DNA of 64,000 nt, taken from IMG/VR virus record IMGVR_UViG_3300025133_000020. One strand, 5' to 3'. Below the pieces are notes generated by a model that was given only the letters and a program-made list of their open reading frames with translations, ran no database searches and was not told the origin of the DNA. This document shows positions 1 to 64,000 of the stretch, piece after piece. The stretch comes from a virus. Taxonomy: Duplodnaviria; Caudoviricetes. Both the position numbers and the translations under genes were made by a program. Every line of letters begins with the position of its first letter. Positions within the stretch are counted from its first letter, which is position 1.

Positions 1-810
1 ACATTACCAGCGTTGTCGGCTACGTTACAGGCACCACAAGCTGGTGGTAGTGGAGTACTGGAAACAGATAAAACAATGTACTTGACCTATATCTTGGATA
101 CTGAGGTTTCAGGTGGTACAAGTGGTTTGACGACACCGATAAATTGCCAATATTACACTAAGATAAGTAATACGACACCTACGATTAAGGATGTTGACTT
201 CAAAATTAATGCGGTAGACCTTTTACCATACATGAGGAAGATTGAAAACATCGATTATGATGGGTTAGGTTTCTACGCATACAACTTCAAGGTGTTATGG
301 CAAATCGTTGACGAGCCAGAGGATAGACCAATAGCGCATCTATGGAACGAGTTCGATTACACTTCAAGTGCTATAACAAGTACGGTAGGTGAAACGATAG
401 ACCCAATAGCATTGGAGAATCAAAACCCAGTGGTAAATGGTTTCTTGGTTGATGGTGACGTGGCTACAGGTAGTACTATATTTGATATTATCCCTACTCT
501 TAACTTACCACTTAATGTGGATAACGAGAAGTTACAGTTAGGTGATGAGAGATTCTTCTATGGTAATGTCGGAGCATACATTGGGGCGACTATATTTAAG
601 ACCTTATTCAAGGTGAATATAGAGGCGAGTGATTTTATTTACACGAGTAATCCAACTAGAACATTAGACCCTAACGAAGCAGCCATCAGAATAAGTGAGA
701 TTGGTATATATGATAGTGATAGTAATCTGGTAGTTATAGCTAAGATGTCAAAACCAATGCTATTGGAAAATAGTAACACAATTAACGCAGAATTATCAAT
801 AGACTTCTAA
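1..810 (+). CDS. virion structural protein (tail/baseplate-like), 5' partial
   Basis: Frame is open from base 1. The C-terminal ISEIGIYDSDSNLVVIAK motif resembles tail-collar/baseplate proteins and is shared with the next ORF. Confidence 0.55.
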   Translation, partial: TLPALSATLQAPQAGGSGVLETDKTMYLTYILDTEVSGGTSGLTTPINCQYYTKISNTTPTIKDVDFKINAVDLLPYMRKIENIDYDGLGFYAYNFKVLWQIVDEPEDRPIAHLWNEFDYTSSAITSTVGETIDPIALENQNPVVNGFLVDGDVATGSTIFDIIPTLNLPLNVDNEKLQLGDERFFYGNVGAYIGATIFKTLFKVNIEASDFIYTSNPTRTLDPNEAAIRISEIGIYDSDSNLVVIAKMSKPMLLENSNTINAELSIDF

Positions 811-811
811 G

Positions 812-2014
812 ATGGGATTTAAAAGCATAGGAACACAATTAACAGCTAAGTTTACACCTAAAGGTAGGGAGAGACTTATCATAGGTAATAACACGCTAAT
901 CACTAAATTCTCATTAGGGGATTCAGATGCGAATTATTACGCATCATTAGATTTGGGGTTAGGTGAGATACCTACACTTGGTGGGGACTTATCGTCAACA
1001 TCTGGAGTGAGTACAAATAGTGTTACAACTAACGTTAAAATGAATAACCAATTATACGCCACCGCTAATTCATTATTTAAGAATGTAGAAGCTGGTTCTA
1101 GTAGAATAGTAACCACATTCGATGAGTTAGGTACTACAACACTTGCAGGGAGCGCTATGACGTTTAATACAATAGTTAAGTCGGCAGGGACAACTGATAG
1201 TTTAGTAAACCTATACCAATCATTTAAACTACCTATAACCAATAGTAACGACCTTAAATATACGACTACTAAATATGCTAGTGGTGGTTGGAGTGATACC
1301 GCTTTGAGTGGTTTCGCATCATCATCAATATTAGCGGTTGGTATTCCAGAGACTTATTATGGTGATATGTTGGATGGTAAAGAAATCAGGTTATCATTAT
1401 CTGGTACGACTGGTGGTACGTATACCATTTACGGTACATTCCAGAGGAAGCAGGGTAATATTGCGGCAGATGATTTTGCTTACACTGAGTCATCGTCACA
1501 GACATCAGCATTCGCACCAAACTATTCATTCCTATTTTGTGATGCTATTAAGAGACCTAACGGTGACCCAACTAAATCTTGGGCTACTGGTTTCGGAACG
1601 CTTAAACCGTTCAGTGGGAATGCTAAGGCGAGATACAACCTAACAACCAGTAATTCACAAGGTCTATCAGCAGATACTGCGGTAGGTGTGGCTTATTTGG
1701 ATAAAGGGTTCTTGGTTATAACAGACCCAACAATCGTTGCTGATGTTAGTACGGCATATTCGGCTACTACTGGTAACTCGGTTACATTCGATAGTGTAAG
1801 TTCGGTAGTTAGTCAAGAGATTACTTGTATCGCACCAAGAGGTTCGTTCGTAAGGTCTAATAACCCTACATTCAATACGGGTGATACACCAAGAATTTCA
1901 GAGGTTGGTCTATACGACAACAATGGCAATCTGATTGCTTATGGAAAGACTGATGAACACATCACAAAGACGGCTAATGAGCTAAAGGTCTTTGCAGTAA
2001 GTATCAATATCTAA
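812..2014 (+). CDS. virion structural protein (tail/baseplate-like)
   Basis: Thr/Ser/Gly-rich 400 aa. The C-terminal ISEVGLYDNNGNLIAYGK is paralogous to the upstream ORF. Confidence 0.55.
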   Translation: MGFKSIGTQLTAKFTPKGRERLIIGNNTLITKFSLGDSDANYYASLDLGLGEIPTLGGDLSSTSGVSTNSVTTNVKMNNQLYATANSLFKNVEAGSSRIVTTFDELGTTTLAGSAMTFNTIVKSAGTTDSLVNLYQSFKLPITNSNDLKYTTTKYASGGWSDTALSGFASSSILAVGIPETYYGDMLDGKEIRLSLSGTTGGTYTIYGTFQRKQGNIAADDFAYTESSSQTSAFAPNYSFLFCDAIKRPNGDPTKSWATGFGTLKPFSGNAKARYNLTTSNSQGLSADTAVGVAYLDKGFLVITDPTIVADVSTAYSATTGNSVTFDSVSSVVSQEITCIAPRGSFVRSNNPTFNTGDTPRISEVGLYDNNGNLIAYGKTDEHITKTANELKVFAVSINI

Positions 2015-2071
2015 AGCGACACTTTACATTCTAATTTCAATTCATTATACTTGTATTATTAATTCAATAAT

Positions 2072-2722
2072 ATGAAAAAAGAAGAAAATGGGTTTATATT
2101 GGGGTTGGATGTTTCAACCAAGACAATCGGAGTAGCCTTATTTGAGGATAAGGGTAAGAGAGGTGATTTGAAAATGCTTACTCACGTAACACCTAAAGTC
2201 AAACCACTACCTAAAAGTAAGATTGAGCAGCTTTTCAAGAAAGTTGAAATCTTCGAAGAATTCCTAGACGAATATAAGGATATCGGTATCACCAAAGTAA
2301 TCATAGAGGAACCATTATTGCGTTCTAATAACGTTTACACGGTGGCAACACTATTACGTTTTAATGGGATAGTATCAAGGGCGGTATATGATATTCTGGG
2401 AGTAGTTCCTGATTTTATTTCTTCATACGATGCCAGAGCGTTCGGTTATCCAGAATTCATGGCTAAGAGAACCCATAAGAAGGATGGTACACCTCACACT
2501 GAAGCTCATATGAAAAAGGCTAACCCAGTATTGTTCGGTGGCTTACCATATGATATCGATAAGAAGTTTGTTGTGTGGGAAAAGGTGAGTGTCGCTCATC
2601 CAGAGATTACATGGTTATACACTAGAGTTAATTCACTTAAAAAAGAAAATTATGATATGACTGATGCATACGTTGCTGTGTTAGGTCAGATGCATAAAGA
2701 GAGTCTCTGGGAACCAGCTTAA
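2072..2722 (+). CDS. RuvC-like Holliday junction resolvase
   Basis: ILGLDVSTKTIG, VIIEEP and C-terminal DMTDAYV acidic triad of the RNase H fold. Confidence 0.75.
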   Translation: MKKEENGFILGLDVSTKTIGVALFEDKGKRGDLKMLTHVTPKVKPLPKSKIEQLFKKVEIFEEFLDEYKDIGITKVIIEEPLLRSNNVYTVATLLRFNGIVSRAVYDILGVVPDFISSYDARAFGYPEFMAKRTHKKDGTPHTEAHMKKANPVLFGGLPYDIDKKFVVWEKVSVAHPEITWLYTRVNSLKKENYDMTDAYVAVLGQMHKESLWEPA

Positions 2723-2769
2723 TTACATAAAAACTTGAAAGTGTCGGACATTATGCGTATATTCGTGTA

Positions 2770-3732
2770 ATGTCTTTTTTAATTCCCGATATTCTGGAGT
2801 CATTTCTTGGTGAACCAAGGAAGCACCACGAGAGTAATGGTCAAATAGCTTTTGACTGTCCTGTTTGTGCTGAAGAGAACGGTTTAAGAGAAGGTGATGG
2901 TAAAGGTAATCTTGAGGTAAACTACGTAGAAGGTGTTTATAAATGCTGGGTATGTAGTGGTACTCATGGTACTCACGGTACGATAGGTAAACTGATATAT
3001 CGTCACGGTACGAAAGAGAATCTGAAGGATTATCAATTGATAAAGCCTGATTATGAGTACCTTAGAATGGAAAGGGATAATCAGGAAGTCGCAAGCGTCA
3101 TAGTAACGCTACCTGAAGGTTATAAGCGCCTAACTGACTGCAATCAATTCCAATGGCGCTATGCTGATGCTATGAGATATCTCAAGGATAGGGGTATCAC
3201 AAAAGAAATGATTGATTATTACGATATAGGCATGACTACGGTTGGCAAGTATCACGATAGAATCATCATACCATCCTACGATAAGAATGATAGGTTGAAT
3301 TACTACATAGCAAGGACGTTCGAGAAATGGGCTAGACCTAAGTACTTGAATCCCGAAGCTGAAAAGATGGGTGTTATATTCAATGAGGGTAAGCTAAATC
3401 TGGATGCTACCATATACCTTGTTGAGGGTGCGTTTGACCATATTGTGATACCTAATTCAATTCCATTATTAGGTAAGATATTATCACCAGAGTTATGGCT
3501 TTATCTACAGGATGCCAGAGCCAATATCGTGATAGTATTGGATGCAGACGCTTTTGCAGATGCCAAGGAGATATACAGGAAACTGAATAGTGGTAATTTG
3601 AGGGGTAGGGTTATAATATGTGAAATACCGAATGATAATGACCCTAGTAGAATCTTTGAGTTGTTAGGGTCTAACGGGATACAAAAACTATTAAGAAATT
3701 GGTGTATGGTGCCGTCTGAGAGTGAATTATGA
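2770..3732 (+). CDS. DNA primase (Zn finger + TOPRIM)
   Basis: CPVC...CWVC zinc finger; YLVEGAFD and IVLDADA TOPRIM motifs. Confidence 0.85.
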   Translation: MSFLIPDILESFLGEPRKHHESNGQIAFDCPVCAEENGLREGDGKGNLEVNYVEGVYKCWVCSGTHGTHGTIGKLIYRHGTKENLKDYQLIKPDYEYLRMERDNQEVASVIVTLPEGYKRLTDCNQFQWRYADAMRYLKDRGITKEMIDYYDIGMTTVGKYHDRIIIPSYDKNDRLNYYIARTFEKWARPKYLNPEAEKMGVIFNEGKLNLDATIYLVEGAFDHIVIPNSIPLLGKILSPELWLYLQDARANIVIVLDADAFADAKEIYRKLNSGNLRGRVIICEIPNDNDPSRIFELLGSNGIQKLLRNWCMVPSESEL

Positions 3733-4188
3733 TTGCATAAACTGACGTAGTTGGTCAGCACCATCAAGGTCTGGTAACATACATAAATCACCAAGCTCAT
3801 TACTTAAACATTCGTAGCTACCGATACTTTTCAGTTTATCCCAGATGGTATCCATTTTAGGGTTCATTCTACGACCTTTACCTGAATATAGATGACCGAA
3901 TTCTGAAATGAATTTTTGGTACACCTTAACCCCTAGACCAGCCCCTTGTGCGTTTTTCGCTAATGCTATATTTGGTTGATATATCACACCACCTAATGCT
4001 TTGATACCTAAAACACCTACCGAATTACCACCAACCCTAATAGTTAATTCTGGTGTATTTCCATCACCATCTAATAATTCAATATCTTCCCACTTAACGT
4101 TCTGTAGATTATCAAACTCACCACCTTCATCGGGTAGGCTTGGAATATCTAAAGCTTCTCTTAATTTAAGTCTAATGTCGGTTTTCAT
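3727..4188 (-). CDS. hypothetical protein, GNAT-like fold possible, LRE-type N-terminal leader
   Basis: AQGAGLGVKVY resembles the acetyl-CoA binding motif; N-terminus MKTDIRLKLREAL. Confidence 0.45.
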   Translation of the reverse strand: MKTDIRLKLREALDIPSLPDEGGEFDNLQNVKWEDIELLDGDGNTPELTIRVGGNSVGVLGIKALGGVIYQPNIALAKNAQGAGLGVKVYQKFISEFGHLYSGKGRRMNPKMDTIWDKLKSIGSYECLSNELGDLCMLPDLDGADQLRQFMQS

Positions 4189-4439
4189 AGGTACTGTTTC
4201 TCGATAATGGATAGTACGGCACCTAAAGCACCATTCCTATCACCAAAAGTTCCCGCATGCTTATCCACCAAGTAATTGATAGCTTTCTCAACATCTTCTC
4301 GTACATTTGAGTATCGTAAGTCTTGAGCTACTTCATATTCACCCTCACCAACAATCTTAAATTCATCGTTAGTAGCGTCACCCTGAACATGGGCATATTC
4401 AAGGTCTTCACGTAACTTTTCTTTTAGTGATTTATCCAT
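4185..4439 (-). CDS. hypothetical protein with LRE-type leader
   Basis: MDKSLKEKLREDLE; TATTTATA motif on the minus strand at 4445-4452. Confidence 0.55.
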   Translation of the reverse strand: MDKSLKEKLREDLEYAHVQGDATNDEFKIVGEGEYEVAQDLRYSNVREDVEKAINYLVDKHAGTFGDRNGALGAVLSIIEKQYL

Positions 4440-4500
4440 TTGAATATAAATATAGAGGTTTAGGTTGAAACTGTGGATAAAATAAAGTATATTCGCTTAT

Positions 4501-5277
4501 ATGAACGCAAACATCAAAGTATGGGAAGGTCCCGTTTATCTGGAACCCATCGAACACATCTACTTCCACAGGGAGACTGGTCAACGGTATAAATCCGTAA
4601 CCACGACCCTTGCTGCTGTTGAACCTCACTTCGATACTGAAGGGGTTTCTATGGCTATATCACGACAACGTGACGATGACCCTAAGAAGAATCCTTTATA
4701 TGTGGGTATGAACCAAGACCAGATACTGGACTACTGGCAATACCTGAATGATACTGCAAATGAGTATGGAACGGCAGTTCACGAACATATTGAAACATAT
4801 CTATTGAAGAAGAAGTTCTGGTTTCCTAAAGACCCTTTGGAGAAAGCGGCTGTAAGGGGTTATGATAGTCTGAAAGTGGATGAAGGTGAGATGATGTACC
4901 CAGAGCGTATCATGTTCTCAGAGTATTACAAATTAGCTGGAACGGCTGACCTTGTGATTGATATTGACGAGGTATTTTTCGATATTGGTGACTGGAAGAC
5001 CAACAAAGCTTTCCATTACTGGAACCAATTCGGAAATCAAACGCTGAAGAAACCATTCGAACATATCCAAAACTGCCAGTATGGTATCTACTCATTACAG
5101 TTGAGTACGTATGCTTACATGTATGAGTTGGAGACTGGTAGGATGTGTAGACACATCTGGATTGGATACTGGGATAAGGAAACTGAAACAATGAGTAGAA
5201 TACCAATACCATACCTCAAGCACGATGCTAAGAGGTTATTAGAATTACACAAGTATAACACAGAAATGGCAATATAA
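4501..5277 (+). CDS. PD-(D/E)XK exonuclease (Cas4-like superfamily, solo)
   Basis: GTAVHEHIE, LAGTADLV, IGDWKT, QLSTYAY motifs. Confidence 0.8.
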   Translation: MNANIKVWEGPVYLEPIEHIYFHRETGQRYKSVTTTLAAVEPHFDTEGVSMAISRQRDDDPKKNPLYVGMNQDQILDYWQYLNDTANEYGTAVHEHIETYLLKKKFWFPKDPLEKAAVRGYDSLKVDEGEMMYPERIMFSEYYKLAGTADLVIDIDEVFFDIGDWKTNKAFHYWNQFGNQTLKKPFEHIQNCQYGIYSLQLSTYAYMYELETGRMCRHIWIGYWDKETETMSRIPIPYLKHDAKRLLELHKYNTEMAI

Positions 5278-5498
5278 TGAGTGATAAAATAAAAATGACA
5301 TTAGCGCAATTTAAGCTTATCATGGGCGGTGCGGTTGGTTATGCCGATAGTAGACCACCAAACTCACCAAACAATATGGAAGATGAGTTTCTATGGTGTG
5401 AAGTAGAAATTGCATATAGAGAGGGTGCCTTACAAGCGCTAAACATGTTGGAAGAATACATAGAATTACCCGAACTTAAAAAGAATTCTAATGATTAA
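5277..5498 (+). CDS. hypothetical protein
   Basis: Translationally coupled ORF in the replication operon. Confidence 0.5.
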   Translation: MSDKIKMTLAQFKLIMGGAVGYADSRPPNSPNNMEDEFLWCEVEIAYREGALQALNMLEEYIELPELKKNSND

Positions 5499-6309
5499 GA
5501 AAGTAATACATTTAGCGGATATTCATATCCGAACATATAGAATGCATAGCGAATACGTAGCCATGTTCGATGAGTTGTACAAAACGGTTAAGAAATTAAC
5601 TGAGGACTATGAGTACGATGAAGTAAGAATAGTCATTGTCGGTGATTTAGTCCACCAGAAAATAACCATATCCAATGAGTTATTGATAATGACATCAGGG
5701 TTCATAAGTGAACTGGCTAAGTACGCTCCGTTGGTGATTGTTGCTGGTAACCACGACCTGTTGGAAAACAACAAAGATAGGGTCGACAGCATCACACCAA
5801 TGGTTACATTATTAAACAACCCCAACATCCACTATTACAAGGAGAAGAAGTGTTACCAAGACGATAATATTGTCTGGTGTAACTACTCGGTGTTTGAACA
5901 CAACGAACGACCTGATATCGAAGCTGCTAAGGCTGAACATGGTGATAAGAAGTACATTGGATTGTACCACGCACCAGTATTGGGTGCCACCACAGATATT
6001 GGGTATGAATTCGATACTGGGACACCTATTGACCACTTCCACGGATGTGATGCGGTGTTGATGGGAGACATACATAAACGACAATCATTTGAACTTGATG
6101 GGGCACCTATTGCCTACTGTGGTTCACTAATTCAACAGGACTTCGGAGAGAGTATCGAGAATCACGGATTATTATATTGGGATGTGGAAGCCTTGACTTT
6201 TGAGGCGATTGACCTTAATAATGATTACGGGTTCTACACATTCTCTATAAATGGGGTGGAAGAACTTGATGAAGATAAAGAAAAACTACTGAATGGAACT
6301 GCCAAATAA
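5491..6309 (+). CDS. sbcD: SbcD/Mre11/gp47-like recombination nuclease
   Basis: HLADIH, VGDL, AGNHD, GDIH metallophosphoesterase motifs; upstream of an SbcC-like gene. Confidence 0.85.
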   Translation: MIKKVIHLADIHIRTYRMHSEYVAMFDELYKTVKKLTEDYEYDEVRIVIVGDLVHQKITISNELLIMTSGFISELAKYAPLVIVAGNHDLLENNKDRVDSITPMVTLLNNPNIHYYKEKKCYQDDNIVWCNYSVFEHNERPDIEAAKAEHGDKKYIGLYHAPVLGATTDIGYEFDTGTPIDHFHGCDAVLMGDIHKRQSFELDGAPIAYCGSLIQQDFGESIENHGLLYWDVEALTFEAIDLNNDYGFYTFSINGVEELDEDKEKLLNGTAK

Positions 6310-6655
6310 ACTTAATGATGAGATATGGGAATACTGTAGAGCAAACAGTATAACTGATATTGATGGGTTTATTATCAATCTGGTTAGGACTGCATTCACC
6401 ATAGAGAAATTTGGTTATAGTCCTGAAGTAAGTAAGGAGCCGCAAGTGGTTGAAAAAGAGGTAGTTAAGGAAGTGGAAAAGATAGTAGAGGTAGAGAAGA
6501 TAGTAGAAGTGATTAAAGAGGTGCCAGTTGAGAAGGTAGTAGAAAAGGTGGTTGAGAAGGTAGTAGAAGTGGAGAAAAAAGTGGAGAAAAAAGAGAAAGA
6601 CATTTACGGTGAAGGTACCAGAGGTACTTTCGGTTCAAATTTATTAGACAATTAA
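6293..6655 (+). CDS. hypothetical protein with VEK-rich low-complexity repeat
   Basis: VEKEVVKEVEKIVEVEKIV... tract; lies between sbcD and sbcC. Confidence 0.6.
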   Translation: MELPNKLNDEIWEYCRANSITDIDGFIINLVRTAFTIEKFGYSPEVSKEPQVVEKEVVKEVEKIVEVEKIVEVIKEVPVEKVVEKVVEKVVEVEKKVEKKEKDIYGEGTRGTFGSNLLDN

Positions 6656-6656
6656 T

Positions 6657-9005
6657 ATGCTGAAAACAAAAATATCACCTTATGGAAAGGTAAAATTATA
6701 CTGGAACGACAAACCAGAGAATTACTCACGAGCCAATAGATTGGCTGTAAGGAACAGTTTCGCTAAAAAGTACGGAGTGGACAAGGAACGAGTGAAAGTC
6801 GTTTACAGACCCGTTAAAGTGGATAATAAGGGTAATCTCATCAAGCTTGATGGGGTTCAGATTGAGAGTGTGGGAGATATCCTGTATCAACGCAAGCTTT
6901 TCAAAGAGTGGTTGGTTAGGAATGAGAAGGATATTGATTTTGAGCGTCTGATTAAGCTGGATGATAAGGTCAATGCTGATTTGGATAGTGACGTAGTACA
7001 AGGTACGAATAAGAAGTGGGAGTTCGAATGGATAATGATAGACAACCTATTATCGTTCGGTGATGATAATTTCTTCCCTATTGATAGGTTTAAGGGTTTA
7101 ACAACAGTATGTTCGTCTCCAGAGAACCAAGGTGGTAAAACGACCTTAATCATTGATTCATTCAAGTTCTTATTATTCGGTATTACAACCAAGACCAGTA
7201 AGAACGAGCACATATTCAACAGATATCGAGATAAGAGTACTTTAGTAGTTAGAGGGTTAATGAAGATTGAGGGTGAGGAAGAATTCGTTATCGAACGTAA
7301 GTTATCACGTAAGGCTAAACGAGATGGTGGGTGGAATGTGAGTAGCACATTAAACTACTACAAGATGCTTCCTGATGACACTGAGGAATCGATGGATGAG
7401 GAACATACGATAAGAACGACCAGTAAGATACGTGAGACGGTAGGAGATGTTAAAGACTTCGACCTTGTATCGTTAGCTACTGGGGATAACTTGACATCAC
7501 TTATCGGTAATACGGTAACTGAGAATGGTAAGATATTCACCAGAATGATTGGTCTGGAAGTAATGGAGGTTAAGGAAGCCATAGCACGTAAGATGTATAA
7601 TGAGTTCCACAAGGATATGCAATCCAACATATACTCTAAGGTAGAACTTGAAGATGAGAATGAGATATCAGAAGCCAATTTAGAGTTGGTTAAGGAAACT
7701 CAAATTCAGGCTGATGAGAAGTTAATATCAACAACAACCAAGATTGAGAACTTGGAGACTGAAAAGAGTGCTCTATTGAGTAGTAAGCATGTGGTAGATA
7801 GTAAGTTATCCATGACCACTATTGAAAGTCTTGACCAGAGAATAGCCACTATCACCAATGATGGCAAGAAGGCTAAAGAAACTATGGATGAGTTGAAAGA
7901 GTCGTATAATGGGATTGAGGTTGATTATGATGAGTATAAGGAGAAGCGTACTGCCGATAAGATAGGTGAGCTTAAAACTAGCGTAGCTATTAAGAGGGTT
8001 GAAAGTACCAGACTCATAGCTGAATCTGATGCCTTGGATAAGGCTGAATCGTGTGTAACCTGTGGTAGAGCGTTAGAAGGGGTAGATAATTCTAAGATGG
8101 TTAAAGACCTATCAGCACGAATCACCAACCTAGATACTGAAATTATCGCTATTGATGAGGAATTACTTCAATTAAATGAAATAATTTCAAGCCTTGCTGA
8201 AGTGAAGGTTGAGTTGGAGCGTAAGCAACGTTTGGAGTTGGAGATTGAAAGGGGTAACCTAAAATTGACTAATTTAAGAGGTCAACTTACTGATGTGAGA
8301 GAGACTAAGAAGCAATTCGAAGCCAACGTTCAAGCAATCAAGCACAATCAAGATACTGATGTTAAAGTTAACAAGATTACATCAGACCTACAGATAGAGC
8401 GACACACAAAAGAAGAAACCATCAGAAAGATAGAAGTAATCAAAGGTGAAATCATCAAACATGACGCTAAGATTGCTATGAACAAGACCATTCTAACCAA
8501 GATGCTTAAAGAGGGTGAGATTGAGCGTATCTTTAAGATGTATATCGAGATGGTAGGTAAGAAGGGTGTATCCAAGATTATATTGAGGTCTGTCATTCCT
8601 ATCATTAATGCGGAATTGGATAGATTATTGGAAGGTGTATGCAACTTTGAGGTGGAAGTGCGTATGGATGATAAGAACGATGTTAACCTCATCATTATCA
8701 AAGATGGTGTGGAAGGGTCGTTGAAGTCAGGGAGTGGCTTAGAGAAGACGATAGCAGCCATAGGGCTTAGATGTGTTCTGGGTGTAGTATCGACATTACC
8801 GATGCCTAACTTCATCGCATTTGATGAGGTGTTCGGTAAGGTAGCGCAGGTGAATATACCATTACTAAAACCTCTCTTTGACAAAGTGGCAGATTCATAT
8901 GACAAAGTGTTTGTGATAACCCACAACGAACAAGCTAAGGATTGGGCGAACAAAATAATAACTGTCGTTGCGGATAAAAATGTATCCAAAATCGACTATA
9001 AATAA
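6657..9005 (+). CDS. sbcC: SbcC/Rad50/gp46-like ATPase
   Basis: NQGGKTT Walker A, long coiled coil with CVTC zinc hook, SGSGLEK signature, FDEVF Walker B, ITH motif. Confidence 0.9.
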   Translation: MLKTKISPYGKVKLYWNDKPENYSRANRLAVRNSFAKKYGVDKERVKVVYRPVKVDNKGNLIKLDGVQIESVGDILYQRKLFKEWLVRNEKDIDFERLIKLDDKVNADLDSDVVQGTNKKWEFEWIMIDNLLSFGDDNFFPIDRFKGLTTVCSSPENQGGKTTLIIDSFKFLLFGITTKTSKNEHIFNRYRDKSTLVVRGLMKIEGEEEFVIERKLSRKAKRDGGWNVSSTLNYYKMLPDDTEESMDEEHTIRTTSKIRETVGDVKDFDLVSLATGDNLTSLIGNTVTENGKIFTRMIGLEVMEVKEAIARKMYNEFHKDMQSNIYSKVELEDENEISEANLELVKETQIQADEKLISTTTKIENLETEKSALLSSKHVVDSKLSMTTIESLDQRIATITNDGKKAKETMDELKESYNGIEVDYDEYKEKRTADKIGELKTSVAIKRVESTRLIAESDALDKAESCVTCGRALEGVDNSKMVKDLSARITNLDTEIIAIDEELLQLNEIISSLAEVKVELERKQRLELEIERGNLKLTNLRGQLTDVRETKKQFEANVQAIKHNQDTDVKVNKITSDLQIERHTKEETIRKIEVIKGEIIKHDAKIAMNKTILTKMLKEGEIERIFKMYIEMVGKKGVSKIILRSVIPIINAELDRLLEGVCNFEVEVRMDDKNDVNLIIIKDGVEGSLKSGSGLEKTIAAIGLRCVLGVVSTLPMPNFIAFDEVFGKVAQVNIPLLKPLFDKVADSYDKVFVITHNEQAKDWANKIITVVADKNVSKIDYK

Positions 9006-9047
9006 CGGTTTTAGCTGATATTTATATACAACAAACAACAAGGAATC

Positions 9048-9884
9048 ATGGGCAAATATGTCAACTATAATGAAGATAAGACCATAAGTCATTACTTCAA
9101 AGATTTAAGAAAAGAAGACCTATTAACGAAAGAGGAAGAATTCTCATTAGCGTTAAGAATTAAGGATGGGGATACGAGAGCCATTGATAAACTGGCAAAG
9201 TCTAATCTAAAATTCGTAGTATCAATCGCCAAGGAATATCAAGGTAATGGATTACCATTGAGTGACCTGATAAGTGAGGGTAATTACGGGTTAATTAAAG
9301 CAGCGCATAAGTTTGACCCTAACAAGGGGTTCAGATTTATTTCATACGCTGTATGGTGGATACGTCAAGCAATCATTCAATCGTTGAATGACCATTCACG
9401 AACCGTGAGACTACCATCCAATGTTATAAACAAGATTACAAGCGTTAAGAAAGCTCTGGAAGCCTTCGAACAGATTAATGAGCGAGAGCCAGTATTTGGT
9501 GAGGTTATAAACGAGGACGGTGCCAAATTGGATATCAGTGTAGATAGTGGGTATTGTAGTTCACTAAACGATAGAGCTTGGGACGGTGAGGGTGACGAGT
9601 TGGGTGATATGTTGGAAGATGATGAAACTTACGAAGAAACCAAGTACACAGTAGATGATAGACTTAAAAACACACTTGAGGGTACGCTGAATAAGTTAAC
9701 CAAACGAGAGCGTGATATTGTGAAGTGTTATTTCGGTATCGACACAGAATGTGAACCGATGACGTTAGAAGCGATTGGAGACAAATATGAACTCACTAAA
9801 GAGCGTGTAAGACAGATAAAGGAGAAGGGAATTAGAAAGCTAAGACACAATGCTGGAGGTCTATTTTCGGTGATGAATGAGTAG
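9048..9884 (+). CDS. RNA polymerase sigma70-family factor
   Basis: SNLKFVVSIAKEY, DLISEGNYGL, FISYAVWWIRQ, TLEAIG..LTKERVRQI (regions 2 and 4). Confidence 0.92.
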   Translation: MGKYVNYNEDKTISHYFKDLRKEDLLTKEEEFSLALRIKDGDTRAIDKLAKSNLKFVVSIAKEYQGNGLPLSDLISEGNYGLIKAAHKFDPNKGFRFISYAVWWIRQAIIQSLNDHSRTVRLPSNVINKITSVKKALEAFEQINEREPVFGEVINEDGAKLDISVDSGYCSSLNDRAWDGEGDELGDMLEDDETYEETKYTVDDRLKNTLEGTLNKLTKRERDIVKCYFGIDTECEPMTLEAIGDKYELTKERVRQIKEKGIRKLRHNAGGLFSVMNE

Positions 9885-9915
9885 TAGCCCCATATTTATA
9901 TAAAACAATATAAAC

Positions 9916-11160
9916 ATGAAATTTAACTATTTAGTCTGGCTAGCAGCCTTCGTTTTGGCAGCTTGTGCCGCCTTTGTTTCAGTAGTAGGTCTGGGTCAGC
10001 TTTTTGCTGGTGCTGGTACCACTGTTTTGATAATGGTAGGTGGTATGGAGTTTGGTAAGCTAGTAGCAGCCAGCGCATTACATAGATATTGGGATAAAAT
10101 ATCCACAATCATAAAGATATACATGACCATTGGTGTCATTGTGTTGATATCATTAACTTCCGTAGGTATTTACGGCTTCCTATCCAACGGGTACCAAAAG
10201 ACCGCAAATGCGTACACTATTGAGACCAGTCAAACGGACATTTATGAAGGTAAAAAAGCCATATATGTTAAGCGAATTGCTGATGGTGATAAAATAATTG
10301 AAAATAAAAACAAGCGTTCTGAGACATTATCCGACCTTCGTAATAACCAAGAGGTTAGGTTGGATTCTTTATTAGCTAAGAACTACATAACCAATGCCAA
10401 TAGGGTGAGAAGGGATATTGAGGCGGCTAACGAAGAAATAGGTGAACTGAATAAGGATATTGACGAGATAATGGAGAAGAACATTTCATGGGCTGATTCC
10501 GTGGCGGCATATGATATGAAGATATTGAAAGTGCAATCCGCATCGGAAGTAACAGCAGAGTTAGGTCCTTTAAAATATTTAGCAGACCTCACAGGATGGG
10601 GAATGGGTAGAGTGGTTAACTGGTTGATTGTAATAATCATGCTGGTGTTCGACCCTATGGCGGTAAGTCTACTTATCATGGCTAATAGTATCAGAGAGAT
10701 TGAAGCTGGTGAGGTTAAACCAACACCTAAACCAAAGAAGAAGTGGTTCGGTAAGTTGAGAGATAGGTTTAAGAAGAAACCCAAAACTGACCCCAAAACT
10801 GGTCAAGTAGATATACAATACGATGCGTCTAAGCCCCAAAAAGAAGATTTGTATATCCCACTAAAAGAAGATGACGAACCTATTGTTGAGTTAGATAAGA
10901 ATGGGACATTCAAGGTGCCAGTTGAACCAGTAAAAGATTACCCATTGGTGGAGATACCAGAGGGTACATTCAAGGGTGAACCACTGTTTGAGGTTAGAGA
11001 AGAACGAAAGGAAGAAAAGACCATGGTGGATGTTGCGTTGGAGAATGAGAAGAAGGGTAAGCGTAATTTCTCGGTAGATATACCAGACCCTAAACCAATT
11101 GAGGTTCCAGAACCAACCAAGTTGGGTAGGATATGGTCTAAGAGGGATAGGAAGAAATGA
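9916..11160 (+). CDS. multi-pass membrane protein with coiled coil
   Basis: Three N-terminal hydrophobic segments, a coiled coil, a fourth TM segment (VFDPMAV) and a charged tail. Confidence 0.65.
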   Translation: MKFNYLVWLAAFVLAACAAFVSVVGLGQLFAGAGTTVLIMVGGMEFGKLVAASALHRYWDKISTIIKIYMTIGVIVLISLTSVGIYGFLSNGYQKTANAYTIETSQTDIYEGKKAIYVKRIADGDKIIENKNKRSETLSDLRNNQEVRLDSLLAKNYITNANRVRRDIEAANEEIGELNKDIDEIMEKNISWADSVAAYDMKILKVQSASEVTAELGPLKYLADLTGWGMGRVVNWLIVIIMLVFDPMAVSLLIMANSIREIEAGEVKPTPKPKKKWFGKLRDRFKKKPKTDPKTGQVDIQYDASKPQKEDLYIPLKEDDEPIVELDKNGTFKVPVEPVKDYPLVEIPEGTFKGEPLFEVREERKEEKTMVDVALENEKKGKRNFSVDIPDPKPIEVPEPTKLGRIWSKRDRKK

Positions 11161-11765
11161 TAATAGATAAAACCAGATATAGACTTCCAGAAGTCAATTA
11201 TGTAAAGGAGACCACCTTCAAAAGTAAAATAATGTTCATGAACAGTTACAACACTGGTATGAACCATTATACTGGGTGGTTGAATAGATTAAATGGGGAG
11301 TATAAGCATACCACAGCGTATACCATAGATAAGGATGGGCAAGTATACCAACACTTCAACCCTGATTACTGTGCCAAGATATTTGACCGTAAGATTGATG
11401 ATACAATCATCGGGATAAGTATGGTTAATTTAGGTTATCTTAAATTGGATAGTGACATTGATTCGTTTATTACGTGGTTGGGGGATATTTATAAGGGAGA
11501 TAAGGTTGTGGAGAAGAGATGGCGAGGACATAAGTTCTGGGAACCATATACTGATGAGCAGAAGAAATCAGCAATAGAACTGGCAAAGTATCTATGTGAC
11601 AGATTCACTATCGGTAATAATACGGTAACCCATAACACTAAATTGGATACGCCAAACACCTTTAGTGGTGTGATGTATCGAAGCAACTTTGATAAATATT
11701 ATAGTGATTTATCTCCAGCGTGGGATTTTGAGCTACTTAAAGACAGCATGGAAAATGGGAGTTAG
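11157..11765 (+). CDS. N-acetylmuramoyl-L-alanine amidase-like protein
   Basis: AYTIDKDGQVYQHF, IGISMVN, PYTDEQ, SDLSPA resemble Amidase_2; some Zn ligands appear substituted. Confidence 0.6.
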   Translation: MIIDKTRYRLPEVNYVKETTFKSKIMFMNSYNTGMNHYTGWLNRLNGEYKHTTAYTIDKDGQVYQHFNPDYCAKIFDRKIDDTIIGISMVNLGYLKLDSDIDSFITWLGDIYKGDKVVEKRWRGHKFWEPYTDEQKKSAIELAKYLCDRFTIGNNTVTHNTKLDTPNTFSGVMYRSNFDKYYSDLSPAWDFELLKDSMENGS

Positions 11766-12198
11766 AAGAAAAAAAATAAGTAACGATAAGCCTCTTATCA
11801 ATGAGTATGATTTAACTAAATTAATGCTTAATAAGGTACGTGAAGGTATCATAACTGAAGAGAAGAATGATAGTATTGTTCTTGACGGACCTGAACTAAA
11901 ACAAGAGAGGGATAAGTTCGAAGAGGCTATTGGTGTTTTAGGTAACATCAAGGGTTATGGTGATTTGATTGTCTATCCATACGATAATAACGTAGTATGG
12001 AGTGGTGACTTCCATAATGGTTTAAGATGGGCTTTCAGTCTAAGAGAAAAAACTGAATTAGAAGGTGTTATGACAGTTGATGACCAAGAGTTAGAGTTGA
12101 TGGATAAGATAAAGAGATACGGAGATAGTTGGACAAATGAATGGGCAAAAAAGTTACGAGATGATTACAAAACGCAATCAGATGGGGGGCGACAATAA
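11755..12198 (+). CDS. hypothetical protein
   Basis: ATG at 11755; contains LINE/IITE motifs like the neighbouring head-type proteins. Confidence 0.55.
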   Translation: MGVRRKKISNDKPLINEYDLTKLMLNKVREGIITEEKNDSIVLDGPELKQERDKFEEAIGVLGNIKGYGDLIVYPYDNNVVWSGDFHNGLRWAFSLREKTELEGVMTVDDQELELMDKIKRYGDSWTNEWAKKLRDDYKTQSDGGRQ

Positions 12199-12577
12199 AG
12201 TTGTATGGGTATCCATTGGGGTTAATGTTTTACTTGGGGTAGCGTTAGTGCTATTCATAGCGTTCGGGAGAACGAAACCTATTGAGGAATATGATGCTGA
12301 GATAGCTACATTAAAGACCGAAAATAAAGGTCTTATTTCGGATGTGGATAGGTTAGAGAAGGACAATAAAGATTCTGATAAGAGGTACAAACAATTAACC
12401 AAGGAGTACGCTATAACCATGTCTGACCTTATTGAGAGTGATAAGATAATAAAACGATTAACAGAAAAAAGACCTACAAATGGGAAGAGTCCTTATGTTG
12501 ATAGCCTTTCTGATGATGCCATTATTGGCGAGTACACAGAGTATTTCAAAAGGAGAGCTAAGAGAAACAAAGAGTAA
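12182..12577 (+). CDS. membrane-anchored coiled-coil protein (i-spanin-like)
   Basis: One N-terminal TM segment followed by a coiled coil; overlaps the next gene by 98 nt in another frame. Confidence 0.45.
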   Translation: MGGDNKVVWVSIGVNVLLGVALVLFIAFGRTKPIEEYDAEIATLKTENKGLISDVDRLEKDNKDSDKRYKQLTKEYAITMSDLIESDKIIKRLTEKRPTNGKSPYVDSLSDDAIIGEYTEYFKRRAKRNKE

Positions 12578-13013
12578 TCCGCATACCTATCAGGATAGTA
12601 TCCCACGTGGTACACTTATAGGTACGGTGAATAGTCTTGGTGAGTTAATTCTACACTTACACGTGGAAGATGCTCGACTGATATTGACCGATTTATTGGA
12701 CTATGAACTTATAGTAGACAGTATTATGCCAGCGTATGAGAGTCGAGACTCCATACAACAAAAGGCTATAACCATCAACCTATCCAAGATAGCTGAATTA
12801 CAATTTCAAAGTGAGAACTGTGAGGAACAGAAACTCAAATTGGAAGGTTTAATTGCCAATATACGGGAAATCGGTGGGTTTAAAGACCTTACGATAGAGA
12901 ATGCGAAGGATGTCATAAAGAAGGAAAAGATAAAGAAGGGGTTAGCCTTTGGTGGTGGCACCTTGGGTGGTGTCGGATTAGGAATTCTAATCGGTTTTTT
13001 CTTAGCCAAGTAA
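12480..13013 (+). CDS. secreted/membrane protein with C-terminal Gly-rich TM (spanin partner candidate)
   Basis: N-terminal signal-like segment, coiled coil, C-terminal GGGTLGGVGLGILIGFF. Confidence 0.45.
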   Translation: MGRVLMLIAFLMMPLLASTQSISKGELRETKSNPHTYQDSIPRGTLIGTVNSLGELILHLHVEDARLILTDLLDYELIVDSIMPAYESRDSIQQKAITINLSKIAELQFQSENCEEQKLKLEGLIANIREIGGFKDLTIENAKDVIKKEKIKKGLAFGGGTLGGVGLGILIGFFLAK

Positions 13014-13023
13014 ATCAAAACTT

Positions 13024-13050
13024 AAAGCCTCTACCAAAGAGGCTTTTTTT
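13024..13050 (+). terminator. intrinsic terminator
   Basis: AAAGCCTCT-accaa-AGAGGCTTT followed by a T run. Confidence 0.85.
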
Positions 13051-13064
13051 GTGGGTTTGTAGCC

Positions 13065-13072
13065 TATTTATA
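13065..13072 (+). promoter_or_regulatory. TATTTATA motif, probable phage late promoter (representative copy)
   Basis: The same octamer lies a few to about 25 nt before starts at 9019, 9893, 14627, 25501, 35841, 40746, 42659, 46497, 51487, 52343, and on the minus strand at 4445 and 30424. Confidence 0.7.
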
Positions 13073-13091
13073 TGAGAGTGATAATAAAACT

Positions 13092-13343
13092 ATGGATAAT
13101 AGAAAGGAGAGAATATTAGAAGAGCTTACACAGTCCGACAAGATTGAAGTTAAGAAGTATGTACTTACATCTAGAGATTTGGAAGAGAAAATCAACAAGA
13201 TAGTCAAAGCCAAGCTGAAGAATAATAAGGAGATGGATGACCAAGTAGTTCAGATAACCAAAAACGTACTAACACAACTATTCAAAGCCCTATGGGTTAA
13301 GAGGTCGTTCTGGAAGTCAACCTTATCTAATAGAGCCACATAA
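13092..13343 (+). CDS. hypothetical protein (probable head-associated)
   Basis: TATTTATA upstream; ILEE near the N-terminus. Confidence 0.6.
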   Translation: MDNRKERILEELTQSDKIEVKKYVLTSRDLEEKINKIVKAKLKNNKEMDDQVVQITKNVLTQLFKALWVKRSFWKSTLSNRAT

Positions 13344-14599
13344 TGAAGAAGATTAGAATCACAGAGGAACAAGCGGATATGTTAACCAAATTACCACAAA
13401 AAAAAGTGGTGAAGGTTACCCCACATCAGTTTAATATCATACGAGAAAGTCTTGGTGATAAGATTGATGCTAACTTCAAAAAGGAGTTTAGGGGTATTAA
13501 GACTGAAGGTGCCTTGAATGAGAGTCCAACCGTAGAGATATTAGAACTACTTAGAGCAGTAATAGATTTCATACTTAATGAGTTGAATAATAACACCAGT
13601 GCTGGGCTAGACCCAATATTTGTGGAGATGGGTGTAACCCGTGGAGAGATATTCACACTATTAAGTGACTTAGGTCTAATAGGAATGACATTTTATCAAT
13701 ACACATATAACCAGAAGATTCAAGCGATTAAAGGCACTATTAAGACGATATACAGAGAACTTAGAGGTAAAGGAGATGTGAATAAAGTTGGTGCTGAAAG
13801 TACAGGTGCCGCAGGTGCAAGTGGTCAATATACTGCTGGAATGGCAATGAAGCCAAGTAGTAGTTATAACCCTGAATTATCCCCTGTCTCTCAAATGGGT
13901 GCCGATATAGAAACTGAACCATTACTGGTTAGTTCTGATTCAGCTTTTCAAGAGTTAATGGGTCTTGAGGTTGGAACCGAAAGAGAATACTTCACGGTTG
14001 CTGGTGTTGAGGATAAAAGAGTTGACGAGAACGGTGATACCATCTTTTTAGTTAAATTACACGATAAGGATGGTAACCTTAGTAACGCTCATCTATTATA
14101 CAGATTTAAAGCTGCCGAACACAGAGCATTCCTTCAATTCAATAGAGATTTTGATGGTTTAGTTGATGCGTCTGAGGCTATGGCTGAGGTGTATCATGAT
14201 AACCTAAATACGATAGGTAAGGCTCTAACCAAACAAGTAATGGTAACCGATGAATCTACAACCTCTGGTGGGATGTCGGCTGCTGGCGGCTCAATGGAAT
14301 TCGATGCGAACGCTTTAGGTGGTAAGATAGGTCAGGATGTTGGTGGTATGGTACAGAATATAGATGCTAACGATACTAATATGTTAACCAGTAGGGAAGG
14401 TAGTAAACCTAAAGGTATCCGTGAAGTAGATAATATGAAGGATGCGGCATATCCAGATGGTGGTTTTGTGGAGATAGATGACTGTGCCAAATTGAATAAT
14501 AACAAGGAAGCCGAAAATGGTGGATGTAGTCAAGGTGACGATGGTGTAGTAAGCGTCAAAAAGACTAAAAATTCCGTTGTTTCCAACCAAAAAGGTTAA
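13343..14599 (+). CDS. hypothetical protein (probable internal head protein)
   Basis: 418 aa in a late operon; multiple [IL]xE motifs. Confidence 0.55.
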   Translation: MKKIRITEEQADMLTKLPQKKVVKVTPHQFNIIRESLGDKIDANFKKEFRGIKTEGALNESPTVEILELLRAVIDFILNELNNNTSAGLDPIFVEMGVTRGEIFTLLSDLGLIGMTFYQYTYNQKIQAIKGTIKTIYRELRGKGDVNKVGAESTGAAGASGQYTAGMAMKPSSSYNPELSPVSQMGADIETEPLLVSSDSAFQELMGLEVGTEREYFTVAGVEDKRVDENGDTIFLVKLHDKDGNLSNAHLLYRFKAAEHRAFLQFNRDFDGLVDASEAMAEVYHDNLNTIGKALTKQVMVTDESTTSGGMSAAGGSMEFDANALGGKIGQDVGGMVQNIDANDTNMLTSREGSKPKGIREVDNMKDAAYPDGGFVEIDDCAKLNNNKEAENGGCSQGDDGVVSVKKTKNSVVSNQKG

Positions 14600-14650
14600 T
14601 AACGCAAACTTTATTGATTGCAATGATATTTATAGTTAAAGCAAGTTTAA

Positions 14651-16066
14651 ATGGATAAGAAAGACATACTAGCTCAATTACGTACTGAAGCCGCAATTCC
14701 AGGTGTAGCGCAAACCAAAAAGGTTCAGCGTGAAGCTAAAAAACAGAACGACAAGGCTTATAAGGATATTGAGAAGGAAATGAAGGCTTATGAGAAGGAC
14801 TCTACCCAAAGTGGTAAAGATTCCATCGAGCCTGTCATGGATATATACGCTGACAGTGACGAAGATACGTATCACCAAGATATGGAGATTCTGAATGGTC
14901 AAGAAATGCTTAATTACGATGGTACCCCATCAAAGCAATTTGCCGAAAGAGCTAGAATGTCTCTTGAAGGTGCCGCAGAGATGGGTAATAGTCCAGAGTG
15001 GGCTAACGTTGTGGCTAAAGGTCAAGGTGGTGACCCAAAATTCGGTAAGAAACTGGTTGACAGAATTAAAGACTCTAAGAAGAAGAGAGATGATGCAACA
15101 CCAGCTCTTGACCAATTTGGAGATGATATCGAAGAAAAGAACGTAGGTATCAAGGGTACTAAAGATGAAATAAAACCAAAACTTAAAACCAAAAAGGTTG
15201 CGGTAGAAACAAAAGAAACTAAAAAGGAGACTATTATGGAAACTAAGAAAATTAAAAGATTGAAATTCAAGCAAACTATTGGTGGTCTTGAGAAAGCATT
15301 GTCAATTATCCCAGAAAGCTACAAAGTAGACAACAAGGTATTTGAAATGACTGATGGTAATGAGAACTACCGATTCAGATGGGAAGGTGATACCGAAGGT
15401 AACGCTGTAACTCTTAAGGCTTATGACGATACTTTAGTTGAGTCTGATAAGTCTAGAATGGAAGCTCTTATGGGCTTCAAGTCTGACTTAGGAATCCCTA
15501 CATCAGCTCAAAGACTATCTGAGAATGATATGTTCTTGACTATGCTTGGTAAAGCAAAGGAGTTGAATGAAGAAAAAGAAGAAACAGCAGAAGTTATTGC
15601 TGAAGCTACAGAAGCAACACCTGAAGTAGTAACAGAAGCAGTAGAAGCGGTTACTGAAGGTACAGAGGCTGTAAAAAAAAAAGTCTTAACTGAAATCTCT
15701 GACGAGAAGAAAAAAGAACACGCACGTGACCAGCATCACCACAGCGACTTCCCAGATGGGTCTAAGTCAAACTGTTGTGGTGCTTCTTTTGTTGATGGAG
15801 ACAGATGTTCCAAATGTAAAGAACACGCTTCCCCAGCTAAAAACGAAGGTACTTCAATAACTGAAGCACCTCTAGCTGCCCCCAAGGGATTCAAATTTGA
15901 ACCAGATGAGCATGAGCATGACCCACATGCGCCAGAAGAATTTGAACGAGACCCAAGAACTCACAGCCAAACAATGGGGGATGATAGGCGTGAATATGCT
16001 CAAGAAATGGTTAAAAGGGGTAAATGGAGTAAAGAGCAAGCTTATGAGTATATAATGGGGGCATAA
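14651..16066 (+). CDS. hypothetical protein (probable internal head/core protein)
   Basis: Charged 471 aa; TATTTATA upstream; LRTE, LTE, ITE motifs. Confidence 0.55.
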   Translation: MDKKDILAQLRTEAAIPGVAQTKKVQREAKKQNDKAYKDIEKEMKAYEKDSTQSGKDSIEPVMDIYADSDEDTYHQDMEILNGQEMLNYDGTPSKQFAERARMSLEGAAEMGNSPEWANVVAKGQGGDPKFGKKLVDRIKDSKKKRDDATPALDQFGDDIEEKNVGIKGTKDEIKPKLKTKKVAVETKETKKETIMETKKIKRLKFKQTIGGLEKALSIIPESYKVDNKVFEMTDGNENYRFRWEGDTEGNAVTLKAYDDTLVESDKSRMEALMGFKSDLGIPTSAQRLSENDMFLTMLGKAKELNEEKEETAEVIAEATEATPEVVTEAVEAVTEGTEAVKKKVLTEISDEKKKEHARDQHHHSDFPDGSKSNCCGASFVDGDRCSKCKEHASPAKNEGTSITEAPLAAPKGFKFEPDEHEHDPHAPEEFERDPRTHSQTMGDDRREYAQEMVKRGKWSKEQAYEYIMGA

Positions 16067-16076
16067 TAAATTTATA

Positions 16077-16814
16077 ATGTCAAAAGAAATGATAACAGTA
16101 GCCTTAAGGAAGCATCTCACTGAAAATCTGATTTTGGAAGAACTAGATGCTGAAGAAGAGTATTATAAAAAACTAGAGGATAGGTACTATAACGACATTG
16201 ATGGGTACGACCCAGATGAAGATGATGACTTTAGACGTTTCAAAGACGATGCACCAATTTATCTCGTGAGGAAAATGGCAATTAATAAGATGTTTCGTGA
16301 ATATGAGAAGGATTATCTTAAGGCGTTTACCCACATTTTTGGTGATGATGAGGGTAATAGGATATTAAAGGATATTAATCAGGGTATTAATCAGGGTAGG
16401 CACGTTGTGGCATTTACGTCACCTGTGATAGAAGCCCGCAAGGTATCGACAACAAATTTAGATTCTGCTGAGTTAGCTGGTCACCATTATGATGATGATG
16501 GATTTAACGGGGATATTAATATAGATGTTGAGCTTAATGGGTTTTATAAATTAAACATCATCGATAAACTAGAATCAGATATAAAAAAATATGAGGAAGG
16601 GGAAAAGAGGTCATTCATGGTTAAGACGGAATTACCAAATATTAAAACTTTTCTAAATAAATTCACACCTCGCGAGGTATATAATTTTCAAGTATTGTTT
16701 GGTAATAAACCATCAATAATTAAACAAACATCGCTAGTTAATTTAATCAATGATTTACCATTGGATACACTTAAACAGATTATTGATATACGTGTCACAA
16801 ATAAACAAGGCTAA
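16077..16814 (+). CDS. hypothetical protein with leader ending LTENLILEE
   Basis: Long ORF in the late block. Confidence 0.55.
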   Translation: MSKEMITVALRKHLTENLILEELDAEEEYYKKLEDRYYNDIDGYDPDEDDDFRRFKDDAPIYLVRKMAINKMFREYEKDYLKAFTHIFGDDEGNRILKDINQGINQGRHVVAFTSPVIEARKVSTTNLDSAELAGHHYDDDGFNGDINIDVELNGFYKLNIIDKLESDIKKYEEGEKRSFMVKTELPNIKTFLNKFTPREVYNFQVLFGNKPSIIKQTSLVNLINDLPLDTLKQIIDIRVTNKQG

Positions 16815-17380
16815 TGAGAAGACGAGACAAATCAAAGAATATAACTAAAGCTAATCTATTGGCTGAACAACGTTATCTTGAATCTAAGGGGTTGCTTAAA
16901 GAAGATGACCTATCAGGTGAATACTCATTTAAAACTGATGGTGGTTATATGGTTGCAGGTGCAGTTAGAATGAAGCCAGAACAACTAAGTCTACAGATTG
17001 GCAATAACAAGTATTTTTCTTTCTGGGAAGGTGAATTCTCAAGCGGTGGGGTTAAAATTGTTGGTGGAGCCGATGAACAATCTCAAGCGTGGTTAGACCA
17101 AGCTACTGAAGTATATAATGCTGCCGAAAGAAAATCTTACCCAGAAAAGTTTGCTGAAAGAGAGGGTTCCAGAAAAATCCTTATCAAGAGTAAAGACGAT
17201 TGGGCACGAGAAGCGACCAACCTTAAAAGCAAGGGGTACACGTATAAATCACAACATGAAATAAAACCAGAAAGAGGTTTTGTTGCTATGCATAATTACG
17301 CTAACTATCCGTATGAAGTTATCGTTGACGATAACGCTAAGACTATAGATTTTGGTGACCATACGATTAAACAGAATTAA
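16814..17380 (+). CDS. hypothetical protein with conserved 30-aa N-terminal leader
   Basis: MRRRDKSKNITKANLLAEQRYLESKGLLKE, nearly identical to the leader of 17912. Confidence 0.6.
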   Translation: MRRRDKSKNITKANLLAEQRYLESKGLLKEDDLSGEYSFKTDGGYMVAGAVRMKPEQLSLQIGNNKYFSFWEGEFSSGGVKIVGGADEQSQAWLDQATEVYNAAERKSYPEKFAEREGSRKILIKSKDDWAREATNLKSKGYTYKSQHEIKPERGFVAMHNYANYPYEVIVDDNAKTIDFGDHTIKQN

Positions 17381-17384
17381 ACTA

Positions 17385-17909
17385 ATGGAAAGAGGGAATA
17401 GAGCAAGAAGAATTGAAAAAGCTAATAGATTAGCCGAAGAACGTCACCTTAATAGGGGTGTAATAGTAGAGAACGAATTCAGTCATAATGGTATGGCACC
17501 CTTCATGGACGTACATAAGGATGGTACTTTCAGTGATGCTGATAAAGAACCAGTTGAAGATGAGGTGGCTGTTAATGAGGATGTGGTAAACGAGATTGAT
17601 ATGGATATTATCAACGCTGCTGGTGATTGGATTACTGGTGGTGGTATGGTAAGTGTCGGTGGTGAATCAGTTCCAAGGAACTTAGCAACATTAGCTATGA
17701 GTATTATGCCAGCCGCAGCAGCAGCAGGTTTCGTAGCAACATTTTGGAGTGAAATTAAAGCTAAGGTTGGTGGTAAGGGTGATATAGAAGAACTTTCTCC
17801 AGCCGCAAAAGATGCTGAAAAGAGTAGACCACCAAGACAACAACATAATGAGCGCCCATCTAAACCAAAAGAAGATAGGGCTAATAATTCAAGTAAAGAA
17901 AGAAGGTAA
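17385..17909 (+). CDS. hypothetical protein with related N-terminal leader
   Basis: MERGNRARRIEKANRLAEERHLNRGVIVENE. Confidence 0.55.
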   Translation: MERGNRARRIEKANRLAEERHLNRGVIVENEFSHNGMAPFMDVHKDGTFSDADKEPVEDEVAVNEDVVNEIDMDIINAAGDWITGGGMVSVGGESVPRNLATLAMSIMPAAAAAGFVATFWSEIKAKVGGKGDIEELSPAAKDAEKSRPPRQQHNERPSKPKEDRANNSSKERR

Positions 17910-17911
17910 TC

Positions 17912-18766
17912 ATGAGAAGACGAGACAAATTAAAGAATATTGAAAGGGTTAATCTATTAGCCGAACAAAGATACCTTGAATCAAAGGGGGTGTTGAAAGA
18001 AGAAATGGACGTTAATACTATTCAACGAAACTTAGCCAGTATGTTTACCTTTGACTTTCAAGGTCAAAGACACACTATTGGAGTTAGGGATGTTGTTCGT
18101 GCTCAATTTGGGCGACATAAGGATTTAAACATTGATGTTGTGTTAGAAGATAATAACATACTCGGTAATAAAGTTACTATTACCGTTGGGAATAAAATGG
18201 AGTATATCTTCATATTAAATAAAGGTAGAACCACCGATTGTACTTTGGTAGGTGACACTAAATCTTGGCTACTTAGGGTTAGGGAAATGATGTTAGAGCA
18301 ACAACAAGGTACGGATGAGAATATTCAGGAGGATGAATCTGAAGGTGGTGACGAACAAAGGAAAATCGAACTAGTACTTCAAATGACTAAAGAGATGGGT
18401 AGTCGTCTTGCTAGTGAAATTAAGAAGATGGGTATTGATGGCAACGGTTACCAAATGGGTATAAAAGGTGAGGGTCTTGGTCAATATTTAGAAATAACAT
18501 TCAATACGGATGTTGTTGATTATGAGTCACAATTTAAGACTTTGGAGACTGGGTACTTAAATCACTTGAAATTGGGGTTAGTAAAAGAACGTGGGCTTGG
18601 AGGTGAATACGAACAATATGTGAATACTGGTGACCAAAATACCATAAAGTGGCAAATTAAGTATACACCGCCAGAACAGCTACAAGGTGGTGAACAACAA
18701 GGTGGTGACGAAGGTGGAGAACAACAAAGTCAACCACCAGCAAGACCGCCAGTACCAGGACAATAA
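17912..18766 (+). CDS. hypothetical protein with conserved 30-aa N-terminal leader
   Basis: MRRRDKLKNIERVNLLAEQRYLESKGVLKE. Confidence 0.6.
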   Translation: MRRRDKLKNIERVNLLAEQRYLESKGVLKEEMDVNTIQRNLASMFTFDFQGQRHTIGVRDVVRAQFGRHKDLNIDVVLEDNNILGNKVTITVGNKMEYIFILNKGRTTDCTLVGDTKSWLLRVREMMLEQQQGTDENIQEDESEGGDEQRKIELVLQMTKEMGSRLASEIKKMGIDGNGYQMGIKGEGLGQYLEITFNTDVVDYESQFKTLETGYLNHLKLGLVKERGLGGEYEQYVNTGDQNTIKWQIKYTPPEQLQGGEQQGGDEGGEQQSQPPARPPVPGQ

Positions 18767-18769
18767 GTT

Positions 18770-19711
18770 ATGAGAATAGAGAAAGGTAATAGTGGTGAAT
18801 CAGTAAGAGAAATCCAAGGACTTTTAGGTCTTAAGAAGGATGGTGAGTTTGGTAGGATAACCGAAGAGGCTGTCAAGAAGTTCCAAAGAAGTAGAGGTTT
18901 AGTAGCTGACGGTATTGTAGGTAATAAGACCTATGCAGCCATGATTGCTTTCACAAGTGATATATCTGATGGAACCTTCATAGATAATGATGGTGTATTG
19001 GACGATAGAGGCGTTTATACGACCTCTGAAGGGCTTAACATCCATAGAATGTACTTGGACACCGATGAATACGTTACAGACCGTAGCACAACCGTTAAGG
19101 ATACCATATTCATTCATCACACAGCAGGCAGAGCCAACCCATTCAAAACAATCAAGAATTGGAACTTAGATACGAGAGGTAGAATCGCTACCCAGTACTG
19201 CATTGGTGGTACATCAATCAAAGGTGACTCAACTAATGATGGTGTGGTTGTAGAATGTTTTCCAGATGAATATTATGCTTGGCACTTAGGAAAAGTTGGT
19301 AGCCATCACATGCATACCCACTCAATCGGGATAGAACTGAATAATTGGGGATACTTATATAAGGATGGTGACGATTATTACAATTATGTTGATATTAAAA
19401 TACCTAAAGAGCAAGTGGTACGATTGAAACGAAAGTTCAATGGTCACTACTATTATCACAAATATACAGACGCACAAATAGAATCGCTACGGTTACTAAT
19501 ACTGGAGCTTAAAAGAAGACACCCACAGGTTAACATAAACCTTGGATTACCACAGATGTTATTGGGTATGGATAAATTCGAAGCATTCGGTTTCCAACAA
19601 ATGGCATATGATGGTGAAATCAATGGTATTTTGACCCACACTAACGTAAGAAGAGATAAGACAGATTGCTCTCCCCAGACCAATTTGGTTAATATGCTAA
19701 TTAATCTTTAA
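18770..19711 (+). CDS. endolysin: peptidoglycan-binding domain + Amidase_2
   Basis: DGEFGRITEEAVKKFQ..GLVADGIVG PG-binding motif; IFIHHTAG, SIGIELNN, ILTH..KTDCSP. Confidence 0.88.
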   Translation: MRIEKGNSGESVREIQGLLGLKKDGEFGRITEEAVKKFQRSRGLVADGIVGNKTYAAMIAFTSDISDGTFIDNDGVLDDRGVYTTSEGLNIHRMYLDTDEYVTDRSTTVKDTIFIHHTAGRANPFKTIKNWNLDTRGRIATQYCIGGTSIKGDSTNDGVVVECFPDEYYAWHLGKVGSHHMHTHSIGIELNNWGYLYKDGDDYYNYVDIKIPKEQVVRLKRKFNGHYYYHKYTDAQIESLRLLILELKRRHPQVNINLGLPQMLLGMDKFEAFGFQQMAYDGEINGILTHTNVRRDKTDCSPQTNLVNMLINL

Positions 19712-19753
19712 CACCTATTCACTTTCTTCCCCTTTTGCGTATTATTTACTTAT

Positions 19754-20254
19754 ATGAGTAGAAACGCAGAGTTCATTAGATATGTTAAGACCCCGTTGTC
19801 TGAAGAGAGCATCCAAATGCTATTAGATAGCCATGGGGTTACCTACGAGAAAGCAAAGTTATTCGGTGACTTTGTTAAGAGCTTTCTAATGCGCTCATTC
19901 ACCACCTATCTGGATGGTGTTGAAAGTAAAATCTATTCAACCAAAGAACAACAGAATAACCATTTCTTATGGGCTTGGAACACAACTATAACAGATTTTA
20001 ACAAAGAAAATATCATATTCTTTGATGATATTAAGGTTAGAGCGTATTTCAGGGCTGTTATGTTTGATTCGTTCTATACGTTTGAGGATAAGTCATTAGA
20101 TGGTTTTGATGTCAATAATATGTATAAGTTATGGTATACCCTATTCGATTATAAAGGTAGGAAGACCAGAATGGACGTTGACGGTTTTACAGAGTTATAT
20201 GACCTATTTAATGAAGCCCTTAAAGGAAAATTGGGAAAAAGACTTGATTTTTAA
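19754..20254 (+). CDS. hypothetical protein
   Basis: TATTTAC motif directly before the ATG. Confidence 0.6.
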   Translation: MSRNAEFIRYVKTPLSEESIQMLLDSHGVTYEKAKLFGDFVKSFLMRSFTTYLDGVESKIYSTKEQQNNHFLWAWNTTITDFNKENIIFFDDIKVRAYFRAVMFDSFYTFEDKSLDGFDVNNMYKLWYTLFDYKGRKTRMDVDGFTELYDLFNEALKGKLGKRLDF

Positions 20255-20278
20255 GGAAAAGGTATATATACTTGTATC

Positions 20279-20515
20279 ATGAATAATATATGGAAAGTAG
20301 TATTTGCTAATTTAGTTGCTGAGAATTCAACTTATAAAGCCGAGTTGCAGAGACTGTACAACTTGACCGATGTGTCAGTTGGTAGTAAAAGCTCACAGAT
20401 AAGTGAGGCGTTGGGTAATTTAGTAATAAGTGACGCTAAGGTGATAAAGTGGCAAGAAATGAAGCCAACAGAGCCAGTAAAAGAAGGAGAAAATGGAGAA
20501 GTTCGAGAAGATTAA
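20279..20515 (+). CDS. hypothetical protein
   Basis: Host-type promoter directly upstream. Confidence 0.5.
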   Translation: MNNIWKVVFANLVAENSTYKAELQRLYNLTDVSVGSKSSQISEALGNLVISDAKVIKWQEMKPTEPVKEGENGEVRED

Positions 20516-20702
20516 GAAATTTATAGAGGAAATAGAACCTGATGTTAAGAAGTTCTATGAGAAGGAGTTTGACCTTACTGGTGGTAGGGTTACCGTTGGT
20601 ATGCAGAAATTAAAATTATTAGCTCATGATTTGAGGGGAGATATCCTGAAAATCAGAAATGAGAATAAGAGAATAAAAGCCGAGAAGAAAAAATGGAAAT
20701 AA
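20493..20702 (+). CDS. histone H1-like (Hc1-type) nucleoid protein
   Basis: MEKFEKIKKFIEEIEPDVKKFYEK..GGRVTVGMQKLK resembles Bacteroidota Hc1-like proteins. Confidence 0.55.
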   Translation: MEKFEKIKKFIEEIEPDVKKFYEKEFDLTGGRVTVGMQKLKLLAHDLRGDILKIRNENKRIKAEKKKWK

Positions 20703-20914
20703 TATTAGCCCTTTTGAACAAATTTTTATGGTTTGGTTTATTCATGTCCATATTGAACATTATTAGACACATTTTCAATGTTATACAGACGTATGTATTA
20801 AGTAATGAACAAGAGAGTGTCAAATACCTAATATCACCAACGGGGTTATTAGTATTAGGTTTATCCGTATCATACGTATTAATGACCATTTTCAGTGGTA
20901 TAGTTTTAAAGTAA
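20693..20914 (+). CDS. small two-TM membrane protein
   Basis: Two hydrophobic segments. Confidence 0.55.
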   Translation: MEIILALLNKFLWFGLFMSILNIIRHIFNVIQTYVLSNEQESVKYLISPTGLLVLGLSVSYVLMTIFSGIVLK

Positions 20915-20918
20915 GGAG

Positions 20919-21560
20919 ATGAGTATACAAGAAAAATTAGATGCATTGAGTCCATTTGTGACTACAATAAGATATAGTGAGAGACCTATCGTTGATATAG
21001 CCTTTCCACCATCATGGGGTTTACCAGAATCAAACAGTATTGAGGTAACGCTACTGGGAGACAGTACCGATGATATTAGTAGGTATATGGTATACGGTGT
21101 GGAGACTGAAAAGGTAGATGTCGATGCGCTATTGGATTACATGTCAGTATCCATTAAACTGAATAAGGAGCGAGAAGCTAAGAAAACTATGCTTAATGAT
21201 AAGATAATGGAACTAACGACATTGTTTGATAAGACAGCATTATCAAAGCTTAAGAAGTTGAAGTTCACATTCGATGAACCTACCATCCCAACAATTAGTT
21301 TGGGTGAAATAGAGGAAGTCGAGGAAGTGGTAGAAGAACCAACATTCGTAGAAGCTGTAAGTGGTGATACCGTTGAAGGTGGTACTCAAACATGGTTAGA
21401 TGCTGGGGAAGATGAAGAAGTGAGAACCCACATTACAAACAACGGTCAGAAGGTTGATTTACCACCTAAGAAGAAGGTTCCAGTACCAGTTGAAGCTCAT
21501 GAAGCCCCAGCATGTAAATGTGCTGCTGGTGAGATGTGCCCTGAGTGTGCAGATATTTAA
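20919..21560 (+). CDS. hypothetical protein
   Basis: 213 aa; acidic, with a C-terminal Cys cluster. Confidence 0.55.
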   Translation: MSIQEKLDALSPFVTTIRYSERPIVDIAFPPSWGLPESNSIEVTLLGDSTDDISRYMVYGVETEKVDVDALLDYMSVSIKLNKEREAKKTMLNDKIMELTTLFDKTALSKLKKLKFTFDEPTIPTISLGEIEEVEEVVEEPTFVEAVSGDTVEGGTQTWLDAGEDEEVRTHITNNGQKVDLPPKKKVPVPVEAHEAPACKCAAGEMCPECADI

Positions 21561-21886
21561 TCTGGTCGATACTCAAACCATTCCTGAACTGTATGAAGGA
21601 CCCACACGGCTCCAGAGGTGAATACACCATCCAAGAATACTGCAATAGGTAAGATACCTACACCAATATTGGTCATAGGTGTTTCCCAACCGAAATATTG
21701 AAAAACGTAGGATAGAAAGAACCCTACCCAAGTGCCCAGACACATCGGACAACTTAACAGTTTACCGAAGAAGTTTGGGCTTATTCTTTGCCAGAATTCT
21801 CTGTGCGTTTGAATGATGCTGCTACCGAAGCACATAATGTTTACCCAGCCATAGGCTAAAAGGATGAAAGTTGCTAATAATACCAT
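21557..21886 (-). CDS. membrane protein with CPMC motif (DUF1360-like)
   Basis: Hydrophobic, with GKLLSCPMCLGTW. Confidence 0.5.
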   Translation of the reverse strand: MVLLATFILLAYGWVNIMCFGSSIIQTHREFWQRISPNFFGKLLSCPMCLGTWVGFFLSYVFQYFGWETPMTNIGVGILPIAVFLDGVFTSGAVWVLHTVQEWFEYRPD

Positions 21887-21946
21887 GTTTTTGTCTTTTG
21901 ATTGGTTAGAAATATATTTACAAATACTGAATAAGTAAATAGTAAT

Positions 21947-22366
21947 ATGGATTTAAGAGAAAACCTTAGAAGAATGTTAATTGAAGGTGTCACTGATAAA
22001 GCTGCTGGCGTATTAATCATGGCTGAAGACACTAAGAAAGTATTGTTGCTGAAACGTGGATGGGCACCTAATAAGGGTGACTGGTCACTATTGAGTGGTG
22101 GTATGGAAGATGGTGAAGATAAGCTGGAATGCCTTAAAAGGGAGATAATGGAAGAGATACAGATTGATGCTGATGAGAAGCTTGATTTGACCTTCATTAG
22201 GTCGGAAGAATTCTCCAAACATGTCTTTCATTACTACGTAGGTCGCACTGAAAGCGAATTCACCCCTACATTGGATGATGAGAATGAGGACTACGGGTGG
22301 TTCGATAAAGATGATTTACCATCACCACTTTACCCCAAACTTAAAGAGAAAATAGATGAGGTATAA
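21947..22366 (+). CDS. NUDIX hydrolase
   Basis: GGMEDGEDKLECLKREIMEEI Nudix box; leader MDLRENLRRMLIE. Confidence 0.88.
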   Translation: MDLRENLRRMLIEGVTDKAAGVLIMAEDTKKVLLLKRGWAPNKGDWSLLSGGMEDGEDKLECLKREIMEEIQIDADEKLDLTFIRSEEFSKHVFHYYVGRTESEFTPTLDDENEDYGWFDKDDLPSPLYPKLKEKIDEV

Positions 22367-23034
22367 TGGGTAGAAAGAAGAAATATCATACTGAAGAAGA
22401 ACGGTTAGCCGCTAAAAGAAAGTCCAACAGAGCATCAAATAAACGAAGGAGAGAGAAACTGGGTAATACTAAGGAAACGGTTGAGTATCAGAAGGAATAT
22501 AGAAAGAAGAATAAGATACGTTTAACAGAGAAGAGGAAGGAGTATTACGAAAATAATCGGGAATCTTTTCTAGAATATCAGAAGAAATATAGAGAAACTA
22601 ACGCAAACGCTATAAGAGAACGTAAAAATTCGTATCAGAGGGATAAAAGAGCTAATGACCCATTATTTAAACTTAGGGGTAATATCTCATCATTGATTAG
22701 GTATGGGTTGGATAGGGGTGGCTACATCAAACACTCTAAAACTCAAGATATACTTGGGTGTTCTTTTGAAGAGTTCAAAGAACACATAGAATCTCAATGG
22801 GAGCCTTGGATGAATTGGGGTAATTACGGTAACCCTAAAGATGGTATATTTGAAGCCAATAAAACATGGGACATTGACCACATTATACCTATTAGTAACG
22901 CTATCAATGAAGGGGAGGTAATTTTACTAAACCACCACTCCAACCTACAACCATTATGTAGTTATGATAATAGGTTTATTAAAAATTCTGACTTTAATCT
23001 TGACAAAGACAGAATTTATCCCTACATTGGATGA
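22366..23034 (+). CDS. HNH-type free-standing endonuclease
   Basis: Basic helical N-terminus; WDIDHIIP...LNHHSNLQPLCSYDN. Confidence 0.75.
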   Translation: MGRKKKYHTEEERLAAKRKSNRASNKRRREKLGNTKETVEYQKEYRKKNKIRLTEKRKEYYENNRESFLEYQKKYRETNANAIRERKNSYQRDKRANDPLFKLRGNISSLIRYGLDRGGYIKHSKTQDILGCSFEEFKEHIESQWEPWMNWGNYGNPKDGIFEANKTWDIDHIIPISNAINEGEVILLNHHSNLQPLCSYDNRFIKNSDFNLDKDRIYPYIG

Positions 23035-23143
23035 TGAGAATGAGGAATACGGATGGTTTGCCGAAGATGACCTACCATCACCATTATACCCTCATACCAA
23101 AGAAAAAGTAGAAGCGCTATGCAAGAAGAGCAAGAAGGAATAG
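23012..23143 (+). pseudogene. displaced 3' end of another NUDIX allele
   Basis: Encodes EFIPTLDDENEEYGWF...; 27 nt (23020-23046) are identical to 22264-22290. Confidence 0.85.
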
Positions 23144-23451
23144 ACGAGAGTCAGTACAGAACAATAGAAGAAATCCTACAAGCAAGTAAGGATAGTGTAA
23201 GTAAACTCAAAGAAGAGATAGAGTTTATGGAAAACAACGAACGCACCGAAACCTTAGAGAGCGTACAGAACAGTATCAAGGCTGATAATATGAATACTGT
23301 TAGAAAGAAAGAAAAATTCATCAACGATATCACATCTGGTTTGATTAAGGACATTAAACGTAATAAGGGTGTTAAGAGGGTCGAACCTAAAAAGGAGCCT
23401 AAGAAAGACGTTATCAAGAATGCTATAATCAGCATATTCAAAAAGTTTTAA
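23119..23451 (+). CDS. hypothetical protein
   Basis: Charged 110-aa ORF. Confidence 0.5.
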   Translation: MQEEQEGIDESQYRTIEEILQASKDSVSKLKEEIEFMENNERTETLESVQNSIKADNMNTVRKKEKFINDITSGLIKDIKRNKGVKRVEPKKEPKKDVIKNAIISIFKKF

Positions 23452-23453
23452 TC

Positions 23454-23696
23454 ATGATTAGAGAATATACATTAACCTACGATGATATCATCAGAACCAT
23501 TTCAGAAATGGTGAATAACGACAAGATAACCAAAGAAGGGTTGGTTCTTCAGTATCAGATATCCGAACACAATCATACGAAATTAGATGAGACCTTGTAT
23601 TATAGAGCTAACCCAGAAGGTAGAGACTTCGAACATAGGGATGTTATTGAGGTTTCTTTAGGTGGAATCGACATTATTATAACGAAACTTCCTTAA
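23454..23696 (+). CDS. hypothetical protein
   Basis: ORF in operon. Confidence 0.5.
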   Translation: MIREYTLTYDDIIRTISEMVNNDKITKEGLVLQYQISEHNHTKLDETLYYRANPEGRDFEHRDVIEVSLGGIDIIITKLP

Positions 23697-23751
23697 AGTG
23701 GTTTACTATGTCAATTTAATTCGGTAGCTTTGAACATATAAACGAATCAAC

Positions 23752-24003
23752 ATGAACAAAAAGAGAATAGTAGTAAAGAATAGCGACAAGCTAACAAGCA
23801 TGGTTCACGACAGAAAAGTTGTTGATGAATATCTGGTTTATCTGTTAGACGATGAGACCTTTATGAGTGCAGACGTAGTATATGGTACGGAAGAAAAAGA
23901 TATTCTAATAAAACAATTAATAAAGGATAACTGTGAGGGTATGAAAGTATCCGATGTGGTCATAGAAGTACCATTCGCAGAGTTTTTAAAACAATTTGAT
24001 TAA
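23752..24003 (+). CDS. hypothetical protein
   Basis: ORF after a promoter-like spacer. Confidence 0.5.
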   Translation: MNKKRIVVKNSDKLTSMVHDRKVVDEYLVYLLDDETFMSADVVYGTEEKDILIKQLIKDNCEGMKVSDVVIEVPFAEFLKQFD

Positions 24004-24298
24004 AATGGAAGGAGTAAGTAAAGAGAACCCACTAATTCTACTAGCCTATATGGATAGAGAGTTATGTAAGAACAAGGAAGTAATGGCTATCCTTAATGCG
24101 AATATGAATGATGTGATAGCAGCTAAAGGGGCTAACATAATGTATTTTATCCTACCAACTGATGGTGATGAGAGAATGGAGTGTATTAATCCAGTACAAT
24201 TAGAGAAGCCTGATATGGACAGGATTAACAAACTGGTTCATGACCTTGAGGTTCAATTCGATATGGGGCAAGGTGCTGACGATGGAAAACACGATTAA
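23996..24298 (+). CDS. hypothetical protein
   Basis: Coupled ORF. Confidence 0.5.
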   Translation: MIKMEGVSKENPLILLAYMDRELCKNKEVMAILNANMNDVIAAKGANIMYFILPTDGDERMECINPVQLEKPDMDRINKLVHDLEVQFDMGQGADDGKHD

Positions 24299-24593
24299 TT
24301 TCGAAGACCCCAGAGTTGATTCTGGCAAGTATTATTATCTGGATGATGATAAACTTAAACATATCACCAAACTGAAAGATATGGTAGGTGGTGTCATCTA
24401 TTTTTTCATAGGTAGTACCCCATCAACACCTTCAGACGTACAATTCATGTTTGTGAAATGTACCGAACATTATAGTGACTTTGATGTGATATTAGGTTCC
24501 ACCGATTGGAAGTATTTCCCACTATTTTTGAAGAAGAACGTAAAGGAGAAACTAAAAGAATTGAATGATGAGCAAAAAAATATTACTGTGTGA
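24282..24593 (+). CDS. hypothetical protein
   Basis: Likely start MENTINF. Confidence 0.45.
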   Translation: MENTINFEDPRVDSGKYYYLDDDKLKHITKLKDMVGGVIYFFIGSTPSTPSDVQFMFVKCTEHYSDFDVILGSTDWKYFPLFLKKNVKEKLKELNDEQKNITV

Positions 24594-24975
24594 TATTGAC
24601 GGTACCATTTGTGAAGATATTCCAAATGAGGAAATGGAACGTATGAAAACGGCTAAAGTCTTCCCAGATGCTAGGGAGCGATTGAATCGATGGTATGATG
24701 AAGGGGATGAAATCCATTTCTGGACATCCAGAACCGATGACATGCGAGAAATCACCGAGATTTGGCTCAAAGATAACGGTTTCAAATACCACACGATAAT
24801 CATGAATAAACCCAGAATTAAAGACGATGAGGTTTATATGTGGATTGATAATAAACCAGTAAAAGGTGTTACACATAAAGGTAGGTGGACAGCACTGGTA
24901 AAGAAAACCGTGGAAATCGAAGAATTCGCAACACAGAAAGACTTTGATGACTACCAACAAGAAGCTGAGGACTAA
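24565..24975 (+). CDS. HAD-superfamily phosphatase
   Basis: CDIDGTI motif I, WTSR motif II, KP motif, IDNK. Confidence 0.8.
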   Translation: MMSKKILLCDIDGTICEDIPNEEMERMKTAKVFPDARERLNRWYDEGDEIHFWTSRTDDMREITEIWLKDNGFKYHTIIMNKPRIKDDEVYMWIDNKPVKGVTHKGRWTALVKKTVEIEEFATQKDFDDYQQEAED

Positions 24976-25256
24976 TGACGGGAAGCGGCTCAACATTGAT
25001 AGTATTCGGTAAACCCAATAAGAATATGAGGGTATACAATGAATGGGAACCTGCGGTTGCCAAAGAGGGTGATTATATTTTAAGTCACGACCCAATATCT
25101 CAAGATGAGTGGACTAAGATACTTGTCACTAAAGTTAATGAGATATCAGGTGAGATGGTAGCTGAGTGGCATAAGAGTGTGGGTATACCTAAAGTTTACC
25201 CAGAAGACTGGGACTTTTACCACCCAAAGAAAGAAAAAGATGACAGGAAAGACTAA
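24975..25256 (+). CDS. hypothetical protein
   Basis: Coupled ORF. Confidence 0.45.
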   Translation: MTGSGSTLIVFGKPNKNMRVYNEWEPAVAKEGDYILSHDPISQDEWTKILVTKVNEISGEMVAEWHKSVGIPKVYPEDWDFYHPKKEKDDRKD

Positions 25257-25470
25257 ACAACCAGAAGTGAATATCTTCGAAGTATTCGAAGGTGACGGTA
25301 AGGAAGAGACTCCACAACCAAAAACTGAGAGCAGCCCAATAAAGGGTAAACCAATCAGTCAGGCTCCAGTTAGGGGTGACGAGATGAATGAAAACATCCA
25401 AAAACTACAACATCAGATAACCGACCAGAACAAACGATGGTTTGGGTTCGGAATACCTAAGAAGCGTTAA
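25240..25470 (+). CDS. hypothetical protein
   Basis: Likely start MTGKTKQP. Confidence 0.45.
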   Translation: MTGKTKQPEVNIFEVFEGDGKEETPQPKTESSPIKGKPISQAPVRGDEMNENIQKLQHQITDQNKRWFGFGIPKKR

Positions 25471-26382
25471 GGTCTGGTAGAACTTCACCTAACTTTAACA
25501 TATTTATAAGTGTGAGACTCTACCCAATATTTGAAACCCTTATTACATCAAACGATGAGTATAATATAGACTCATATATGAATGGGACTATAACAGAAGT
25601 CGAATTTTTTCATGGTTTAGAGCAACTTCACGAAGGTGTGGGAGATAAACTAGTCAATTTTGTGGGTAAAATGCTCACCAAGCTTAAAAGTTACTTTAAT
25701 GATATTGCTAAATACGGTAAGAAACTATTAAAAGCGTTAGGGTGGTTAGTCGATAAGACTAAAGGCATCTACGATAAATACCCAAATGTAGTTAAAGCCT
25801 TAGTTATCCTTACGGTTATGGTAGCACTGATATTAGTGTCAACCGCAGCAGTTGCTGCTGGTGGCGAACCTATTAGTATCGACCCAACATATTTGAACGT
25901 AGTCATAGGTTATGCAAACGAAACTGAAATAGCCCCTAAATCATTAGCAATGCTAATTGACGCAAAAGATGGAACTATAGATGATGCTCAATGGAACGCT
26001 AATGAGGTTAAAAATGTCTTCAGCCAATTGAAGAATGAATTGACCGAAGCCCTCAATGGTATCAGAGCCAAGCAAGTTATCGATGATGCTGATAGTGCCA
26101 CCGCATTTGATGCTATGAGCGATAGGATTAACACTATGCAGGGTCAATCTAACAGCGACATTGAAAGATTAAGGGGTAAGCTTGATGCTATGCCCTTCAA
26201 ACCTAATCCAGATAAGGCTCTTATGCTTATTGACATGTTACATGAAATGGGGGAGAAGCTGGTAGGGTACTCATATAAGATTACCACAAAGGACGCTGAT
26301 GGGTATGACCAAATTAGACAAGTATATAATTTTTACGGTAAACAGTAACGTGGGATACCTAAGAAACGTTAAGGTCTGGTAG
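25450..26382 (+). repeat. 31-bp direct repeats (29/31 identical) flanking an inserted gene cassette
   Basis: GGAATACCTAAGAAGCGTTAAGGTCTGGTAG (25450-25480) and GGGATACCTAAGAAACGTTAAGGTCTGGTAG (26352-26382). Confidence 0.85.
25512..26348 (+). CDS. hypothetical membrane-anchored protein (moron-like insert)
   Basis: GTG start just after TATTTATA; one strong TM segment. Confidence 0.6.
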   Translation: MRLYPIFETLITSNDEYNIDSYMNGTITEVEFFHGLEQLHEGVGDKLVNFVGKMLTKLKSYFNDIAKYGKKLLKALGWLVDKTKGIYDKYPNVVKALVILTVMVALILVSTAAVAAGGEPISIDPTYLNVVIGYANETEIAPKSLAMLIDAKDGTIDDAQWNANEVKNVFSQLKNELTEALNGIRAKQVIDDADSATAFDAMSDRINTMQGQSNSDIERLRGKLDAMPFKPNPDKALMLIDMLHEMGEKLVGYSYKITTKDADGYDQIRQVYNFYGKQ

Positions 26383-27082
26383 TTGTTCGTCTTATCTTCT
26401 GATAAGTCCAATCCGTATTATCAAATATGATTTCATATAGCATGGGTATATTCGCATCTGAACAAGTACCCATGAATACTAACCCTTTCAATTTGAATTT
26501 CTCCGCACTATCATTAAGTAAGTGGTGAAGTCGTTGACAATCCCTCTTATTCTTACAGATTACCATATCAAACCGTTCTTCATTATGGATTACAAGCTTA
26601 TTATGTACGACAATGACCTGTCTACTACGTTTAGCATCTTTAGCGTCATCCATAACTACCCTAACCACATCCTTAATGGTCTTTCTATCCTTCTTTGATG
26701 GGTGACCATATATCCAGAACTCTTCTTCAATCTCGTAGTCGGCACTAGTGACAACCGTCCATAGGTCAAATATCGGTTTTTCTATCACTAACCTACCAAC
26801 CTCATCTCTAATGGTCCTATGCCAATCATCAGGCTCAATATCCTTTACCAAATATAACTCATACTTAATCGGTTTGATGGTACCATCGTTTACATATCTC
26901 TTAGGAAATATAACCTCTGCGTTCTCAGCTTTGAATTGATTAAAACGCCTATAGGCGGTAGCTTCCGTCCTACATCTGTGTAGTGTATAACGATACTCCC
27001 CATTACCAGTTAATATTGTCCTATATTTAGACTTCCTATTCATTATATTTGGATATGTCATTAAAATACCGTATATTTGCAT
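26369..27082 (-). CDS. hypothetical protein
   Basis: 237-aa ORF divergent from dnaJ. Confidence 0.6.
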   Translation of the reverse strand: MQIYGILMTYPNIMNRKSKYRTILTGNGEYRYTLHRCRTEATAYRRFNQFKAENAEVIFPKRYVNDGTIKPIKYELYLVKDIEPDDWHRTIRDEVGRLVIEKPIFDLWTVVTSADYEIEEEFWIYGHPSKKDRKTIKDVVRVVMDDAKDAKRSRQVIVVHNKLVIHNEERFDMVICKNKRDCQRLHHLLNDSAEKFKLKGLVFMGTCSDANIPMLYEIIFDNTDWTYQKIRRTTTRP

Positions 27083-27096
27083 AAAATCAAGACTAA

Positions 27097-28143
27097 ATGA
27101 GCGAAAGCTATTACGACATACTTGGTGTGGCTAAGAATGCTGACCAGAAAACCATTAAGAAAGCCTATAGGGATTTAGCCAAGATACATCACCCAGATAA
27201 AGAGGGTGGTGATGAGGATAAGTTCAAGAAAATCTCAGCAGCGTATGATACTCTAAGTGATGAGGATAAGCGTAGGGCATATGATAATCCAGCATCAAGA
27301 GGTAGAGGTGGTATGGGTGGATTTTCCATGGATGATGTACATGACTTCATGAGGGGTTTCCGACAAGCGGATAGAAGAGCATCACCAAGAATAGACCCTA
27401 ACATTAGGTTACACTTGAATATAACCTTGGAAGAGGTCTTTGAGGGTAAAGAGGTGGAGATAAACTATGCTAGATTGCTGGTATGTGATACCTGTAAGGG
27501 TGAAGGTGGGGATACTCCGATACCTTGTACTGCATGTAATGGTAGTGGTCATAATGATAGACCAATGGGTGGTGGTCATGTAATGAGAACACTATGTAAC
27601 GCATGTAGTGGTACTGGTGAGACGCTCAAGAATACATGCCCTGATTGTACCGAAGGTTATAAAGAGACCAAACTGGATGCCAAAGTAACCATACCACCAA
27701 GTAGTATAGATGGTGAGCAAGTTGGTTATGAGGGGTTGGGTAACGAGGTTCGTAAAGGTGCTTTTGGTGCTTTGATTATAGTGATTAAACACACCCGACA
27801 TAAGACCTTCATTATGGATAACAACTACAGGTTCAACTTAATACAAACTCTTGAGTTGACGTACCCTGAAATGATGTTGGGTTGTGAAAAGGTGGTATCA
27901 GAGATTAGTGGTAAGAAATTAAAGATGAAGGTACCACCATTAACTCGTGATGGTGACGAACTAAGAATGAAGGGTAAAGGGTTGAAGCTGAAGTACGTCA
28001 ACAATAGAACTGGTGAGAAGACTGTATCCGAAGATAGAGGGGATATGTTCATCATACCTACCCTTATTATACCTGAGAGTATTACGGACGAAGAGAAGGC
28101 TCTATTGGAGCAATTGAGAGATTTAAAAGAAAAAGTTTCGTAA
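27097..28143 (+). CDS. dnaJ: DnaJ chaperone
   Basis: J domain with HPD, G/F region, four CxxCxGxG-type repeats, C-terminal domain. Confidence 0.92.
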   Translation: MSESYYDILGVAKNADQKTIKKAYRDLAKIHHPDKEGGDEDKFKKISAAYDTLSDEDKRRAYDNPASRGRGGMGGFSMDDVHDFMRGFRQADRRASPRIDPNIRLHLNITLEEVFEGKEVEINYARLLVCDTCKGEGGDTPIPCTACNGSGHNDRPMGGGHVMRTLCNACSGTGETLKNTCPDCTEGYKETKLDAKVTIPPSSIDGEQVGYEGLGNEVRKGAFGALIIVIKHTRHKTFIMDNNYRFNLIQTLELTYPEMMLGCEKVVSEISGKKLKMKVPPLTRDGDELRMKGKGLKLKYVNNRTGEKTVSEDRGDMFIIPTLIIPESITDEEKALLEQLRDLKEKVS

Positions 28144-28211
28144 AGGGGTTGAATTGTTGGGATTAATTGTGTATATTCGTATCATAACAACACAATTAAC
28201 ACCAACAAACA

Positions 28212-28643
28212 ATGAGTAAATATTCAGACCTTTATGAGGACATCGAAGATATGTTCCTTAATGCTATTTCAGCAGCCGATTTAGAACATTGCGTGAGAAT
28301 CCGCACGTTAAATTGCGCCAACCAAAAAGACATTACTAAAGTAACCAAAGCTACCGCAATAGTTCAACACTTAACGGGAGCCGAAGTTATCATTACAGTA
28401 AACCAATTGGTTTTCGAACAATTGGACGACCTGTACAAACAAATCGTTATTGATGAGGCGTTAGCTCGTATCTATTTCGATGCGGAAAAGGGTAAGGTGG
28501 TACTTAAGAAGCCAGACTTTGAGACATTCTCATTGGTGTTGGCGAAGTACACAACCCCTGTTATGCTTGCAGAGCGTGATACTGTAAGAGCAATCTACAC
28601 TCAAAAGGATGAAGAGCCAGCCGAATTAACCACAGGAAACTAA
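28212..28643 (+). CDS. hypothetical protein (phage metallopeptidase-like fold possible)
   Basis: IVIDEALARI..KPDFE pattern; weak resemblance only. Confidence 0.35.
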   Translation: MSKYSDLYEDIEDMFLNAISAADLEHCVRIRTLNCANQKDITKVTKATAIVQHLTGAEVIITVNQLVFEQLDDLYKQIVIDEALARIYFDAEKGKVVLKKPDFETFSLVLAKYTTPVMLAERDTVRAIYTQKDEEPAELTTGN

Positions 28644-29338
28644 TGGATATGTTAAGCGATTTCAGGAGCTACGCCATGAATCATATGGGTATTAGTAGTA
28701 TGCAACTCCATTACTGGGATAAAACTCAGGATGGGTTGTATGACCCAAGGGCATCCATGACACCTTATATCATCGAAGAGTTCGATAGAAGAGGTGTACA
28801 GATGGATATCTTCTCTCGTATGATGATGGATAGAATCCTATGGACGGTGGGAGTGGTAAACGACAACATGTCAACGGTGGTTAACGCCCAGTTGATGTGG
28901 TTGAACCAACAGGATAAAACGGAAGATGTGCTAATGTATGTCGACTCTCCAGGTGGTTCAGTTAAGTCAGGCTTATCAATGGTGGATACGATTAACTACA
29001 TCGATTGTGATGTATCAACCGTAAACATCGGTATGGCAGCAAGTATGGGAAGTATCCTATTAGGTTGCGGTGCCAAAGGTAAACGAGCAGCTTTACCACA
29101 CTCAAAGGTGATGCTACACCAAGTTAGTTCTGGTGCGCAGGGTAATGTTCAGGATATGAAAATCAGTTTGGAAGAAGCTATCAAATACAATGATGAGTTA
29201 TTCGAATTATTGGGTGAGTACACTGAGAAGAAACCTGAGCAAGTGAAGAAGGATGCAACCAGAGATTTCTGGTTGAGCGCTGATGAAGCATTGAAGTATG
29301 GTCTAATCGATGAGGTTGTGACCAAAAAGAAAAAGTAA
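28643..29338 (+). CDS. clpP: ClpP protease proteolytic subunit
   Basis: DSPGGSV, AASMGSIL (catalytic Ser), MLHQ (His), RDFWLSADEALKYGLID (Asp). Confidence 0.93.
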   Translation: MDMLSDFRSYAMNHMGISSMQLHYWDKTQDGLYDPRASMTPYIIEEFDRRGVQMDIFSRMMMDRILWTVGVVNDNMSTVVNAQLMWLNQQDKTEDVLMYVDSPGGSVKSGLSMVDTINYIDCDVSTVNIGMAASMGSILLGCGAKGKRAALPHSKVMLHQVSSGAQGNVQDMKISLEEAIKYNDELFELLGEYTEKKPEQVKKDATRDFWLSADEALKYGLIDEVVTKKKK

Positions 29339-29344
29339 GTAAAA

Positions 29345-29366
29345 GGGGAGTTTTTCGGAACTCCCC
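29345..29366 (+). terminator. hairpin after clpP
   Basis: GGGGAGTT...GAACTCCCC stem; weak T tail. Confidence 0.5.
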
Positions 29367-29388
29367 ATATTTAATATAGCACAAACAC

Positions 29389-29747
29389 GGGGGTGACTGG
29401 TTTTGACTGTCACTGATTGGGTATGTAAGCAAGCACTGGGATTTAGATTATACCAGTATAAAATGTGTCTGAAAAAACGAAGAGACGAGAATATCGTAAC
29501 TACAGGAGAATACCTTCTAAGAGAAGTCTTTGAAGGGGAGCTAGCGCTAGCTGCATAATAAGCGCCTAATTGAGTAAAGCTTGATAAAACCTCAGTGTCC
29601 ATTCATTGATGAGGTTAACTACAAAGAATGGTGGGTTTGCAAATTCCGACAAAGATTTGCTAGTTTGTTTATTTAGAAAAATATTCTAAGCTTGTAGAAA
29701 GTATATGTAACTTTAATAGGACGAGGGTTCGACTCCCTCCACCTCCA
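29389..29747 (+). ncRNA. ssrA: tmRNA
   Basis: 5' GGGGGTGACTGGTTTTGAC and 3' GGACGAGGGTTCGACTCCCTCCACCTCCA; G3-U70 pair; tag ORF 29502-29558 TGEYLLREVFEGELALAA; CCA not encoded. Confidence 0.92.
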
Positions 29748-29867
29748 CAAAAACATTAATAGTGCTGAAAAGCTTCCACGTAGTGGAACTTTAGACCCTC
29801 TGATAATGCACCTTCAGGGGGCTTTCTTTTTATATTAACACCATATTTACTATTAAAGGAGATAGTT

Positions 29868-37901: not shown

Positions 37902-38903
37902 ATGTCCAAAATGTTACATGAAACGGTAAGAGCTAAGTTACTATCATATCTCACATTAAATGAGGTGATGGATGGTAATTGTGGTACGCATAATATCAAA
38001 CAATATATGTTTGAGGATGATAGTAGTTTCGACCCACTAGGTCATATAGATGCTGGTGATGGTGAAGTAATAACAGACCCTATAGACCCTAACCTAGATT
38101 GCGTACTAACATTTAGTAAGGGTGGTAGTAATTCTAAGTTGGAGTGGCCCCACTTTTCATTACCAGCAGGTTTTACTTGCCCTGAAGCTACAACCTGTAA
38201 AACGTTTGCGGCTGAACCAGGTCCTAATGGTAAAAAGTTTTCTGATGGCTCATCTTTATTACAAGGTAAAGAAGCCGAATTCAGGTGTTATGCGGCAAGA
38301 AGCCAATCCCAATACCCACCTGTGTATAAGAGTTCTCATAGGAATTTAGATTTATTGATGGGTGCCAAGAAAGAAGGTGGTATGGGGGCGATGAAGGATT
38401 TATTAGTGAGGTCTATAGAGTATCATGGGTTAGCTAGTAGAAAACTAGTACGAGTTCATGAGGGTGGGGATTTTTTCGTTAACTCTTATTTTCTGGCGTG
38501 GATGGAAGCAGCAAAAGAGTTCCCGAATATTTTATTTTATGCCTATACAACATCATTAAACTTCTGGTTACCCAATAGAGGGGCTGTCCCACCAAATTTC
38601 AAACTGATAGCTTCTATGGATAAGAAAAATGCTCAGACCATATTAGATAACGACTTAAGATATTCAGTCGTTGTTTATTCGGTAGAGAAGGCTAAGGAGT
38701 TAGGGTTGAAAATAGATGTTGACGATACGATAGCTTGGGATAGTGATGAAAATTTCGCATTATTATTACATGGTGGGCAACCTAAAGGTAGTGAAGCTGC
38801 TGCGGCACGTACAAAAAATACTAGAGGTGGAGTATACGATAGGATTAAACAAGCTTATCAAGATAATAGAGGTAAGAAATTAGATAGGGTAAGTTCACTA
38901 TAA
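37902..38903 (+). CDS. GP88-like protein
   Basis: FSLPAGFTCP...CYA...VRVHEGGDFF...FYAYT pattern. Confidence 0.55.
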   Translation: MSKMLHETVRAKLLSYLTLNEVMDGNCGTHNIKQYMFEDDSSFDPLGHIDAGDGEVITDPIDPNLDCVLTFSKGGSNSKLEWPHFSLPAGFTCPEATTCKTFAAEPGPNGKKFSDGSSLLQGKEAEFRCYAARSQSQYPPVYKSSHRNLDLLMGAKKEGGMGAMKDLLVRSIEYHGLASRKLVRVHEGGDFFVNSYFLAWMEAAKEFPNILFYAYTTSLNFWLPNRGAVPPNFKLIASMDKKNAQTILDNDLRYSVVVYSVEKAKELGLKIDVDDTIAWDSDENFALLLHGGQPKGSEAAAARTKNTRGGVYDRIKQAYQDNRGKKLDRVSSL

Positions 38904-38946
38904 TTAAGCACGAAATCAAATTATTTTCAAAAACTTTCAATAAATA

Positions 38947-38978
38947 CTTGCATTATCCAAATAACTTTTGTATATTCG
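38947..38978 (+). promoter_or_regulatory. strong promoter of tRNA operon 1
   Basis: 31 nt (38946-38976) are identical to 62070-62100; CTTGCA ... TATATTCG. Confidence 0.8.
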
Positions 38979-39040
38979 CACTATATTTAATAACAACGGG
39001 TGTATTATACCCAACTAAAGAATAGAAATCGGTGAAAACG

Positions 39041-39115
39041 ATGAGCATACATATTAGTTCGAATAATTGGAGACGCAATGTCACCATGGTCAGCTATTGC
39101 TCAGATTTCACTTAA
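39041..39115 (+). CDS. attenuator leader peptide MSIHISSNNWRRNVTMVSYCSDFT
   Basis: Lies between the promoter and a terminator; TGGTCAG (39087-39093) is complementary to the terminator 5' arm. Confidence 0.65.
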   Translation: MSIHISSNNWRRNVTMVSYCSDFT

Positions 39116-39141
39116 GGAAATAGAGCATATCTCGAAAGAGT

Positions 39142-39177
39142 AAAGCCCTGACCAGTAAAACGGTTAGGGCTTTTTTT
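39142..39177 (+). terminator. attenuator terminator upstream of tRNA operon 1
   Basis: AAAGCCCTGACC...GGTTAGGGCTTT plus T run. Confidence 0.85.
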
Positions 39178-39183
39178 GTATAT

Positions 39184-39255
39184 GGTGTTTGAAGCTTTAA
39201 GGTGAAGCGCTTGACTGTGAATCAAGAGAAGTGGGGTCGCTACCCATCTTACACC
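39184..39255 (+). tRNA. tRNA-His(GTG), atypical
   Basis: G-1:C73; CTTGA-CTGTGAA-TCAAG; two acceptor mismatches; T loop GTCGCTA. Confidence 0.65.
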
Positions 39256-39433
39256 CAAATTGTTATCTGCGAGATAACATGTTCTTTGACATCTTGGTAT
39301 AAAAATAGTGTATCAGAAAGGATGCGTTGTACTATTATAAATGGTATAGCACATCATAATTGATACATTGTATGATAAATCATACATGCTCGTGCTTATG
39401 GTATGAGTTAATGACTGATTTATCATACAAAAC

Positions 39434-39508
39434 ACAGGCGCATGTTCCAAGGCTGGCGATGGGGTCTCCAAAACCCTATGTGGTGAGTTCAATTCTTTAC
39501 CGTCTGTG
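39434..39508 (+). tRNA. tRNA-Trp(CCA)
   Basis: ACAGGCG/CGTCTGT acceptor; loop CTCCAAA. Confidence 0.75.
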
Positions 39509-39614
39509 CTTAATTTATAAACACTTTAGCACAGGTGATTATTATACTACAAAAACTTCTAGTGTTTTGGAGACTTTTCAGAAGTTAGTCATATTTACTA
39601 ATAAAGACAGTGAT

Positions 39615-40346
39615 ATGGAAAGTAAGAAATGTGGTAAATGTGATGCGTATAAACCCATTAACGAGTTTAATAAGAATAGTAGCAAACCAGATGGGTTGGC
39701 ACATATGTGTAAAACCTGTCATTCTGAATATAGACGACAACATTACCTTAAGAATAAGGTTAAGGTAATTAAGCAAGTTAATAGATATAGGGAAGAAAAC
39801 CCAGATAAATATGTATATAACCCTAAACCAGTAAGCGAAACTAACCGAATAATTAAACCTAAGAAGCACCACAGCTTCAACAAAAAAGCTGGAAGAATAT
39901 ATGAGGTTGGTTGTCACGTTTGTAACGTTAGGGTGTTTGCAAGTAAAAGTGAAATTGATGCTGGCGTAAATAAATTTTGCTCAAATAATTGTAGGTCTAA
40001 ATTAAATAAATCTAATTATCATCATTATCTTAGGGGGGTTAAAAAACGAGCTAAGAAGAAGGGGTTTGAGATTGATTTGACTGAAGAATTTTTGAAAGAC
40101 CTATTGGAGGTTACCCAAAAAGGTCTATGTTCCATAACCAATACCCCAATAATCGTTAAACACCCTAATGATAAAACTACGTTATTTGACACAGCATCGT
40201 TAGATAGGGTTGATAGTAATGAAGGGTATGTTAAGGGTAACGTACAGTGGGTTATGTTAGGGGTTAACTATATGAAAATGAAATTCAGTAATGATGAATT
40301 ACATAAAACATTAAGATTAATTAAAGAAAATTACAGGGAATCCTAG
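39615..40346 (+). CDS. His-Me finger endonuclease with Zn-binding N-terminus
   Basis: CGKC, CKTC, CHVC; ASLDRVDSNEGYVKGNVQWV. Confidence 0.7.
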   Translation: MESKKCGKCDAYKPINEFNKNSSKPDGLAHMCKTCHSEYRRQHYLKNKVKVIKQVNRYREENPDKYVYNPKPVSETNRIIKPKKHHSFNKKAGRIYEVGCHVCNVRVFASKSEIDAGVNKFCSNNCRSKLNKSNYHHYLRGVKKRAKKKGFEIDLTEEFLKDLLEVTQKGLCSITNTPIIVKHPNDKTTLFDTASLDRVDSNEGYVKGNVQWVMLGVNYMKMKFSNDELHKTLRLIKENYRES

Positions 40347-40360
40347 TACCTGTGCAAAAT

Positions 40361-40437
40361 ACGAGTATAGCTTATGTAGTAAAGCAGCCGTGGAGGTAGT
40401 AAGGTAATTCTAGATGGTGCAAGTCCACCTATTCGTG
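40361..40437 (+). tRNA. tRNA-like element, anticodon arm non-canonical
   Basis: ACGAGTA/TATTCGT acceptor, intact D arm and T-like arm; no 5-bp/7-nt anticodon arm. Confidence 0.45.
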
Positions 40438-40448
40438 CAAATAAATTC

Positions 40449-40535
40449 GGAGAGGCAAACCAACAGGCGGTGGTCGCACTTTGCTAAAGTGTTAGGAGTT
40501 AACGGCTCGTGTGGGTTCGACTCCCATTCTCTCCG
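40449..40535 (+). tRNA. tRNA-Ser(GCT)
   Basis: Class II cloverleaf, G73. Confidence 0.88.
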
Positions 40536-40545
40536 CCCTTGACTT

Positions 40546-40630
40546 TAATGGTGGAAATTCATACGGTAAAACAGCTAAACACTTCGGGATACCAAAAGCT
40601 ACCGTAGTGGATAACATAAAAAAAATATAA
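40546..40630 (+). pseudogene. 3' remnant of an HTH-bearing gene
   Basis: Encodes NGGNSYGKTAKHFGIPKATVVDNIKKI* with no start codon. Confidence 0.5.
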
Positions 40631-40718
40631 GGAAGAATAAACCAAGTCGGTCTACGGGTTGCTGCTTTGAAACCAGTTAGGTGTAACAGCCGTGAGAGTT
40701 CGAGTCTCTCTTCTTCCG
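40631..40718 (+). tRNA. tRNA-Ser(TGA)
   Basis: Class II cloverleaf, G73. Confidence 0.85.
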
Positions 40719-40770
40719 CCCTTGACTTTTCTGTACCTAGCACTATATTTATATCTAAAACGATATAGAT

Positions 40771-41427
40771 ATGGCTAGGAAACAGAAAACGATACACTAC
40801 ATCTACAAGACTACTTGTGAAGTGACAAACAGATACTATGTTGGGATGCATAGTACCAATAATCTGGAAGATGGTTATATGGGAAGTGGCAAACGATTGA
40901 GAGCTTCAATCAGGAAACATGGTGAAGACAACCACACCAAAGAAATAATAGCTTTCTACGATACAAGAGAGTTATTAGCGGAAGCGGAGAAGGAAGTTAT
41001 CACAGATGATATGGTTGATGACAAAAATTGTATGAATCTGATGGGTGGTGGGAACGGTGGCTTCATCAGTGATGAGCAACAGAGGTATCGTTCTGAGTGT
41101 GGTGGTAAAGCATTACATGAGAAAATGAGAACCGATAAAGAGTTTAGAGAGTTACAGGGTGAAAAGTTATCTAAATCAGTTAAACAGGCTCATGTTGAAG
41201 GTAAGATGAAAACTTGGAAGGATAATTACGATTGGACTGGTAAATCACATTCTGAAGAGACTAAACGTAAGATGAGTGACACTAATAAAGGTAAGGGTAC
41301 TGGTGAAGCCAATTCTCAATATGGTACCTGCTGGATAACCAAAGATGGTTCCAACAAGAAAGTAAAGAAATCTGAATTGGATGTCCATATAACCCAAGGT
41401 TGGGAAAAAGGCAGAAAGATAAATTAA
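40771..41427 (+). CDS. GIY-YIG (Seg-like) homing endonuclease with NUMOD3
   Basis: HYIYKTT...YYVGMHST..GYMGSG; HSEETKRKMS. Confidence 0.85.
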   Translation: MARKQKTIHYIYKTTCEVTNRYYVGMHSTNNLEDGYMGSGKRLRASIRKHGEDNHTKEIIAFYDTRELLAEAEKEVITDDMVDDKNCMNLMGGGNGGFISDEQQRYRSECGGKALHEKMRTDKEFRELQGEKLSKSVKQAHVEGKMKTWKDNYDWTGKSHSEETKRKMSDTNKGKGTGEANSQYGTCWITKDGSNKKVKKSELDVHITQGWEKGRKIN

Positions 41428-41428
41428 A

Positions 41429-41540
41429 AATGGTAACTGGGGTCTCCCATGTAATATTGAGGTTTTATCTAACCCAGAACTAGATAAGTGAGATTACCAT
41501 TAAAAAGCTGTTACGGTGTGAAAGACAGTTTGAGACACAC
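41429..41540 (+). ncRNA. structured intergenic RNA with two possible pseudoknots
   Basis: AATGGTAA/TTACCATT, TTATCTA/TAGATAA, CTGGG/CCCAG; AGCTGT/ACAGTT with GTGTG/CACAC. Confidence 0.4.
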
Positions 41541-41544
41541 ATAT

Positions 41545-41631
41545 GGAGAGGTGACAGAGTGGAAATGTGTCAGCTTGGAAAGTTGTAGCCTACGTTTATT
41601 CGTAGCGAAGGTTCGATTCCTTCTCTCTCCG
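41545..41631 (+). tRNA. tRNA-Ser(GGA)
   Basis: Class II cloverleaf, G73. Confidence 0.85.
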
Positions 41632-41649
41632 CCCTTGACTTTTTGGTAC

Positions 41650-41673
41650 TTAGGTTCGATTCCTGATATCCCA
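41650..41673 (+). pseudogene. tRNA 3'-half remnant
   Basis: TAGG-TTCGATT-CCTG-ATATCCC-A with no matching 5' half. Confidence 0.5.
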
Positions 41674-41686
41674 ACTAAATTAATAT

Positions 41687-41758
41687 GGTGTAGTTAGTGT
41701 AGTGGTAACACGACAGCTTGTGGTGCTGTTATCATGGGTTCGAACCCCATACTACACC
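41687..41758 (+). tRNA. tRNA-His(GTG)
   Basis: G-1:C73, canonical cloverleaf. Confidence 0.9.
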
Positions 41759-41781
41759 CGCTAGTGGTCTTTTCAATAAAT

Positions 41782-41856
41782 GGAACTGTGACATAATTGG
41801 TTTAATCATGCGCCCTGTTAAGGCAGCATATGTTGGTTCGAGTCCAACCAGTTCCG
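41782..41856 (+). tRNA. tRNA-Asn(GTT)
   Basis: Perfect acceptor and T arm; weak anticodon stem. Confidence 0.7.
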
Positions 41857-41869
41857 CGAAATTAAGTAT

Positions 41870-41942
41870 GTTCCCATGGTGTAACTGGAAAGCACTTCAG
41901 GTTTCTACCCTGACAGTGAGGGTTCGAATCCTTCTGGGAATA
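41870..41942 (+). tRNA. tRNA-Arg(TCT)
   Basis: Canonical cloverleaf. Confidence 0.9.
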
Positions 41943-41965
41943 CTAACATTTAAAAACTAGAAATT

Positions 41966-42160
41966 ATGGCAAGAGAACTATTACAAGAAGTAAAAGACTT
42001 CACATACGATTATGTGAAAAGGTATCCATATACCACTTCAGCGCCAATCGTTAGCTTATCTTATATGAGAGGTTGGGGTGATGGTTTAAGACATATGGAA
42101 CTAAGAGCTTTGGTTATCAAAGAGATGGACAGAGCGAAGAAAAGAATTAAAGAAGAATAA
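41966..42160 (+). CDS. hypothetical protein
   Basis: ORF within the tRNA cluster. Confidence 0.5.
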   Translation: MARELLQEVKDFTYDYVKRYPYTTSAPIVSLSYMRGWGDGLRHMELRALVIKEMDRAKKRIKEE

Positions 42161-42162
42161 AC

Positions 42163-42236
42163 GGGAGTGGTCAGGATGACACGGCTCTGAAAGGAGTTAT
42201 CCTAGGAGTTTGGGGTTCGAGTCCCCTTCGCCCCCC
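42163..42236 (+). tRNA. D-armless Phe(GAA)-like element (degenerate rearranged type)
   Basis: AGGATGAC/GTTATCCT stem capped by CTGAAAG, then AGGAGTT, then T arm. Confidence 0.45.
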
Positions 42237-42241
42237 AATAT

Positions 42242-42318
42242 TGTGCAGTAACCAGCATGTCTGATACACATGACTAAGGTAACGGTTGAAAATATCGGTT
42301 CGAATCCCTATTGCACAA
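42242..42318 (+). tRNA. rearranged tRNA-Ile(GAT)
   Basis: Acceptor-TA-ACC-[CATGT CTGATAC ACATG]-GGT-AACGG...-T loop; A73; weak T stem. Confidence 0.65.
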
Positions 42319-42324
42319 CTTTAT

Positions 42325-42415
42325 AGGCATATAGCAGCCCAACCTGATAAGTTGGAGAACTGTAGTTGGTATCTTGAGATAGCATCAAACGTGGGTTCGA
42401 ATCCCACTTTGCCTA
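42325..42415 (+). tRNA. rearranged tRNA-Ile(GAT)
   Basis: AGGCATA-TA-GCAG-[CCAAC CTGATAA GTTGG]-CTGT-AGTTGG...-GTGGG TTCGAAT CCCAC; A73. Confidence 0.75.
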
Positions 42416-42547
42416 CAACAATCCTCCCATTGCCTCTCATTGAAGCACACTTTGGGTTATAGTGATTATCAATGGATGGCGCCAGAAGTTGATATGAGTT
42501 ATAACAGATGTTTATGGTCATCTGGGTCCTTGCTTAAAACCATACTT

Positions 42548-42627
42548 CCAGAATTACCGAGCCAAGCTTATATCTTGGATATTCGTAGCGGTTGTTGCAA
42601 ACAAGGGTTCGAATCCCTTATTCTGGA
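42548..42627 (+). tRNA. rearranged tRNA-Ile(TAT)
   Basis: CCAGAAT/ATTCTGG; CGAG/TTCG enclosing CCAAG CTTATAT CTTGG; perfect T arm; A73. Confidence 0.75.
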
Positions 42628-42683
42628 CTGGAGGTTTACTTTTTGTACTTTAGCCTTATATTTATATCTAAACAATATAGATT

Positions 42684-43328
42684 ATGGCAAGAAAAGAAAA
42701 AAAGTACCACTACATATACAAAACGACTAATTTACTTAGTGGTAGATATTACATAGGAATGCATAGCACCGATAACCTTGACGATGGTTATATGGGTTCT
42801 GGAACAAGACTTAGGCGTTCACTTAATAAACATGGTGAGGAAAATCATAAGGTCGAGTTCTTAGAGTTCCTTGATACTCGGAAAGAGTTGAAGGAACGGG
42901 AAGCTGAAATAGTTAACCTTAATGAGGTAGCCAAAGTGGACTGTATGAATCTGAAGGTGGGTGGTGAAGGTGGGTTATCGAGTGAAGAACACAAGGTAGC
43001 ATTTATAAATGCTGGTATTGTGGGTAGAGAATCCTTTAGGGATAAACTAACAAATGATAAGGAATTCCGTAAGAGACATATAGATATGTTTACTGGGATG
43101 GTAAAGGAACGTCACGCTTCTGGTGAAGTTAATTACAATACGTTTGAAGGTAAAACGCATACAGAGGAAACTAAAGAGAAGATGAGGAAGTCTAAGAACG
43201 TAGGTAAAGCTAACTCACAATACGGCACTTGTTGGATAATCAGAGATGGTGATAATAAGAAGATAAATAAAGAAGACCTTAACGAATATCTTGATAAAGG
43301 TTGGGTTAAGGGTCGTAAAATGAAATAA
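42684..43328 (+). CDS. GIY-YIG (Seg-like) homing endonuclease with NUMOD3
   Basis: Paralog of 40771. Confidence 0.85.
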   Translation: MARKEKKYHYIYKTTNLLSGRYYIGMHSTDNLDDGYMGSGTRLRRSLNKHGEENHKVEFLEFLDTRKELKEREAEIVNLNEVAKVDCMNLKVGGEGGLSSEEHKVAFINAGIVGRESFRDKLTNDKEFRKRHIDMFTGMVKERHASGEVNYNTFEGKTHTEETKEKMRKSKNVGKANSQYGTCWIIRDGDNKKINKEDLNEYLDKGWVKGRKMK

Positions 43329-43333
43329 TATAT

Positions 43334-43405
43334 CGCGGGGTGGAGCAGTAGTAGCTCGTTAGGCTCATAACCTAGAGGTCGAAGGTGCAAATCCTTCTCC
43401 CGCTT
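43334..43405 (+). tRNA. tRNA-Met(CAT), initiator-like
   Basis: C1-U72 mismatch, CGCGGGG acceptor. Confidence 0.8.
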
Positions 43406-43416
43406 CTAAAACATAT

Positions 43417-43503
43417 CGCGGATATGAAGGCTGGTGGTGATGCTTGGGTAGTCTCATAAGCTACTATCGTAATGATGTATAGGTTCGATTCCTATATCCG
43501 CAA
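43417..43503 (+). tRNA. tRNA-Met(CAT), initiator-like with long variable arm
   Basis: C1-A72 mismatch; extra ATCG-TAA-TGAT arm. Confidence 0.75.
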
Positions 43504-43508
43504 CTAAA

Positions 43509-43817
43509 GGGGGTGACCGAGTTCTGGGAGACTCAACCTTAAAGCACGAAAATGGTCGTGAGGCAGTAACATGTCGGTCAATAGTAATTTCAATCTTTCC
43601 CACGGTTTACAGAATGCACCTATAGCGACCAAAGTTCTTTTGGTGGTGAATAAAAACAAGCAAGGGAAGCAAGCTCTCCAAGAAAGATTGACCCGATGAA
43701 ATATCGACTTAGTAAGAGAGTAATCAGTGGATTTGATATGAAGCGCTGACAGAAAAATGCTAGACAGACGAGTAAACGGTTCCATTGATTATGTGGGTTC
43801 GAATCCCATCATCTCCA
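43509..43817 (+). ncRNA. second tmRNA-like / large Ala-type tRNA-like RNA (309 nt)
   Basis: GGGGGTG/CATCTCC acceptor with G3-U70 and A73, canonical T arm, highly paired interior; no ALAA tag found. Confidence 0.6.
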
Positions 43818-43830
43818 CAAAAAATTATAT

Positions 43831-43901
43831 CGCGGGTAGCTTAGTAGCAATCAGGTCTCATAAGCCTTGACGTGTAAAGGGAGCGTTACCCTTACCCGCA
43901 T
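43831..43901 (+). tRNA. degenerate tRNA-Met(CAT)
   Basis: CGCGGGT/ACCCGCA acceptor and CTCATAA loop; D and T arms are eroded. Confidence 0.5.
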
Positions 43902-43941
43902 CAAAAAACGCTTGGTTCGCATAGTGGCTGATTGCATAAAC

Positions 43942-44023
43942 GGATGAGTAGCCTAGTGGTCAGGCAACAGACTGTTAATCTGTGAGGGAAACTTCTACGT
44001 TGGTTCGAACCCAACCTCATCCG
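43942..44023 (+). tRNA. tRNA-Asn(GTT) with long variable arm
   Basis: ACAGA-CTGTTAA-TCTGT; GAGG-GAAA-CTTC extra arm; G73. Confidence 0.8.
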
Positions 44024-44067
44024 CACTTTTACTTTTATGTGTATATTTATTAACAAAGACAGTTAAT

Positions 44068-44502
44068 ATGCCAAGGAAAGTAAATGACGAATTAATAGTG
44101 AAGATGAAGGAAGATTATGCTTCTGGTAAATCTTCTAGAACCATAGCTAAAGACGTTGGTATTAGTAAGAGTACTGTAATGGTATATGTTAATCCTAAAG
44201 TATTGACACCCGAAGAGATTGAGGAAAAGAGGCGTAAGAATGTTGAAACTGTAACTAATTGGAGACGAAATTTAAAGAAGAGGGGTATCGACTATAAGGG
44301 TGGTTCATGTGAAGTATGTGGTTATGATAAATGTAATGAGGCGTTAGAATTTCACCACAAAGACCCAAATGAGAAGGATTTTGGTATTGGCGCTAACGGT
44401 CATACTAGGTCTTGGGAGAAAGTGAAAATAGAGTTAGATAAGTGTATGATAGTTTGCTCTAATTGTCATAGAGAAATACACGCTGGATTAATAGAATGTT
44501 AA
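44068..44502 (+). CDS. HNH endonuclease with N-terminal HTH
   Basis: CEVC..ALEFHH..VCSNCHREIH. Confidence 0.85.
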   Translation: MPRKVNDELIVKMKEDYASGKSSRTIAKDVGISKSTVMVYVNPKVLTPEEIEEKRRKNVETVTNWRRNLKKRGIDYKGGSCEVCGYDKCNEALEFHHKDPNEKDFGIGANGHTRSWEKVKIELDKCMIVCSNCHREIHAGLIEC

Positions 44503-44543
44503 CTCTCAGGTCGAGATTTCGAAATTCTCACTAGGAGCAATAA

Positions 44544-44618
44544 CCCGATATGGTGTAATGGCTAGCACGACACTCTCATAAGGTGTACGACACAGTTCGA
44601 TTCTGTGTATCGGGACCA
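44544..44618 (+). tRNA. tRNA with CAT anticodon (elongator Met or Ile2)
   Basis: Canonical cloverleaf with encoded CCA. Confidence 0.88.
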
Positions 44619-45012
44619 TTGACATTCTCAGATATTAGTTGTATATTGGTATTATGGACTTAATTACCGATAATAAAAGATTAGAATATCGTCACATAGT
44701 CGAACATGAGGGTGAGACGTGGGTTAGGAAAGAATACATGTCACCCCAATGCTTCGCATGGGAAGATGAACCAGATAGACTTAGAGATTCACATACCATT
44801 TCTTGGTATCCAATGGATGATGAGGATACTCTTTATGGTTATTACAGTTGTTCTATGGGTTGGTCTAAGGATGGACACTTACATAAAGACAACCCGATAC
44901 CAGAAATAGAAGTGGAATTCAGGAAAACCAATGGTAAAGATTTATGTTATTTCAACAACATAGAAACACCTCAATAACCCATATTGACATTCTCAGATAT
45001 TAGTAGTATATT
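44618..45012 (+). repeat. duplicated promoter cassette
   Basis: ATTGACATTCTCAGATATTAGT at 44618-44639 and 44983-45004, each followed by GTATATT and an ORF. Confidence 0.8.
44654..44977 (+). CDS. hypothetical protein
   Basis: ATG directly after the duplicated promoter. Confidence 0.55.
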   Translation: MDLITDNKRLEYRHIVEHEGETWVRKEYMSPQCFAWEDEPDRLRDSHTISWYPMDDEDTLYGYYSCSMGWSKDGHLHKDNPIPEIEVEFRKTNGKDLCYFNNIETPQ

Positions 45013-45018
45013 TGTAGT

Positions 45019-45351
45019 ATGGAAGATAAACAATTTTATTCAAAGTATAAGTTTCGAATTAAAGTGGAGCTTATTGATGGGGTTACCTATTATACACCAC
45101 AAAAAGCGGAATACCCAGTATTGTCTGGTGAATTCACATCTACTGAAGGTAGGAAAGTACCCATGCGAAGTGTAGATGGAAGATGGGAGCCAACACCAGA
45201 AGAATACTGGAAAACTGGCAAATGGCTCGACCTACCGATAACATCAAATGATGCGATGGAAAAAAATATTGCCCAAGAAGTAATCGACCATCACTTATTG
45301 ATGGAGAAGCTAGATAGTGGCATGTTCATTAAAGAATATTTAGAAGTATGA
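45019..45351 (+). CDS. hypothetical protein
   Basis: ATG directly after the duplicated promoter. Confidence 0.55.
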   Translation: MEDKQFYSKYKFRIKVELIDGVTYYTPQKAEYPVLSGEFTSTEGRKVPMRSVDGRWEPTPEEYWKTGKWLDLPITSNDAMEKNIAQEVIDHHLLMEKLDSGMFIKEYLEV

Positions 45352-45662
45352 GCAAAATCAAAGACTTCTTAATAGAGTACAAGAGTACCATAAACATACC
45401 AGCACTTATTGTGTTGGTCGTCTTATTCGATTCAGTTATAATACTCACTGAGCAGAACGTGAAACTAATGCTTGGATTCGACCTTTTCCTTTTCGTAGGG
45501 ACAATCGTCAATTATATTGGTTGGAAACTAAAGAATAGGAATGAGGAAGAGATAGAAGAAATGGTATGTAGCAAATGTGGTAAGACACCAGTTTACATAG
45601 CGTGTCCTGACCATTGTGAAGAGTGCTACATTAAGTACGAAGTAAACGAAAAAGTACTATGA
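45348..45662 (+). CDS. two-TM protein with C-terminal Zn ribbon
   Basis: Hydrophobic pair; CSKC..CPDHCEEC. Confidence 0.55.
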   Translation: MSKIKDFLIEYKSTINIPALIVLVVLFDSVIILTEQNVKLMLGFDLFLFVGTIVNYIGWKLKNRNEEEIEEMVCSKCGKTPVYIACPDHCEECYIKYEVNEKVL

Positions 45663-45964
45663 CCGAAGAAGAAAGAAAAAAAGGTTTGAACCATATGAAA
45701 GAGGTTCGAAGAAAGGTTCAAGAAAAATGGGAATCTACTGGGTTCCTAGATGGACTGGAAGGGCACATTAAAGAGAATATGACTATCTTAATGGAGAACC
45801 AAGAAAACGCTGTGATAAGCGAGAACCCAACTGGTATGACAAAAGAATGGGATGGGGTGTATTTACCTATCGTAAAACATGTATTCAAGGAACAACTGGC
45901 TGACCAGATACACACACCACTTGCGATACATGTGGCTAAACAATTATCAGGTCATACTTTTTAA
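45659..45964 (+). CDS. stand-alone homolog of the major capsid protein N-terminal region
   Basis: KWESTGFLDGLEGHIKENMTILMENQ...YLPIVKHVF resembles gp23-type N-termini. Confidence 0.55.
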   Translation: MTEEERKKGLNHMKEVRRKVQEKWESTGFLDGLEGHIKENMTILMENQENAVISENPTGMTKEWDGVYLPIVKHVFKEQLADQIHTPLAIHVAKQLSGHTF

Positions 45965-45973
45965 TAATAAAAT

Positions 45974-46053
45974 GCAGGTGTAACCGAGTGTAGCTACGAA
46001 CTACATATCCGTAATAGGAGTTGCAAATGTGGGTTCGATTCCCTCCACCTGTT
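45974..46053 (+). tRNA. rearranged tRNA-Arg(ACG)
   Basis: GCAGGTG-TA-ACCG-[TGTAG CTACGAA CTACA]-CGT-AATAGGAGTTGCAAAT-T arm; U73. Confidence 0.75.
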
Positions 46054-46066
46054 CTAAATAATAAAC

Positions 46067-46207
46067 ATGAGAGCATACACTAACAAGACTGATAAGGTAG
46101 ATAGTCGAAAATGCCTTTACAGCGAAATCAGAGCTAACGATAAAGCTAGAAAGAAGGCTGCAAGGCGAGAAGCAAAACAAGAGTTCGAATCTCTTGGAGG
46201 GTACTAA
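46067..46207 (+). CDS. small basic ORF ending in a tRNA 3'-half remnant
   Basis: 46 aa; the last codons are AAGAG-TTCGAAT-CTCTT-GGAGGGT-A. Confidence 0.45.
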   Translation: MRAYTNKTDKVDSRKCLYSEIRANDKARKKAARREAKQEFESLGGY

Positions 46208-46391
46208 AAATTGATATAATGGCAACAGTATATAAGATTGAGATTGAAGCAGTAAGTCCTTGGACTAATTATCCACCAGAAGTGGTGGAAGAGATGCTTA
46301 AAGAGTTGATAGAGAAACGTAGAGATGCGAAAGGTAGTCGAACCTTTCAAGATAACGTTAAGGTCAACGTAACGCGAAAAGCGTAAAATAT

Positions 46392-46470
46392 GGCGGTGTA
46401 ACCCGTTCAGGTTTCGACCCTGTTAACGGTAATGGAGTTGCAAATGTGGGTTCGAGTCCCACCTCCGTCT
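46392..46470 (+). tRNA. rearranged tRNA-Arg(TCG)
   Basis: GGCGGTG-TA-ACCCGT-[CAGG TTTCGAC CCTG]-ACGGT-AATGGAGTTGCAAAT-T arm; U73. Confidence 0.75.
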
Positions 46471-46507
46471 CCCTGAACTTTTGTACCTTAGCTGCATATT
46501 TATATGT

Positions 46508-47152
46508 ATGAGGAAACAAAAGAAATATCATTACATCTATAAGACTACTTGTAGTGTAACAAATAGATACTATGTTGGAATGCATAGTACAGATAATTTA
46601 GATGATGGATATATGGGTAGTGGTAAACGCCTGTGGCACTCATTTAACTATCATGGAAAGGATAATCATTCAGTAGAGATATTGGAGTATTATGATACCA
46701 GAAAGGGGTTGAGAGAACGAGAGGCTGAGTTGGTTAATGAAGACCTATTGAAAGAAGATTTATGTATGAATCTAAAGACAGGTGGTGATGGTGGGTTCGT
46801 TAATTTATCCGCATGTACTAAAGGTGGTCACGCCAGAGCTAAATCTACTAACCGCATAATGTGGGATGAAAATCCAGAGAAATATTTTGAAATCTTTTCT
46901 ACTAGAATGAAAAAAACGTGGGAAGACCCAGAATATAGAGAGAAGATGTTGAAGGTTATTAATTGGGAAGGTAGAGAACATAGCGAAGAAACCAAACAGA
47001 AGATGTCTGAAACCAAAAAAGGTACTGGCACTGGTAAAACTAACTCACAGTATGGTACTTGTTGGATAACCAAGGATGGCTACAATAAGAAGATAAAGAA
47101 AGAAGAGTTAAACGAATATATTGAGAATAGTTGGGTTAAAGGGAGAAAATGA
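46508..47152 (+). CDS. GIY-YIG (Seg-like) homing endonuclease with NUMOD3
   Basis: Third paralog of 40771/42684. Confidence 0.85.
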   Translation: MRKQKKYHYIYKTTCSVTNRYYVGMHSTDNLDDGYMGSGKRLWHSFNYHGKDNHSVEILEYYDTRKGLREREAELVNEDLLKEDLCMNLKTGGDGGFVNLSACTKGGHARAKSTNRIMWDENPEKYFEIFSTRMKKTWEDPEYREKMLKVINWEGREHSEETKQKMSETKKGTGTGKTNSQYGTCWITKDGYNKKIKKEELNEYIENSWVKGRK

Positions 47153-47188
47153 CTTGTTTCCCTCATATTAATTGTGTATCTTTGTAAG

Positions 47189-47776
47189 ATGGTTAAGATT
47201 AGTTTAGGTGATGGTTTATTTACCATAATTGATGATTCCAACTACGATAAGGTATCTAAATATACTTGGCATGTAACTCCAAGTAATTATGCTGCCGCTA
47301 CGATAGGTGGGGTTACTATACTACTACATAGGTTTATCATTAATCCACCCGTTGGTATGGTCGTTGACCATATAGATGGTGATAGGTTAGACAATAGGAA
47401 GAACAATCTCAGAGTCTGTACACAGGGTGAGAATCTTAGAAACCGACTTAAACATTATAGAGGTGGTACATCAAAGTATAAGGGTGTGAGTTATAATCGT
47501 GAAGCAGGTAAATGGTTAACTAGAATAAGGGTAGAGAATGTGAAATATGGTTTGGGGTCTTATCACGATGAATTAGACGCAGCCTTAGCTTACAATATTG
47601 GTAGTGTGTTATTATCACCTAAATTTGGTAAGCTTAACGTTATACCTTGTATAAACAACGAACGAATATTATCCAACTATACTTGTTCAAAATTGGTGAA
47701 GGTCAGTAAATTATCATTGGGTGTTACTAAGGAAGTATTAACCAAATACAAATATGAAAGAAAACGAAGAGATTGA
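47189..47776 (+). CDS. HNH endonuclease with AP2 domain
   Basis: VVDHIDGDRLDNRKNNLR; SKYKGVS...AALAYN. Confidence 0.85.
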   Translation: MVKISLGDGLFTIIDDSNYDKVSKYTWHVTPSNYAAATIGGVTILLHRFIINPPVGMVVDHIDGDRLDNRKNNLRVCTQGENLRNRLKHYRGGTSKYKGVSYNREAGKWLTRIRVENVKYGLGSYHDELDAALAYNIGSVLLSPKFGKLNVIPCINNERILSNYTCSKLVKVSKLSLGVTKEVLTKYKYERKRRD

Positions 47777-48068
47777 TTTATTAGGGACACTAACCCTATA
47801 TAAGAAGGGTGGTAGAATGACCCCAATGTGGTCAGGCTACTGGGGCGCTGCTGATGTCGATGGTGATTTACATTCTTGTGGGTTCCTATTCGATGAAAAG
47901 GAATTAGCGCTGGGTGAATCATGTGAAGCTCGTATGAGATTCTTATTCAGTTCACACGAAGCCTTCAACGTAAAAACTTCAGTAGGTGCAACCTTAGTGA
48001 TGAAAGAAGGTGTACGAAGTATAGGTGAATTCGAGGTCACCGAAATATTAAATGCCTCTATGGTGTAA
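47754..48068 (+). CDS. small protein resembling EF-Tu domain III
   Basis: GGRMTPMWSGY...GATLVMKEGVRSIGEFEV; the stop codon lies within tRNA-Arg(CCT). Confidence 0.45.
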   Translation: MKENEEIDLLGTLTLYKKGGRMTPMWSGYWGAADVDGDLHSCGFLFDEKELALGESCEARMRFLFSSHEAFNVKTSVGATLVMKEGVRSIGEFEVTEILNASMV

Positions 48069-48126
48069 CTGGATAGCATAAGTCTTTCCTAAAGATTTAG
48101 TTCGGGTTCGAGTCCTGGTAGGGGTA
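48054..48126 (+). tRNA. tRNA-Arg(CCT)
   Basis: Canonical cloverleaf. Confidence 0.85.
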
Positions 48127-48137
48127 CAATGCAAAAT

Positions 48138-48218
48138 GGTGGAGTAGTCCCGACTTTTTTCTAAATAGTTAAGGGTAATTGGAAGCTGCAAATGAGGGTT
48201 CGACCCCCTTCTCCACTT
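48138..48218 (+). tRNA. rearranged tRNA-Arg(TCT)
   Basis: GGTGGAG-TA-GTCC-[anticodon arm, loop TTTCTAA]-GGGT-AATTGGAAGCTGCAAAT-T arm; U73. Confidence 0.65.
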
Positions 48219-48259
48219 CAACTATTGACAATACCAAGATGTTTCTTTATACTTGTAGT

Positions 48260-48502
48260 ATGAAGAACAACTACATTACCCCAGAAGATATTAATAACGC
48301 CACAGATTCAGAATTTGTTGAGCTTATTACCCGTATGGCGAATAATTGCGCCAAGACGTTCCGTTTCCCAAGTATCACTCAACGTACCATTAGCACTAAT
48401 AATGCTATCAATTCCGCATTATGGGCGCAGCATCTTGTTGGTGATAGTAACCCATTCGAGTTCTTTAATGATATAATGAAAAGGTCAATCATAGCATCAT
48501 GA
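48260..48502 (+). CDS. hypothetical protein
   Basis: TTGACA promoter directly upstream. Confidence 0.5.
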   Translation: MKNNYITPEDINNATDSEFVELITRMANNCAKTFRFPSITQRTISTNNAINSALWAQHLVGDSNPFEFFNDIMKRSIIAS

Positions 48503-49059
48503 AGAAGAAAATACACATCGGTTGCGATGACAGACCATCAGAGACCACCGATATGGTGGAATCAATCCTAACCAACCTTAAGGTGCCATATGAAATCCTT
48601 GAGGAAACCGAGGAAGATGTAACAATAGAATACACACCACCCAAACCAACCCATACACACTCAGAGAGAGTGGAGAAAATGATTTATACGAAATGGGAAG
48701 GTAGTGGTTTCCTTGCTGGGTTGGAAGACGATATGACCAGACCAATGGCTGAGGTGTTCACAGAAGTGAGTCAATATCTATTATTACACACATCAGATGA
48801 AGATAGGGCTTCGTGGTCACACATAATATTCCCAACGGTTAGAAGGGTATTCACAGCTATAGCTAAGAGTGGTGATACTAGTAATTTCGATATGAACGTA
48901 TTCATACAGGAGTACTCGAAACGTCACGAAGAATTAGATAAGAAATTAAAGAAGGACCCACCAACCAGTTACTATGCTATAGATTTAGAGGCTGAAAAGT
49001 GTGCTATCATAAGCGATGAATTAATCAAGTTTTTCCTAGATGGAGTGCCCGAAGAATGA
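48499..49059 (+). CDS. protein containing a capsid-N-terminus-like segment
   Basis: KWEGSGFLAGLE...IIFPTVRRVF; paralogous to 45659. Confidence 0.5.
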   Translation: MKKKIHIGCDDRPSETTDMVESILTNLKVPYEILEETEEDVTIEYTPPKPTHTHSERVEKMIYTKWEGSGFLAGLEDDMTRPMAEVFTEVSQYLLLHTSDEDRASWSHIIFPTVRRVFTAIAKSGDTSNFDMNVFIQEYSKRHEELDKKLKKDPPTSYYAIDLEAEKCAIISDELIKFFLDGVPEE

Positions 49060-49444
49060 TTGTAATGGTGAACTGATTAAGGTTCGCAAATTCTACGTCT
49101 GTGAAGCCTGTTGTTCAGACACAATAAGTTTCGATGAGATTACCAAGATTGCTGCTGAAGGTAGAAACGTATTACAAAGCAAACCTAAAGGTAAATCCAT
49201 TGAGATAACCAACCCAGAGTATATGGGATTCTACCCGTACACATTGACCAGTAAAACAAAGTGGCGAGAGAACTACCAACTGAAAGGTAAGGACGGTAAA
49301 GCTGTGGGTGCATTGGTCTTAGCAGATTACACCAAGTGTAAATTCATAACCAGTACAGAACCCAAATACATGGCTCACCTACGACATAAGGATTATGTGA
49401 TTACCGTGAGTATACAGGAAGACGATATTAAATTCCATAAATAA
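49040..49444 (+). CDS. hypothetical protein with N-terminal Zn ribbon
   Basis: CPKNDC..CEACC. Confidence 0.5.
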   Translation: MECPKNDCNGELIKVRKFYVCEACCSDTISFDEITKIAAEGRNVLQSKPKGKSIEITNPEYMGFYPYTLTSKTKWRENYQLKGKDGKAVGALVLADYTKCKFITSTEPKYMAHLRHKDYVITVSIQEDDIKFHK

Positions 49445-49480
49445 TTTGGTAATCACGATTTAATTCCGTACCTTTGTAAG

Positions 49481-49810
49481 ATGCGCAATACCCCCGTAGG
49501 TGATATATTCTATCATGATAATACATGTGGTAAGGTTGATTGGGACTTAGATAGGTTTCTTGATTTCTACGTGGATGACGAAACGTTTGAGCGTGAACCA
49601 GTTTTGGTTGTCGAGGTTAAGGATATCGTACCAACACAACAATACGTGCATCAGCATAATATAGATAGCGTGTCAGAGGTCGGTAACGACACTGGAGCTT
49701 ATCTTGTACTATCTAAAGGGTTGTACTATGTAATCGATGGTCATCATAGAATTTCCAGTGAAATACGTAGAGGCGCAGCAACAATAACAGCATTTGTTTA
49801 TAAATTATGA
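49481..49810 (+). CDS. ParB/sulfiredoxin-like domain protein
   Basis: IVPTQ..YYVIDGHHRI. Confidence 0.6.
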   Translation: MRNTPVGDIFYHDNTCGKVDWDLDRFLDFYVDDETFEREPVLVVEVKDIVPTQQYVHQHNIDSVSEVGNDTGAYLVLSKGLYYVIDGHHRISSEIRRGAATITAFVYKL

Positions 49811-50190
49811 GCGTGAAAAGATTATTATGGCTTGATGATGTACGTGACCCGTTCCGTAATGATTGGCTTGTATTCTCACCCATTGAAGACCCGTATGACG
49901 TGGTTTGGGTTAAATCCTATAAGGAGTTTGTTGCTTGGATAACCGAGAACGGCTTACCTGACGGGATTTGTTTTGACCATGATTTAGCCGACTTCTACTA
50001 TGACCCATCACGATACCAAGAGACTGTTATATGGCATGAGAAGACAGGTATGGACTGCGCTAAGTGGTTGGTCGAATACTGTATGGATAATGATAAACCT
50101 TTACCTAGATGGAACATTCAAAGCGCCAACGATGTGGGTAAGGAGAATATTCAGAGATATTTAGTTAATTACCTTAAGAGTTGTAACTGA
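49807..50190 (+). CDS. cyclic-phosphate-processing receiver-like domain protein
   Basis: LWLDDVRDP, ICFDHDL, TGMDCAKWL, IQSANDVG. Confidence 0.65.
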   Translation: MSVKRLLWLDDVRDPFRNDWLVFSPIEDPYDVVWVKSYKEFVAWITENGLPDGICFDHDLADFYYDPSRYQETVIWHEKTGMDCAKWLVEYCMDNDKPLPRWNIQSANDVGKENIQRYLVNYLKSCN

Positions 50191-50209
50191 TAGGTGTATA
50201 TTTATATGC

Positions 50210-50536
50210 ATGTACGAATACAGAGCAAAGATTTTAGAAGTATATGACGGTGATACCGTAACAGCAGAAATTGACTTGGGTTTCAAAATAAAGTTCGTTG
50301 AAAAGATACGACTATATGGTATTAACACACCTGAAGTGAGGGGTAAGGAGCGTGAGGATGGTTTAGTATCCAGAGATGCCCTTAGAGACCGTATCCTAGG
50401 TGAGTATGTTACAATCAAAACCCAGCGAGATAAGAAGGGTAAGTATGGTAGATATATAGGTGAGATATTCATCGGTGAAGAGAATATAAACGATTGGTTG
50501 GTGACCGAGGGGTTAGCTGAATATAGAGATTACTAA
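50210..50536 (+). CDS. thermonuclease (SNase-like)
   Basis: YDGDTV, IRLYGINTPE, KYGRYIG. Confidence 0.85.
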   Translation: MYEYRAKILEVYDGDTVTAEIDLGFKIKFVEKIRLYGINTPEVRGKEREDGLVSRDALRDRILGEYVTIKTQRDKKGKYGRYIGEIFIGEENINDWLVTEGLAEYRDY

Positions 50537-50537
50537 T

Positions 50538-51119
50538 ATGGGATTATCAATAAGCGAATTACTTAACGAGGTGATAGAAAACCAATCATACCTATTGTAT
50601 CATGGTTCACCACAGGAGATTAAAAACTTCACAGATGAATTTGTGGGCGCTGAAGAGGCTACTGACCAAGAAGGACCAGGAATTTACTTCACCACATCAT
50701 ATGATGATGCGTTGGGGTATGCTGAGGGTGATGGTGGTTATGTTTATACGGTAAGGGTGAATCCAAGAGTATTATTTGACGAATCAGAAGAAATCACTAT
50801 TGATAGGGACTTATTGGTGAAGTTGGTATTAATGTCAGATGATTGGGAGACTGCCGCTAGTAATTGGAGTGAGGATGCTAGAACTGGTGTTGAAATGTTA
50901 GTTGATAGTGCTTTCGAGTACAATGATAACGAGAAGGATGTTCTACTACAGATTTGGATTGAAGCTTACAGGTATGAGGGTGTTGATTACATTAGAAACT
51001 GTGTTAAACTGGGTATTGATGGTGTTATCGTTAACAGAGAAGGTAACAGGAAACACGTAATCATATACAATCCCGACATCATTGAAGTTAGAGAGGTTGA
51101 AAGAGTATCTAGAGATTAA
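50538..51119 (+). CDS. ADP-ribosyltransferase-fold protein
   Basis: LYHGS...GPGIYFTTS...ALGYA pattern. Confidence 0.5.
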   Translation: MGLSISELLNEVIENQSYLLYHGSPQEIKNFTDEFVGAEEATDQEGPGIYFTTSYDDALGYAEGDGGYVYTVRVNPRVLFDESEEITIDRDLLVKLVLMSDDWETAASNWSEDARTGVEMLVDSAFEYNDNEKDVLLQIWIEAYRYEGVDYIRNCVKLGIDGVIVNREGNRKHVIIYNPDIIEVREVERVSRD

Positions 51120-51156
51120 AGTTGCCAGTCTCAAATAAATCCCGTATATTTGTAAA

Positions 51157-51480
51157 ATGATAAAACACTTCAAGAGAATTGGTAGGTTAAACAACTTAGA
51201 CCCTGCACCTATATCTGAAAGGGGTATGAAGTTAATGGAAGAGGCTGGAGAATTAGCCAAAGAGATTAACAGAACCACAGGTAGAAAAAAGGGTACCCAC
51301 CCCACCAAAGAGGTTAGACATGACTTATTATCCGAGGCGGCTGATACGATTCAATGTGTATTCTCAATCATTCACCAATTCAATGAGGAAAATAAATTCA
51401 ATGCACCTGAAATCACATATCAGGAGTTGGAAGATAAAGTTGGGGTTAAGAATGATAAATGGGTTAACTCTCTCGATTAA
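51157..51480 (+). CDS. MazG-like nucleotide pyrophosphohydrolase
   Basis: KLMEEAGELA..SEAADTIQC. Confidence 0.75.
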   Translation: MIKHFKRIGRLNNLDPAPISERGMKLMEEAGELAKEINRTTGRKKGTHPTKEVRHDLLSEAADTIQCVFSIIHQFNEENKFNAPEITYQELEDKVGVKNDKWVNSLD

Positions 51481-51497
51481 GGTGCATATTTATATGC

Positions 51498-51761
51498 ATG
51501 AGGGATGATATCAGATTAGCATTACGTGAAGCGTTATCGATTAAAGGGGTAGTCTACGAAGTAGTTAAACCAGACGGTCACGATAAGCCAATATACATCA
51601 GTAAGGAAGGTATATTAGGTATGAATGGTGAGGCAATCTCTTGGAAAGAGATTAACCAATATGAAGCATTGTCTCAAAGTCCCGATTTAGGAAAAGCGGT
51701 GGAGAAATTCAATTCTCAATTCGAAAAGAACCGTAGAGAGAAATTCAAAATGCATAACTAA
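51498..51761 (+). CDS. hypothetical protein with LRE leader
   Basis: MRDDIRLALREAL; TATTTATA upstream. Confidence 0.6.
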   Translation: MRDDIRLALREALSIKGVVYEVVKPDGHDKPIYISKEGILGMNGEAISWKEINQYEALSQSPDLGKAVEKFNSQFEKNRREKFKMHN

Positions 51762-51800
51762 CCCCTTGTTATTCTAAAAAATAAAGTGTATCTTTGCAAC

Positions 51801-52337
51801 ATGAGTAGATTCACACTTAAGCCTATATCCAAATATCAGGATGAGTTAGCGGCAACCTTTTCCGAATCGTGTATAGCTACAAACGTAGCGGAATACGCTA
51901 GAAGAGACCAGAGTGACGTTAATAAGATTGCTTATGACATCTACAACGGTAAGGTAGCTGAATATATGGTATTCAATCATCTATTAAAGAATGGTAAGAG
52001 TGCCACACCACCAGATGTTATGATATATGAGAAGAATGAGAAATCGTTTGATGCTGATATTACGTCTGGTGAGATACAGATTCACGTTAAGAGTTGTCAA
52101 GCTGATACACCATTTGGTCATTCATGGGTATTTCAACCACAGGACTCATTGGTTAGTAACCCAACCGAGAATGATTTTCTAGCGCTATGTGTTATTGGTG
52201 AAGAGTCCTATATGTATTTGGTTAAAGCTATGGATATGGACTTTAATACTCCGATAAAAAGTAATTTGAATAAGAAAGTGATATATGAGGATTTTGTTAA
52301 GACTTATACTCACATGAAAAAGAATAAGGTCATATAA
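51801..52337 (+). CDS. restriction-endonuclease-like (PD-(D/E)XK) protein
   Basis: GKVAEY...FDADI..IHVKS. Confidence 0.5.
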   Translation: MSRFTLKPISKYQDELAATFSESCIATNVAEYARRDQSDVNKIAYDIYNGKVAEYMVFNHLLKNGKSATPPDVMIYEKNEKSFDADITSGEIQIHVKSCQADTPFGHSWVFQPQDSLVSNPTENDFLALCVIGEESYMYLVKAMDMDFNTPIKSNLNKKVIYEDFVKTYTHMKKNKVI

Positions 52338-52354
52338 GTATCTATTTATAGAGT

Positions 52355-52786
52355 ATGGAAGATAAACTTAAAGATAAGCTAAGAGAAGCGTTAGAAGGGG
52401 AAGTAAAAGTCCTATACTCTGCGGTTGTATTGACTGAAGAGGCTCATAGCAAATTAGTTACCACATTACAGAGCGATATACCTGAAGGGTGGAAACTATT
52501 CGCCCATCACATGACAATCATATTCGGACAAGGATTACCAGAGGAACAGAAAGTTAACTTAGGTAAGACGGTCAAGTTGACTGCCACACACCTTGGACAA
52601 TCAGGTATGGCTATAGCAGTAGGTGTTACTGGGTACCCATCCAATAACGAGAAACCGCACATTACAGTAGCGGTCAACGTAGCTGAAGGTGGTAAACCCT
52701 TCATGTCCAACAAGATAGAAGAATGGTTACCATTATCACAACCGATAGAGTTGAGTGGTGTGGTAACAGAAATCAAAGCAAACTAA
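52355..52786 (+). CDS. 2H phosphoesterase (tRNA ligase CPDase-like)
   Basis: HHMTI and PHITV motifs; leader MEDKLKDKLREALE. Confidence 0.75.
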   Translation: MEDKLKDKLREALEGEVKVLYSAVVLTEEAHSKLVTTLQSDIPEGWKLFAHHMTIIFGQGLPEEQKVNLGKTVKLTATHLGQSGMAIAVGVTGYPSNNEKPHITVAVNVAEGGKPFMSNKIEEWLPLSQPIELSGVVTEIKAN

Positions 52787-52787
52787 A

Positions 52788-53033
52788 ATGTTAGAAGAAC
52801 TTATAGAATTATACCCAGACGAGGAATTTATGATTGCTGATGGGTTGGATGATGCTATTGTAGGTGTAGACCCAGTTAAACTGGTGGTGATATATTCCAT
52901 TGCGGATATATTGGAGATACTTATGGAGCGAGATGGGATGTCCAGAGAGGATGCAATAGAGTTCTTCGATTTCAATATCGCTGGTGCCTATGTTGGTGAG
53001 CGAACACCAATATGGTTAGATAACCTAACGTAA
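52788..53033 (+). CDS. hypothetical phage protein
   Basis: ADGLDDAIVG..FFDFNIAGAYVGERTP, a pattern common in phages. Confidence 0.55.
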   Translation: MLEELIELYPDEEFMIADGLDDAIVGVDPVKLVVIYSIADILEILMERDGMSREDAIEFFDFNIAGAYVGERTPIWLDNLT

Positions 53034-53251
53034 TGATAGTAACCGTAGAAGGGGTGATGTTTGAAGTAACCAACGAGCTACCAATTGTAGGTGAGATGTA
53101 TATCGGAACCTACGGTGATGGTGAACCACAGTTATATGAGGCTAAAACGGTAGATATGGAGATGATGTGGGTGGTTTCTGAGAAGGGTAGTTCCCCACAT
53201 GAATTCAATGAATGTAAACGAGTAATACGAATAATAGATGAGTTTAATTAG
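53033..53251 (+). CDS. hypothetical protein
   Basis: Coupled ORF. Confidence 0.45.
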   Translation: MIVTVEGVMFEVTNELPIVGEMYIGTYGDGEPQLYEAKTVDMEMMWVVSEKGSSPHEFNECKRVIRIIDEFN

Positions 53252-53726
53252 AGAGTGGGACGCAAGGTTCTTAGAATTAGCAACGAATATCTCCACGTGG
53301 AGTAAAGACAGAAGCACTGGCACTGGTGCCATCATTGTAGATGCTTTTAGAGACATTGTATCCATAGGGTATAACGGTTTCCCAAGGGGTTGTGATGATG
53401 ATGTAGAAGAAAGGCATGAAAGACCTGCCAAGTACATGTATACTGAACACGCTGAACGTAACGCGATTTATAATTGCGCCAGAAAGGGTGTAAGTACGAA
53501 TGGTTGCACCATGTATCTAATGTGGTTCCCTTGTGCGGATTGTGCTAGAGCAATCATTCAGAGTGGGATTAGCAGGTTGGTGTGTTACCCACCTGATATG
53601 GATAACGCTAAATGGGGTGAGGATTTTATAGTTGCTCAGGATTTACTGGATGAGTCCACCGTTGTAGTGGATTACTTCTACCAACCTAAAGAGAAAGATA
53701 TCTGGGAAGATGATTTACCGTTTTAA
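53238..53726 (+). CDS. dCMP deaminase
   Basis: SIGYNG, HAERNAI, PCADCARAI. Confidence 0.88.
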   Translation: MSLIREWDARFLELATNISTWSKDRSTGTGAIIVDAFRDIVSIGYNGFPRGCDDDVEERHERPAKYMYTEHAERNAIYNCARKGVSTNGCTMYLMWFPCADCARAIIQSGISRLVCYPPDMDNAKWGEDFIVAQDLLDESTVVVDYFYQPKEKDIWEDDLPF

Positions 53727-53771
53727 TTTGTTATTGTCAGAATAAAATTGTACCTTTGCAAAAAATGAAGT

Positions 53772-54248
53772 ATGGCTAAAGAATTAGAGATTGAACGAAA
53801 GTTCTTGCTGAAGAAAACACCAGAGGGTATGTTCTTCGATATGCGTTCTGATATCGTACAGTATTATTTACCACAAGATGAGAATGGTTATACTGTTAGG
53901 GTCAGGGAAGCGGAACAACATGGAACTAAGAAATATTTCCTAACCAAGAAGAAGTATATCAGTCCAACGGTTAACGAAGAGATTGAGAAGCAAATAGATG
54001 GTGCTGAATTTCACTACCATAGGAAGAAAGCGTTAACAGTCTTATCCAAGGTGAGGTATTTCCACACTATAGATGGTTTGACTTGGGAAGTTGACGTATT
54101 CAATGGGATGGACTTAATCATAGCTGAAATAGAGTTAGAGTCAGAGGATTACAAATTAGAGATACCAGAAGTGATTACTGATGTATTAATAAAGGAAGTA
54201 TCTGGTATCAAAGAGTTTTATAATCAACAATTATCTTCACCTGTATAA
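53772..54248 (+). CDS. CYTH-domain triphosphatase
   Basis: EIERKFL, WEVDVF, AEIEL. Confidence 0.8.
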   Translation: MAKELEIERKFLLKKTPEGMFFDMRSDIVQYYLPQDENGYTVRVREAEQHGTKKYFLTKKKYISPTVNEEIEKQIDGAEFHYHRKKALTVLSKVRYFHTIDGLTWEVDVFNGMDLIIAEIELESEDYKLEIPEVITDVLIKEVSGIKEFYNQQLSSPV

Positions 54249-55120
54249 TGGCTATAGAGGAACGACTAACAACATATAAATCTGAAACTTGCTGGCAATA
54301 CGACATAAGGGTTAAGAATCGAGAGGAAGACCTTGTATTGGCAAATATGACGCAGCAAGAGGCTGCGCAATTAAGAGTAAGTGATTTCGAATTAAATTTT
54401 GAAGAGAAGGATGCCGTTTTTGATGAAGCTAAGGCTTTCATCGAACGACACGAATGGTTGGGTAGAATGGGTCTTTATCCCACCCACATTTTCACCGCTA
54501 GATACAATGGTATGTTGGCTGGTGTGGTCATCATGGACATGCCAAACGCATTCTCCAAGATGTTAGGTGAGGGAACCAAAAAACTAGAACGACTTATTGG
54601 TAGAGGGGCTTGCGTATCATGGTCTCCAAAGAACTTAGCCTCAGCATTAATCGGATACTCAACAAAGTGGATGGTTAAGAATACACCGTATCGATTATTT
54701 ACGGCATACTCTGATTCTGAAGCTGGTGAAGTGGGTACGATATACCAAGCATGTAACTTCTACTATCTGGGTGCCAAATTCGGTGCCAAGGCTCAATATA
54801 AGAATGAGAATGGTAGATGGGTGAATGATAGATACTTCAGAAGTAGAAGCGTATATAAGAGGATGGCAAAGAAGCTCGGAATTGATTGGTTAGACGCTTG
54901 GCAAGAGCGAGATAGAGTCATGTTCGACCTGATGCCTGAAAGTGTCTCAGAAGCCATTAAAACAGCTTCTAAGGCGTATATGGCTGAGTGTGAGAAGAGG
55001 GAACTACCATTGAAGGGTAAATACGCTTACGTTTTGGGTAGAGGGAAGAAGGATACTAAGAGGTTGAGAAAGATATTCGAAGAAAGAAATAAGACGTATC
55101 CGTATCCTAAGCGAGGGTGA
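54248..55120 (+). CDS. Mom-like/GNAT DNA-modification enzyme
   Basis: FTAYSDSEAGEVGTIYQACNFYYLG resembles Mom-like acetyltransferases. Confidence 0.55.
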   Translation: MAIEERLTTYKSETCWQYDIRVKNREEDLVLANMTQQEAAQLRVSDFELNFEEKDAVFDEAKAFIERHEWLGRMGLYPTHIFTARYNGMLAGVVIMDMPNAFSKMLGEGTKKLERLIGRGACVSWSPKNLASALIGYSTKWMVKNTPYRLFTAYSDSEAGEVGTIYQACNFYYLGAKFGAKAQYKNENGRWVNDRYFRSRSVYKRMAKKLGIDWLDAWQERDRVMFDLMPESVSEAIKTASKAYMAECEKRELPLKGKYAYVLGRGKKDTKRLRKIFEERNKTYPYPKRG

Positions 55121-55169
55121 GAGAGTATTTATATTTGTAGGAGTCAAATAAAACTCTTACCTTTGCAAA

Positions 55170-55736
55170 ATGGTTAAAGATAGATTAAGACTTTTATTGG
55201 AAGAGGCGGGTGAAATCACACGATTGGAATGTTTTGATTTTGATGGTACATTGATTGACACACCACTATCAGACGTTGGAATCCCAATGTGGGAAAAAGC
55301 TACTGGGGAAAAGTTTCCTTATGAAGGGTGGTGGGGTCAGATTGAATCCTTGGATACTAACATCTTTGAGATGCCCGTTATCCCACAGGTTGCTGAAGCA
55401 TACAAGAAGGCTAAAGCTAGACCTGATACTATGGTAATCATGGTTACAGGTAGACAAAACACACCAGAGTTAACGAGCGCAGTTAAGGGTATCCTAGATT
55501 CCAAAGGAATGACTTTTGATGCGTATAGATTTAATACTGGTGGTGATACGGGTGAGATAAAACGTAACCAGTTGAATGTTATATTAGGTGCTAATCTTAA
55601 TATCAATGAAGTTATTCTTTACGATGATAGGGAGAAACACTTCGAAGATTTCGAAGCGTGGGGTGCAGAGTTGCTTGAGGGTGATTTCGTCAAATCGTTC
55701 CAATTAGTTCGTATTCCAAGTACTGGTCGTTTCTAG
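55170..55736 (+). CDS. HAD phosphatase (Swiss Army Knife RNA-repair-like)
   Basis: FDFDGTLIDTP..WW..ESL, VTGR, YDDR. Confidence 0.7.
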   Translation: MVKDRLRLLLEEAGEITRLECFDFDGTLIDTPLSDVGIPMWEKATGEKFPYEGWWGQIESLDTNIFEMPVIPQVAEAYKKAKARPDTMVIMVTGRQNTPELTSAVKGILDSKGMTFDAYRFNTGGDTGEIKRNQLNVILGANLNINEVILYDDREKHFEDFEAWGAELLEGDFVKSFQLVRIPSTGRF

Positions 55737-55794
55737 GGGTTGCAAGTATCGAATTAATTCGGTATATTCGCAATATAACTAAAAAGAAAAAAAC

Positions 55795-55983
55795 ATGAGT
55801 AGTTCATCATCGTCATCATCAGGTGGCATCGGATTCGTTGGTTTATTGACCATCGTATTTATCATACTAAAACTAACCAGCATCATTGACTGGAGTTGGT
55901 TATGGGTATTATCACCAATCTGGATAACATTCTTACTTATAGTAGTGATATTCGGTGTAATTCTGAAGTTTTTCAATAGGTAA
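55795..55983 (+). CDS. small membrane protein
   Basis: SSSSGGIGFVGLLTIVFIILKL..WSWLWVLSPIW. Confidence 0.6.
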   Translation: MSSSSSSSSGGIGFVGLLTIVFIILKLTSIIDWSWLWVLSPIWITFLLIVVIFGVILKFFNR

Positions 55984-56013
55984 CTTTACTTTAACGTATA
56001 TTTCTGTAACTTT

Positions 56014-56253
56014 GTGAGAAACAAAAGTATCATGAACGCAGTTTATAAATTAAAGCAAGAAGCCTCATTGGGGAGAGACCTGAATTTCAAGGTGGGTCAA
56101 GAATTTGAAATCGTTAATCGAGTAGTCTATATGGACGGCTACCCAGTACCACCAAACATGCAAGGGATGTTTTTTAATTGGATTATGGGCAACCTTAACC
56201 TATTTAGAGACGTTACAGTAGTTTGGAAGAAAGGAACACAAAATAATCTTTAA
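56014..56253 (+). CDS. hypothetical protein
   Basis: GTG-start ORF after a promoter-like box. Confidence 0.45.
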   Translation: MRNKSIMNAVYKLKQEASLGRDLNFKVGQEFEIVNRVVYMDGYPVPPNMQGMFFNWIMGNLNLFRDVTVVWKKGTQNNL

Positions 56254-56367
56254 ATACAATATATGTCTGAATTAATCAGAGAGGTGGAAAAGAAAATGCG
56301 TTCCTAAGAGAGTTTTTAATTGGGAAAAGATTAGCATAATCCAAAAAAAACCCTTATATTTGCACAA

Positions 56368-56907
56368 ATGTATAGGGATACTGTTACATATAAAGGTAAA
56401 ATAGTATTCGACCCTGACAACAGAACCAAGAAGCATGGGCTTCAAGGTGGGTGGAAAAAGGTCGCAATGGTATTCCTATACGGTGACATCTGCGAGTACT
56501 ACGGTTGGCTTATCAATAAACGATATAACCTACCGTTAGCGGAACCACTAAGAGGTGCCCACGTCTCCTTTATCAATGATAGGGGAAGTGACACCAACGG
56601 TAAGTGGGAAGAGGTAAAGAAGAAGTGGAACGGTAAGAGGATTGACGTTACTTTGAGTACTGACGTTAAAACGGATGCCACTCATTGGTGGATGATAGTT
56701 CCAGAGGATGAGCGACAGCAGTTGCATGACATACGTGCCGAGTTAGGTCTAGGTAGACCGTATTTCGGATTACACATGTCAATTGGATATGCTAGGGATA
56801 GCCACGATAAGGTTGACCTTGGTAATAATGCGGAGAAAGCGATACGAATGAATGAAGAACATTCAAGATATATACACGAATTACTAAAAAAAGGGATAAT
56901 ACCATGA
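56368..56907 (+). CDS. 2H phosphoesterase-like protein
   Basis: AHVSF and LHMSIG motifs. Confidence 0.6.
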   Translation: MYRDTVTYKGKIVFDPDNRTKKHGLQGGWKKVAMVFLYGDICEYYGWLINKRYNLPLAEPLRGAHVSFINDRGSDTNGKWEEVKKKWNGKRIDVTLSTDVKTDATHWWMIVPEDERQQLHDIRAELGLGRPYFGLHMSIGYARDSHDKVDLGNNAEKAIRMNEEHSRYIHELLKKGIIP

Positions 56908-57134
56908 AGACTAAATTAACACTTTTGGCACTATGTGCCGTACTATTCGCTGGTTGCAGCGTTAACACATCAGGTAACGTTGATATCGATGCTGATGACA
57001 TCAAATATGTGAAGGATACCAGAAGTGGGCTTTGCTATGGTGTTGTGGCTTCACGTAAAACCTTCACACTAAGTACCACTGGTCTTGGATTGACCTGTGT
57101 ACCATGTGATAAGGTTGAACATTTAATAAAATAG
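56904..57134 (+). CDS. small lipoprotein
   Basis: Lipobox LFAGC. Confidence 0.6.
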   Translation: MKTKLTLLALCAVLFAGCSVNTSGNVDIDADDIKYVKDTRSGLCYGVVASRKTFTLSTTGLGLTCVPCDKVEHLIK

Positions 57135-57136
57135 TT

Positions 57137-57370
57137 ATGAGTTATTATAGTAGTAATTTACCACCTAGTGAGGAAGAACTAAAAGCACTTGAAGATGAGA
57201 AAGCTAAATCTCAGAAGAGGTATGAAGAAGCTAGATTGAACTTATTGAGTAAGGTACCTAAGAAGTATAGAGATAACGCTGACAAGTTTGCTTATAGATT
57301 GGGTCATTCTGCTGGTAATGAAGAAGTTCTAATGTACTTAGAAGAGATTGTGGATTTATTTGATATATAG
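57137..57370 (+). CDS. hypothetical protein
   Basis: Coupled ORF. Confidence 0.45.
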   Translation: MSYYSSNLPPSEEELKALEDEKAKSQKRYEEARLNLLSKVPKKYRDNADKFAYRLGHSAGNEEVLMYLEEIVDLFDI

Positions 57371-57413
57371 ACACAAAACATGAGATTAAATTATTAACTA
57401 ATACCTAGAAATC

Positions 57414-58439
57414 ATCGGGGGCAGGGCACTGAAAAATACATATACAAGGAGATACCAGAGACGGGAGTTCACCAAGATATCCACAGAATTGCTGAGGATA
57501 CTTAGGCGAACATTCGCCCAAGCTGAGGTACCTAGATTCTTCCATGAAAAGATGAGTTTCGGTGACATTGACATCCTTATATCACGCACCAAAGTGGATG
57601 CTGATAGTGAGGCTATAGATATACGCACATACATTGAGGACACTTTCTCACCTAATGAGATATTCCACAACGGTAACTGCTGGTCTATGGACTATAAGGA
57701 GATTCAAGTTGACCTTATGTTTGTTGATGAAGAACACTTTGACTCTAACCTTAATTACCTAAGTTTCAACGACCTAGGTAACTTCATAGGTAGACTGGCT
57801 CACGGCTTCGGCTTGAGATACGGTCAAGAGGGTCTATGGGTGACTTACTACTTCAACAACACCAAGAACAAGATTATGATATCTAAGGATTACCCAAAGA
57901 TATACGAGTTCTTGGGTCTGGATTACAGACGATGGTTGAAGGGTTTTGCGACACTTGAGGAAATCTTCGAGTTCGTATCCGAGTCACCTTACTTCAACTG
58001 GCAAAAGTTCCAACCTTCCGAGTTGAACCGCATAAACAGGGAACGTAACCTTAAGAGGACTTCCTATATGCAATTCTTGGAGTGGATGGAGAATAACGTT
58101 GCTGACGAAGACCATGAATATCAATTCAACGAGGATAAGAGTAACTATCACCGTATGATTGATGATTACTTCCCAGAAGCCAATCTATTGGACGAAATCG
58201 CTAAGATTGAGTACACGGTTTCTAAGAGTAAGTATGCTAAGACCATATTCAATGGTAAGGTGGTCATGGATGAGTTCGATTTGAAAGGTGCGAAGCTTGG
58301 TAAAGCTATGGAAGGTTTCAGACTGTACATGGAAGACCAAGGTATCAGTAACCTAGAAGATTGTTATATAGAATGGGGTAGAGAGAACGTTATTGATAAC
58401 TTCGAACTATACCTTAATTCGGTGGAAGAGAAAATCTAA
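57414..58439 (+). CDS. Pol-beta-superfamily nucleotidyltransferase (probable ATC start)
   Basis: SFGDIDIL and IQVDLM motifs; the frame is open from 57402 and reads IGGRALK at 57414. Confidence 0.65.
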   Translation: MGGRALKNTYTRRYQRREFTKISTELLRILRRTFAQAEVPRFFHEKMSFGDIDILISRTKVDADSEAIDIRTYIEDTFSPNEIFHNGNCWSMDYKEIQVDLMFVDEEHFDSNLNYLSFNDLGNFIGRLAHGFGLRYGQEGLWVTYYFNNTKNKIMISKDYPKIYEFLGLDYRRWLKGFATLEEIFEFVSESPYFNWQKFQPSELNRINRERNLKRTSYMQFLEWMENNVADEDHEYQFNEDKSNYHRMIDDYFPEANLLDEIAKIEYTVSKSKYAKTIFNGKVVMDEFDLKGAKLGKAMEGFRLYMEDQGISNLEDCYIEWGRENVIDNFELYLNSVEEKI

Positions 58440-58756
58440 TTGTAAAATGGGTTTTCACGTAAAAGAAGGCTGACGATTTCGTCAGCTTTTTTTGCTTCAT
58501 CAGTAAACGAGACTACCTGTTCATGAGTCAAATCAAACCACTCACCACGTTTTCTGGTCATACCGAATTTCCGATGAAGCATACCTTCAATCTTCCTCAT
58601 CTTATGGTTCTCGGTCTCATACTTGTTGACTAATATGATTTCATCCGAATTACCAGTTTGAGCTTCCTTAATACGCTTTTCGATGCTACGCTTGGTGATA
58701 CCGATTTTGAAACCACCGTTATTACAGAACTCAGCCAGAAGATATACCATACCCAT
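58436..58756 (-). CDS. GIY-YIG (T5orf172-like) protein
   Basis: MVYLL..FKIGIT..RIKEAQTGN..RGEWF. Confidence 0.75.
   Translation of the reverse strand: MGMVYLLAEFCNNGGFKIGITKRSIEKRIKEAQTGNSDEIILVNKYETENHKMRKIEGMLHRKFGMTRKRGEWFDLTHEQVVSFTDEAKKADEIVSLLLRENPFYN
58467..58494. terminator. hairpin terminator inside the convergent gene end
   Basis: AAGGCTGACG-ATTT-CGTCAGCTTT plus T run. Confidence 0.7.
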
Positions 58757-58813
58757 ATTTTAAATATAGATATTAAATTTGGATATGTAAATTAAATTAT
58801 GTATATTTGTACC

Positions 58814-59242
58814 ATGGAAGAAAACTTAGAACGAGTATATACTACCAAACGATACGTGCATTCATTTGAAACACCTGACAGTTTAAGGTTTGAACCTGTG
58901 GATGAAATTTATGGTAGAGAAGGGTTATATGAGACCTATGACCCCGAATTTATTATAGATAACCCCTGTGCCACTTGGTATAATGGTTCAGCAATTAAGA
59001 TTTCAGTAATGGAAGAACAGATTGCCGAAATAAAGGCTAAAGGTGGTACCCATCTTGATATCGACTATCATGGTGACCACGACAGCTATATCATCAACGG
59101 TGTTGACATTCATAAGTCCACAGAAGAGGAAATAGCGAAGCATCTGGGACAAACAGAAGAAGAAAAAAGAAAAGAATTCTTGGAAAGATACCATAGATTG
59201 AAAAAGGAAATGGGTGATATTGAAGATTATTTAGACTCATGA
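58814..59242 (+). CDS. hypothetical protein
   Basis: TATATTTG box directly upstream. Confidence 0.55.
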   Translation: MEENLERVYTTKRYVHSFETPDSLRFEPVDEIYGREGLYETYDPEFIIDNPCATWYNGSAIKISVMEEQIAEIKAKGGTHLDIDYHGDHDSYIINGVDIHKSTEEEIAKHLGQTEEEKRKEFLERYHRLKKEMGDIEDYLDS

Positions 59243-59448
59243 AGAAGATAACCCTTAGTTATAACGAATTACTTGCGTTCTTCACCCAGAACATACACTT
59301 ACTTACAGAGGGTGATGTATACGTTGATAAGATAAAGGCTCACACCCCTTCGGTGTCATGCCACGACAAGAATACTTTCGAAAAGATATGTGAACCAGTT
59401 GAATTTCTTGAGAGTATAACGCTGACATTAGAAGAATACGAAGATTAA
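59239..59448 (+). CDS. hypothetical protein
   Basis: Coupled ORF. Confidence 0.45.
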   Translation: MKKITLSYNELLAFFTQNIHLLTEGDVYVDKIKAHTPSVSCHDKNTFEKICEPVEFLESITLTLEEYED

Positions 59449-59502
59449 ACCTCTGATTATCAGCGACTTACAATAAAAAGTGAATTTATTTTCATTTGCC
59501 CC

Positions 59503-59533
59503 TTGACAGGACGGAAATTTTATTGTATATTTG
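59503..59533 (+). promoter_or_regulatory. strong promoter for the Rot-like gene
   Basis: TTGACA ... TATATTTG. Confidence 0.75.
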
Positions 59534-59548
59534 TACTCTGAAATACAC

Positions 59549-59683
59549 AACCATAGGTAAGGTTACTAATTCTGAAAATAAAGCCACCTTATCTGATTAT
59601 TGTGATTTTTAACATTTAAACAATATAGTTTAACCATTGAGAAGGTTACTAGTACTTTTAATACACAACCACCTTTTCAGATT
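59549..59683 (+). ncRNA. two tandem copies (C, D) of the AACCAT-stem-TACTA...stem-GAYT RNA motif
   Basis: 9-bp stems 59555-59563/59586-59594 and 59638-59646/59671-59679 with compensatory changes. Confidence 0.7.
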
Positions 59684-59700
59684 TTTAATTTTTATATAAT

Positions 59701-61722
59701 ATGAGACATTTTGTATCACTAATCAAGCGAAACGGCTTGAACATCGAAGCGGGAACTTCTAACAACGAAGCGCTAGCTCACCAAATTAATCACGAATTAA
59801 TGAACAACGGATTTGTCCTATCTAAGGACTTGTTCGATAGATTAGCAACTCTTGACGAGGCGGCTCTAACTACTGTTATGACCGACATCAAGCAAGGTCT
59901 TGACCACATTGTTGGTGGAGACGGATATGTGGCTACCTATTTAGGTTTCCCACAATCTGTGTTGGCTATTTCTTACAAGGAATTTGCAATCAATGCTATC
60001 CTATATTACTGGACACACCAAGCGTGGCGTCCAACAGAAACTGTAGGTCTTGAAAGAGAGTTTGGGTTTGAGGCATCTAAGATTAAGGAATTGAAGTTGA
60101 TTGAAAAGTCAGAGTTCGATTCTATCTTCACAGATATCATCTATTCAAATAACAGCATTTCTGCGTTTGATAAGGTAATCGTTGATTACTTCATCGACAA
60201 CGGTGCTAACTTTAACTTCGGTAAAATCAAGTTCAAGGAAATTGCTGCATACGTGGGGCAAAGACTATTGGATAACACTAACGTAACAGTTCTACCAACT
60301 AAGAATGCAACAGACATTCTAAGAATTTGGGCTGCTTACTCTGGTGGTGATGAAGGTCTTAAGACCAACACTAAGTTCAGGAACCCAACTTCAAGACAAT
60401 CTAAGGTTATCTTGAGAACACTGGAATCTTGCTACAACTTGGAAGACTCTTTCAAGGGGTACAGAGAAGTGTGGTTGAGAGTATTGTTCTACCTACACCC
60501 AATGGCTAAAGGTAATGTTAAGAGGTTCAACACTGTTGCAACCTACACTGACAAGTTGAGAAACAACCCTAAGTTGTTGAAGACATTCAACGCTAAGATT
60601 GAAGAATTATTGGCTAATGAGGATGTTGCTATCTTCGAAGTATTGAAGAAAGCTCCAGGTGTATTTACACGTAGACTTGACCACTTGGTGAGAACCTTTG
60701 GTTACAGAGCTATCCAAGAATGGTTCACGATTACACCGTCAACTAAGAACTTGGTTACAGCGTACAACCACTTCACTGACCGTGATAAGGAACAAGCTGG
60801 ACGTGCGGCTATTTTGGCTGGACAAGACCAATCTAAGATGGTTACTTATGAAGCGCAAGCTCCATTGGACGCCAAGGTTGTTGGTAGCATCAAGACTTCT
60901 ATCATGGAAGCTTTGGGTAACTTGAACAGCGACACTATTGGAAACAAGAAGGTTGCTATTGATTTGCCATTGTACTACCGTCCATTGACATCTAATAATA
61001 GAGCGTCTAACTTGAGCCTTAATGGTTCTGTTAACGGTTCTGTTGAGAAGGCTAACACCACTCAAACTATTAGAATGTATGTTCACTGGAATGACCATAC
61101 TGACATTGACCTATCAGGTTTCTTGATTACTTCCGATAACGAAGTGTTCAAAGTTGGTTGGAACGGTAACCATAAGATTGGTGGTGGAATGGTTTACTCT
61201 GGTGACAACACTGGACATTCTGACAAGAATGCTGAGTACTTGGATATCACTCCAAGCTTACTACCAGCAAACTCTGAATGGATTATCGTTGACGCGAATA
61301 TCTACAGTGGTCCTTCATCATACGCAGGTTATGGTGGTTCCGTTAGAGCAGGTTGGATGTTGAGAGACAAGCCACAAGCTGGAACTGCATGGCTACCTAA
61401 GACAGTTGCCAATGCGCAAGTATTGAATTCTGACAGTAGGATTGCTTACTTGATGGCTTACCACGTACCTACAGCTAGCGTTGTATACTTGGACATGTCT
61501 AAGGACAGTTCTAACGTGACAAACGCAGATGATGCTTTGAAGATGAGAATCTTCTTGGACAGATTTGTTAGCTTGTCTGGTACTGAAGAAATCAACTGGG
61601 ATAAAATCAATCAAGGGCAACTATTGCACTTATTGGCTGGAGAGGTTGTAACTAATCCAGAGGACGCTGATGTATACTTCAGCGAATCCACTACCCTAGA
61701 GGAAGTAAGTAAATTCATGTAA
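59701..61722 (+). CDS. TerD-domain protein with long helical N-terminus (TROVE/Rot-like)
   Basis: C-terminal VHWNDHTDIDLS...YSGD...AEYLDI TerD motifs; PGVFTRRLDHLVR. The TROVE assignment is from recall, not a search. Confidence 0.6.
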   Translation: MRHFVSLIKRNGLNIEAGTSNNEALAHQINHELMNNGFVLSKDLFDRLATLDEAALTTVMTDIKQGLDHIVGGDGYVATYLGFPQSVLAISYKEFAINAILYYWTHQAWRPTETVGLEREFGFEASKIKELKLIEKSEFDSIFTDIIYSNNSISAFDKVIVDYFIDNGANFNFGKIKFKEIAAYVGQRLLDNTNVTVLPTKNATDILRIWAAYSGGDEGLKTNTKFRNPTSRQSKVILRTLESCYNLEDSFKGYREVWLRVLFYLHPMAKGNVKRFNTVATYTDKLRNNPKLLKTFNAKIEELLANEDVAIFEVLKKAPGVFTRRLDHLVRTFGYRAIQEWFTITPSTKNLVTAYNHFTDRDKEQAGRAAILAGQDQSKMVTYEAQAPLDAKVVGSIKTSIMEALGNLNSDTIGNKKVAIDLPLYYRPLTSNNRASNLSLNGSVNGSVEKANTTQTIRMYVHWNDHTDIDLSGFLITSDNEVFKVGWNGNHKIGGGMVYSGDNTGHSDKNAEYLDITPSLLPANSEWIIVDANIYSGPSSYAGYGGSVRAGWMLRDKPQAGTAWLPKTVANAQVLNSDSRIAYLMAYHVPTASVVYLDMSKDSSNVTNADDALKMRIFLDRFVSLSGTEEINWDKINQGQLLHLLAGEVVTNPEDADVYFSESTTLEEVSKFM

Positions 61723-61779
61723 TTTTTAAGAAAACCATTAAGTATTGTGGTAGTGATTGGTTCGGTTTAACCCATAAAG

Positions 61780-62025
61780 GTGACTGCTCAAACCCAATCC
61801 ATTGCTATAACGAATAACATGAACGTTCACCACAAACTAAATATAATGCACGAACATTTAATGTATATGAAAATTCCGTATCATAGCGTTTCGGTTATTC
61901 ACAGACACCAAGATTTAGGGTTTCATGTTATATTCAATGATAGTGTAAAAGACATGGTTACGGACGAACTGAAGGGGTATATTGAAGCTACTGGATTCAC
62001 TTTCTCTTATGTTAGTTCGAGCTAA
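61780..62025 (+). CDS. hypothetical protein
   Basis: ORF downstream of the Rot-like gene; start uncertain. Confidence 0.4.
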   Translation: MTAQTQSIAITNNMNVHHKLNIMHEHLMYMKIPYHSVSVIHRHQDLGFHVIFNDSVKDMVTDELKGYIEATGFTFSYVSSS

Positions 62026-62070
62026 TTTAGCTACGAAACCGAGCTAATTTCAAAAAAACTTTCAAAAAGA

Positions 62071-62102
62071 CTTGCATTATCCAAATAACTTTTGTATATT
62101 TG
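62071..62102 (+). promoter_or_regulatory. strong promoter of tRNA operon 2
   Basis: Near-identical to 38947-38978. Confidence 0.8.
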
Positions 62103-62133
62103 TACCATATTTAATAGAAAGAAGAAAAAACTG

Positions 62134-62235
62134 ATGAATACAATTACTAACATATTAGTCGTGACATTATGTCTCCTGAGCAACGTGCTGTTGCTAGGGC
62201 AGTCGGGCTATGGTGTTATTTCTTGTATCATGTAA
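62134..62235 (+). CDS. attenuator leader peptide MNTITNILVVTLCLLSNVLLLGQSGYGVISCIM
   Basis: 7 Leu, 4 Val, 2 Cys; CAGTCGGGCT (62200-62209) is complementary to the terminator 5' arm. Confidence 0.7.
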   Translation: MNTITNILVVTLCLLSNVLLLGQSGYGVISCIM

Positions 62236-62256
62236 AGTATACAATATAAAGCATTG

Positions 62257-62288
62257 AAAGCCCTGACTGAAAAGTTAGGGCTTTTTTT
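62257..62288 (+). terminator. attenuator terminator upstream of tRNA operon 2
   Basis: AAAGCCCTGACT-GAAA-AGTTAGGGCTTT plus T run. Confidence 0.88.
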
Positions 62289-62314
62289 GTGCCCAGTTCT
62301 TTGAAATAAAATAT

Positions 62315-62400
62315 GTGTAGGTGCCAGAGTCAGGTCGAATGGTGCAGACTGCAAATCTGCAAGTGAAAGCTCATCAGTGGTTCGAATCCACTTCTACACT
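62315..62400 (+). tRNA. tRNA-Cys(GCA) with long variable arm
   Basis: GCAGA-CTGCAAA-TCTGC; U73; extra arm. Confidence 0.82.
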
Positions 62401-62411
62401 CTTAATAATAC

Positions 62412-62484
62412 GCCCCTATAGTGTAGCGGTTCAGCACGTAACTCTTACAAAGTTGCAGCCCAGATTCGAATTCTGGTGGGGGTA
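62412..62484 (+). tRNA. tRNA-Val(TAC)
   Basis: Canonical cloverleaf. Confidence 0.88.
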
Positions 62485-62511
62485 CAAAGGAGAGTGATGT
62501 ACAAGCTCTCT

Positions 62512-62591
62512 GGCAATATGGTGGAATGGTAGACACGCCACAAAGATGGTGGGGGTTGCTCCCCGTAAAGGTTCGAATCCTTTTATTGTCA
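62512..62591 (+). tRNA. Leu-body tRNA with non-canonical anticodon loop
   Basis: GTGGAATGGTAGACAC D arm, variable arm, A73; loop AAAGATG, no U33. Confidence 0.55.
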
Positions 62592-62599
62592 TAAAATAT

Positions 62600-62671
62600 G
62601 TCCCTATGGCGTAACGGCAAGCGTATCGTTTTTACATGGCGAAGGAGATAGTTCGATTCTATCTGGGGATA
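62600..62671 (+). tRNA. tRNA-Val(TAC)
   Basis: Cloverleaf with loop TTTACAT. Confidence 0.8.
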
Positions 62672-62681
62672 CTGGTCACAT

Positions 62682-62763
62682 GGGGATGTGGTGGAATTGG
62701 TAGACACGGTAGGTTTAGGACCTACTGCCGCAAGGCGTGAGGGTTCGAGTCCCTCCATCCCTA
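62682..62763 (+). tRNA. tRNA-Leu(TAG), class II
   Basis: Canonical, with long variable arm. Confidence 0.92.
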
Positions 62764-62771
62764 CAACATAT

Positions 62772-62848
62772 GCCGCAGTGACGGAAACTGGCAAAGCCTA
62801 ATAGTTTTAGAAACTATTGATGTGTGGGTTCGACTCCCACCTGCGGTA
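62772..62848 (+). tRNA. tRNA-Leu(TAG), short variable loop
   Basis: ATAGT-TTTAGAA-ACTAT; 6-nt variable region. Confidence 0.8.
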
Positions 62849-62866
62849 CCTTGAACAAAGATTGAA

Positions 62867-63106
62867 ATGATGGATATAAAGAAGGGTGCTTGGGATAATA
62901 TGATTTCAGCGATGGATTTCGAATCTGATGATAAGAATTTCATTCACGATTTCAAGGTGATGACCAAGAAGTATGGACAAGCTTATATTGGTTTTTGCCG
63001 AGCAATGTGGGAAGCGAATGAAGGGGTTCAATCTGAGGAAGAATTTATGAAGATGAACGCTGATATGCCAAAGGCGTTCTTCGAAAAAGCGATTAAGGGG
63101 AAGTGA
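62867..63106 (+). CDS. hypothetical protein
   Basis: Stop codon overlaps the 5' end of the next tRNA. Confidence 0.5.
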   Translation: MMDIKKGAWDNMISAMDFESDDKNFIHDFKVMTKKYGQAYIGFCRAMWEANEGVQSEEEFMKMNADMPKAFFEKAIKGK

Positions 63107-63173
63107 TGGAAACTGGCAAAGCCTCTGTGACTTAAAATCTCAGGATGTGAGGGTTCGAATCCCTTCTTCCCTA
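63097..63173 (+). tRNA. tRNA-Leu(TAA), short variable loop
   Basis: Same D loop GGAAACTGGCAAAGCCT and GGATGT variable region. Confidence 0.8.
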
Positions 63174-63179
63174 CAATAT

Positions 63180-63255
63180 GGGCGAGTGAGGAAACTGGCA
63201 AAGCCTCTTTAACTCAAAATTAAAGGATGTATGGGTTCGAGTCCCATCTCGCCTA
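63180..63255 (+). tRNA. tRNA-Leu(CAA), short variable loop
   Basis: TTTAA-CTCAAAA-TTAAA. Confidence 0.8.
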
Positions 63256-63260
63256 CATAT

Positions 63261-63345
63261 GACGCAGTGGTGGAATTGGAAGACACGAGGGACTTAAAAT
63301 CCCTTTCCCGATAAGGGAGTGTGGGTTCGAGTCCCACCTGCGTTA
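63261..63345 (+). tRNA. tRNA-Leu(TAA), class II
   Basis: Canonical, with long variable arm. Confidence 0.92.
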
Positions 63346-63931
63346 CTTAAATGGTGAACACGATAGAATTTTTTTCGGTAGTGTTTACTTTTTATACTTT
63401 AGGTGTATATTTAATAGTATGAAGTATATACACACTAAAGAACAGATGGGGGATGCAGTGGCTAAATCTAAATCGATAGCTGGCATCTGTAGAGAGTTAG
63501 GTATTAAACCCTGTGGTGGGAATTACAGGACGATACACGATAAACTAGATTTGTGGAATATAGATACTTCCCATTTTACTGGGCAAGCACATAACCAAGG
63601 GGTGGATTTTAAACCATTTGGTAATAAATATGAGCTTGGGGATGTTCTCATTGAGAATTCACCTTATAAGTCTTCTTACCACCTTAAATCTAGGTTATAT
63701 AAGGAAGGGTATAAAGACCCTAAATGTGAGAGGTGTGGTATTAGTAATTGGAATGGTGAATCGATTACGTTTGAGTTAGACCACGTTAATGGTGTTAAGA
63801 GTGACAATAGGATTGAGAACTTAACCATTTTATGTCCTAACTGTCATAGCCAGACACCAACGTTTAGGAATAATAAGCGATAGTTGCCCGTTGAGGGCGT
63901 GTGGGTTCGAGTCCCACCTGCGTTACTTAAA
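63319..63931 (+). repeat. 33-bp direct repeat of the tRNA-Leu 3' half flanking the HNH gene
   Basis: GTGTGGGTTCGAGTCCCACCTGCGTTACTTAAA at 63319-63351 and 63899-63931. Confidence 0.9.
63419..63883 (+). CDS. HNH homing endonuclease
   Basis: CERC..ELDHVNG..DNRIENLTILCPNCHSQT. Confidence 0.88.
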   Translation: MKYIHTKEQMGDAVAKSKSIAGICRELGIKPCGGNYRTIHDKLDLWNIDTSHFTGQAHNQGVDFKPFGNKYELGDVLIENSPYKSSYHLKSRLYKEGYKDPKCERCGISNWNGESITFELDHVNGVKSDNRIENLTILCPNCHSQTPTFRNNKR

Positions 63932-64000
63932 GAATAGAAATGATGAAAGAGAAGATTAAGATTAGTCCGAGAGAGTTCCTAATGAATAGGGATGAAACTG

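Follow-up and report, generated by a model that had tools for sequence, protein, structure and literature searches.

In phage T4 the internal proteins IPI, IPII and IPIII carry capsid-targeting sequences (CTS) that, like the propeptide of Alt, are cleaved off by gp21, the prohead protease (Mullaney and Black 1996, as relayed in PMC3012670 and PMC5694885), and both the CTS and cleavage after Glu are established for that system (PMC3012670, PMC5694885). Ejection or inner-body proteins of the phiKZ-like giant phages, such as phiKZ gp175 and SPN3US gp245, are cut after [A/S/G]-x-E, and SPN3US gp53 and gp54 have an identical 15-residue N-terminus (PMC5694885). In phages and conjugative elements, polyvalent proteins contain enzymatic domains such as ART-PolyVal that presumably enter together with the DNA and pre-empt host defence (Iyer et al. 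2017, in the account of PMC7824862), while phage RNA-repair sets include T4 Pnk/Rnl and kinase-CPDase plus HAD 'Swiss Army Knife' modules (Burroughs and Aravind, in the same account, PMC7824862). The literature searched contains no description of virion delivery of phage RNA repair.

Here we analysed a 64,000-nucleotide stretch of DNA from a tailed phage (IMG/VR record IMGVR_UViG_3300025133_000020; hereafter the window), several proteins of which begin with a shared leader. As with the T4 CTS, the leaders are short N-terminal peptides (~6–13 residues) on unrelated, fast-changing proteins and end in [L/I]-x-E; a gp21-type protease is encoded in the clade, whose gp23-type capsid protein has that site too, and the candidate cargo includes host-directed enzymes, T4 Alt being an ADP-ribosyltransferase. 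Unlike in T4, there are several leader types per genome, RNA end-healing and tRNA enzymes are among the putative cargo, and the predicted leader genes are dispersed between genes of the early type, a late-type promoter of their own lying a few bases before each ATG. Nor does the leader M-x3-[IL]-[RK]-x2-L-R-E-x-L show any evident resemblance in sequence to the T4 CTS, so the relation would be one of analogy or function rather than descent. The phiKZ-like giants share with this phage head-internal proteins cut after Glu (predicted here) and N-terminal propeptides common to diverged paralogues, but they belong to another lineage, use an S80 rather than an S77 protease, have a small rather than an aliphatic P3 residue and usually have longer propeptides. 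Whereas polyvalent proteins fuse their domains into one giant injected protein, the proteins described here are small and separate, each with its own leader. As in phage RNA-repair sets, a 2H CPDase, a P-loop kinase, a HAD phosphatase and a CCA-adding enzyme are found beside many phage tRNAs; those sets, however, are made after infection, unlike the delivery proposed here.

A sequence-only reading of the window had placed nine N-termini in a single leader class. All nine were present at the starts and on the strands it gave, but they do not form one class: five are tight, those of the CCA enzyme, NUDIX hydrolase and HAD phosphatase are looser, and that of the ART is indistinguishable from chance. 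The tight consensus, M-x3-[IL]-[RK]-x2-L-R-E-x-L, spans residues 1–13 and is position-locked, with L-R-E at residues 9–11 in all five proteins (3727-4188 and 4185-4439 on the minus strand; 33996-34517, 51498-51761 and 52355-52786), whose bodies have no family in common. A PSSM trained solely on relatives' leaders scored these five at 17–20 bits at an identical offset, and none of 1008 internal windows reached 10 bits or more; LRE lies within the first 16 residues of 5–6 proteins of the window against 0.6 expected. The [LIV]-x-E/[LI]-x-E motif is short and common by chance, occurring in 30 of 110 N-termini (27%) against 18 expected (17% of internal windows). The copies differ synonymously in how they encode the conserved L, R and L (TTA/CTA/CTG; AGA/CGT/AGG), so the leader is conserved as protein and not as a DNA repeat; it is basic, amphipathic and helix-like.

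On the minus strand, an 84-aa protein with the leader MDKSLKEKLREDL (4185..4439; 17.9 bits) opens a two-gene unit, its ATG at 4439 lying 7 nt behind the late-type box TATATTTATA (4445..4454, minus strand), and is joined by an ATGA overlap to the second gene, which encodes a 153-aa protein with the leader MKTDIRLKLREAL (3727..4188; 17.6 bits). Orthologues of the first retain the leader in L032/L033 and in the relative G003, and those of the second keep M..[FIL][IV]KK.L[RK]E.L in ten relatives, with TATTTAT before each. On the plus strand, a 173-aa protein with the leader MKQRIKQLLREQL (33996..34517; 19.8 bits) matched no Pfam or PHROG family and follows, by 4 nt, a composite promoter in which the early-type TATATTTGT precedes TATTTAC (33972..33991). 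An 87-aa protein, also on the plus strand, begins with MRDDIRLALREAL (51498..51761; 17.1 bits), its G003 orthologue with MKDSIRNKLREAI, and the late-type box CATATTTATA (51485..51494) lies only 3 nt before its ATG, making the transcript near-leaderless. The tight leader is kept between orthologues that are only 29–40% identical. Several leader proteins of the window are small and acidic and are placed among early-type small genes rather than in a head module.

The fifth tight leader, MEDKLKDKLREAL (19.1 bits), heads a 2H phosphoesterase, a CPDase-like RNA end-healing enzyme (52355..52786, plus strand), 4 nt behind the late-type box TCTATTTATA (52341..52350). Its 2H domain begins at residue 21 and contains two H-x-T/S motifs (in the peptides FAHHMTII and EKPHIT); PF08302 scores 16.6 bits on it, under the 23-bit cut-off, and is precomputed on many homologues. 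The architecture is leader plus 2H in the window, leader plus kinase plus 2H in G003, and kinase plus 2H with no leader in the complete genome of another relative, G006. Across 120 homologues, 42 lack any N-terminal extension, and five or more unrelated types of leader occur among the rest; [LIVM]-x-E occurs in 35 of the 45 distinct extensions of 12–45 residues (background 0.34), most often with its Glu 6–9 residues ahead of the domain across these types. The 2H enzyme is the best cargo candidate, and its injection is plausible.

Two promoter classes can be told apart. The early, host-like class, TTTG-N19-TA(T/C)CTTTGTA, precedes 41 units in G003 and 14 in the window, and we take it to match the Bacteroidota sigma-A-type promoter (−33 TTTG, −7 TAnnTTTG, ~19-nt spacing). 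The late-type class, [AC]TATTTA[TA]A, has no upstream TTTG box, and the TATTTATA class likewise has no −33 box. The starts 4439, 51498, 52355 and 50210 have [TC]ATATTTATA or TCTATTTATA 3–7 nt before the ATG, TATTTAC stands ahead of 33996 and 21947, and the genes at 4188 and 34514 come second in such units; 33996 and the HAD gene at 55170 carry early-type boxes. That TATTTA(T/C) lies upstream of most leader genes, directly or through their operon, holds, although the proximal HAD box is of the other class. The proposal of a late promoter also fared well, TATTTA(T/A) behaving as a structural-gene promoter: in 80 head-module loci, 33% of genes have TATTTA[TA] in front of them and 7% have TAnnTTTG; the TATTTA[TA] boxes of G006 cluster in the structural 60–220 kb; and the box stands before tail and baseplate genes of the window phage itself and before the head genes of the cultured Flavobacterium phage immuto. 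Among 40 leader genes, 25 have a late-type box, one an early-type box and 14 neither (odds ratio 6.2, p = 3e-8). Judged by its distribution, TATTTA(T/A) forms a genuine promoter class, one that marks structural (presumably late) genes and is linked to leader genes.

The phage, itself marine, belongs to a very large clade of uncultured marine and freshwater T4-related giant phages, with at least 8000 capsid-protein relatives. All relatives with a completeness of 75% or more encode a T4 gp21-type protease, and Peptidase_S77 is present in G001, G004, G005, G006 and the head-module contig L193/L194. The ~79 kb walked upstream contained no S77 protease, scaffold or capsid gene of the window phage, whose head module lies outside that stretch, and the MCP search did not identify its own copy. 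Among relatives, all 195 capsid proteins (76 from IMG/VR and 119 further ones) have [LIM][LIM]xE 14–15 residues before FPIVRRVF, a site that we take to align with the T4 gp23 cleavage FLTE/A. The [L/I/V]-x-E with which the leaders end is thus the motif found at the gp23 cleavage-site position of the clade's own capsid proteins, in line with what had been proposed, and the G001 site, ILRE/Q, has the same LRE as the G001 leaders.

Comparison with homologues supports the view that the leaders were added at the N-terminus in particular phage lineages and lie outside the enzyme folds: the 42 unextended 2H proteins lack any leader, as do the CCA enzyme and HAD phosphatase of G006. In G001 the same enzymes bear another genome-wide leader, M[NST]LLRE[YC][IV].E[IL]L, found on eight clustered genes; the cargo in G001 includes a GNAT-like protein. 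Sister phages have the same enzymes leaderless, so the leader would add location rather than activity. In many relatives, leader ORFs beginning MK..IKKLLRE.L lie directly 3' of the capsid gene. N-termini similar to the leaders are also seen in immuto. The window has other shared N-terminal modules. A 418-aa protein (13343..14599, plus strand) begins with MKKIRITEEQ, of the type M-K-K-x-I-x-[IV]-T-E-[SEA]-Q, as do two ORFs inserted in the tail operon of this same phage (L192 8937 and 11708) and others in G003, G006, L114, L157 and L170. Two paralogous genes (16814-17380 and 17912-18766, within 16814..18766, plus strand) have a common 30-residue module, MRRRDK.KNI...NLLAEQRYLESKG; their bodies are unrelated, and residues 1–30 alone match G003 and G006 proteins.

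By analogy with the T4 internal proteins, we consider it somewhat better than an even bet that the five tight leaders, and probably those of the CCA enzyme and NUDIX hydrolase, are portable capsid-targeting propeptides. A tag that ends in a protease cut site, expressed from the promoter type of particle genes, suggests that its bearers are probably loaded into the capsid. The leader genes would be transcribed from the particle-gene class [AC]TATTTA[TA]A, the basic amphipathic leader would bring each protein into the assembling prohead core, and the gp21-type (Peptidase_S77) head protease would cleave after [L/I/V]-x-E (here L-R-E, residue 11), leaving a freed mature protein that remains in the head and could exit with the DNA. 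Core binding, cleavage, presence in the virion and injection are steps that we infer.

How far this reading extends beyond the tight leaders differs from protein to protein. The CCA-adding tRNA nucleotidyltransferase (34514..35689, plus strand; PF01743 131.8 bits, PF12627 27.2 bits, phrog_2244 195 bits) is second in its unit, in an operon with both promoter types. It has a looser 14-residue leader, MSIRAQLRKELLRE (6.4 bits), followed by the linker GEERTS and the ancestral start MELEV; its PF01743 domain (PolyA_pol head) begins at residue 43, and an RNA-binding domain is present too. Its orthologue carries MSVRENLRGRLLIE in G003, that genome's own leader in G001 and no leader in G006. Because only one of ~21 phage tRNA genes encodes CCA, the enzyme has an obvious cytoplasmic job, and it may be put to dual use, in the cell (maturing phage tRNAs without encoded CCA) and in the head. 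The NUDIX hydrolase (21947..22366, plus strand), with TATTTAC (21913-21921, plus strand) 26 nt upstream, has the looser leader MDLRENLRRMLIE (2.4 bits), and the HAD_SAK_1 phosphatase (55170..55736, plus strand) the weak leader MVKDRLRLLLEE (2.1 bits) behind the early-type proximal promoter TACCTTTG (55158-55165, plus strand). These three share L-R-x2-3-L-[LIRT]-E, which is rare internally (five against 0.2 expected) and is also present on the G003 CCA and HAD orthologues; the looser form thus appears partly backed by relatives. The stand-alone ART-PolyVal ADP-ribosyltransferase (50538..51119, plus strand; PF18760 43.9 bits) is the second gene behind a late-type box (50197-50206; operon start 50210), and MGLSISELLNE, with which it begins, cannot be told from a chance match (1.7 bits).

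For the ART, the HAD phosphatase and possibly the NUDIX hydrolase, we regard the case for mere chance resemblance as evenly balanced. Small helical proteins of an AT-rich genome often have Lys/Leu/Glu-rich N-termini, the PSSM scores of these three (1.7–2.4 bits) are inside the background range, [LI]-x-E is frequent both at N-termini and internally, as noted above, and the proximal HAD promoter is early-type. Set against this, the NUDIX leader is almost that of the G003 CCA enzyme, the G003 HAD orthologue (with MENEVLNNLRKRLTE; G006 has none) and a G001 HAD-like gene bear the leaders of their own genomes, and the ART belongs to a late-type unit, its LLNE matching a variant of the capsid site found in relatives. 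Injection of the HAD phosphatase and the ART, which the sequence-only reading had proposed for the former, is weakly indicated.

For the tight leaders, a protein-level address other than the capsid, whether a hub docking or oligomerisation helix, a proteolysis or adaptor signal or a membrane-binding amphipathic helix, seems to us rather unlikely. The basic, amphipathic, helix-like character of the leader would suit such a role, and a proteolytic address was considered because the window encodes DnaJ, ClpP (28643-29338) and a tmRNA (29389-29750), the tag of which, ...GEYLLREVFEGELALAA, includes LLRE. That LLRE is not conserved in the G003 or G006 tmRNA tags, however, and a Glu that five or more unrelated types of leader keep 6–9 residues before the domain is better explained by a cut site than by a binding helix, while the structural-gene promoter and the adjacency to capsid genes in relatives suggest head assembly; a membrane helix would moreover be at odds with a cargo of soluble nucleic-acid enzymes. 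We give still less weight to the idea that the leaders are removed in the prohead, or that their bearers are core or scaffold-like parts degraded or expelled at maturation, with no active enzyme delivered: clade scaffold proteins do start with a leader-like M-x5-8-[IV][IV][KR]E[AS]LL, but complete enzymes with no assembly role (2H, CCA, the G001 GNAT-like protein) are among the cargo, and sister phages hold the same enzymes leaderless. Least probable of all is a constraint on (near-)leaderless late mRNAs, or an exchange of promoter-plus-start DNA cassettes, without any protein function, since, although the box just 3–7 nt before the ATG makes the 5' coding region the ribosome landing site and A-rich Lys and Glu codons prevail, synonymous codons differ at the conserved L, R and L, 15–25-nt untranslated leaders precede the same leader in relatives, and the leader outlasts divergence of its orthologues to the low identities given above.

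If the leaders are capsid-targeting propeptides, a more tentative proposal follows, namely that interchangeable propeptides and a minimal late-promoter cassette form a plug-in that turns small enzymes into capsid cargo, and that in this phage RNA end-healing and tRNA enzymes (2H CPDase, CCA) could repair damaged tRNA ends, or pre-empt anticodon-nuclease-type defences, before phage expression. The capsid-tag idea is directly testable because the cultured immuto has the same promoter and similar N-termini. Were the 2H and CCA enzymes capsid cargo, RNA repair delivered by a virion would be seen here for the first time, and such end-healing would add a new layer to the struggle of phages with host defences that cut tRNAs. 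The leader and its 10-bp promoter would then offer a small, transferable cassette by which foreign proteins could be loaded into the heads of Bacteroidota phages. If the leaders are indeed capsid-loading tags, sequence alone could predict which proteins are injected by uncultured giant phages in their thousands, and this arsenal would be larger and more enzyme-rich than that of T4.

The nine N-termini quoted as one shared leader in the sequence-only reading are all present where it located them, but they do not form one class, as tight, looser and chance-level groups differ. Five proteins have M-x3-[IL]-[RK]-x2-L-R-E-x-L in common over residues 1–13: a 153-aa protein (3727-4188, minus strand), those at 4185-4439 (minus strand), 33996-34517 and 51498-51761, and the 2H phosphoesterase (52355-52786). 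A strict regular expression missed most leaders of the window, and a PSSM trained solely on the leaders of other genomes was used in its place. The five tight leaders score 17–20 bits at an identical offset, and the best of 1008 internal windows reaches 9.5 bits. Synonymous codons vary among these genes at the conserved Leu and Arg positions, so it is the peptide that is conserved, not the DNA or mRNA.

Comparisons drew mostly on three related genomes. G003 (152 kb) is collinear with the window at ~64% protein identity, G006 (368 kb) is rated complete, and G001 (254 kb) is more distant. The sequence-only reading had named leaders that are conserved parts of the enzyme folds as an outcome that would refute it; homologues without leaders show that these are not. 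The G006 CCA-adding enzyme begins directly at a conserved MELPKDIR, while those of the window and G003 carry 14 additional residues and a short acidic linker before the same Met. The 2H domain follows a leader in the window, lies in a leader-P-loop kinase-2H fusion in G003, and is part of a kinase-2H fusion without a leader in G006. In G001 a different peptide, M[NST]LLRE[YC][IV].E[IL]L, heads the CCA enzyme, the 2H and HAD-like ones and five proteins encoded next to them, and on a third contig M..KLILE[RS]W.R[YF]LNE is found on a 2H protein and the one adjacent. Among 120 2H homologues, 42 have no extension, 14 are fusions and 62 carry 12–45 extra residues, which sort into at least five unrelated families. 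[LIVM]-x-E occurs in 35 of the 45 distinct extensions, with a background of 0.34, and most of these have a Glu 6–9 residues ahead of the point where conservation of the domain starts; such constant placement across unrelated leaders is what would be expected of a cleavage site.

Concerted evolution of the leaders was considered for the window and G003 and set aside, as identity within a genome (10/13) and between orthologues (8–9/13), compared by hand, differs too little; leaders are clearly different only in the distant G001 and G002. The same phage has other leader types. Gene 13343 starts with MKKIRITEEQ, and the phage's tail operon has two inserted ORFs, each with its own TATTTAT box, that begin with MKKRIRVRESQL and MKRRVKITESQF. 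G003 and G006 have leaders of this type as well, as do three further contigs. Genes 16814 and 17912 have a common 30-residue N-terminal module, the only part of them that matches G003 and G006 proteins.

The window (64 kb) comes from an uncultured marine phage and encodes an RpoD-like sigma factor of the phage's own as well as a tmRNA and ~21 tRNAs; its genes, called as simple ORF picks, lack Shine-Dalgarno sequences and have Bacteroidota-style promoter boxes upstream. Contigs of 109-130 kb in ENA and JGI contain this DNA as well, a 212.8-kb contig carries one of its proteins, and IMG/VR relatives reach 254-368 kb. Cultured phages gave no near or distant DNA relative for 13000-20000 and no tblastn match to the 153-aa or 2H proteins; the nearest are Flavobacterium phage immuto, Microcystis phage Mel-JY01 and Rhodothermus phage RM378. 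Peptidase_S77, the T4 gp21-type protease, is encoded by four relatives (G001, G004, G005 and G006) and a gp23-type capsid protein by G001 and G006, which makes the window phage a distant relative of T4. The ~79 kb traversed upstream of the window holds tail-fibre, RNR, gp32, helicase, baseplate and sheath genes and no head module, and none of five sister-sample IMG/VR contigs overlaps that of the phage. The capsid gene of locus L128 was rejected as the phage's own copy, being located on other contigs, and the best 120 of at least 8000 capsid-protein homologues did not include that copy either.

T4 and phiKZ-type proteases cleave C-terminal to Glu, and T4 internal proteins use capsid-targeting sequences (PMC3012670, PMC5694885). 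Across 76 of 76 IMG/VR capsid proteins and 119 further ones from a protein collection, [LIM][LIM]-x-E lies 14–15 residues before FPIVRRVF, which argues that the head protease of this clade very likely has T4-like specificity. Aligned with FLTE|A, the T4 gp23 cleavage site, are LLTE|S in G006 and ILRE|Q in G001, the latter with the same LRE as the G001 leaders. Strict co-variation of P2 between capsid site and leaders was rejected, given LLTE versus LLRE in G006. In many relatives MK..IKKLLRE.L genes follow immediately downstream of the capsid gene, and the scaffold protein has a similar N-terminus, [IV][IV][KR]E[AS]LL. By analogy with T4, and from several independent comparative lines, the best reading, which we hold with moderate confidence, is that the leaders constitute a propeptide system like the T4 capsid-targeting sequences. 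Some other protein-level address, such as an adaptor/protease system or a docking helix, remains an alternative.

In two small ORFs of the window (45659-45964, 101 aa; 48499-49059, 186 aa) the N-terminal propeptide region of the gp23-type capsid protein occurs as a free-standing copy, together with the beginning of its mature part (PIVKHVF and PTVRRVF). In the first, the aligned cleavage position still has I-S-E. Possible identities are decoys, assembly factors and gene remnants.

Two promoter classes are cleanly distinct. The early class has TTTG upstream, a GTCAA-like element in the spacer and then TA(T/C)CTTTGTA, often just 4 nt from the ATG, and fits the Bacteroidota host-type consensus. 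The late-type class is [AC]TATTTA[TA]A without the upstream TTTG box. At 80 head-module loci the late-type box precedes 33% of genes, versus 7% for the early class, and in G006 it concentrates in the structural part (60-220 kb), the small-gene regions being dominated by the early class. In the window phage it stands before neck, baseplate and tail genes, and in immuto before head genes that include those for terminase and portal. Within 45 nt of 40 leader genes from all genomes examined, 25 have a late-type box, one an early box and 14 neither (odds ratio 6.2, p = 3e-8). The description of this motif as a late promoter thus gains support from its association with structural and leader genes, as a prediction from sequence comparison. 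In the window, late-type boxes precede the genes that start at 4439, 51498, 52355 and 50210, amid a stretch mostly of the early class; exceptions are 33996, with an early box plus TATTTAC, and the HAD gene, whose proximal box is early.

A phage RpoD-like sigma factor (9048-9884; regions 1.2, 2 and 4), behind a TATTTATA box and conserved in G003, G006 and G001, could read one of the two classes. Across 45006-58814 many small genes (for example 45019, 47189, 49481, 51157, 51801, 55170, 56368 and 58814) have exactly 4 nt between the end of an early-type TA..TTTG(T/C)A box and the ATG; leaderless or nearly leaderless mRNAs are expected from them. G003 often shows this spacing too (16 units).

A 3' CCA is encoded only in tRNA-Met (44544-44618), one of ~21 phage tRNA genes; the other ~20 need it added, so the phage CCA enzyme has a direct role in tRNA maturation and a plain cytoplasmic task. 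Its gene is intact in the window, and its counterpart in G003, the closest relative (locus L082, 49925-52173), has an insertion of ~870 nt that breaks it into two ORFs. Three GIY-YIG-like paralogues and an HNH gene (40771-41427, 42684-43328, 46508-47152 and 63419-63883) lie among the tRNA genes, and homing endonucleases appear to have shaped the region; a third promoter form, TT(T/G)ACTTTT-N12-TATATTTA(T/A), is upstream of 40771, 42684 and 63419. A tmRNA (29389-29750; Rfam, 85.5 bits) comes right after DnaJ (27097-28143), a 143-aa ORF and ClpP (28643-29338). Its tag, ...GEYLLREVFEGELALAA, is unusually long; G003 and G006 have a tmRNA at the same place with different tags, and LLRE in the tag, not conserved in relatives, was treated as coincidence. 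An early-type promoter at 31174 lies shortly upstream of a CUA-anticodon tRNA (31568-31642; amber suppressor type, Pyl by ARAGORN), a hint that TAG may be reassigned or suppressed in late infection.

The sequence-only reading had the tRNA-repair enzymes packaged and injected. Injection from the virion would be a reasonable reading for the 2H enzyme, with its tight leader and late box. The case is weaker for the CCA enzyme, whose operon combines early and late boxes, and for HAD and ART it is weak. Even for cleaved leaders, the proteins might never leave the prohead as active enzymes, and this alternative remains beside injection. The looser L-R-x2-3-L-x-E form on the CCA enzyme, NUDIX and HAD is weak alone (6.4, 2.4 and 2.1 bits), and the ART N-terminus does not separate from chance; the pattern is rare in protein interiors, and the G003 CCA orthologue begins with MSVRENLRGRLLIE, nearly identical to the window NUDIX leader. 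Chance resemblance remains a rival reading for the loose cases.

Phage immuto (MW353176.1, 112710-143456; locus L197) has CTATTTATAA boxes before its head genes and N-termini reading MKKSQLRQIIKEAL, MKKSQIVKAVQEVL and, in a pair, M(AD/E)NF(N/D)L(R/K).FL(T/V)ENKLT. These N-termini and boxes could make this cultured relative a test system for the leaders.

Follow-up and report, generated by a model that had tools for sequence, protein, structure and literature searches.

What phages gain from carrying tRNA genes is a matter of decades-long debate, in which codon compensation, shut-off of the host, and evasion of anticodon nucleases have all been put forward. The locus described here raises a related question, namely, whether a phage may sense the very tRNA supply to which its own genes contribute. 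Ahead of a long tRNA array lie a promoter, a short open reading frame (ORF), and a terminator, and the first codons of the ORF are those that the tRNAs of the array decode. A reading made from the letters alone, without database searches (here referred to as the sequence-only reading), had proposed that this arrangement is an attenuator and a multi-input sensor of tRNA supply. We have followed up this proposal by folding, by codon statistics, and by comparison with related phages.

RESULTS

Setting of the locus and probable host

The locus lies in a stretch of 64,000 nucleotides, here called the window, which is a section of a large phage genome with a G+C content of 38-39% and with nearly all long ORFs on the plus strand. 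Close relatives of the window were absent from the INPHARED phage collection by megablast, and blastn returned tRNA-level matches only. The stretch occurs in DNA runs that are marine metagenomes, whereas no RNA run is recorded for 38700-40300. Mapping of four DNA runs against it revealed one variant strain only, which co-occurs in run X2 and differs at 18 positions and by 4 indels within 39082-39278.

The phage probably infects a marine bacterium of the phylum Bacteroidota. Relatives encode a TonB-dependent receptor and Por-tail genes, and the sequence upstream of start codons in the window is A-rich. Copies of a Bacteroidota-type motif, for example, at 27048, 33948, 37072, 49445, 53727, and 58778, likewise point to a host from this phylum.

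A promoter of the Bacteroidota type and a boxA-like site

The features of the locus are collected in Table 1. Bacteroides promoters follow the pattern of a -33 TTTG and a -7 TAnnTTTG. The promoter ahead of the array has a -33 element CTTG at 38947-38950 and a -7 element TATATTCG at 38971-38978, from which a transcription start around 38984-38986 is inferred. Matches to YTTG-N17-21-TAnnTTTG occur 15 times on the plus strand of the window and once on the minus strand, compared with 1.2 in shuffled sequence, and most of them lie just 5' of ORFs. A sigma-70 reading (-35/-10) was dropped in favor of the Bacteroidota motif. The observation of the sequence-only reading on the promoter, an identity of 31 nucleotides with a site at 62070, is accurate: the 31-mer has exactly two copies in the window, at 38946 and 62070, where none is expected. 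Similarity between the two sites extends to either side of the 31-mer and resumes at the terminators.

A further copy of the promoter, the third and diverged in sequence, is found at 32004 (32004-32648), followed by a boxA-like site at 32063 and then by tRNA-like units that have odd D-loops and anticodon arms and lack usable anticodons. Neither a leader ORF nor a terminator is present in this unit, which serves as a natural internal control for the operons proposed to be attenuated.

The motif GTTCTTTGA(A/C)AT is found 3' of all three window promoters of this family, the two sites other than that in Table 1 being 32063 and 62295, and boxA-like motifs also follow the terminators in relatives' loci L002, L009, and L021. 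With two mismatches allowed, the boxA-like motif gave 7 matches versus 4.8 expected, which is not significant. Its likeness at 39280 to the rrn boxA is presumed from the consensus of such sites, and an antitermination complex of the rrn type may be loaded here once the attenuator has allowed or ended transcription. As for the hairpin in the 5' untranslated region (UTR), hairpins of differing sequence occupy the matching position in L027, L040, L038, and L044.

Table 1. Features of the leader region, the tRNA array, and related loci (window coordinates unless another locus is named)
Feature	Position	Strand	Remarks
tRNA-operon promoter	38946-38978	+	Bacteroidota type; upstream stretch A/T-rich
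5' UTR hairpin	38998-39012	+	GGGTGT/ATACCC, loop ATT; in minimum-energy fold
Leader ORF, 24 codons	39041-39115	+	ATG 39041, TAA 39113-39115; A-rich upstream
Putative sensor run, 12 codons	39044-39079	+	Ser Ile His Ile Ser Ser Asn Asn Trp Arg Arg Asn
Putative antiterminator strand TGGTCAG	39087-39093	+	Codons 16-18; pairs with terminator 5' arm
Inner hairpin	39098-39127	+	Stop codon in loop; inside antiterminator junction; seen in folds
Intrinsic terminator	39142-39179	+	Stem 39142-39153/39162-39173; T7 at 39171-39177; terminator scan and minimum-energy fold
tRNA-His (GUG) with G-1, first of array	39184-39255	+	Rfam 40.8 bits; ARAGORN at relaxed threshold
boxA-like motif TGTTCTTTGACAT	39280-39292	+	Related motifs elsewhere; function inferred from rrn boxA consensus
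Remaining tRNA array	39434-48219	+	Trp, Ser x3, His, Asn x2, Arg x5, Ile x3, CAU x4; endonuclease genes interspersed
Endonuclease genes	39360-40346, 40771-41427, 42684-43328, 44068-44502, 46481-47152, 63419-63883		
ORF of ~57 codons	L021:12574-12747; L027:4518-4691	L027: minus	Also in L038, L040
Family D loci	L043 = G002 31300-36500; L044 = G003 7700-13200	Both reverse	

A leader ORF matched to the downstream tRNAs

The leader ORF was recognized correctly from the sequence at 39041-39115, and the 24-residue peptide that had been quoted is encoded there. The start codon, taken to be the ATG, is less settled and needs correction: the relatives have their ATG where the window has an in-frame GTG (39032), and the frame homologous to their leaders may start at this position. 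In the strain of run X2, a T>A change at 39112 is synonymous in the leader.

The central claim of the sequence-only reading was that codons 1 to 13 are drawn only from Met, Ser, Ile, His, Asn, Trp, and Arg, the same set that the downstream tRNA genes serve. We find this to be the case, also at the level of the individual codon-anticodon pairs put forward (AGC/AGT with GCU, TCG with UGA, ATA with UAU, ATT with GAU, AGA with UCU, and CGC with ACG). The probability of such a match, which it had suggested computing from codon usage, is low. The seven amino acids account for a fraction of 0.289 of the codons in the 48 long ORFs of the window, and at this frequency a run of at least 12 in a peptide of this length has a P value of 3e-6. 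When all 497 window ORFs of 20-40 codons on both strands were inspected, a run of at least 10 was found in a single one, the leader at 39041, with a runner-up of 9. Beyond position 13, 3 of the 11 codons belong to the set. In the leader, any given type of codon is represented by one to three copies only, so that sensitivity to a single scarce tRNA may be low.

Terminator and putative antiterminator

A terminator had been placed at 39142-39177, and a 12-bp stem with six G-C pairs followed by seven T residues is indeed located there. In the strain of run X2, a T>C change at 39165 converts a G-U pair into a G-C pair, which makes the terminator stem fully Watson-Crick. The terminator dominates the equilibrium fold of the full-length leader (P 0.91-0.97).

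As pointed out in the sequence-only reading, TGGTCAG at 39087-39093 is the exact complement of CTGACCA at 39148-39154 in the terminator arm. This segment forms the best duplex between ORF and terminator arm in the window (-9.3 kcal/mol), although the 7-bp pairing of the window alone is not significant against dinucleotide shuffles (P = 0.11). The folds also contain a small hairpin over the Trp-Arg-Arg-Asn codons. In the folds of the leaders, no anti-antiterminator (1:2), no conserved partner of the antiterminator strand, and no pause hairpin were identified.

Folding with the ribosome at different codons had been suggested as a check. We folded the transcript up to the appearance of the 3' arm and masked a ribosome footprint of 30 nt. 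Of the eight leaders folded, six, among them that of the window, have the antiterminator as their minimum-energy structure before the 3' arm is made. This fold persists when the ribosomal A site is on the codons of the run and is weakened or lost when the ribosome is on codons 14-30. For the window, the mean pairing probability of the antiterminator is 0.61 before the 3' arm, and a clear fall (to 0.13) is predicted only with the A site on codon 16. With the ribosome on the stop codon, the footprint model exposes the antiterminator segment again, most clearly in the longer relatives, which implies that termination in the fast state relies on timing or steric hindrance. Hence, footprint masking reproduces the switch that had been expected, whereas the stop-codon state deviates from it. 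The distance from the stop codon to the terminator stem is 16-32 nt in every leader measured, with 26 nt for the window. Physical obstruction of the terminator by the ribosome, as in pyrBI, was rejected on these grounds.

The downstream tRNA array

The tRNA-His gene starts 7 nt past the T run. This gap leaves no room for a further promoter, so that RNA polymerase can reach tRNA-His only by read-through. L021 and other phages share the first 26 nt of this tRNA without a mismatch. From here, the array extends over approximately 9 kb. With ARAGORN at default and relaxed thresholds and with Rfam, the inventory compiled from the sequence alone proved broadly right for His (two), Trp (one, weak), Asn (two), and CAU (four); the tRNAs for Ser (GCU, UGA, and GGA), Arg (UCU twice, CCU, ACG, and UCG), and Ile (GAU twice, of which one is weak, and UAU) were likewise recovered.

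The Ile (GAU and UAU) and Arg (ACG, UCG, and UCU) tRNAs are located at 42242-42627, 45974-46053, 46392-46470, and 48128-48219. When aligned in Rfam, the tRNAs of this array for Ile and those for Arg with ACG or UCG anticodons show no normal D arm but a long insertion past the anticodon arm, and their scores do not exceed the Rfam threshold. A weak tmRNA-like match at 43509-43820 is also below threshold (18 bits in Rfam). Between the boxA-like site and the Trp tRNA, a perfect inverted repeat of 14 bp (TGTATGATAAATCA/TGATTTATCATACA) with a loop of about 34 nt spans 39369-39430. A tRNA with a CUA anticodon (amber suppressor type) at 31568-31642 is solitary and lies outside the arrays proposed to be attenuated.

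Homing-endonuclease genes of the HNH and GIY-YIG/NUMOD3 types are found between the tRNA genes of both arrays of the window. The ORF at 63419-63883 was judged HNH-like by eye only, without a domain scan, and a duplicated tRNA-Leu 3' end is present 3' of it (63893-63930). Only one promoter of the phage's own type was found inside the array, at 47153. Given the 9-kb length of the array, its endonuclease genes, and at least this one internal promoter, the distal Arg tRNAs may escape control by an attenuator.

Orthologous leaders in relatives

Relatives were found via a GP88-like neighbor protein, the 5' end of tRNA-His, the small ORF between terminator and tRNA-His, and the leader motif. No IMG/VR locus was recovered for the GP88-like neighbor gene, and in a protein database this route led to relatives in which the corresponding array is located elsewhere. 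In a single metagenome scan, for which the promoter core served as the query, all matches were orthologues of the 62070 leader, and contig G001 stops short of the leader considered here. The resulting family A consists of the window leader and L021, L027, L038, L040, and L049-L058.

Eleven distinct orthologous leaders were obtained. Their frame is kept despite nucleotide divergence, each is followed by a terminator, and a His/Trp/Ser/Ile/Asn/Arg/Met array lies 3' wherever enough sequence is present. The runs of set codons are 15-18 long in the orthologues compared with 12 in the window; three of them were tested and gave P values of 2e-9 to 3e-8. Within the portion of the run common to all, the eight variable columns contain nine extra residue types, and none of these falls outside the set. 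Exchanges within the set may be chemically unlike (Trp/Ser, Ile/Ser, and Ile/Asn), and that such replacements nevertheless stay in the set argues for selection on codon-set membership rather than on the peptide. Some stretches of the peptide (IHI, NW, RRN, and GM) keep their order, and the C-terminal parts diverge freely. The Thr codon at position 3 was considered as a tracker of tRNA content and rejected, as it is part of the N-terminal motif in all families and is present with or without a Thr tRNA.

The pairing between ORF and terminator can be followed across the same leaders. In every leader, the strongest duplex with the terminator 5' arm is found just after the run, at codons 16-28, with energies of -9 to -16 kcal/mol. 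Six sequence classes can be distinguished among the family A terminator stems, and each class has a matching segment in the ORF, i.e., the two co-vary. Against shuffles, the P values are 0.0005 for L021, 0.001 for L040, 0.004 for L038, 0.0085 for L057, 0.034 for L058, and 0.11 for the window, and the Fisher combined P for antiterminator pairing over the six classes is 1.7e-8. In most leaders, pairing is best with the cognate arm or with one that belongs to its sequence class.

In relatives, a conserved ORF of about 57 codons lies between the terminator and tRNA-His (Table 1); it is missing from the window.

Related leaders before other tRNA blocks

Leaders of similar architecture precede other tRNA blocks. 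Family B (Cys/Val/Leu tRNAs) has matching runs of 12-14 in G002 and G003 and of only 5 at 62135 in the window, family C (Pro/Gln/Tyr/Thr/Gly/Lys tRNAs) has runs of 16 and 14 in L002 and L009, and family D (Phe/Asp/Glu/Ala tRNAs) has runs of 11 in G003 and 7 in G002. Family A leaders contain 65-77% residues of their own set compared with at most 16% of the B or C sets. When all leaders were tabulated against all blocks, the longest run in any other block's set did not exceed 6 for any leader. Jointly, the four family sets comprise all 20 amino acids. Comparison of leaders from relatives with differing tRNA content had been proposed as a test, and the leaders do change: there are four families for four blocks.

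An N-terminal M-x-T-I/V-N-N-I motif and the overall architecture are common to the leader families, from which we infer that the families are diverged copies of one cassette. This contradicts the earlier statement that the peptides of the two window leaders are unrelated, since the families in the relatives share the motif. The family B peptides resemble a membrane helix. The family D terminator of G002 is separated from its tRNAs by a second promoter and a gene of some 130 codons, suggesting looser coupling of family D in that genome.

DISCUSSION

We consider it likely that the region 38946-39179 controls a phage tRNA operon as a ribosome-mediated (leader-peptide) transcription attenuator, opening it when the codons of the run are read slowly. 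No expression data are at hand. The comparative evidence supports the earlier suggestion of a multi-input sensor of tRNA supply; regulated read-through is still an inference in the absence of RNA data. To our knowledge, coupling between transcription and translation has not been established in Bacteroidota, and we are aware of little work on leader-peptide attenuation in this phylum.

How might such a device operate? Transcription from the promoter at 38946 would produce a leader of about 200 nt that contains the ORF, the antiterminator segment, and the terminator, followed by the tRNAs. When a charged cognate tRNA is scarce, slow decoding of any codon of the run would stall the ribosome within the run. 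This would leave 39087-39093 free to capture the 5' arm of the terminator as it emerges, and RNA polymerase would then read through into the tRNA genes, past the boxA-like site. Upon fast decoding, the ribosome would pass the segment and reach the stop codon, the terminator hairpin would form, and transcription would end. A leader that is not translated at all would, on the folding model, allow read-through by default. The outcome would be a form of product feedback in which tRNA synthesis follows demand, for example, once infection has depleted the tRNAs of the host, and the sister cassettes would exert the same control over the remaining tRNA blocks.

Several observations could also be accommodated without a sensor of this kind. 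The terminator is strong and dominates the full-length equilibrium fold, the antiterminator of the window is weak when considered alone, and there are no expression data; a fixed, unregulated unit of promoter, small ORF, and terminator, whose constant leak sets a low level of tRNA transcription, would be compatible with all of this. We nonetheless regard it as unlikely, as it leaves unexplained why there are four block-matched paralogous ORFs, why replacements stay in the set, and why ORF segment and terminator arm co-vary. It is also conceivable that the leader gauges translation in general, i.e., overall ribosome or elongation capacity or shut-off, and not the supply of specific tRNAs. The leader has only one to three codons per type, the families do share their N-terminal motif and architecture, and an untranslated leader reads through in the folding model. 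Block-specific codon sets would be superfluous for this purpose, yet the sets are exclusive and kept by selection, which makes a general gauge improbable in our view.

We give very little credence to the possibility that the peptide itself is the product, either as a small protein or as a nascent peptide acting on the ribosome, with an incidental match to the tRNAs. The conserved order of IHI, NW, RRN, and GM and the membrane-helix appearance of family B might be taken to hint at it, but the replacements in the run are chemically unlike and still in the set, the four compositions each match their own tRNA block, and the C-terminal parts are free to diverge. Finally, the cutoff at codon 13 was picked after the peptide had been seen, with 3 of 11 later codons in the set, so that chance combined with post hoc choice has to be considered. 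Such an origin is hardly tenable in view of the P value of 3e-6, the uniqueness of the run among 497 ORFs, and its repetition in three further families and eleven orthologues.

Returning to attenuation by a sensor of specific tRNA supply, we lean, if only slightly, toward a broader picture. In large marine phages, probably of Bacteroidota, a tRNA set for 20 amino acids would be organized in four operons, each with a codon-matched attenuator, so that the decoding by the cell is measured block by block and exactly those tRNAs that fall short are replaced, e.g., after a tRNA-cleaving defense or a phage-induced shut-off. This would be the first classical attenuation of tRNA genes, with a product that is its own signal. 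If true, phages treat tRNA supply as a regulated, demand-driven resource, and the question of what phage tRNAs are for becomes directly testable. It would also bring genes for stable RNAs, viruses, and a host that is probably one of the Bacteroidota within the reach of leader-peptide attenuation, and it would provide small sensors, orthogonal by nature, that report the speed of decoding for as many as seven amino acids simultaneously.

The dense arrays with interspersed homing-endonuclease genes that we observe resemble the tRNA clusters of T4 and T5 and the tRNA arrays of mycobacteriophages, which have been proposed to replace host tRNAs lost to defense or shut-off (PMC5966550, PMC10264068). 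In full-text literature searches, we found no publication on a leader-peptide attenuator for the tRNA genes of these phages or for other tRNA genes. A possible precedent in E. coli, an attenuator-like leader of the tRNA-Phe gene pheV, was dropped, as the 105 nt upstream of this gene in K-12 contain no Phe-rich ORF.

Among cellular systems, the T-box riboswitch likewise involves a choice between terminator and antiterminator in a leader RNA, tRNA status as the signal, and translation-related genes as the target. In contrast to the proposed phage device, which reads tRNA status via an ORF, the T-box binds uncharged tRNA directly and without translation; a permissive Rfam scan of 38800-50000 detected no T-box. 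In the pheM-pheST operon of E. coli, a leader peptide controls phenylalanyl-tRNA synthetase. Here, as in the phage, a component of the translation apparatus would be attenuated by the supply of charged tRNA, but pheM has a single input (Phe) and the operon is protein coding and cellular rather than viral.

A likeness in layout, though not one based on sequence, exists to the attenuators of enterobacterial amino-acid operons. Some of these are multivalent, as in the ilvGMEDA, ilvBN, and thr leaders, and others have a single input, as in trpL, hisL, pheL, and leuL. Like them, the phage leader combines an ORF containing regulatory codons with an intrinsic terminator and an overlapping antiterminator, such that the position of the ribosome would decide the outcome, and like the ilv and thr leaders it would take several amino acids as inputs. 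There are also differences. Whereas the enterobacterial leaders use runs of a single codon, the phage leader has seven inputs with one to three codons each. Its antiterminator strand lies within the ORF, 5' of the stop codon, and the device resides in a probable Bacteroidota host. As no 1:2 structure was found in the phage leader, an untranslated leader should read through and not terminate. The enterobacterial systems regulate enzymes, whereas the phage device would regulate tRNAs, so that its product is the quantity being sensed.

What the first reader, a model, noticed from the sequence alone, without database searches (positions are those of the whole stretch)
42242..48218. A family of six tRNAs with a rearranged fold: anticodon arm caps the D-stem, D-loop GG moved downstream
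Seen: Ile(GAU) 42242-42318 and 42325-42415, Ile(UAU) 42548-42627, Arg(ACG) 45974-46053, Arg(UCG) 46392-46470 and Arg(UCU) 48138-48218 share one layout. It runs: 7-bp acceptor, U8A9, 3-5 nt stem strand, anticodon arm with a 7-nt loop, complementary stem strand, an A..GG..(TTGC)AAAY segment resembling a D-loop, T arm, acceptor. The enclosing stem covaries (ACC/GGT, GCAG/CTGT, CGAG/TTCG, GTCC/GGGT). The discriminator follows the family: A73 in all Ile members, U73 in all Arg members. In this window they are the only clear Ile(GAU/UAU) and Arg(CGN) decoders, and leader 39041 contains those codons. Inference: a functional alternative tRNA topology that may keep the L-shape while escaping anticodon nucleases. 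Standard tRNA scanners would probably miss or mislabel them. U73 is atypical for bacterial tRNA-Arg, so charging identity is open.
Basis: partly seen in the sequence, partly recalled or inferred. Interest (0 to 1): 0.92.

Follow-up and report, generated by a model that had tools for sequence, protein, structure and literature searches.

The report
Rewired non-cloverleaf phage tRNAs (Arg, Ile)
Six genes in this marine phage's tRNA cluster are arginine and isoleucine tRNAs with no normal D hairpin, part of a large and almost never annotated phage family, which conflicts with the view that all tRNAs used in bacteria are cloverleaves.

Summary
All six elements sit at the stated coordinates with the stated anticodons. 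ARAGORN finds none of them. Rfam's tRNA model aligns them only by deleting the D-arm and adding an insert of about 20 nt.

I collected 160-175 distinct relatives, depending on the filter, from 133 IMG/VR phage loci. Further copies lie unannotated in Maribacter phage Panino and Salmonella phage Felix O1.

On 96 distinct Arg members aligned by MAFFT, covariation supports:
- a 3-bp helix that encloses the anticodon arm;
- a Levitt-type R15:Y48 tertiary pair (AU 83, GC 11).

Identity nucleotides follow the amino acid. After GG, Arg has A (125/133) and Ile has U (22/27). Ile has A73 in 27/27. The genes also encode 3' CCA exactly when their canonical neighbours do.

Best reading (0.8): working elongator tRNAs with a rewired D domain that keep the L-shape. 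Escape from nucleases is untested. Copy 42242-42318 has a broken T stem and may be decaying. I found no published description. This scan has already noted the Arg family in Felix O1-type phages. The Ile members, the extra helix and the Levitt pair may be additions; the short notes I saw do not mention them.

The parts
42242..42318 (+). Rewired tRNA-Ile(GAU), 77 nt, short subtype. A 3-bp helix (ACC/GGU) encloses the anticodon arm, followed by AACGGU and a UGAAAAU linker. There is no P1. The T stem has only 2 of 5 pairs, so this may be a decaying copy.
   Evidence: Sequence read. RF00005 17.9 bits. Model R1 31 bits. The ortholog L053:4498-4574 has an intact T stem.
42325..42415 (+). Rewired tRNA-Ile(GAU), 91 nt. 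P1 is A9-G10 with C-U. P2 is CAG/CUG. The D-loop-like segment is AGUUGGUAU. A small extra hairpin (UGA-N7-UCA) sits where the canonical anticodon or variable arm would be.
   Evidence: 35.7 bits; 37.9 bits. The ortholog L053:4580-4670 differs by a compensatory change at the Levitt-type pair (G:C against A:U).
42548..42627 (+). Rewired tRNA-Ile(UAU), 80 nt. P1 is A9-C10 with G-U, so a single linker base (U8) precedes it. P2 is CGA/UCG. The D-loop-like segment is AGCGGUU, and the linker is UGCAAAC.
   Evidence: 36.8 bits; 60 bits.
45974..46053 (+). Rewired tRNA-Arg(ACG), 80 nt, used as the exemplar. Acceptor 45974-45980 with 46046-46052. U8-A9 at 45981-45982. P1 is 45983-45984 with 46020-46021. 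P2 is 45985-45987 with 46009-46011. Anticodon arm 45989-46005, with the anticodon at 45996-45998. D-loop-like segment 46012-46019. Linker 46022-46028. The Levitt-type pair is 46014 with 46028. T arm 46029-46045. Discriminator U at 46053.
   Evidence: 28.4 bits; 87.8 bits, E 5.5e-20.
46392..46470 (+). Rewired tRNA-Arg(UCG), 79 nt. P1 is A-C with G-U. P2 is CCG(U)/(A)CGG.
   Evidence: 27.1 bits; 84.6 bits. It differs from L022:7083-7161 only by the compensatory change in P1 (A:U to G:C) and one T-loop base.
48138..48218 (+). Rewired tRNA-Arg(UCU), 81 nt. P1 is G-U with G-C (one G-C and one U.G pair). P2 is CCC/GGG. It lies 10 nt after the canonical tRNA-Arg(CCU) at 48054-48127.
   Evidence: 28.8 bits; 75 bits.

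Best explanation
These are working elongator tRNAs for arginine and isoleucine in which the D domain is wired in a different order.

The order of parts along the RNA is:
1. The 7-bp acceptor strand, then U8 (and A9 in Arg).
2. Two bases that form helix P1.
3. Three bases that form helix P2.
4. An ordinary anticodon arm, entered directly from P2.
5. The strand returning from the anticodon arm, which completes P2.
6. A D-loop-like segment, U-A-R-Y-U-G-G-A in Arg (U in place of the last A in Ile).
7. Two bases that complete P1.
8. An A-rich linker (UGNAAAY), then a canonical T arm and acceptor strand.

P2 and the anticodon stem stack into the long arm of the L. The displaced D-loop still reaches the T loop through GG, pairs its R15 with the last linker base (Y48) and presents position 20 to the synthetase.

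Shown here: the helices, the tertiary pair, the identity nucleotides and the CCA habit.
Inferred: processing by RNase P and the 3' end-maturation enzymes, charging by host ArgRS or IleRS, delivery by EF-Tu and decoding on the ribosome.
Unknown: why phages keep this form.
For: 1. Structure. RNAalifold, given no hint, predicts P1 and P2 on 27 sequences. On 96 distinct MAFFT-aligned Arg members (A2 columns):
- 10:52 is GC 53, AU 39, CG 2, other 2;
- 11:51 is CG 80, UA 5, UG 5, AU 4, other 2;
- 12:41 is CG 95, UA 1;
- 13:40 is GC 72, AU 14, CG 10, with none unpaired;
- 14:39 is 66% paired.
Overall 94.8% of cells are paired, against 40-46% when partners are slid by 1-3 columns.

2. An unbiased MI-APC scan of all column pairs puts only the proposed pairs in the top 20, plus 44:60.

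3. Pair 44:60 is AU 83, GC 11, other 2. It joins the second D-loop base to the base before the T stem, which is the R15:Y48 Levitt pattern.

4. At least four independent double switches at P1 occur among close relatives. Window 46392-46470 and L022 differ at these two bases and one other.

5. The short subtype also has a covarying enclosing helix: CG 25, UA 6, GC 1 at one pair and CG 22, GC 10, AU 3 at the next.

6. Identity nucleotides. After GG, Arg has A in 125/133 and Ile has U in 22/27. Ile has A73 in 27/27, while Arg position 73 is free. This matches A20 for bacterial Arg and U20 plus A73 for Ile (PMC9976931).

7. 3' CCA. Where canonical tRNAs of the same array mostly encode CCA, 50/53 rewired genes do too. 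Where they rarely do, 57/59 do not.

8. Anticodon loops are standard, with U33 and a purine at 37.

9. Arrays with a rewired Arg(ACG) rarely also hold a canonical one: 2/27 against 18/51.

10. E. coli EF-Tu, ribosome and HisRS accept an engineered D-armless tRNA without adaptation (PMC11551756).
Against: - There is no direct evidence of expression, processing, charging or decoding.
- For UCU, GAU and UAU the rewired gene coexists with a canonical tRNA of the same anticodon about as often as expected without replacement: 14/47 against 9/31 for UCU. The window itself has both forms of Arg(UCU).
- P1 and P2 are short, the third P2 pair is unpaired in a third of members, and single-sequence folding is not distinctive (z between -0.4 and -1.8).
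- How P1, the 8-9 nt bulge and U8 are arranged in three dimensions cannot be settled from sequence.
- The set of relatives was gathered with motifs taken from Arg and Ile members, so the near-restriction to these two amino acids is partly an ascertainment effect.
Confidence: 0.8

Rival explanations
1. They are tRNA-shaped RNAs that are not adaptors. They could be decoys that soak up host tRNA-directed nucleases or modification enzymes, or regulators or primers that only need an acceptor/T minihelix and an anticodon-like loop.
For: A rewired and a canonical tRNA with the same anticodon coexist in about 30% of arrays for UCU, including this window. No charging data exist.
Against: A decoy for loop-directed nucleases would not need synthetase identity nucleotides outside the loop, yet these are kept: A after GG in Arg, U in Ile, and A73 in all Ile members. 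The genes follow the CCA habit of true tRNAs. Rewired Arg(ACG) tends to replace the canonical gene.
Confidence: 0.1
2. They are canonical tRNAs after unusual processing, such as an excised insert or rearranged halves, so the mature RNA would be a cloverleaf.
For: Infernal can align them to the tRNA model if about 20 nt are treated as an insert.
Against: Removing the insert leaves no D-arm at all. The D-loop-like segment lies 3' of the anticodon arm, so no simple excision gives the canonical order. The 'insert' is the most conserved part and covaries with the 5' region and with the base before the T stem. No intron-like or bulge-helix-bulge features were seen.
Confidence: 0.03
3. They are decaying tRNA pseudogenes. 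This is offered for the family as a whole; it remains a serious possibility only for the single copy at 42242-42318.
For: Low Rfam scores. 42242-42318 has a broken T stem and sits beside a second Ile(GAU) gene.
Against: There are 160 or more distinct sequences with compensatory changes in every helix, 94.8% of cells paired, invariant tertiary nucleotides and conserved anticodon loops.
Confidence: 0.02

Closest known systems
Canonical bacterial and phage tRNA-Arg and tRNA-Ile (Rfam RF00005 cloverleaf)
   Same: A 7-bp acceptor, U8, a 5-bp anticodon stem with a 7-nt loop (U33, purine 37), a 5-bp T stem with the GGUUCGAAU-type loop, a D-loop sequence with A14, R15 and G18-G19, an R15:Y48 covarying pair, A20 (Arg) or U20 (Ile), A73 in Ile, and 3' CCA encoded as in neighbouring genes.
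   Different: There is no D hairpin. The anticodon arm is entered directly from the strand that follows U8-A9. The D-loop-like segment lies 3' of the anticodon arm. The D-stem is replaced by P2 (3 bp) plus P1 (2 bp), with the D-loop as a bulge between their 3' strands. No 4-5 nt variable loop joins the anticodon stem to the T stem. The secondary structure is a three-way rather than a four-way junction.
D-arm-lacking mitochondrial tRNAs, for example animal mt-tRNA-Ser(AGY) and nematode mt-tRNA-Ser (PMC7609411, PMC4013460)
   Same: No D hairpin, with the acceptor strand joined to the anticodon stem by a short connector. They are functional in translation.
   Different: As the review read describes them, the mitochondrial forms have a short T arm and a flexible connector in place of the D-arm, and adopt a less rigid shape than the L. 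That they lack the GG and T-loop elbow contacts and depend on co-evolved mitochondrial factors is my recollection of those papers, not something I re-read. The phage forms keep a full D-loop sequence, a canonical T loop and the Levitt-type pair. They are of normal length (77-91 nt) and must work with an unadapted bacterial apparatus.
Engineered D-armless 'mini HisT' used by E. coli (PMC11551756)
   Same: It shows that bacterial EF-Tu, ribosome and a synthetase tolerate loss of the D hairpin.
   Different: It is artificial and has no D-loop substitute. The phage family is natural, widespread and retains the D-loop in a new position.
Rewired tRNA-Arg of Felix O1-type phages, and the two-anticodon-arm tRNA-Ile of T1-like phages
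   Same: The Felix O1 gene at NC_005282 25951-26029 matches my model (42.9 bits). It has a CUC/GAG helix around the anticodon arm followed by AAGUGGA.
   Different: The Felix O1 form has a 4-nt linker and no clear P1. The two-arm Ile tRNAs keep a second arm at the canonical site. The 91-nt genes here have only a 3-bp stub there. A link between the two families is a lead that I did not test.

Membership tests
tRNA, canonical cloverleaf (Rfam RF00005) | 7-bp acceptor stem, with the discriminator and 3' end treated like a tRNA | tested here: met
   98.2% of cells are paired and all 7 pairs covary. Encoding of CCA follows the canonical neighbours.
tRNA, canonical cloverleaf (Rfam RF00005) | T arm: 5-bp stem and 7-nt T-loop of the UUCRANY type | tested here: met
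   97.9% of cells are paired and the loop is invariant (UUC.A). The exception is window 42242-42318, with 2 of 5 pairs.
tRNA, canonical cloverleaf (Rfam RF00005) | Anticodon arm: 5-bp stem and 7-nt loop with U33 and a purine at 37 | tested here: met
   My collection filter required U33 and a purine at 37, so their presence in the relatives is by construction. The informative part is the loop make-up (CU-NNN-AA or CU-NNN-AC in most) and that the six window genes, found independently, have the same loops.
tRNA, canonical cloverleaf (Rfam RF00005) | D-arm hairpin (10-13 paired with 22-25, closing the D-loop) located 5' of the anticodon arm | tested here: not met
   Infernal deletes the D-arm in all six. 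The D-loop-like segment is 3' of the anticodon arm.
tRNA, canonical cloverleaf (Rfam RF00005) | Tertiary core: R15:Y48 covarying pair and G18-G19 available for the T loop | tested here: met
   Columns 44:60 are AU 83, GC 11, other 2. GG is nearly invariant. The physical contacts themselves cannot be tested here.
tRNA, canonical cloverleaf (Rfam RF00005) | Score at or above Rfam's gathering threshold (29 bits) | tested here: inconclusive
   Two of six pass (36.8 and 35.8 bits), three fall just below (27.1-28.8) and one is at 17.9.
D-arm-lacking mitochondrial tRNAs | Loss of the D hairpin together with loss of the D-loop/T-loop elbow contacts, and a shortened molecule | tested here: not met
   The D hairpin is absent, but the D-loop sequence, a canonical T loop and the Levitt-type pair are retained. 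Length is 77-91 nt.
allo-tRNAs (8/4 or 9/3 acceptor/T branch; PMC5389517) | Acceptor stem of 8 or 9 bp with a T stem of 4 or 3 bp | tested here: not met
   All members have the 7/5 configuration.
Rewired phage tRNA family (this scan's earlier notes; not published as far as I could find) | A short covarying helix wrapped around the anticodon arm, followed 3' by a D-loop-like A-R-..-GG segment and a canonical T arm | tested here: met
   Model R1 built on this layout also finds the Felix O1 and Panino genes.

The most novel reading that the evidence does not exclude
The rewired core is an adaptation in the arms race. It yields tRNAs that host ArgRS, IleRS, EF-Tu and ribosomes still accept, but that host tRNA-directed defences or turnover enzymes, which read the D-arm or the core geometry, no longer recognise. 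This would explain why phages keep a rewired copy beside a canonical tRNA of the same anticodon.
Probability: 0.2. Interest if true: 0.95.

Novelty: new variant of a known kind. Interest (0 to 1): 0.85.

Why it matters
[quoted passage not shown] If these genes work as adaptors, they are a natural and widespread exception used on bacterial ribosomes. In them the D-stem connectivity is dispensable, while the D-loop, the Levitt pair and the elbow are kept.

That makes three questions directly testable:
- which parts of the tRNA core the synthetases, EF-Tu and the ribosome really need;
- whether such a scaffold can serve in orthogonal translation systems;
- whether phages use fold changes, and not only anticodon-loop changes, against tRNA-targeting immunity.

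There is also a practical consequence. About 90% of these genes are missed by ARAGORN. They are unannotated in Felix O1 and Panino, where one is covered by a spurious 'hypothetical protein'. Phage tRNA inventories and codon-supply analyses are therefore systematically incomplete for Arg and Ile.

Tried and rejected
- Expression. Two look-ups of public runs listed no RNA holder for the window.
- Whole genome. None is held for the window, so the phage's full tRNA complement is unknown.
- Close relatives among deposited phages. None was found for the 6.5-kb region beyond homing-endonuclease matches. The 91-nt Ile gene has no blastn match, and Ile(UAU) matches only one uncultured 642-kb phage.
- Single-sequence thermodynamic folding. 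It gave mixed structures and weak z-scores, which is not informative for or against.
- Possible extension of P1 by U8.G and A9-U with the invariant UG of the linker, as RNAalifold suggested. All four bases are invariant, so this cannot be tested by covariation. The Ile members, which have one base fewer, cannot form it.
- Local protein partners. ORFs between the tRNAs are GIY-YIG/NUMOD3 and HNH homing endonucleases or unknowns. There is no synthetase, CCA-adding enzyme or RNA repair gene.
- Prokaryote genome scan. Only 4 of the 120 returned pattern matches were true members; the rest are chance matches, of which roughly 500 are expected for that pattern. Three of the four lie on MAG contigs. 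Two of these carry tRNA arrays and the third has none in the 8 kb read. The fourth is in a Brucella haematophila contig beside chromosomal genes and unknown small ORFs.
- Literature. Five full-text searches and three papers read found no description of this layout. The library lacks most subscription journals, so absence is not proof.

Full report
**1. What is in the window**

The region 38.5-49 kb is a phage tRNA array interrupted by homing endonuclease genes. These are GIY-YIG/NUMOD3 genes at 40771-41427, 42684-43328 and 46481-47152, and HNH genes at 44068-44502 and 47174-47776.

ARAGORN reports 18 tRNAs in the window, and none of the six candidates. Scores are 36.8, 35.8, 28.8, 28.4, 27.1 and 17.9 bits. 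It does so only by deleting the D-arm and inserting 19-32 nt between the anticodon arm and the T arm.

Read directly, each has:
- a 7-bp acceptor, then U8-A9;
- 5-6 further bases;
- a 5-bp stem with a 7-nt loop carrying GAU, GAU, UAU, ACG, UCG or UCU;
- about 20 bases that contain A-R-..-GG;
- a canonical T arm.

The shared motif occurs six times against 0.02 expected by chance.

**2. It is a large family**

Three pattern scans of IMG/VR returned loci L001-L257.

A structural parse of these loci gave 133 distinct Arg-type sequences (UCU, ACG, UCG, CCU, CCG, GCG) and 27 distinct Ile-type sequences (GAU, UAU, CAU) in 133 loci. Single Lys(CUU) and Trp(CCA) members also appeared. A looser filter gave 175 distinct sequences. 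Of these ARAGORN missed 158, mislabelled 10 and called 7 correctly.

Two cultured phages carry unannotated copies:
- Maribacter phage Panino, 28066-28145. The gene lies between tRNA-Val and tRNA-Met under a 'hypothetical protein'.
- Salmonella phage Felix O1, 25951-26029. The gene is partly overlapped by an HNH endonuclease CDS.

In 185,579 prokaryote genomes the same pattern mostly gave chance matches. Four of the 120 listed were real. Three lie on MAG contigs, two of them with phage-like tRNA arrays, and one is in a Brucella haematophila contig.

With six genes and five anticodons, this window holds more rewired tRNAs than any other locus I examined. A relative, L053 (a 152-kb contig), has five.

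**3. Secondary structure**

On 27 seed sequences RNAalifold, with no guidance, predicted two non-canonical helices besides the acceptor, anticodon and T stems.

I then took every Arg member of 79-82 nt with six bases between A9 and the anticodon stem. This criterion does not look at the 3' partner strands. It gave 96 distinct sequences, aligned with MAFFT as A2.

Pair counts on A2:

| Helix | Columns | Counts |
|---|---|---|
| P1 | 10:52 | GC 53, AU 39, CG 2, other 2 |
| P1 | 11:51 | CG 80, UA 5, UG 5, AU 4, other 2 |
| P2 | 12:41 | CG 95, UA 1 |
| P2 | 13:40 | GC 72, AU 14, CG 10 |
| P2 | 14:39 | 66% paired |

The whole structure pairs in 94.8% of cells, against 40-46% when partners are slid by 1-3 columns.

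A mutual-information scan of all column pairs, with average-product correction, puts only proposed pairs in the top 20, plus one further pair.

P1 has switched between A:U and G:C at least four times among close relatives. Window 46392-46470 and L022:7083-7161 differ only at these two bases and one T-loop base.

In the short subtype (76-79 nt, which includes window 42242-42318), the helix directly after A9 pairs with the three bases before the D-loop-like segment. It also covaries: ACC/GGU, AGC/GCU, AUG/CAU and ACA/UGU all occur. That subtype has no P1.

In the longer members its register needs a small correction, because the first base or two belong to P1.

**4. Tertiary signals**

The extra covarying pair (A2 columns 44:60; AU 83, GC 11, other 2) joins the second base of the D-loop-like segment (after an invariant A) to the last linker base before the T stem. 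This is the position and the pattern of the canonical R15:Y48 Levitt pair.

The window's 91-nt Ile(GAU) and its ortholog in L053 differ by exactly this compensatory change.

Several other features point the same way:
- U8 is invariant;
- the A14-like A is invariant;
- GG is nearly invariant;
- the T loop is canonical.

Together these indicate that the displaced D-loop still builds the normal elbow and core. By inference, the molecule keeps an L-shape.

Topologically, P2 plays the part of the D-stem with its strands swapped. The strand coming from the acceptor runs down into the anticodon stem, as residues 22-25 do in a cloverleaf. The returning strand runs up into A14, as residues 10-13 do. 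P1 (R10-Y11 with G-Y) resembles the canonical 10:25 and 11:24 pairs. It clamps the 3' end of the D-loop to the top of this helix. How P1 and the 8-9 nt bulge are arranged in space is not determined.

**5. Signs of use as tRNAs**

- Position 20. The base after GG is A in 125 of 133 Arg members and U in 22 of 27 Ile members.
- Discriminator. It is A in all 27 Ile members and free in Arg (U 46, A 45, G 40, C 2).
- Published determinants. These are A20 and C35 for bacterial ArgRS, with A, G or U at 73. For IleRS they are U20, U21 and A73 (PMC9976931, Table 1).
- CCA. In arrays whose canonical tRNA genes mostly encode CCA, 50 of 53 rewired genes do so as well. In arrays that rarely encode it, 57 of 59 do not. 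Selection therefore treats their 3' ends like those of tRNAs.
- Replacement. Arrays with a rewired Arg(ACG) seldom also have a canonical one (2/27 against 18/51). No such complementarity is seen for UCU, GAU or UAU, and the window has both forms of Arg(UCU).
- Tolerance. E. coli's EF-Tu, ribosome and HisRS accept an engineered D-armless tRNA without adaptation (PMC11551756). This makes function plausible.

None of this is direct proof of charging or decoding.

**6. The individual genes**

| Coordinates | Type | P1 | P2 | Levitt-type pair |
|---|---|---|---|---|
| 45974-46053 | Arg ACG | A-U, C-G | C-G, G-C, A.C | A:U |
| 46392-46470 | Arg UCG | A-U, C-G | CCG(U)/(A)CGG | A:U |
| 48138-48218 | Arg UCU | G-C, U.G | CCC/GGG | A:U |
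| 42548-42627 | Ile UAU | A9-U, C10-G (one linker base fewer) | CGA/UCG | G:C |
| 42325-42415 | Ile GAU, 91 nt | A-U, G-C | CAG/CUG | G:C |
| 42242-42318 | Ile GAU, short subtype | none | ACC/GGU | A:U |

The 91-nt gene also has a 3-bp hairpin with a 7-nt loop inserted in the linker, at the site of the canonical anticodon or variable arm. The same insert occurs in 89-91 nt Arg and Ile relatives.

42242-42318 has a T stem with three mismatches. Its L053 ortholog is intact, so this copy may be decaying.

**7. Comparison with what is known**

The nearest described objects are:
- canonical tRNA-Arg and tRNA-Ile;
- D-armless mitochondrial tRNAs, which in the review I read have short T arms and a more flexible shape than the L;
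- the engineered mini HisT;
- allo-tRNAs, which have a different acceptor/T split.

A 2020 review of non-canonical tRNAs does not mention phage or viral tRNAs (PMC7609411). A 2024 paper states that all known bacterial tRNAs are cloverleaves. Five full-text searches found no description of this layout.

This scan has noted the Arg family before, in Felix O1-type phages. I confirmed that Felix O1 carries a member.

Compared with the short versions of those notes that I saw, this window and analysis may add:
- Ile members, and all Arg isoacceptors, in one phage;
- helix P1;
- the Levitt-type pair;
- the identity-nucleotide pattern;
- the CCA evidence.

The rewired form could have arisen from such a two-arm tRNA by loss of the canonical arm, and the 91-nt genes would fit as intermediates. 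I did not test this.

**8. Verdict**

The best reading, at 0.8, is that these are functional non-cloverleaf elongator tRNAs. The ordinary anticodon loops argue against escape from loop-specific nucleases. I file it as a new variant of a known kind, of high interest.

Noticed in passing
window 29389-29750 (+): A phage-encoded tmRNA (Rfam RF00023, 85.5 bits). A weak second tmRNA-like match lies at 43509-43820 (18 bits). Phage Panino also carries a tmRNA in its tRNA array.
   Followed up: no
window 31568-31642 (+): A tRNA with anticodon CUA, which ARAGORN labels 'Pyl' (Rfam tRNA 66.4 bits). It is an amber suppressor, so the phage may read UAG as a sense codon. I did not test ORF lengths under a recoded table.
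   Followed up: no
window 39185-39255, 40631-40718 and 41782-41856 (+): Three more tRNAs that ARAGORN misses and Rfam finds, at 40.8, 33.3 and 34.8 bits. They are a GUG (His-type) tRNA with an odd T loop, a UGA (Ser-type) tRNA with a long variable region, and a GUU (Asn-type) tRNA with an irregular D and anticodon stem. They are cloverleaf-like and are not members of the rewired family.
   Followed up: partly
window 40771-41427, 42684-43328, 44068-44502, 46481-47152 and 47174-47776: Five homing-endonuclease-type ORFs (GIY-YIG/NUMOD3 and HNH) are interleaved with the tRNA genes, as in the tRNA regions of Felix O1 and T4-like phages.
   Followed up: partly
L131:11003-11080 (-) and L185:2068-2145 (-): Single rewired members with anticodons CUU (Lys) and CCA (Trp). 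The layout is therefore not strictly limited to Arg and Ile.
   Followed up: no
L306:1222-1301 (+): ARAGORN labels this rewired tRNA-Arg(UCG) as 'tRNA-Thr (ggt)', a concrete case of mislabelling.
   Followed up: yes
L337:6518-6597 (+), Brucella haematophila CCUG 38531 contig: A rewired tRNA-Arg(UCU) lies in an isolate's chromosome. It sits between chromosomal genes (catalase, PAS/HWE kinase, iron permease) and a tRNA-Gln, among small unknown ORFs. This may be the edge of an integrated element.
   Followed up: partly
L053:3268-3366 (+): A 99-nt tRNA-like gene in the window's relative has a UCU anticodon arm at the canonical site and a much enlarged 5' (D) region. It is not of the rewired layout.
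   Followed up: no
L258:6163-11652 (-), phage Panino CDS0069: A 1,829-aa ORF annotated 'tRNA methyltransferase' lies directly beside the tRNA array that holds the rewired Arg gene.
   Followed up: no

Follow-up and report, generated by a model that had tools for sequence, protein, structure and literature searches.

A tRNA-like-ended orphan element in a tRNA operon of a marine jumbo phage, a candidate tag-less competitor in ribosome rescue

Introduction

What kind of gene begins and ends like a tmRNA, lies among tRNA genes and has an interior that resembles neither? The question is raised by a 309-nt element (positions 43509-43817) of an uncultured marine jumbo phage that also encodes a genuine tmRNA. 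A sequence-only reading of the locus had taken the element for a second tmRNA-like RNA with alanine identity but no recognisable degradation tag, leaving room for a divergent rescue RNA, a decoy or a tRNA-Ala with a large insertion. Here we examine the ends, the interior, the neighbourhood and the distribution of the element, and weigh these readings against others that the locus suggests, including that of a non-functional relic.

Genomic context

The window, 64,000 nucleotides of a phage contig of at least 212 kb, has a G+C content of about 38% and carries all its genes on the plus strand. The host of the phage is probably a marine Bacteroidota. The landmarks on which the analysis relies are the following.

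29389-29747, plus strand: genuine phage tmRNA (Rfam RF00023, 85.5 bits; tag frame ending in ...GELALAA, then two stops)
42684-43328, plus strand: GIY-YIG homing endonuclease gene, upstream flank of the element (PF01541, NUMOD3)
43418-43501, plus strand: CAU tRNA on the upstream side, atypical in its long variable arm and odd D arm (weak Rfam tRNA-Sec match, 22 bits; called tRNA-Met by ARAGORN only at a lowered threshold)
43831-43902, plus strand: downstream neighbour, a CAU tRNA with T loop AGCGUUA (ARAGORN; family in 43 IMG/VR contigs)
44068-44502, plus strand: HTH-HNH homing endonuclease gene, downstream flank of the element (domain match; homologues found)

The genuine tmRNA is directly preceded on its 5' side by the genes for DnaJ, a metallopeptidase-like protein and ClpP, and this order is kept in relatives at 60-65% protein identity, the tmRNA being conserved in contigs L292-L298. 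No SmpB was found among the 27 neighbouring proteins checked. The phage encodes a CCA-adding enzyme (34490-35689), and CCA is encoded neither in its tRNAs nor in its tmRNA. It also has a tRNA with a CUA anticodon (an amber suppressor) at 31568; in a related marine phage contig (L309, Logan SRR29645036_3424) a tRNA with a UUA anticodon, of the ochre-suppressor type, lies at 8602-8673 inside a tRNA array.

GIY-YIG and HNH homing endonuclease genes are interspersed among the large tRNA arrays of the phage, and the array of the element holds at least five homing endonuclease genes within about 8 kb. Elsewhere, between the suppressor tRNA and the gene for the CCA-adding enzyme, a gene of GIY-YIG type (32785-33384) matches the 'group I intron endonuclease' family TIGR01453 at 54.9 bits, slightly below the cut-off, and makes the RNA-gene region still denser in homing endonucleases.

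Within its tRNA operon the element starts 7 nt 3' of the preceding tRNA and ends 13 nt 5' of the next, and no terminator was found within 42600-44700. Both neighbours are unusual in their own right. A gene similar to the upstream tRNA occupies the same place in the nearest relative, L308. The downstream tRNA has the T arm GGG-AGCGUUA-CCC, which is not of the universal GGUUCGAAUCC type; its anticodon loop and T arm recur in 43 IMG/VR phage contigs (L310-L352), among which the acceptor and anticodon stems differ in sequence and keep their pairing. By these sequence comparisons, it looks like a representative of a widespread class of phage tRNA(CAU) with a non-canonical T loop.

Further atypical RNA genes came to light in the window and in other phage contigs. 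In a tRNA-like gene without an anticodon, at 32411-32475 (surroundings 32310-32557), a single long helix is framed by an acceptor stem with all 7 bp formed (GGGGAUG/CAUCCCC, G3:C70), and further cloverleaf-like units adjoin the gene; it seems to be one of several non-decoding tRNA-like RNAs in this phage. In contig L165 (IMG/VR 3300032214_000555) a GOLLD RNA (2233-2646, 283 bits) is flanked by a phage tmRNA on one side and by about 30 arrayed tRNAs on the other. In G017, the contig of L341, a sub-threshold tmRNA match of 192 nt (29.8 bits) and, at a distance of about 170 nt along that strand, a separate match to the tag region (143646-144063 overall) may correspond to a permuted or otherwise unusual phage tmRNA.

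The tRNA-like ends

Element positions are counted from window position 43509 as 1. The two ends comprise four features.

43509-43515, plus strand: 5' strand of the acceptor stem, GGGGGUG (7 of 7 pairs with 43810-43816; same as the 5' strand of the true tmRNA)
43516-43534, plus strand: linker A8-C9-C10 and D-arm-like hairpin GAGU / loop UCUGGGAG / ACUC, holding GG and the GAC triplet (pair probability 0.76-0.87)
43793-43809, plus strand: uninterrupted T arm GUGGG-UUCGAAU-CCCAU with a canonical T loop (5 of 5 T-stem pairs; Rfam alignment posterior near 1)
43810-43817, plus strand: 3' strand of the acceptor stem, CAUCUCC, and discriminator A73, with no encoded CCA (pairing; comparison of its end with that of the true tmRNA)

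The sequence features listed by the sequence-only reading were all found where it had placed them. The tmRNA-like start it had pointed out is real, inasmuch as the element begins with GGGGGUGA and shares its first 9 nt with the true tmRNA at 29389; at the other end, 20 of the last 25 nt are identical between the two. So is the alanine-type end, with all seven acceptor pairs of GGGGGUG/CAUCUCC formed, G3:U70 and A73 present, and a second wobble pair at G5:U68. The G3:U70 pair and discriminator A73 constitute the identity recognised by AlaRS. Position 8 is an A, as in the phage tmRNA and the tmRNAs of its relatives, and a U in the tRNAs of the window. The D region, on the other hand, sets the element apart from the tmRNA clade of the phage, for it has 6 extra nt able to form a D-like stem of 4-5 bp; taken by itself, the resulting hairpin is no more stable than shuffled sequences (z 0.16). 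Combining a fully paired acceptor stem with a canonical T arm and the spacing of a tRNA operon, the tRNA-like ends are not a product of chance.

The interior and its folding

Between the ends, single-sequence folding predicts three structured regions.

43545-43575, plus strand: two small predicted hairpins, element positions 37-52 and 54-67 (z -2.0 with chosen boundaries; single-sequence prediction)
43590-43691, plus strand: central domain closed by a 10-bp helix and enclosing a hairpin at element positions 117-139 (pair probability 0.6-0.8; z -1.3 for the whole domain)
43720-43792, plus strand: 3' hairpin domain closed by a 12-bp helix, element positions 212-223/273-284 (-17 kcal/mol, z -2.57)

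Two of the helices exceed what shuffled sequences produce. The 12-bp helix has pair probabilities of 0.98-1.0 when the sequence is folded with its ends constrained, and only 3 of 200 shuffles are equally stable; its 3' strand continues straight into the T stem, at the place of the variable arm of class II tRNAs or of tmRNA helix 2a. The 10-bp Watson-Crick helix 82-91/174-183 is the longest in the element, a length reached by 3% of shuffles (p 0.03). The four interior pairings singled out earlier exist as such: CACGA/UCGUG at 37-41/48-52, CAAUCUUUC/GAAAGAUUG within the 10-bp helix, CUCUC/GAGAG at 166-170/208-212, and UCAGUG/CGCUGA at 216-221/235-240. The last of these contains one G:U pair and competes with the much stronger 12-bp helix, and the third, proposed as a possible pseudoknot, does cross the 10-bp helix (82-91/174-183 with 166-170/208-212, the only crossing helices in the element), its five base pairs being at chance level.

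Over its full length, the element is not unusually structured. It contains 26 Watson-Crick stems of at least 5 bp, below the mean of 500 dinucleotide shuffles (35 +/- 5.6), and its whole-molecule folding energy is ordinary (z -0.35, versus -1.6 for the true tmRNA).

Comparison with the tmRNA family

The sequence-only reading had proposed ARAGORN and the Rfam tmRNA model as checks, and neither identifies the element as a tmRNA. ARAGORN called no tmRNA in it even at lowered thresholds, a weak result given that the program misses the true tmRNA as well. The score against RF00023 is 18.1 bits, below the cut-off of 47, in an end-to-end alignment that is confident only at the two ends. Plain tRNAs of 17 other jumbo-phage contigs reach 14-39 bits with this model, whereas real phage tmRNAs score 55-124 bits, and all 13 of the 13 standard one-piece phage tmRNAs that ARAGORN misses reach 77-101 bits. 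The sub-threshold matches to RF00023 in those 17 contigs are all far shorter than the element, nearly all being the size of a tRNA and the longest 192 nt.

As to ARAGORN itself, the program overlooks the tmRNA at 29389-29747 and those of L292, L296 and L298, which Rfam scores at 55-86 bits, so that surveys based on it will undercount tmRNAs in this phage clade.

The specific tmRNA hallmarks reported as absent are indeed missing. The element has UUAU in place of the GGAC before the T arm, where the tmRNAs of the clade have GGAC, AGAC or ACAC, and only the GAC on the 5' side is kept; among the C-termini of all its reading frames, none is AA, LAA or VAA. A helix 2 enclosing the interior could be built only from UC and AACC with GGUU...GA, at the cost of a 4-nt bulge, and the strand concerned (273-284) pairs locally with 212-223 at a probability of 0.99. 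Nothing recognisable as any of the pseudoknots PK1-PK4 was found, and when the interior is aligned by the covariance model, posterior values are low and many of the pairs are non-canonical. Local alignment of the interior with four tmRNAs of the clade does no better than with shuffles (p 0.67-0.89), and an nhmmer comparison with about 220 phage tmRNAs from IMG/VR gave no match. The element falls outside the tmRNA family, which it resembles in nothing but its ends and size. Its interior fails every tmRNA criterion tested, so that the label 'divergent tmRNA' would derive from the ends alone.

Splicing, coding and repeat content

The notion of a tRNA-Ala whose large insertion is spliced out, leaving a normal tRNA, found no support. 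No intron family matched the element at E values up to 10, and the intron mode of ARAGORN (-i) returned nothing that uses the ends of the element. When every segment from element positions 24-59 to 235-279 was removed in turn, none of the 1,620 trial products was called a tRNA. Moreover, A8, the three-base linker and the missing nucleotide 26 argue against a tRNA core in the element. In tmRNA genes the known introns interrupt the T loop (PMC11915505), which in the element is intact.

Other contents of the interior were considered and rejected. A 93-aa open reading frame on the minus strand (43504-43785) and a 42-aa one on the plus strand (43571-43699) have no Pfam or PHROG match and were treated as chance occurrences. 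A GAGG 7 nt 5' of the AUG of the latter could be read as a ribosome-binding site, but the neighbouring phage genes are without such a motif. An interior made of a repeat, a paralogue or a decayed endonuclease gene was likewise set aside: the window holds no paralogue. Among about 360 loci the interior has no nucleotide or translated match, and neither a donor trace nor a protein remnant or repeat was detected.

Distribution

Six assemblies, each from a different sample, contain the element without a single letter of difference. The contigs of these assemblies are 99.9-100% identical to the window throughout, and that of L291 99.7-100%, the surrounding DNA differing by 0-0.3%. The identical copies hence represent one phage species, and the six assemblies carry no information on selection. 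Among contigs from four DNA runs, the element is covered, in identical form, in one run only, those of the other runs matching just the neighbouring tRNAs or the T arm. A look for RNA sequencing runs that contain the phage returned none.

The comparison with relatives is more informative. In the nearest one, L308, the HNH protein is 85% identical and the flanking tRNAs 90-100% identical, and the locus consists of tRNA-Met, one long-armed CAU tRNA, tRNA-Asn and the HNH gene, with 37 nt replacing both the element and the second CAU tRNA. Relatives at 60-65% identity of the CCA-adding enzyme keep the DnaJ-ClpP-tmRNA genes and the unusual tRNA-Ile genes, and the element is absent from their syntenic array. 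Being missing from L308 and from more distant relatives, the element is dispensable.

Searches farther afield brought up no homologue. A blastn comparison with 50,697 phage records yielded only T-arm-sized matches to tRNA-Ala genes, and scans of IMG/VR for both ends at two spacings retrieved about 220 phage tmRNAs, none of them similar inside. Matches in a JGI metagenome scan were tmRNAs, or chance pairs ending in the tRNA-Ala of rRNA operons, and the exact 18-mer of the D region had one chance match, inside a coding region. The loci around 47 GIY-YIG relatives, those around 43 relatives of the downstream tRNA, the contigs of the closest HNH relatives and 17 whole jumbo-phage contigs scanned with RF00023 are all devoid of a homologue, and viral-contig searches with single neighbour proteins (a 328-aa protein and GP88) found nothing. 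When alanine-type ends separated by 120-480 nt were sought with a custom scan, other 'second' candidates did emerge (e.g. L152 253-657); these end in ordinary tRNAs and were rejected.

Since no diverged homologue was found, neither purifying selection nor covariation is in evidence. Among the searches made, the element appears confined to one phage species. Set in a region turned over by endonucleases, it was thus either gained in this lineage or lost from the relatives.

Discussion

The conjunction of alanine-type, tmRNA-flavoured ends, tRNA-operon spacing, two helices above chance and an orphan interior favours a real RNA gene over a relic, and we consider the element to be probably a functional RNA gene of some kind. 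As to its role, our preferred reading, to which we give a probability of about 0.35, is that of a processed RNA with tRNA-like ends that acts in ribosome rescue as a competitor or decoy devoid of a tag. Here the tmRNA-type tRNA-like domain of alanine identity (acceptor stem, T arm, A8 and the GG of the D-loop analogue) would form the scaffold that frames an orphan insert, about 255 nt long. The element would be transcribed together with the flanking tRNAs, cut by RNase P at G1 and trimmed at its 3' end, CCA being supplied by the CCA-adding enzyme of the phage, and G3:U70 with A73 would make it a candidate substrate of AlaRS. Through its tRNA-like end it might then compete for the partners of tmRNA, namely AlaRS, EF-Tu, SmpB and stalled ribosomes. 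We infer transcription, processing, alanylation, SmpB binding and the effect on rescue alike. What the element cannot do is work as a tagging tmRNA, because it has no resume codon context, tag frame, tmRNA pseudoknots or enclosing helix 2.

Several observations count against a tag-less competitor or decoy. The replacement of the 3' GGAC by UUAU makes SmpB binding doubtful. The tRNA-like domain includes a predicted D-stem-like hairpin, which is absent from tmRNAs. The ordinary folding energy and the below-mean stem count of the element count against the reading as well, as do the failure to find a diverged homologue and the absence of the element from the relatives. It would also be odd for a phage to inhibit a pathway that it encodes itself, with its own tmRNA and ClpP, and this weighs against the reading. 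A bolder version holds that the phage has two rescue RNAs: the tmRNA next to ClpP would mark proteins for destruction, and the second, alanine-charged RNA would enter stalled ribosomes without a tag, releasing or diverting them without proteolysis, or else blocking host tmRNA-SmpB. We regard this version as decidedly unlikely, although if true it would amount to a large, structured, tag-less trans-translation RNA of an undescribed kind.

A serious rival, absent from the sequence-only reading, is that the element is a non-functional relic: a tmRNA gene or tRNA-Ala-like gene whose middle was replaced in the course of endonuclease-driven shuffling and whose ends have survived only because this happened recently. 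The setting fits, with GIY-YIG and HNH genes on either side, at least five homing endonuclease genes within about 8 kb and an insertion/deletion difference relative to L308; so do the failure to find a family for the element anywhere searched, an interior unlike that of any tmRNA, the lost 3' GGAC, and a stem number and folding energy at chance level. It would nonetheless be a tight coincidence for both acceptor halves, the T arm, the D-loop analogue and the exact operon spacing all to survive. The interior also has two helices beyond chance, one of them stacked on the T arm. No donor sequence, protein remnant or repeat could be traced, and 300 nt of junk are rarely kept in phage genomes. On balance we rate a relic only a little less probable than a competitor or decoy. 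We are more sceptical of a tRNA-scaffolded non-coding RNA unrelated to ribosome rescue, in which the ends would provide only processing and stability, as in the species 1 and 2 RNAs of phage T4 or in engineered tRNA scaffolds, and the insert would be the functional part, for instance by binding a host or phage protein. In topology the element equals a tRNA scaffold in which the insert takes the place of the anticodon arm, the window has other anticodon-less tRNA-like genes (32310-32557), and large non-coding RNAs do occur in phage tRNA arrays elsewhere, as the GOLLD RNA of L165 illustrates; yet a mere processing handle has no need of the alanine identity set (G3:U70, A73) or of A8, and the insert has neither an Rfam match nor homologues, so that we hold this explanation to be unlikely.

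The two remaining explanations keep the element within known classes, and the comparisons above bear on them directly. A working second tmRNA with an unconventional tag, or with readthrough of UAG by the amber suppressor, would mark rescued proteins differently or leave them undegraded. The tmRNA-type ends agree with it, there are open frames 3' of the UAG-UAA at element positions 74-79 (21 codons in frame 2 and 45 in frame 3, for example), the CUA-anticodon tRNA at 31568 is available, and long, odd tags are known in phage tmRNAs. Nevertheless, an Rfam score of 18 bits against a cut-off of 47 compares badly with the 77-101 bits of the standard phage tmRNAs missed by ARAGORN, no frame has a hydrophobic AA-type end, pseudoknots and an enclosing helix 2 are not recognisable, the strand by the T arm pairs locally, and no similarity to the tmRNAs of the clade was seen; we deem such a molecule very improbable. 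Least credible is an intron-interrupted tRNA of alanine identity that is spliced to a normal tRNA, which we would give hardly any weight. An insert of about 230 nt would suit small group I introns, homing endonuclease genes are nearby, and a UAA anticodon loop on a stem of 4 bp, AACC/GGUU, could result from joining UUAAAG, close to the 5' junction, with GUAAAC, close to the 3' junction. Against this stand the failure to match any intron family at E values up to 10, the blank intron mode of ARAGORN, the 1,620 splice products without a single tRNA, the A8, the 3-nt linker and the missing nucleotide 26, together with a T loop that is intact where the known introns of tmRNA genes are inserted (PMC11915505).

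Among described molecules, the standard one-piece tmRNA (SsrA, RF00023), that of the phage included, shares with the element an acceptor stem with G3:U70 and A73, A8, the D-loop analogue UCUGG...GAC, a canonical T arm, the lack of an anticodon and of an encoded CCA, a length near 300 nt and a place in the translation and tRNA region of the phage. The element differs from it in being without tag frame, resume context, recognisable pseudoknots, long helix 2 and 3' GGAC, and in having a D-stem-like hairpin. In operon position it can be likened, by description, to the stable RNAs C and D of phage T4 (species 1 and 2), non-tRNA RNAs among phage tRNA genes. These T4 RNAs, of about 120-140 nt, are encoded in the tRNA cluster, have tRNA-like ends and are processed like tRNAs; neither alanine identity nor a tmRNA-type A8 is known in them. 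Class II tRNAs offer a structural parallel, with a GG-bearing D-arm-like hairpin and a long helix ending directly at the T stem, and the tRNA-like domain of tmRNA together with SmpB has been reported to mimic them (Bessho et al. 2007, as cited in PMC4131195). The element nonetheless has no anticodon arm, its 'variable arm' would measure 73 nt, and neither ARAGORN nor the Rfam tRNA model recognises it as a tRNA.

A functional precedent comes from tmRNAs reduced to their tRNA-like domain. The one of mycobacteriophage DS6A is a proposed means of shutting down trans-translation in the host; tmRNA is strongly inhibited by a similar molecule, which may titrate SmpB, and tmRNAs without a coding sequence are also present in jakobid mitochondria and in the plastids of Mallomonadaceae (PMC4131195, PMC11915505). 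Like them, the element has a tRNA-like domain of tmRNA type and no tag reading frame. However, such RNAs consist of little beyond that domain (about 65 nt in plastids), whereas the element holds an unrelated interior of about 255 nt between the two halves; no sequence relationship between them was found, and the likeness to DS6A is one of description.

Although it is a single-species orphan, the element is a cheap and well-defined candidate. If the reading of it as a tRNA-like domain around an orphan insert is true, it would constitute a natural tRNA scaffold carrying a cargo, in which the message domain has been swapped and which exists alongside a normal tmRNA and ClpP. And were its function that of a decoy, it would mean that phages tune ribosome rescue by more than one RNA.

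Follow-up and report, generated by a model that had tools for sequence, protein, structure and literature searches.

Phage tRNA genes are usually viewed as constitutively expressed extras that tune codon usage or stand in for tRNAs cleaved by host defences. The locus described here, near the end of a 64,000-nt stretch of DNA from a marine Caudoviricetes phage (IMG/VR record IMGVR_UViG_3300025133_000020; hereafter the window), raises the question of whether a phage may also regulate such genes. There, a short open reading frame (ORF) rich in Leu, Val and Cys codons and an intrinsic terminator stand between a promoter and an array of Cys, Val and Leu tRNA genes. Judging from the sequence, this unit (U1) is probably a ribosome-mediated, or leader-peptide, transcription attenuator controlling a phage tRNA operon. 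The initial annotation had proposed this reading, and it is now supported by the match between leader codons and tRNAs across several units and by a covarying antiterminator.

Anatomy of U1 and its tRNA array

The U1 promoter (TTGCAT-N17-TATATTTG, 62072-62102; Table 1) matches the pattern TTG-N17-21-TAnnTTTG, which is found before 18 genes in the window, and is one of four copies, 85-96% identical, in this phage (92% identity to 38929-38992 and 96% to positions 14747-14820 of locus L001). It is of the Bacteroidota type and points to a Bacteroidota host. A promoter of this type lies 25-90 nt 5' of the ATG in 22 of the 26 units checked among U1 and its counterparts (see below), and the sequences inspected ahead of the ATG are mostly A-rich. 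The ORF that follows contains seven Leu residues in five codons (TTA twice, CTC, CTG twice, TTG and CTA), four Val and two Cys. Between it and the tRNA genes lies, as expected of an attenuator, an intrinsic terminator (-19.8 kcal/mol) that begins 20 nt past the stop codon, although a simple consensus scan for terminators did not list it among its matches. Visual inspection of the 26 nt that separate its T-run from the first tRNA showed no promoter motif. The initial annotation had already described a strong promoter, a 33-codon ORF with five different Leu codons alongside Val and Cys codons, a terminator (placed at 62257-62288) and a boxA-like site behind it; all four were recovered, the terminator stem starting one position earlier.

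Table 1. Positions of the features of units U1 and U2 in the window
Feature	Position	Strand	Details
U1 promoter	62049-62102	+	A/T-rich upstream stretch; -33 TTGCAT (62072-62077); -7 TATATTTG (62095-62102)
U1 5' untranslated leader (predicted)	62108-62133	+	A-rich, without Shine-Dalgarno; start site deduced from the -7 box
U1 leader ORF, 33 codons	62134-62235	+	MNTITNILVVTLCLLSNVLLLGQSGYGVISCIM; ATG 62134, TAA 62233-62235
U1 putative regulatory codon block, codons 8-21	62155-62196	+	7 Leu, 3 Val and 1 Cys in 14 codons
U1 local hairpin over the last Leu/Val codons	62175-62198	+	In the minimum-free-energy fold
U1 predicted antiterminator strand, codons 23-26	62200-62210	+	Best duplex with the terminator 5' arm
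U1 intrinsic terminator	62256-62288	+	13-bp stem 62256-62268/62273-62285, GAAA loop, T7 run 62282-62288
U1 boxA-like motif	62296-62307	+	GTTCTTTGAAAT; 3 exact copies in the window
U1 array, presumed regulated	62315-63346	+	ARAGORN and Rfam
Odd tRNA in the U1 array	62511-62592		Non-canonical anticodon loop
79-aa ORF in the U1 array	62867-63106		After Leu(UAG) x2
Unit U2	38947-39177	+	Promoter as in U1
U2 ORF, 24 codons	39041-39115	+	MSIHISSNNWRRNVTMVSYCSDFT
U2 predicted antiterminator strand	39087-39110	+	
U2 terminator	39142-39177	+	
First tRNA of the U2 array, His(GUG), then boxA-like motif (39281-39292)	39185-39292	+	tRNA: Rfam, 40.8 bits

All three exact copies of the boxA-like motif in the window lie on the + strand and head tRNA arrays, and the motif recurs in relatives, for instance directly 3' of the terminator in locus L029. 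It may be akin to the boxA of rrn operons. As in rrn-type boxA/Nus-factor antitermination, the phage has a boxA-like motif (GTTCTTTGAMAT) heading stable-RNA operons; it lies downstream of the leader terminator, however, and therefore cannot explain read-through of that terminator.

The U1 array runs tRNA-Cys(GCA), Val(UAC), the odd tRNA, Val(UAC), two Leu(UAG), the 79-aa ORF, Leu(UAA), Leu(CAA) and Leu(UAA). ARAGORN and Rfam thus confirmed the Cys, two Val and five Leu tRNAs listed in the initial annotation, which had missed the odd one. A tmRNA, a CCA-adding enzyme and RNA ligases are encoded near the units in the window and its relatives, which fits a phage investing in tRNA supply and repair. 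When Rfam leader and riboswitch families (Leu_leader, His_leader, Trp_leader, T-box and others) were searched at the gathering score, the window and loci L010, L011 and L013 returned only tRNA and tmRNA matches; over 38900-48300, no leader or riboswitch family matched at E <= 1.

Leader codons and downstream tRNA sets

Leu, Val and Cys make up 13 of 32 residues of the whole U1 leader, against a background of 0.15 (p = 4e-4). L009, L010, L015, L017 and further IMG/VR relatives retain the ORF, their indels leaving the frame intact, so that a short 5'-leader ORF with a plausible start is a conserved feature. Close variants carry Ser16 to Cys and Leu19 to Val, changes that keep or enlarge the Leu/Val/Cys set. 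Taken alone, U1 is nonetheless the weakest case: its peptide has the look of a hydrophobic helix, and 5% of the small ORFs in the window reach its Leu/Val/Cys share. Both points would suit an account in which each short ORF is just another small phage gene with its own terminator (in U1, a small membrane peptide), the tRNAs come from terminators that leak constitutively, and the match of codons to tRNAs reflects coincidence or selection for efficient translation with the phage's own tRNAs. We also considered a lipoprotein or signal peptide in U1 and dropped the idea; the possible lipobox is absent in L009, and almost nothing would be left after cleavage.

Two sister units of the same phage bear on this account. 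All three share a common promoter followed by a short ORF, a terminator and then tRNAs. In U2, the tRNAs are His, Ser, Asn, Arg, Ile and Met, and the leader is rich in the same set (12/23 residues for the strict tRNA set, 14/23 when the Rfam-supported Ile tRNAs are added); low-threshold ARAGORN calls of tRNA-Trp (39434) and tRNA-Thr (40361) had no Rfam support and were excluded from the strict statistics. In U3 (L013/L011), tRNAs for Phe, Glu, Met, Ala and Asp follow a leader rich in Phe, Glu, Asp and Ala (18/28, or 17/28 with a revised tRNA set). Across U1, U2 and U3, the codon-tRNA match reached a Fisher combined p of 5e-9. Leaders matched their own sets at 43/83 residues versus 20/166 for cross-assigned sets (p = 4e-11), and the true leader-to-tRNA assignment ranked first among the six permutations. 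With U1, the U2 and U3 peptides have no more than the N-terminus in common, and their polar or acidic character makes a membrane peptide less plausible.

The same correspondence extends to related uncultured phages. Units were present in 18 of 20 IMG/VR loci and yielded 27 non-redundant leaders, each tracking its own tRNA set; a terminator accompanies all 27 by construction, since the detection pipeline required one. Enrichment in codons cognate to the operon's supply is thus found in U1, U2 and U3 and throughout the 27 units, and the check suggested in the initial annotation, whether codon content follows the downstream tRNAs, came out positive both within this phage and among its relatives. 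Even the distant relatives L015 and L017, in which the neighbouring protein is only 68% identical, keep units. Against the attenuator reading, two of the four units in G003, a complete relative, have no ATG for the codon block that they retain. G003 and L024 also carry a Pro/Gln/Tyr/Thr/Gly/Lys unit, and a fourth unit of this kind is to be expected in the phage of the window. Several searches around the locus were negative: a pattern search of IMG/VR found no relative of the neighbouring 673-aa protein, the exact U1 terminator sequence had no match in IMG/VR, a phage genome collection yielded no close relative of the window by DNA or by two proteins, a 79%-identical relative of the gene upstream (P0003) had no tRNA array downstream, and the 10 kb upstream in L015 and L017 contained protein genes only. 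Among public sequencing runs, none recorded as RNA was listed as containing this phage.

A unit of the same architecture and codon-to-tRNA logic also occurs in a cultured phage, Ralstonia phage RsoM2USA. There, 33 of 36 leader residues fall within the downstream tRNA set, and a complement of the terminator arm lies at codons 20-24. Its leader and terminator sequences differ from those of the window, however, and its host belongs, according to the record, to another phylum.

Pairing between leader and terminator

Beyond codon content, part of the U1 ORF is complementary to its terminator. As initially annotated, ORF and terminator 5' arm can form 10 bp with one bulge; in our recomputed duplex, 62200-62210 pairs with 62257-62269 at -13.6 kcal/mol for the arm alone and -17.2 kcal/mol with two loop bases, stronger than in dinucleotide shuffles (p = 0.014 and 0.008, respectively). 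A contrary observation comes from L009, the nearest ortholog, whose terminator arm carries a G-to-A change that makes the terminator stronger and the antiterminator weaker (shuffle p 0.056-0.057).

Among the 27 units, 19 contain an ORF segment complementary to their own terminator 5' arm (shuffle p <= 0.05). Despite widely differing terminator sequences, 24/27 place this segment at codons 16-27; when ORFs are ranked by pairing with a given terminator arm, the cognate one comes first in 56% of columns. The eight units without a significant complement weigh against attenuation. As a control, 37 other terminators from the same loci gave a median shuffle p of 0.53 versus 0.015 for the units (Mann-Whitney p = 3e-7), with the reservation that orthologous units are non-independent and pooled p-values therefore inflated. 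Where the strand differs between L015 and L017 by A/G, the arm shows the corresponding T/C difference. The second check put forward at the outset, covariation in the antiterminator, was hence positive as well: where terminators diverge strongly, the ORF strand whose pairing would preclude the terminator hairpin diverges with them, while ordinary terminators have no such complement.

These results make it very unlikely, in our view, that the ORFs are merely small genes with leaky terminators. That account can point to LLGQSGYGV, a stretch of the U1 peptide conserved between the window and L009, but the stretch is kept at the nucleotide level and coincides with the antiterminator strand, and U2 has a similar nucleotide motif in another reading frame. 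Leader composition that tracks each unit's own tRNA set, polar or acidic sister peptides and ordinary terminators free of an upstream complement all speak against it too. Orthologs keeping a hydrophobic peptide without the pairing would, according to the initial annotation, have indicated a small membrane peptide; here, the pairing is retained and the hydrophobicity is not shared by the paralogs.

We also examined how the pairing might be switched. In folds of the nascent U1 transcript, the strand pairs with the terminator arm unless a ribosome occupies codons 21-29 or so. Because the antiterminator thus forms without a ribosome, any loss of translation would open the operon. A ribosome at the U1 stop codon leaves the strand uncovered, an observation that counts against the attenuator reading. 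In its favour, the eight units measured place the stop codon 20-34 nt 5' of the terminator, where a ribosome ending translation would leave the hairpin free to form. Equilibrium folding with a masked ribosome, in which the terminator always wins, does not discriminate between states and was likewise counted against attenuation; in the E. coli trp leader, the terminator also wins at equilibrium.

Compared with shuffled sequence, the whole U1 leader has excess structure (z = -3.9), and its local hairpin may serve as a pause or anti-antiterminator element. Comparable hairpins lie just 5' of the antiterminator strand in most Cys/Val/Leu-type relatives, and nested folds with z <= -2 were found in 8/20 units. 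Thus, the competing hairpin of the initial annotation does appear in the minimum-free-energy fold and has counterparts in relatives, but an anti-antiterminator role gained no statistical support (duplex test against shuffles, combined p = 0.07).

These folds are relevant to a further alternative, in which a translation-dependent attenuator responds to overall translational capacity, or to transcription-translation coupling, and not to the supply of particular cognate tRNAs, and the terminator mainly fixes the ratio of leader to tRNA transcripts. Formation of the antiterminator without any ribosome, the lack of an established anti-antiterminator, and the two G003 units that keep strand and terminator despite having no ATG for the codon block would all agree with it. 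Such a device has no need, however, for leaders that differ between units and match each downstream tRNA set, and we regard it as rather unlikely. Highly improbable, to our judgement, is a third alternative, namely that the terminated leader transcript is itself the product, acting in trans as a small RNA or serving as an mRNA, with tRNA control secondary. An attenuator-derived sRNA, rnTrpL of Sinorhizobium, offers an analog (PMC6614838). The strong promoter and strong terminator of U1 would give an abundant RNA of about 180 nt, and the excess structure of the leader is compatible with such a role; no target is evident, however, and both the codon-tRNA match and the terminator-arm covariation would be left unexplained. 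A functional leader RNA could, moreover, coexist with attenuation.

A proposed attenuation mechanism and its meaning

Most likely, as read from codons and complementarity, the phage makes Cys, Val and Leu tRNAs only when ribosomes decode those codons slowly. On the attenuation model, the strong phage promoter would start a transcript that carries the presumably translated 33-codon ORF within its first 180 nt. Codons 8-21 call almost exclusively for Leu, Val and Cys, the amino acids of the tRNAs encoded just downstream, and codons 23-26 would double as the RNA strand complementary to the terminator 5' arm. With Leu-, Val- and Cys-tRNAs plentiful, the ribosome would pass over this strand, or the strand would fold back on codons 8-10; covered or folded back, it would leave the terminator hairpin free to form, and transcription would end at 62288. 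Slow decoding of the Leu, Val and Cys codons would stall the ribosome upstream and free the antiterminator strand, which would then pair with the emerging terminator arm, so that RNA polymerase reads into the boxA-like site and the tRNA genes. The sequences themselves show the anatomy of the unit, the agreement of codons with tRNAs and the covarying complementarity; the sign and kinetics of the switch are our inference, and its natural trigger may be loss of host tRNAs through starvation or anticodon nucleases. As new phage tRNAs accelerate leader translation, the operon would close again, a negative feedback on tRNA supply. The other tRNA blocks of the phage would use the same module with leaders of different composition.

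In its logic, the proposed switch resembles the enterobacterial attenuators (ilvGMEDA, thr, trpL, hisL, leuL and pheL), in which a short translated leader rich in the sensed codons likewise precedes an intrinsic terminator whose 5' arm can instead pair into a mutually exclusive antiterminator. In both, the outcome would be kinetic, since the terminator is the more stable of the two structures. A single leader sensing several amino acids also has precedent, as the ilvGMEDA leader senses Ile, Val and Leu and the thr leader Thr and Ile. In contrast to the enterobacterial systems, the phage units precede tRNA genes rather than genes for biosynthetic enzymes, so that the sensed quantity would be replenished directly by the product; they are phage-encoded, have a promoter pointing to Bacteroidota and no Shine-Dalgarno sequence, and form a paralogous leader family that divides the amino acids among several tRNA blocks. 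A 1:2 anti-antiterminator hairpin, moreover, is not established in the phage units, and they match no Rfam leader family. T-box riboswitches, too, couple tRNA status to terminator read-through through an antiterminator, but they bind uncharged tRNA directly (via specifier codon and T-box bulge), act independently of translation and control synthetase or amino-acid genes, whereas the phage unit has a predicted translated ORF and no T-box match in Rfam. Our literature search found no description of attenuation, or of leader-peptide control, of tRNA genes, in line with the initial annotation, which knew of none for phage tRNA operons.

It is conceivable, although we stop short of favouring it, that in large phages of several bacterial phyla the tRNA genes are distributed over a few operons, and that a codon-matched 'test' ORF with a switchable terminator controls entry into each one; together, these units would form a genome-wide decoding-speed sensor for nearly all amino acids that detects depletion of host tRNAs and makes exactly the missing ones. 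Were this so, depletion could stem from starvation, host shut-off or anticodon-nuclease defence, and the module would act not only as a homeostat but also as a sensor for counter-defence. The attenuator reading itself would explain why the tRNA genes of these phages cluster by amino acid, and it yields testable predictions on how phages respond to tRNA-targeting immunity. The modules would also be compact, amino-acid-specific sensors that may be reusable as reporters of tRNA charging. If the reading is true, the phage gauges decoding speed codon by codon and makes tRNAs on demand, with the operon's own product closing the feedback loop, and a textbook mechanism would extend to stable RNA genes and to Bacteroidota-type expression signals.

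Leader-tRNA units on a repeated promoter

The window comes from a large, uncultured phage of marine origin (212 kb for the longest contig that carries one of its proteins). Its + strand carries nearly all genes, upstream of which lie TTG-N17-21-TAnnTTTG promoters that we take to be of Bacteroidota type. In the Cys/Val/Leu unit (U1), the promoter, ORF, terminator and tRNAs described in the initial annotation are all present in the sequence, and no promoter motif was seen between the terminator and the first tRNA (62315). The leader ORF has seven Leu codons of five kinds, four Val codons and two Cys codons. Its proposed pairing with the terminator was confirmed: 62200-62210 and the 5' arm form a 10-bp duplex interrupted by one bulge, which outscores 98.6% of dinucleotide shuffles.

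The U1 promoter is a repeated element in the phage. A copy with 92% identity precedes a second unit, U2, whose array comprises Ser, His, Asn, Arg and Met tRNAs plus unusually folded Ile and Arg tRNAs. Another copy, with 96% identity, lies just past the window end (L001:14747, in a related DNA stretch that is here the same as L013 and L011) and heads U3, where a 29-codon ORF is followed by an unrelated terminator and by Phe, Glu, Met, Ala and Asp tRNAs. A third copy within the window, at 31986-32650, has no leader ORF or terminator behind the promoter; it leads directly to a boxA-like motif (32064-32075) and to tRNA-like sequences with large insertions, for which neither ARAGORN nor Rfam returned a call, and a hairpin resembling a terminator, with a T-run, closes the stretch at about 32617-32650. 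Strain variation was seen ahead of U1, where a 312-nt stretch separating the TerD-like gene from the promoter (61750-62061, including an 81-aa ORF) is swapped in two other samples for an unrelated 164 nt (L001:8303-8466), with flanks 100% identical in L001 and a downstream flank 98.8% identical in the related stretch L002.

Features of U1, U2 and neighbouring RNA and endonuclease genes in the window
Feature	Position	Strand	Details
tmRNA gene	29389-29750		Rfam RF00023, 85.5 bits, full length
tRNA, CUA anticodon	31568-31642		would read UAG
U2 leader ORF	39041-39115		24 codons, behind promoter copy 38929-38992
U2 terminator	39142-39177		related to U1 terminator; then tRNA-His
U1 promoter	62072-62102	+	TTG-N17-21-TAnnTTTG pattern
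U1 leader ORF	62134-62235	+	33 codons
U1 terminator	62256-62288	+	13-bp stem, GAAA loop, T7 run, -19.8 kcal/mol
U1 boxA-like motif GTTCTTTGAAAT	62296-62307	+
U1 tRNA array	from 62315	+	Cys, Val, one odd tRNA, Val, five Leu
tRNA-Cys(GCA)	62315-62401		87 nt, long variable arm, long D-loop (type II shape)
Odd tRNA	62511-62592		tRNA-Leu-like shape, non-canonical anticodon loop
HNH endonuclease gene	63419-63883		between 48-nt repeats 63304-63351 and 63884-63931

With the amino-acid frequencies of long ORFs in the window as background, the leaders are enriched in Leu/Val/Cys in U1 (13 of 32 residues in its own tRNA set, p 4e-4), in Ser/His/Asn/Arg/Ile/Met in U2 (12/23 in the strict own set, p 7e-4; 14/23 once Rfam-supported Ile tRNAs are counted) and in Phe/Glu/Asp/Ala in U3 (18/28, p 4e-5). 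Leader codon content tracks the downstream tRNA set in all three units (Fisher's combined p 5e-9). Own-set matches reached 43/83, compared with 20/166 for cross-assigned sets (p 4e-11), and the true leader-to-array assignment ranked ahead of all five other permutations. The initial annotation had proposed this test, and its outcome is independent of the hydrophobic look of the U1 leader.

Comparative evidence from related phages

The IMG/VR contig L009 has a Cys/Val/Leu unit that is orthologous to U1 but diverged from it. In two metagenomic phages, L015 and L017, whose neighbouring TerD-like protein is 68% identical, units of both the Cys/Val/Leu and the Phe/Glu/Asp/Ala type are present. Anchoring on a 109-aa protein from inside these tRNA arrays yielded 20 more IMG/VR loci, in 18 of which a mechanical pipeline detected units (ATG ORF of 15-60 codons ending <=63 nt from a hairpin-plus-T6 terminator, tRNA within <=1.6 kb). 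The composition of the 27 non-redundant leaders in total tracks their own tRNA sets; a p-value pooled over them overstates the evidence because orthologs are related. Leader types for other amino acids occur as well (for example L022, L029, L041 and L024:11545). Of 26 units examined for the promoter motif, 22 have it 25-90 nt 5' of the ATG; the pre-ATG sequences inspected are for the most part rich in A. The ~109-aa family (L001:10348-10677; L015:5733-6062; L042, KU682439, 6992-7351; L043, MG752970, 6965-7306) is distributed over phages with promoters pointing to Bacteroidota hosts and Stenotrophomonas and Ralstonia phages.

Terminator sequences vary widely among these phages, and complementarity to the antiterminator segment inside the leader ORF is kept in most units: 19 of 27 hold an ORF segment complementary to their own terminator's 5' arm (shuffle p <= 0.05), and in 24/27 its position is codons 16-27, immediately after the regulatory block. 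Cognate ORF/arm pairs are stronger than non-cognate ones. Between L015 and L017, an A/G change in the segment is matched by a T/C change in the arm. For the Phe/Glu/Asp/Ala type, the terminator in L013 is unrelated to the one in L015/L017, and each has a matching segment. No such upstream complement was found for 37 control terminators from the same loci (median shuffle p 0.53, versus 0.015 for the units; Mann-Whitney p 3e-7). U1 and U2 share a similar nucleotide motif read in different frames, which points to a constraint that would act on the RNA rather than the peptide.

The cultured Ralstonia phage RsoM2USA (L043) carries the same design, since a 37-codon ORF and a strong terminator (6205-6375) directly precede a 15-tRNA block; of the 36 leader residues, 33 correspond to tRNAs of that block, and the terminator arm finds its complement at codons 20-24. 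In the complete 353-kb relative G003, each of four tRNA blocks is headed by a copy of one promoter together with a terminator. Two of its four leaders (L044:9780-9949 and L047:1207-1376) keep the terminator and a codon block homologous to ATG-led leaders; both have no ATG and an in-frame TAA or TAG right 3' of the -7 box, for which non-canonical initiation, leader decay or recoding could each account.

Accessory RNAs and genes of the tRNA arrays

The motif GTTCTTTGAMAT recurs at the heads of tRNA/RNA arrays (window 32064, 39281 and 62296; L013:2780 and 10583; L029:2763; L024:8858; L033:9582), in L029 directly 3' of the leader terminator. Its sequence is presumably similar to the rrn boxA found in many bacteria, and its recurrence suggests Nus-type processive antitermination of tRNA operons.

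CUA-anticodon tRNAs are also kept in distant relatives (L015:12452-12525, L017:12295-12368 and L046:5742), and G003 adds a UUA-anticodon tRNA that would read UAA; by their anticodons, these genes suggest that phages of this group suppress or recode stop codons. The discriminator position of the U1 tRNA-Cys, read by eye, is U. Long tRNA-Cys forms (85-86 nt) are found in L009, L010, L015 and L017, the last two with normal 72-nt tRNA-Cys genes alongside. ARAGORN called the odd tRNA Ser(AGA) in the window and gave no assignment in L010; in the arrays of relatives, some tRNAs were assigned as Leu(AAG) and Pro(AGG).

The repeats around the HNH gene are 92% identical copies of the tRNA-Leu(UAA) 3' end, an arrangement that looks like a homing-endonuclease insertion with duplication of the tRNA end. 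The U2 array holds a GIY-YIG gene (42684-43328), a weaker GIY-YIG/NUMOD3 match (40771-41427) and tRNA-like genes with a rearranged core, Ile(GAU, UAU) and Arg(ACG, UCG, UCU), at 42242-42627, 45974-46470 and 48138-48218 (Rfam 27-37 bits; anticodon-like 7-nt loops in simple folds). A CCA-adding enzyme and a DnaJ homologue, to which relatives add T4 Rnl1-like and Rnl2-like RNA ligases (window 34490-35689 and 27097-28143; L020:5513-6553; L021:5808-6842), look like a tRNA maintenance/repair toolkit.

A proposed kinetic model of read-through

Together, the codon match and the covarying complementarity support the ribosome-mediated attenuation initially proposed, with a leader peptide probably controlling the phage tRNA operon. 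The architecture is that of multivalent leader-peptide attenuators of amino-acid operons (ilvGMEDA, thr, his, leu, phe, trp). In contrast to these, the phage units target tRNA genes, are phage-borne with Bacteroidota-type expression signals, and form a paralogous leader family splitting amino acids among several tRNA blocks. Rfam leader families and T-box had no match in the DNA scanned, and full-text literature searches turned up no account of tRNA genes under attenuation.

In nascent-transcript folds, before the 3' arm exists, the terminator 5' arm pairs with the antiterminator segment unless a ribosome sits over the codons that directly follow the regulatory block (about 21-29 in U1, 13-22 in U2, 21-29 in U3). 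A ribosome stalled on Leu/Val/Cys codons would thus leave the segment free and favour read-through, and one running on would cover it during terminator synthesis. At the U1 stop codon, a parked ribosome leaves the segment uncovered in these folds. Because stop codons lie 20-34 nt before the terminator (8 units measured), a terminating ribosome would leave the hairpin free to form. At equilibrium the terminator wins in every case, as it does in the E. coli trp leader; the outcome must therefore be set by kinetics.

A classical anti-antiterminator had no statistical support across units; in many, a small hairpin is enclosed by pairing of the segment with about codons 8-10. With no translation at all, the model predicts read-through, unlike trp attenuation, a feature that would suit a phage.
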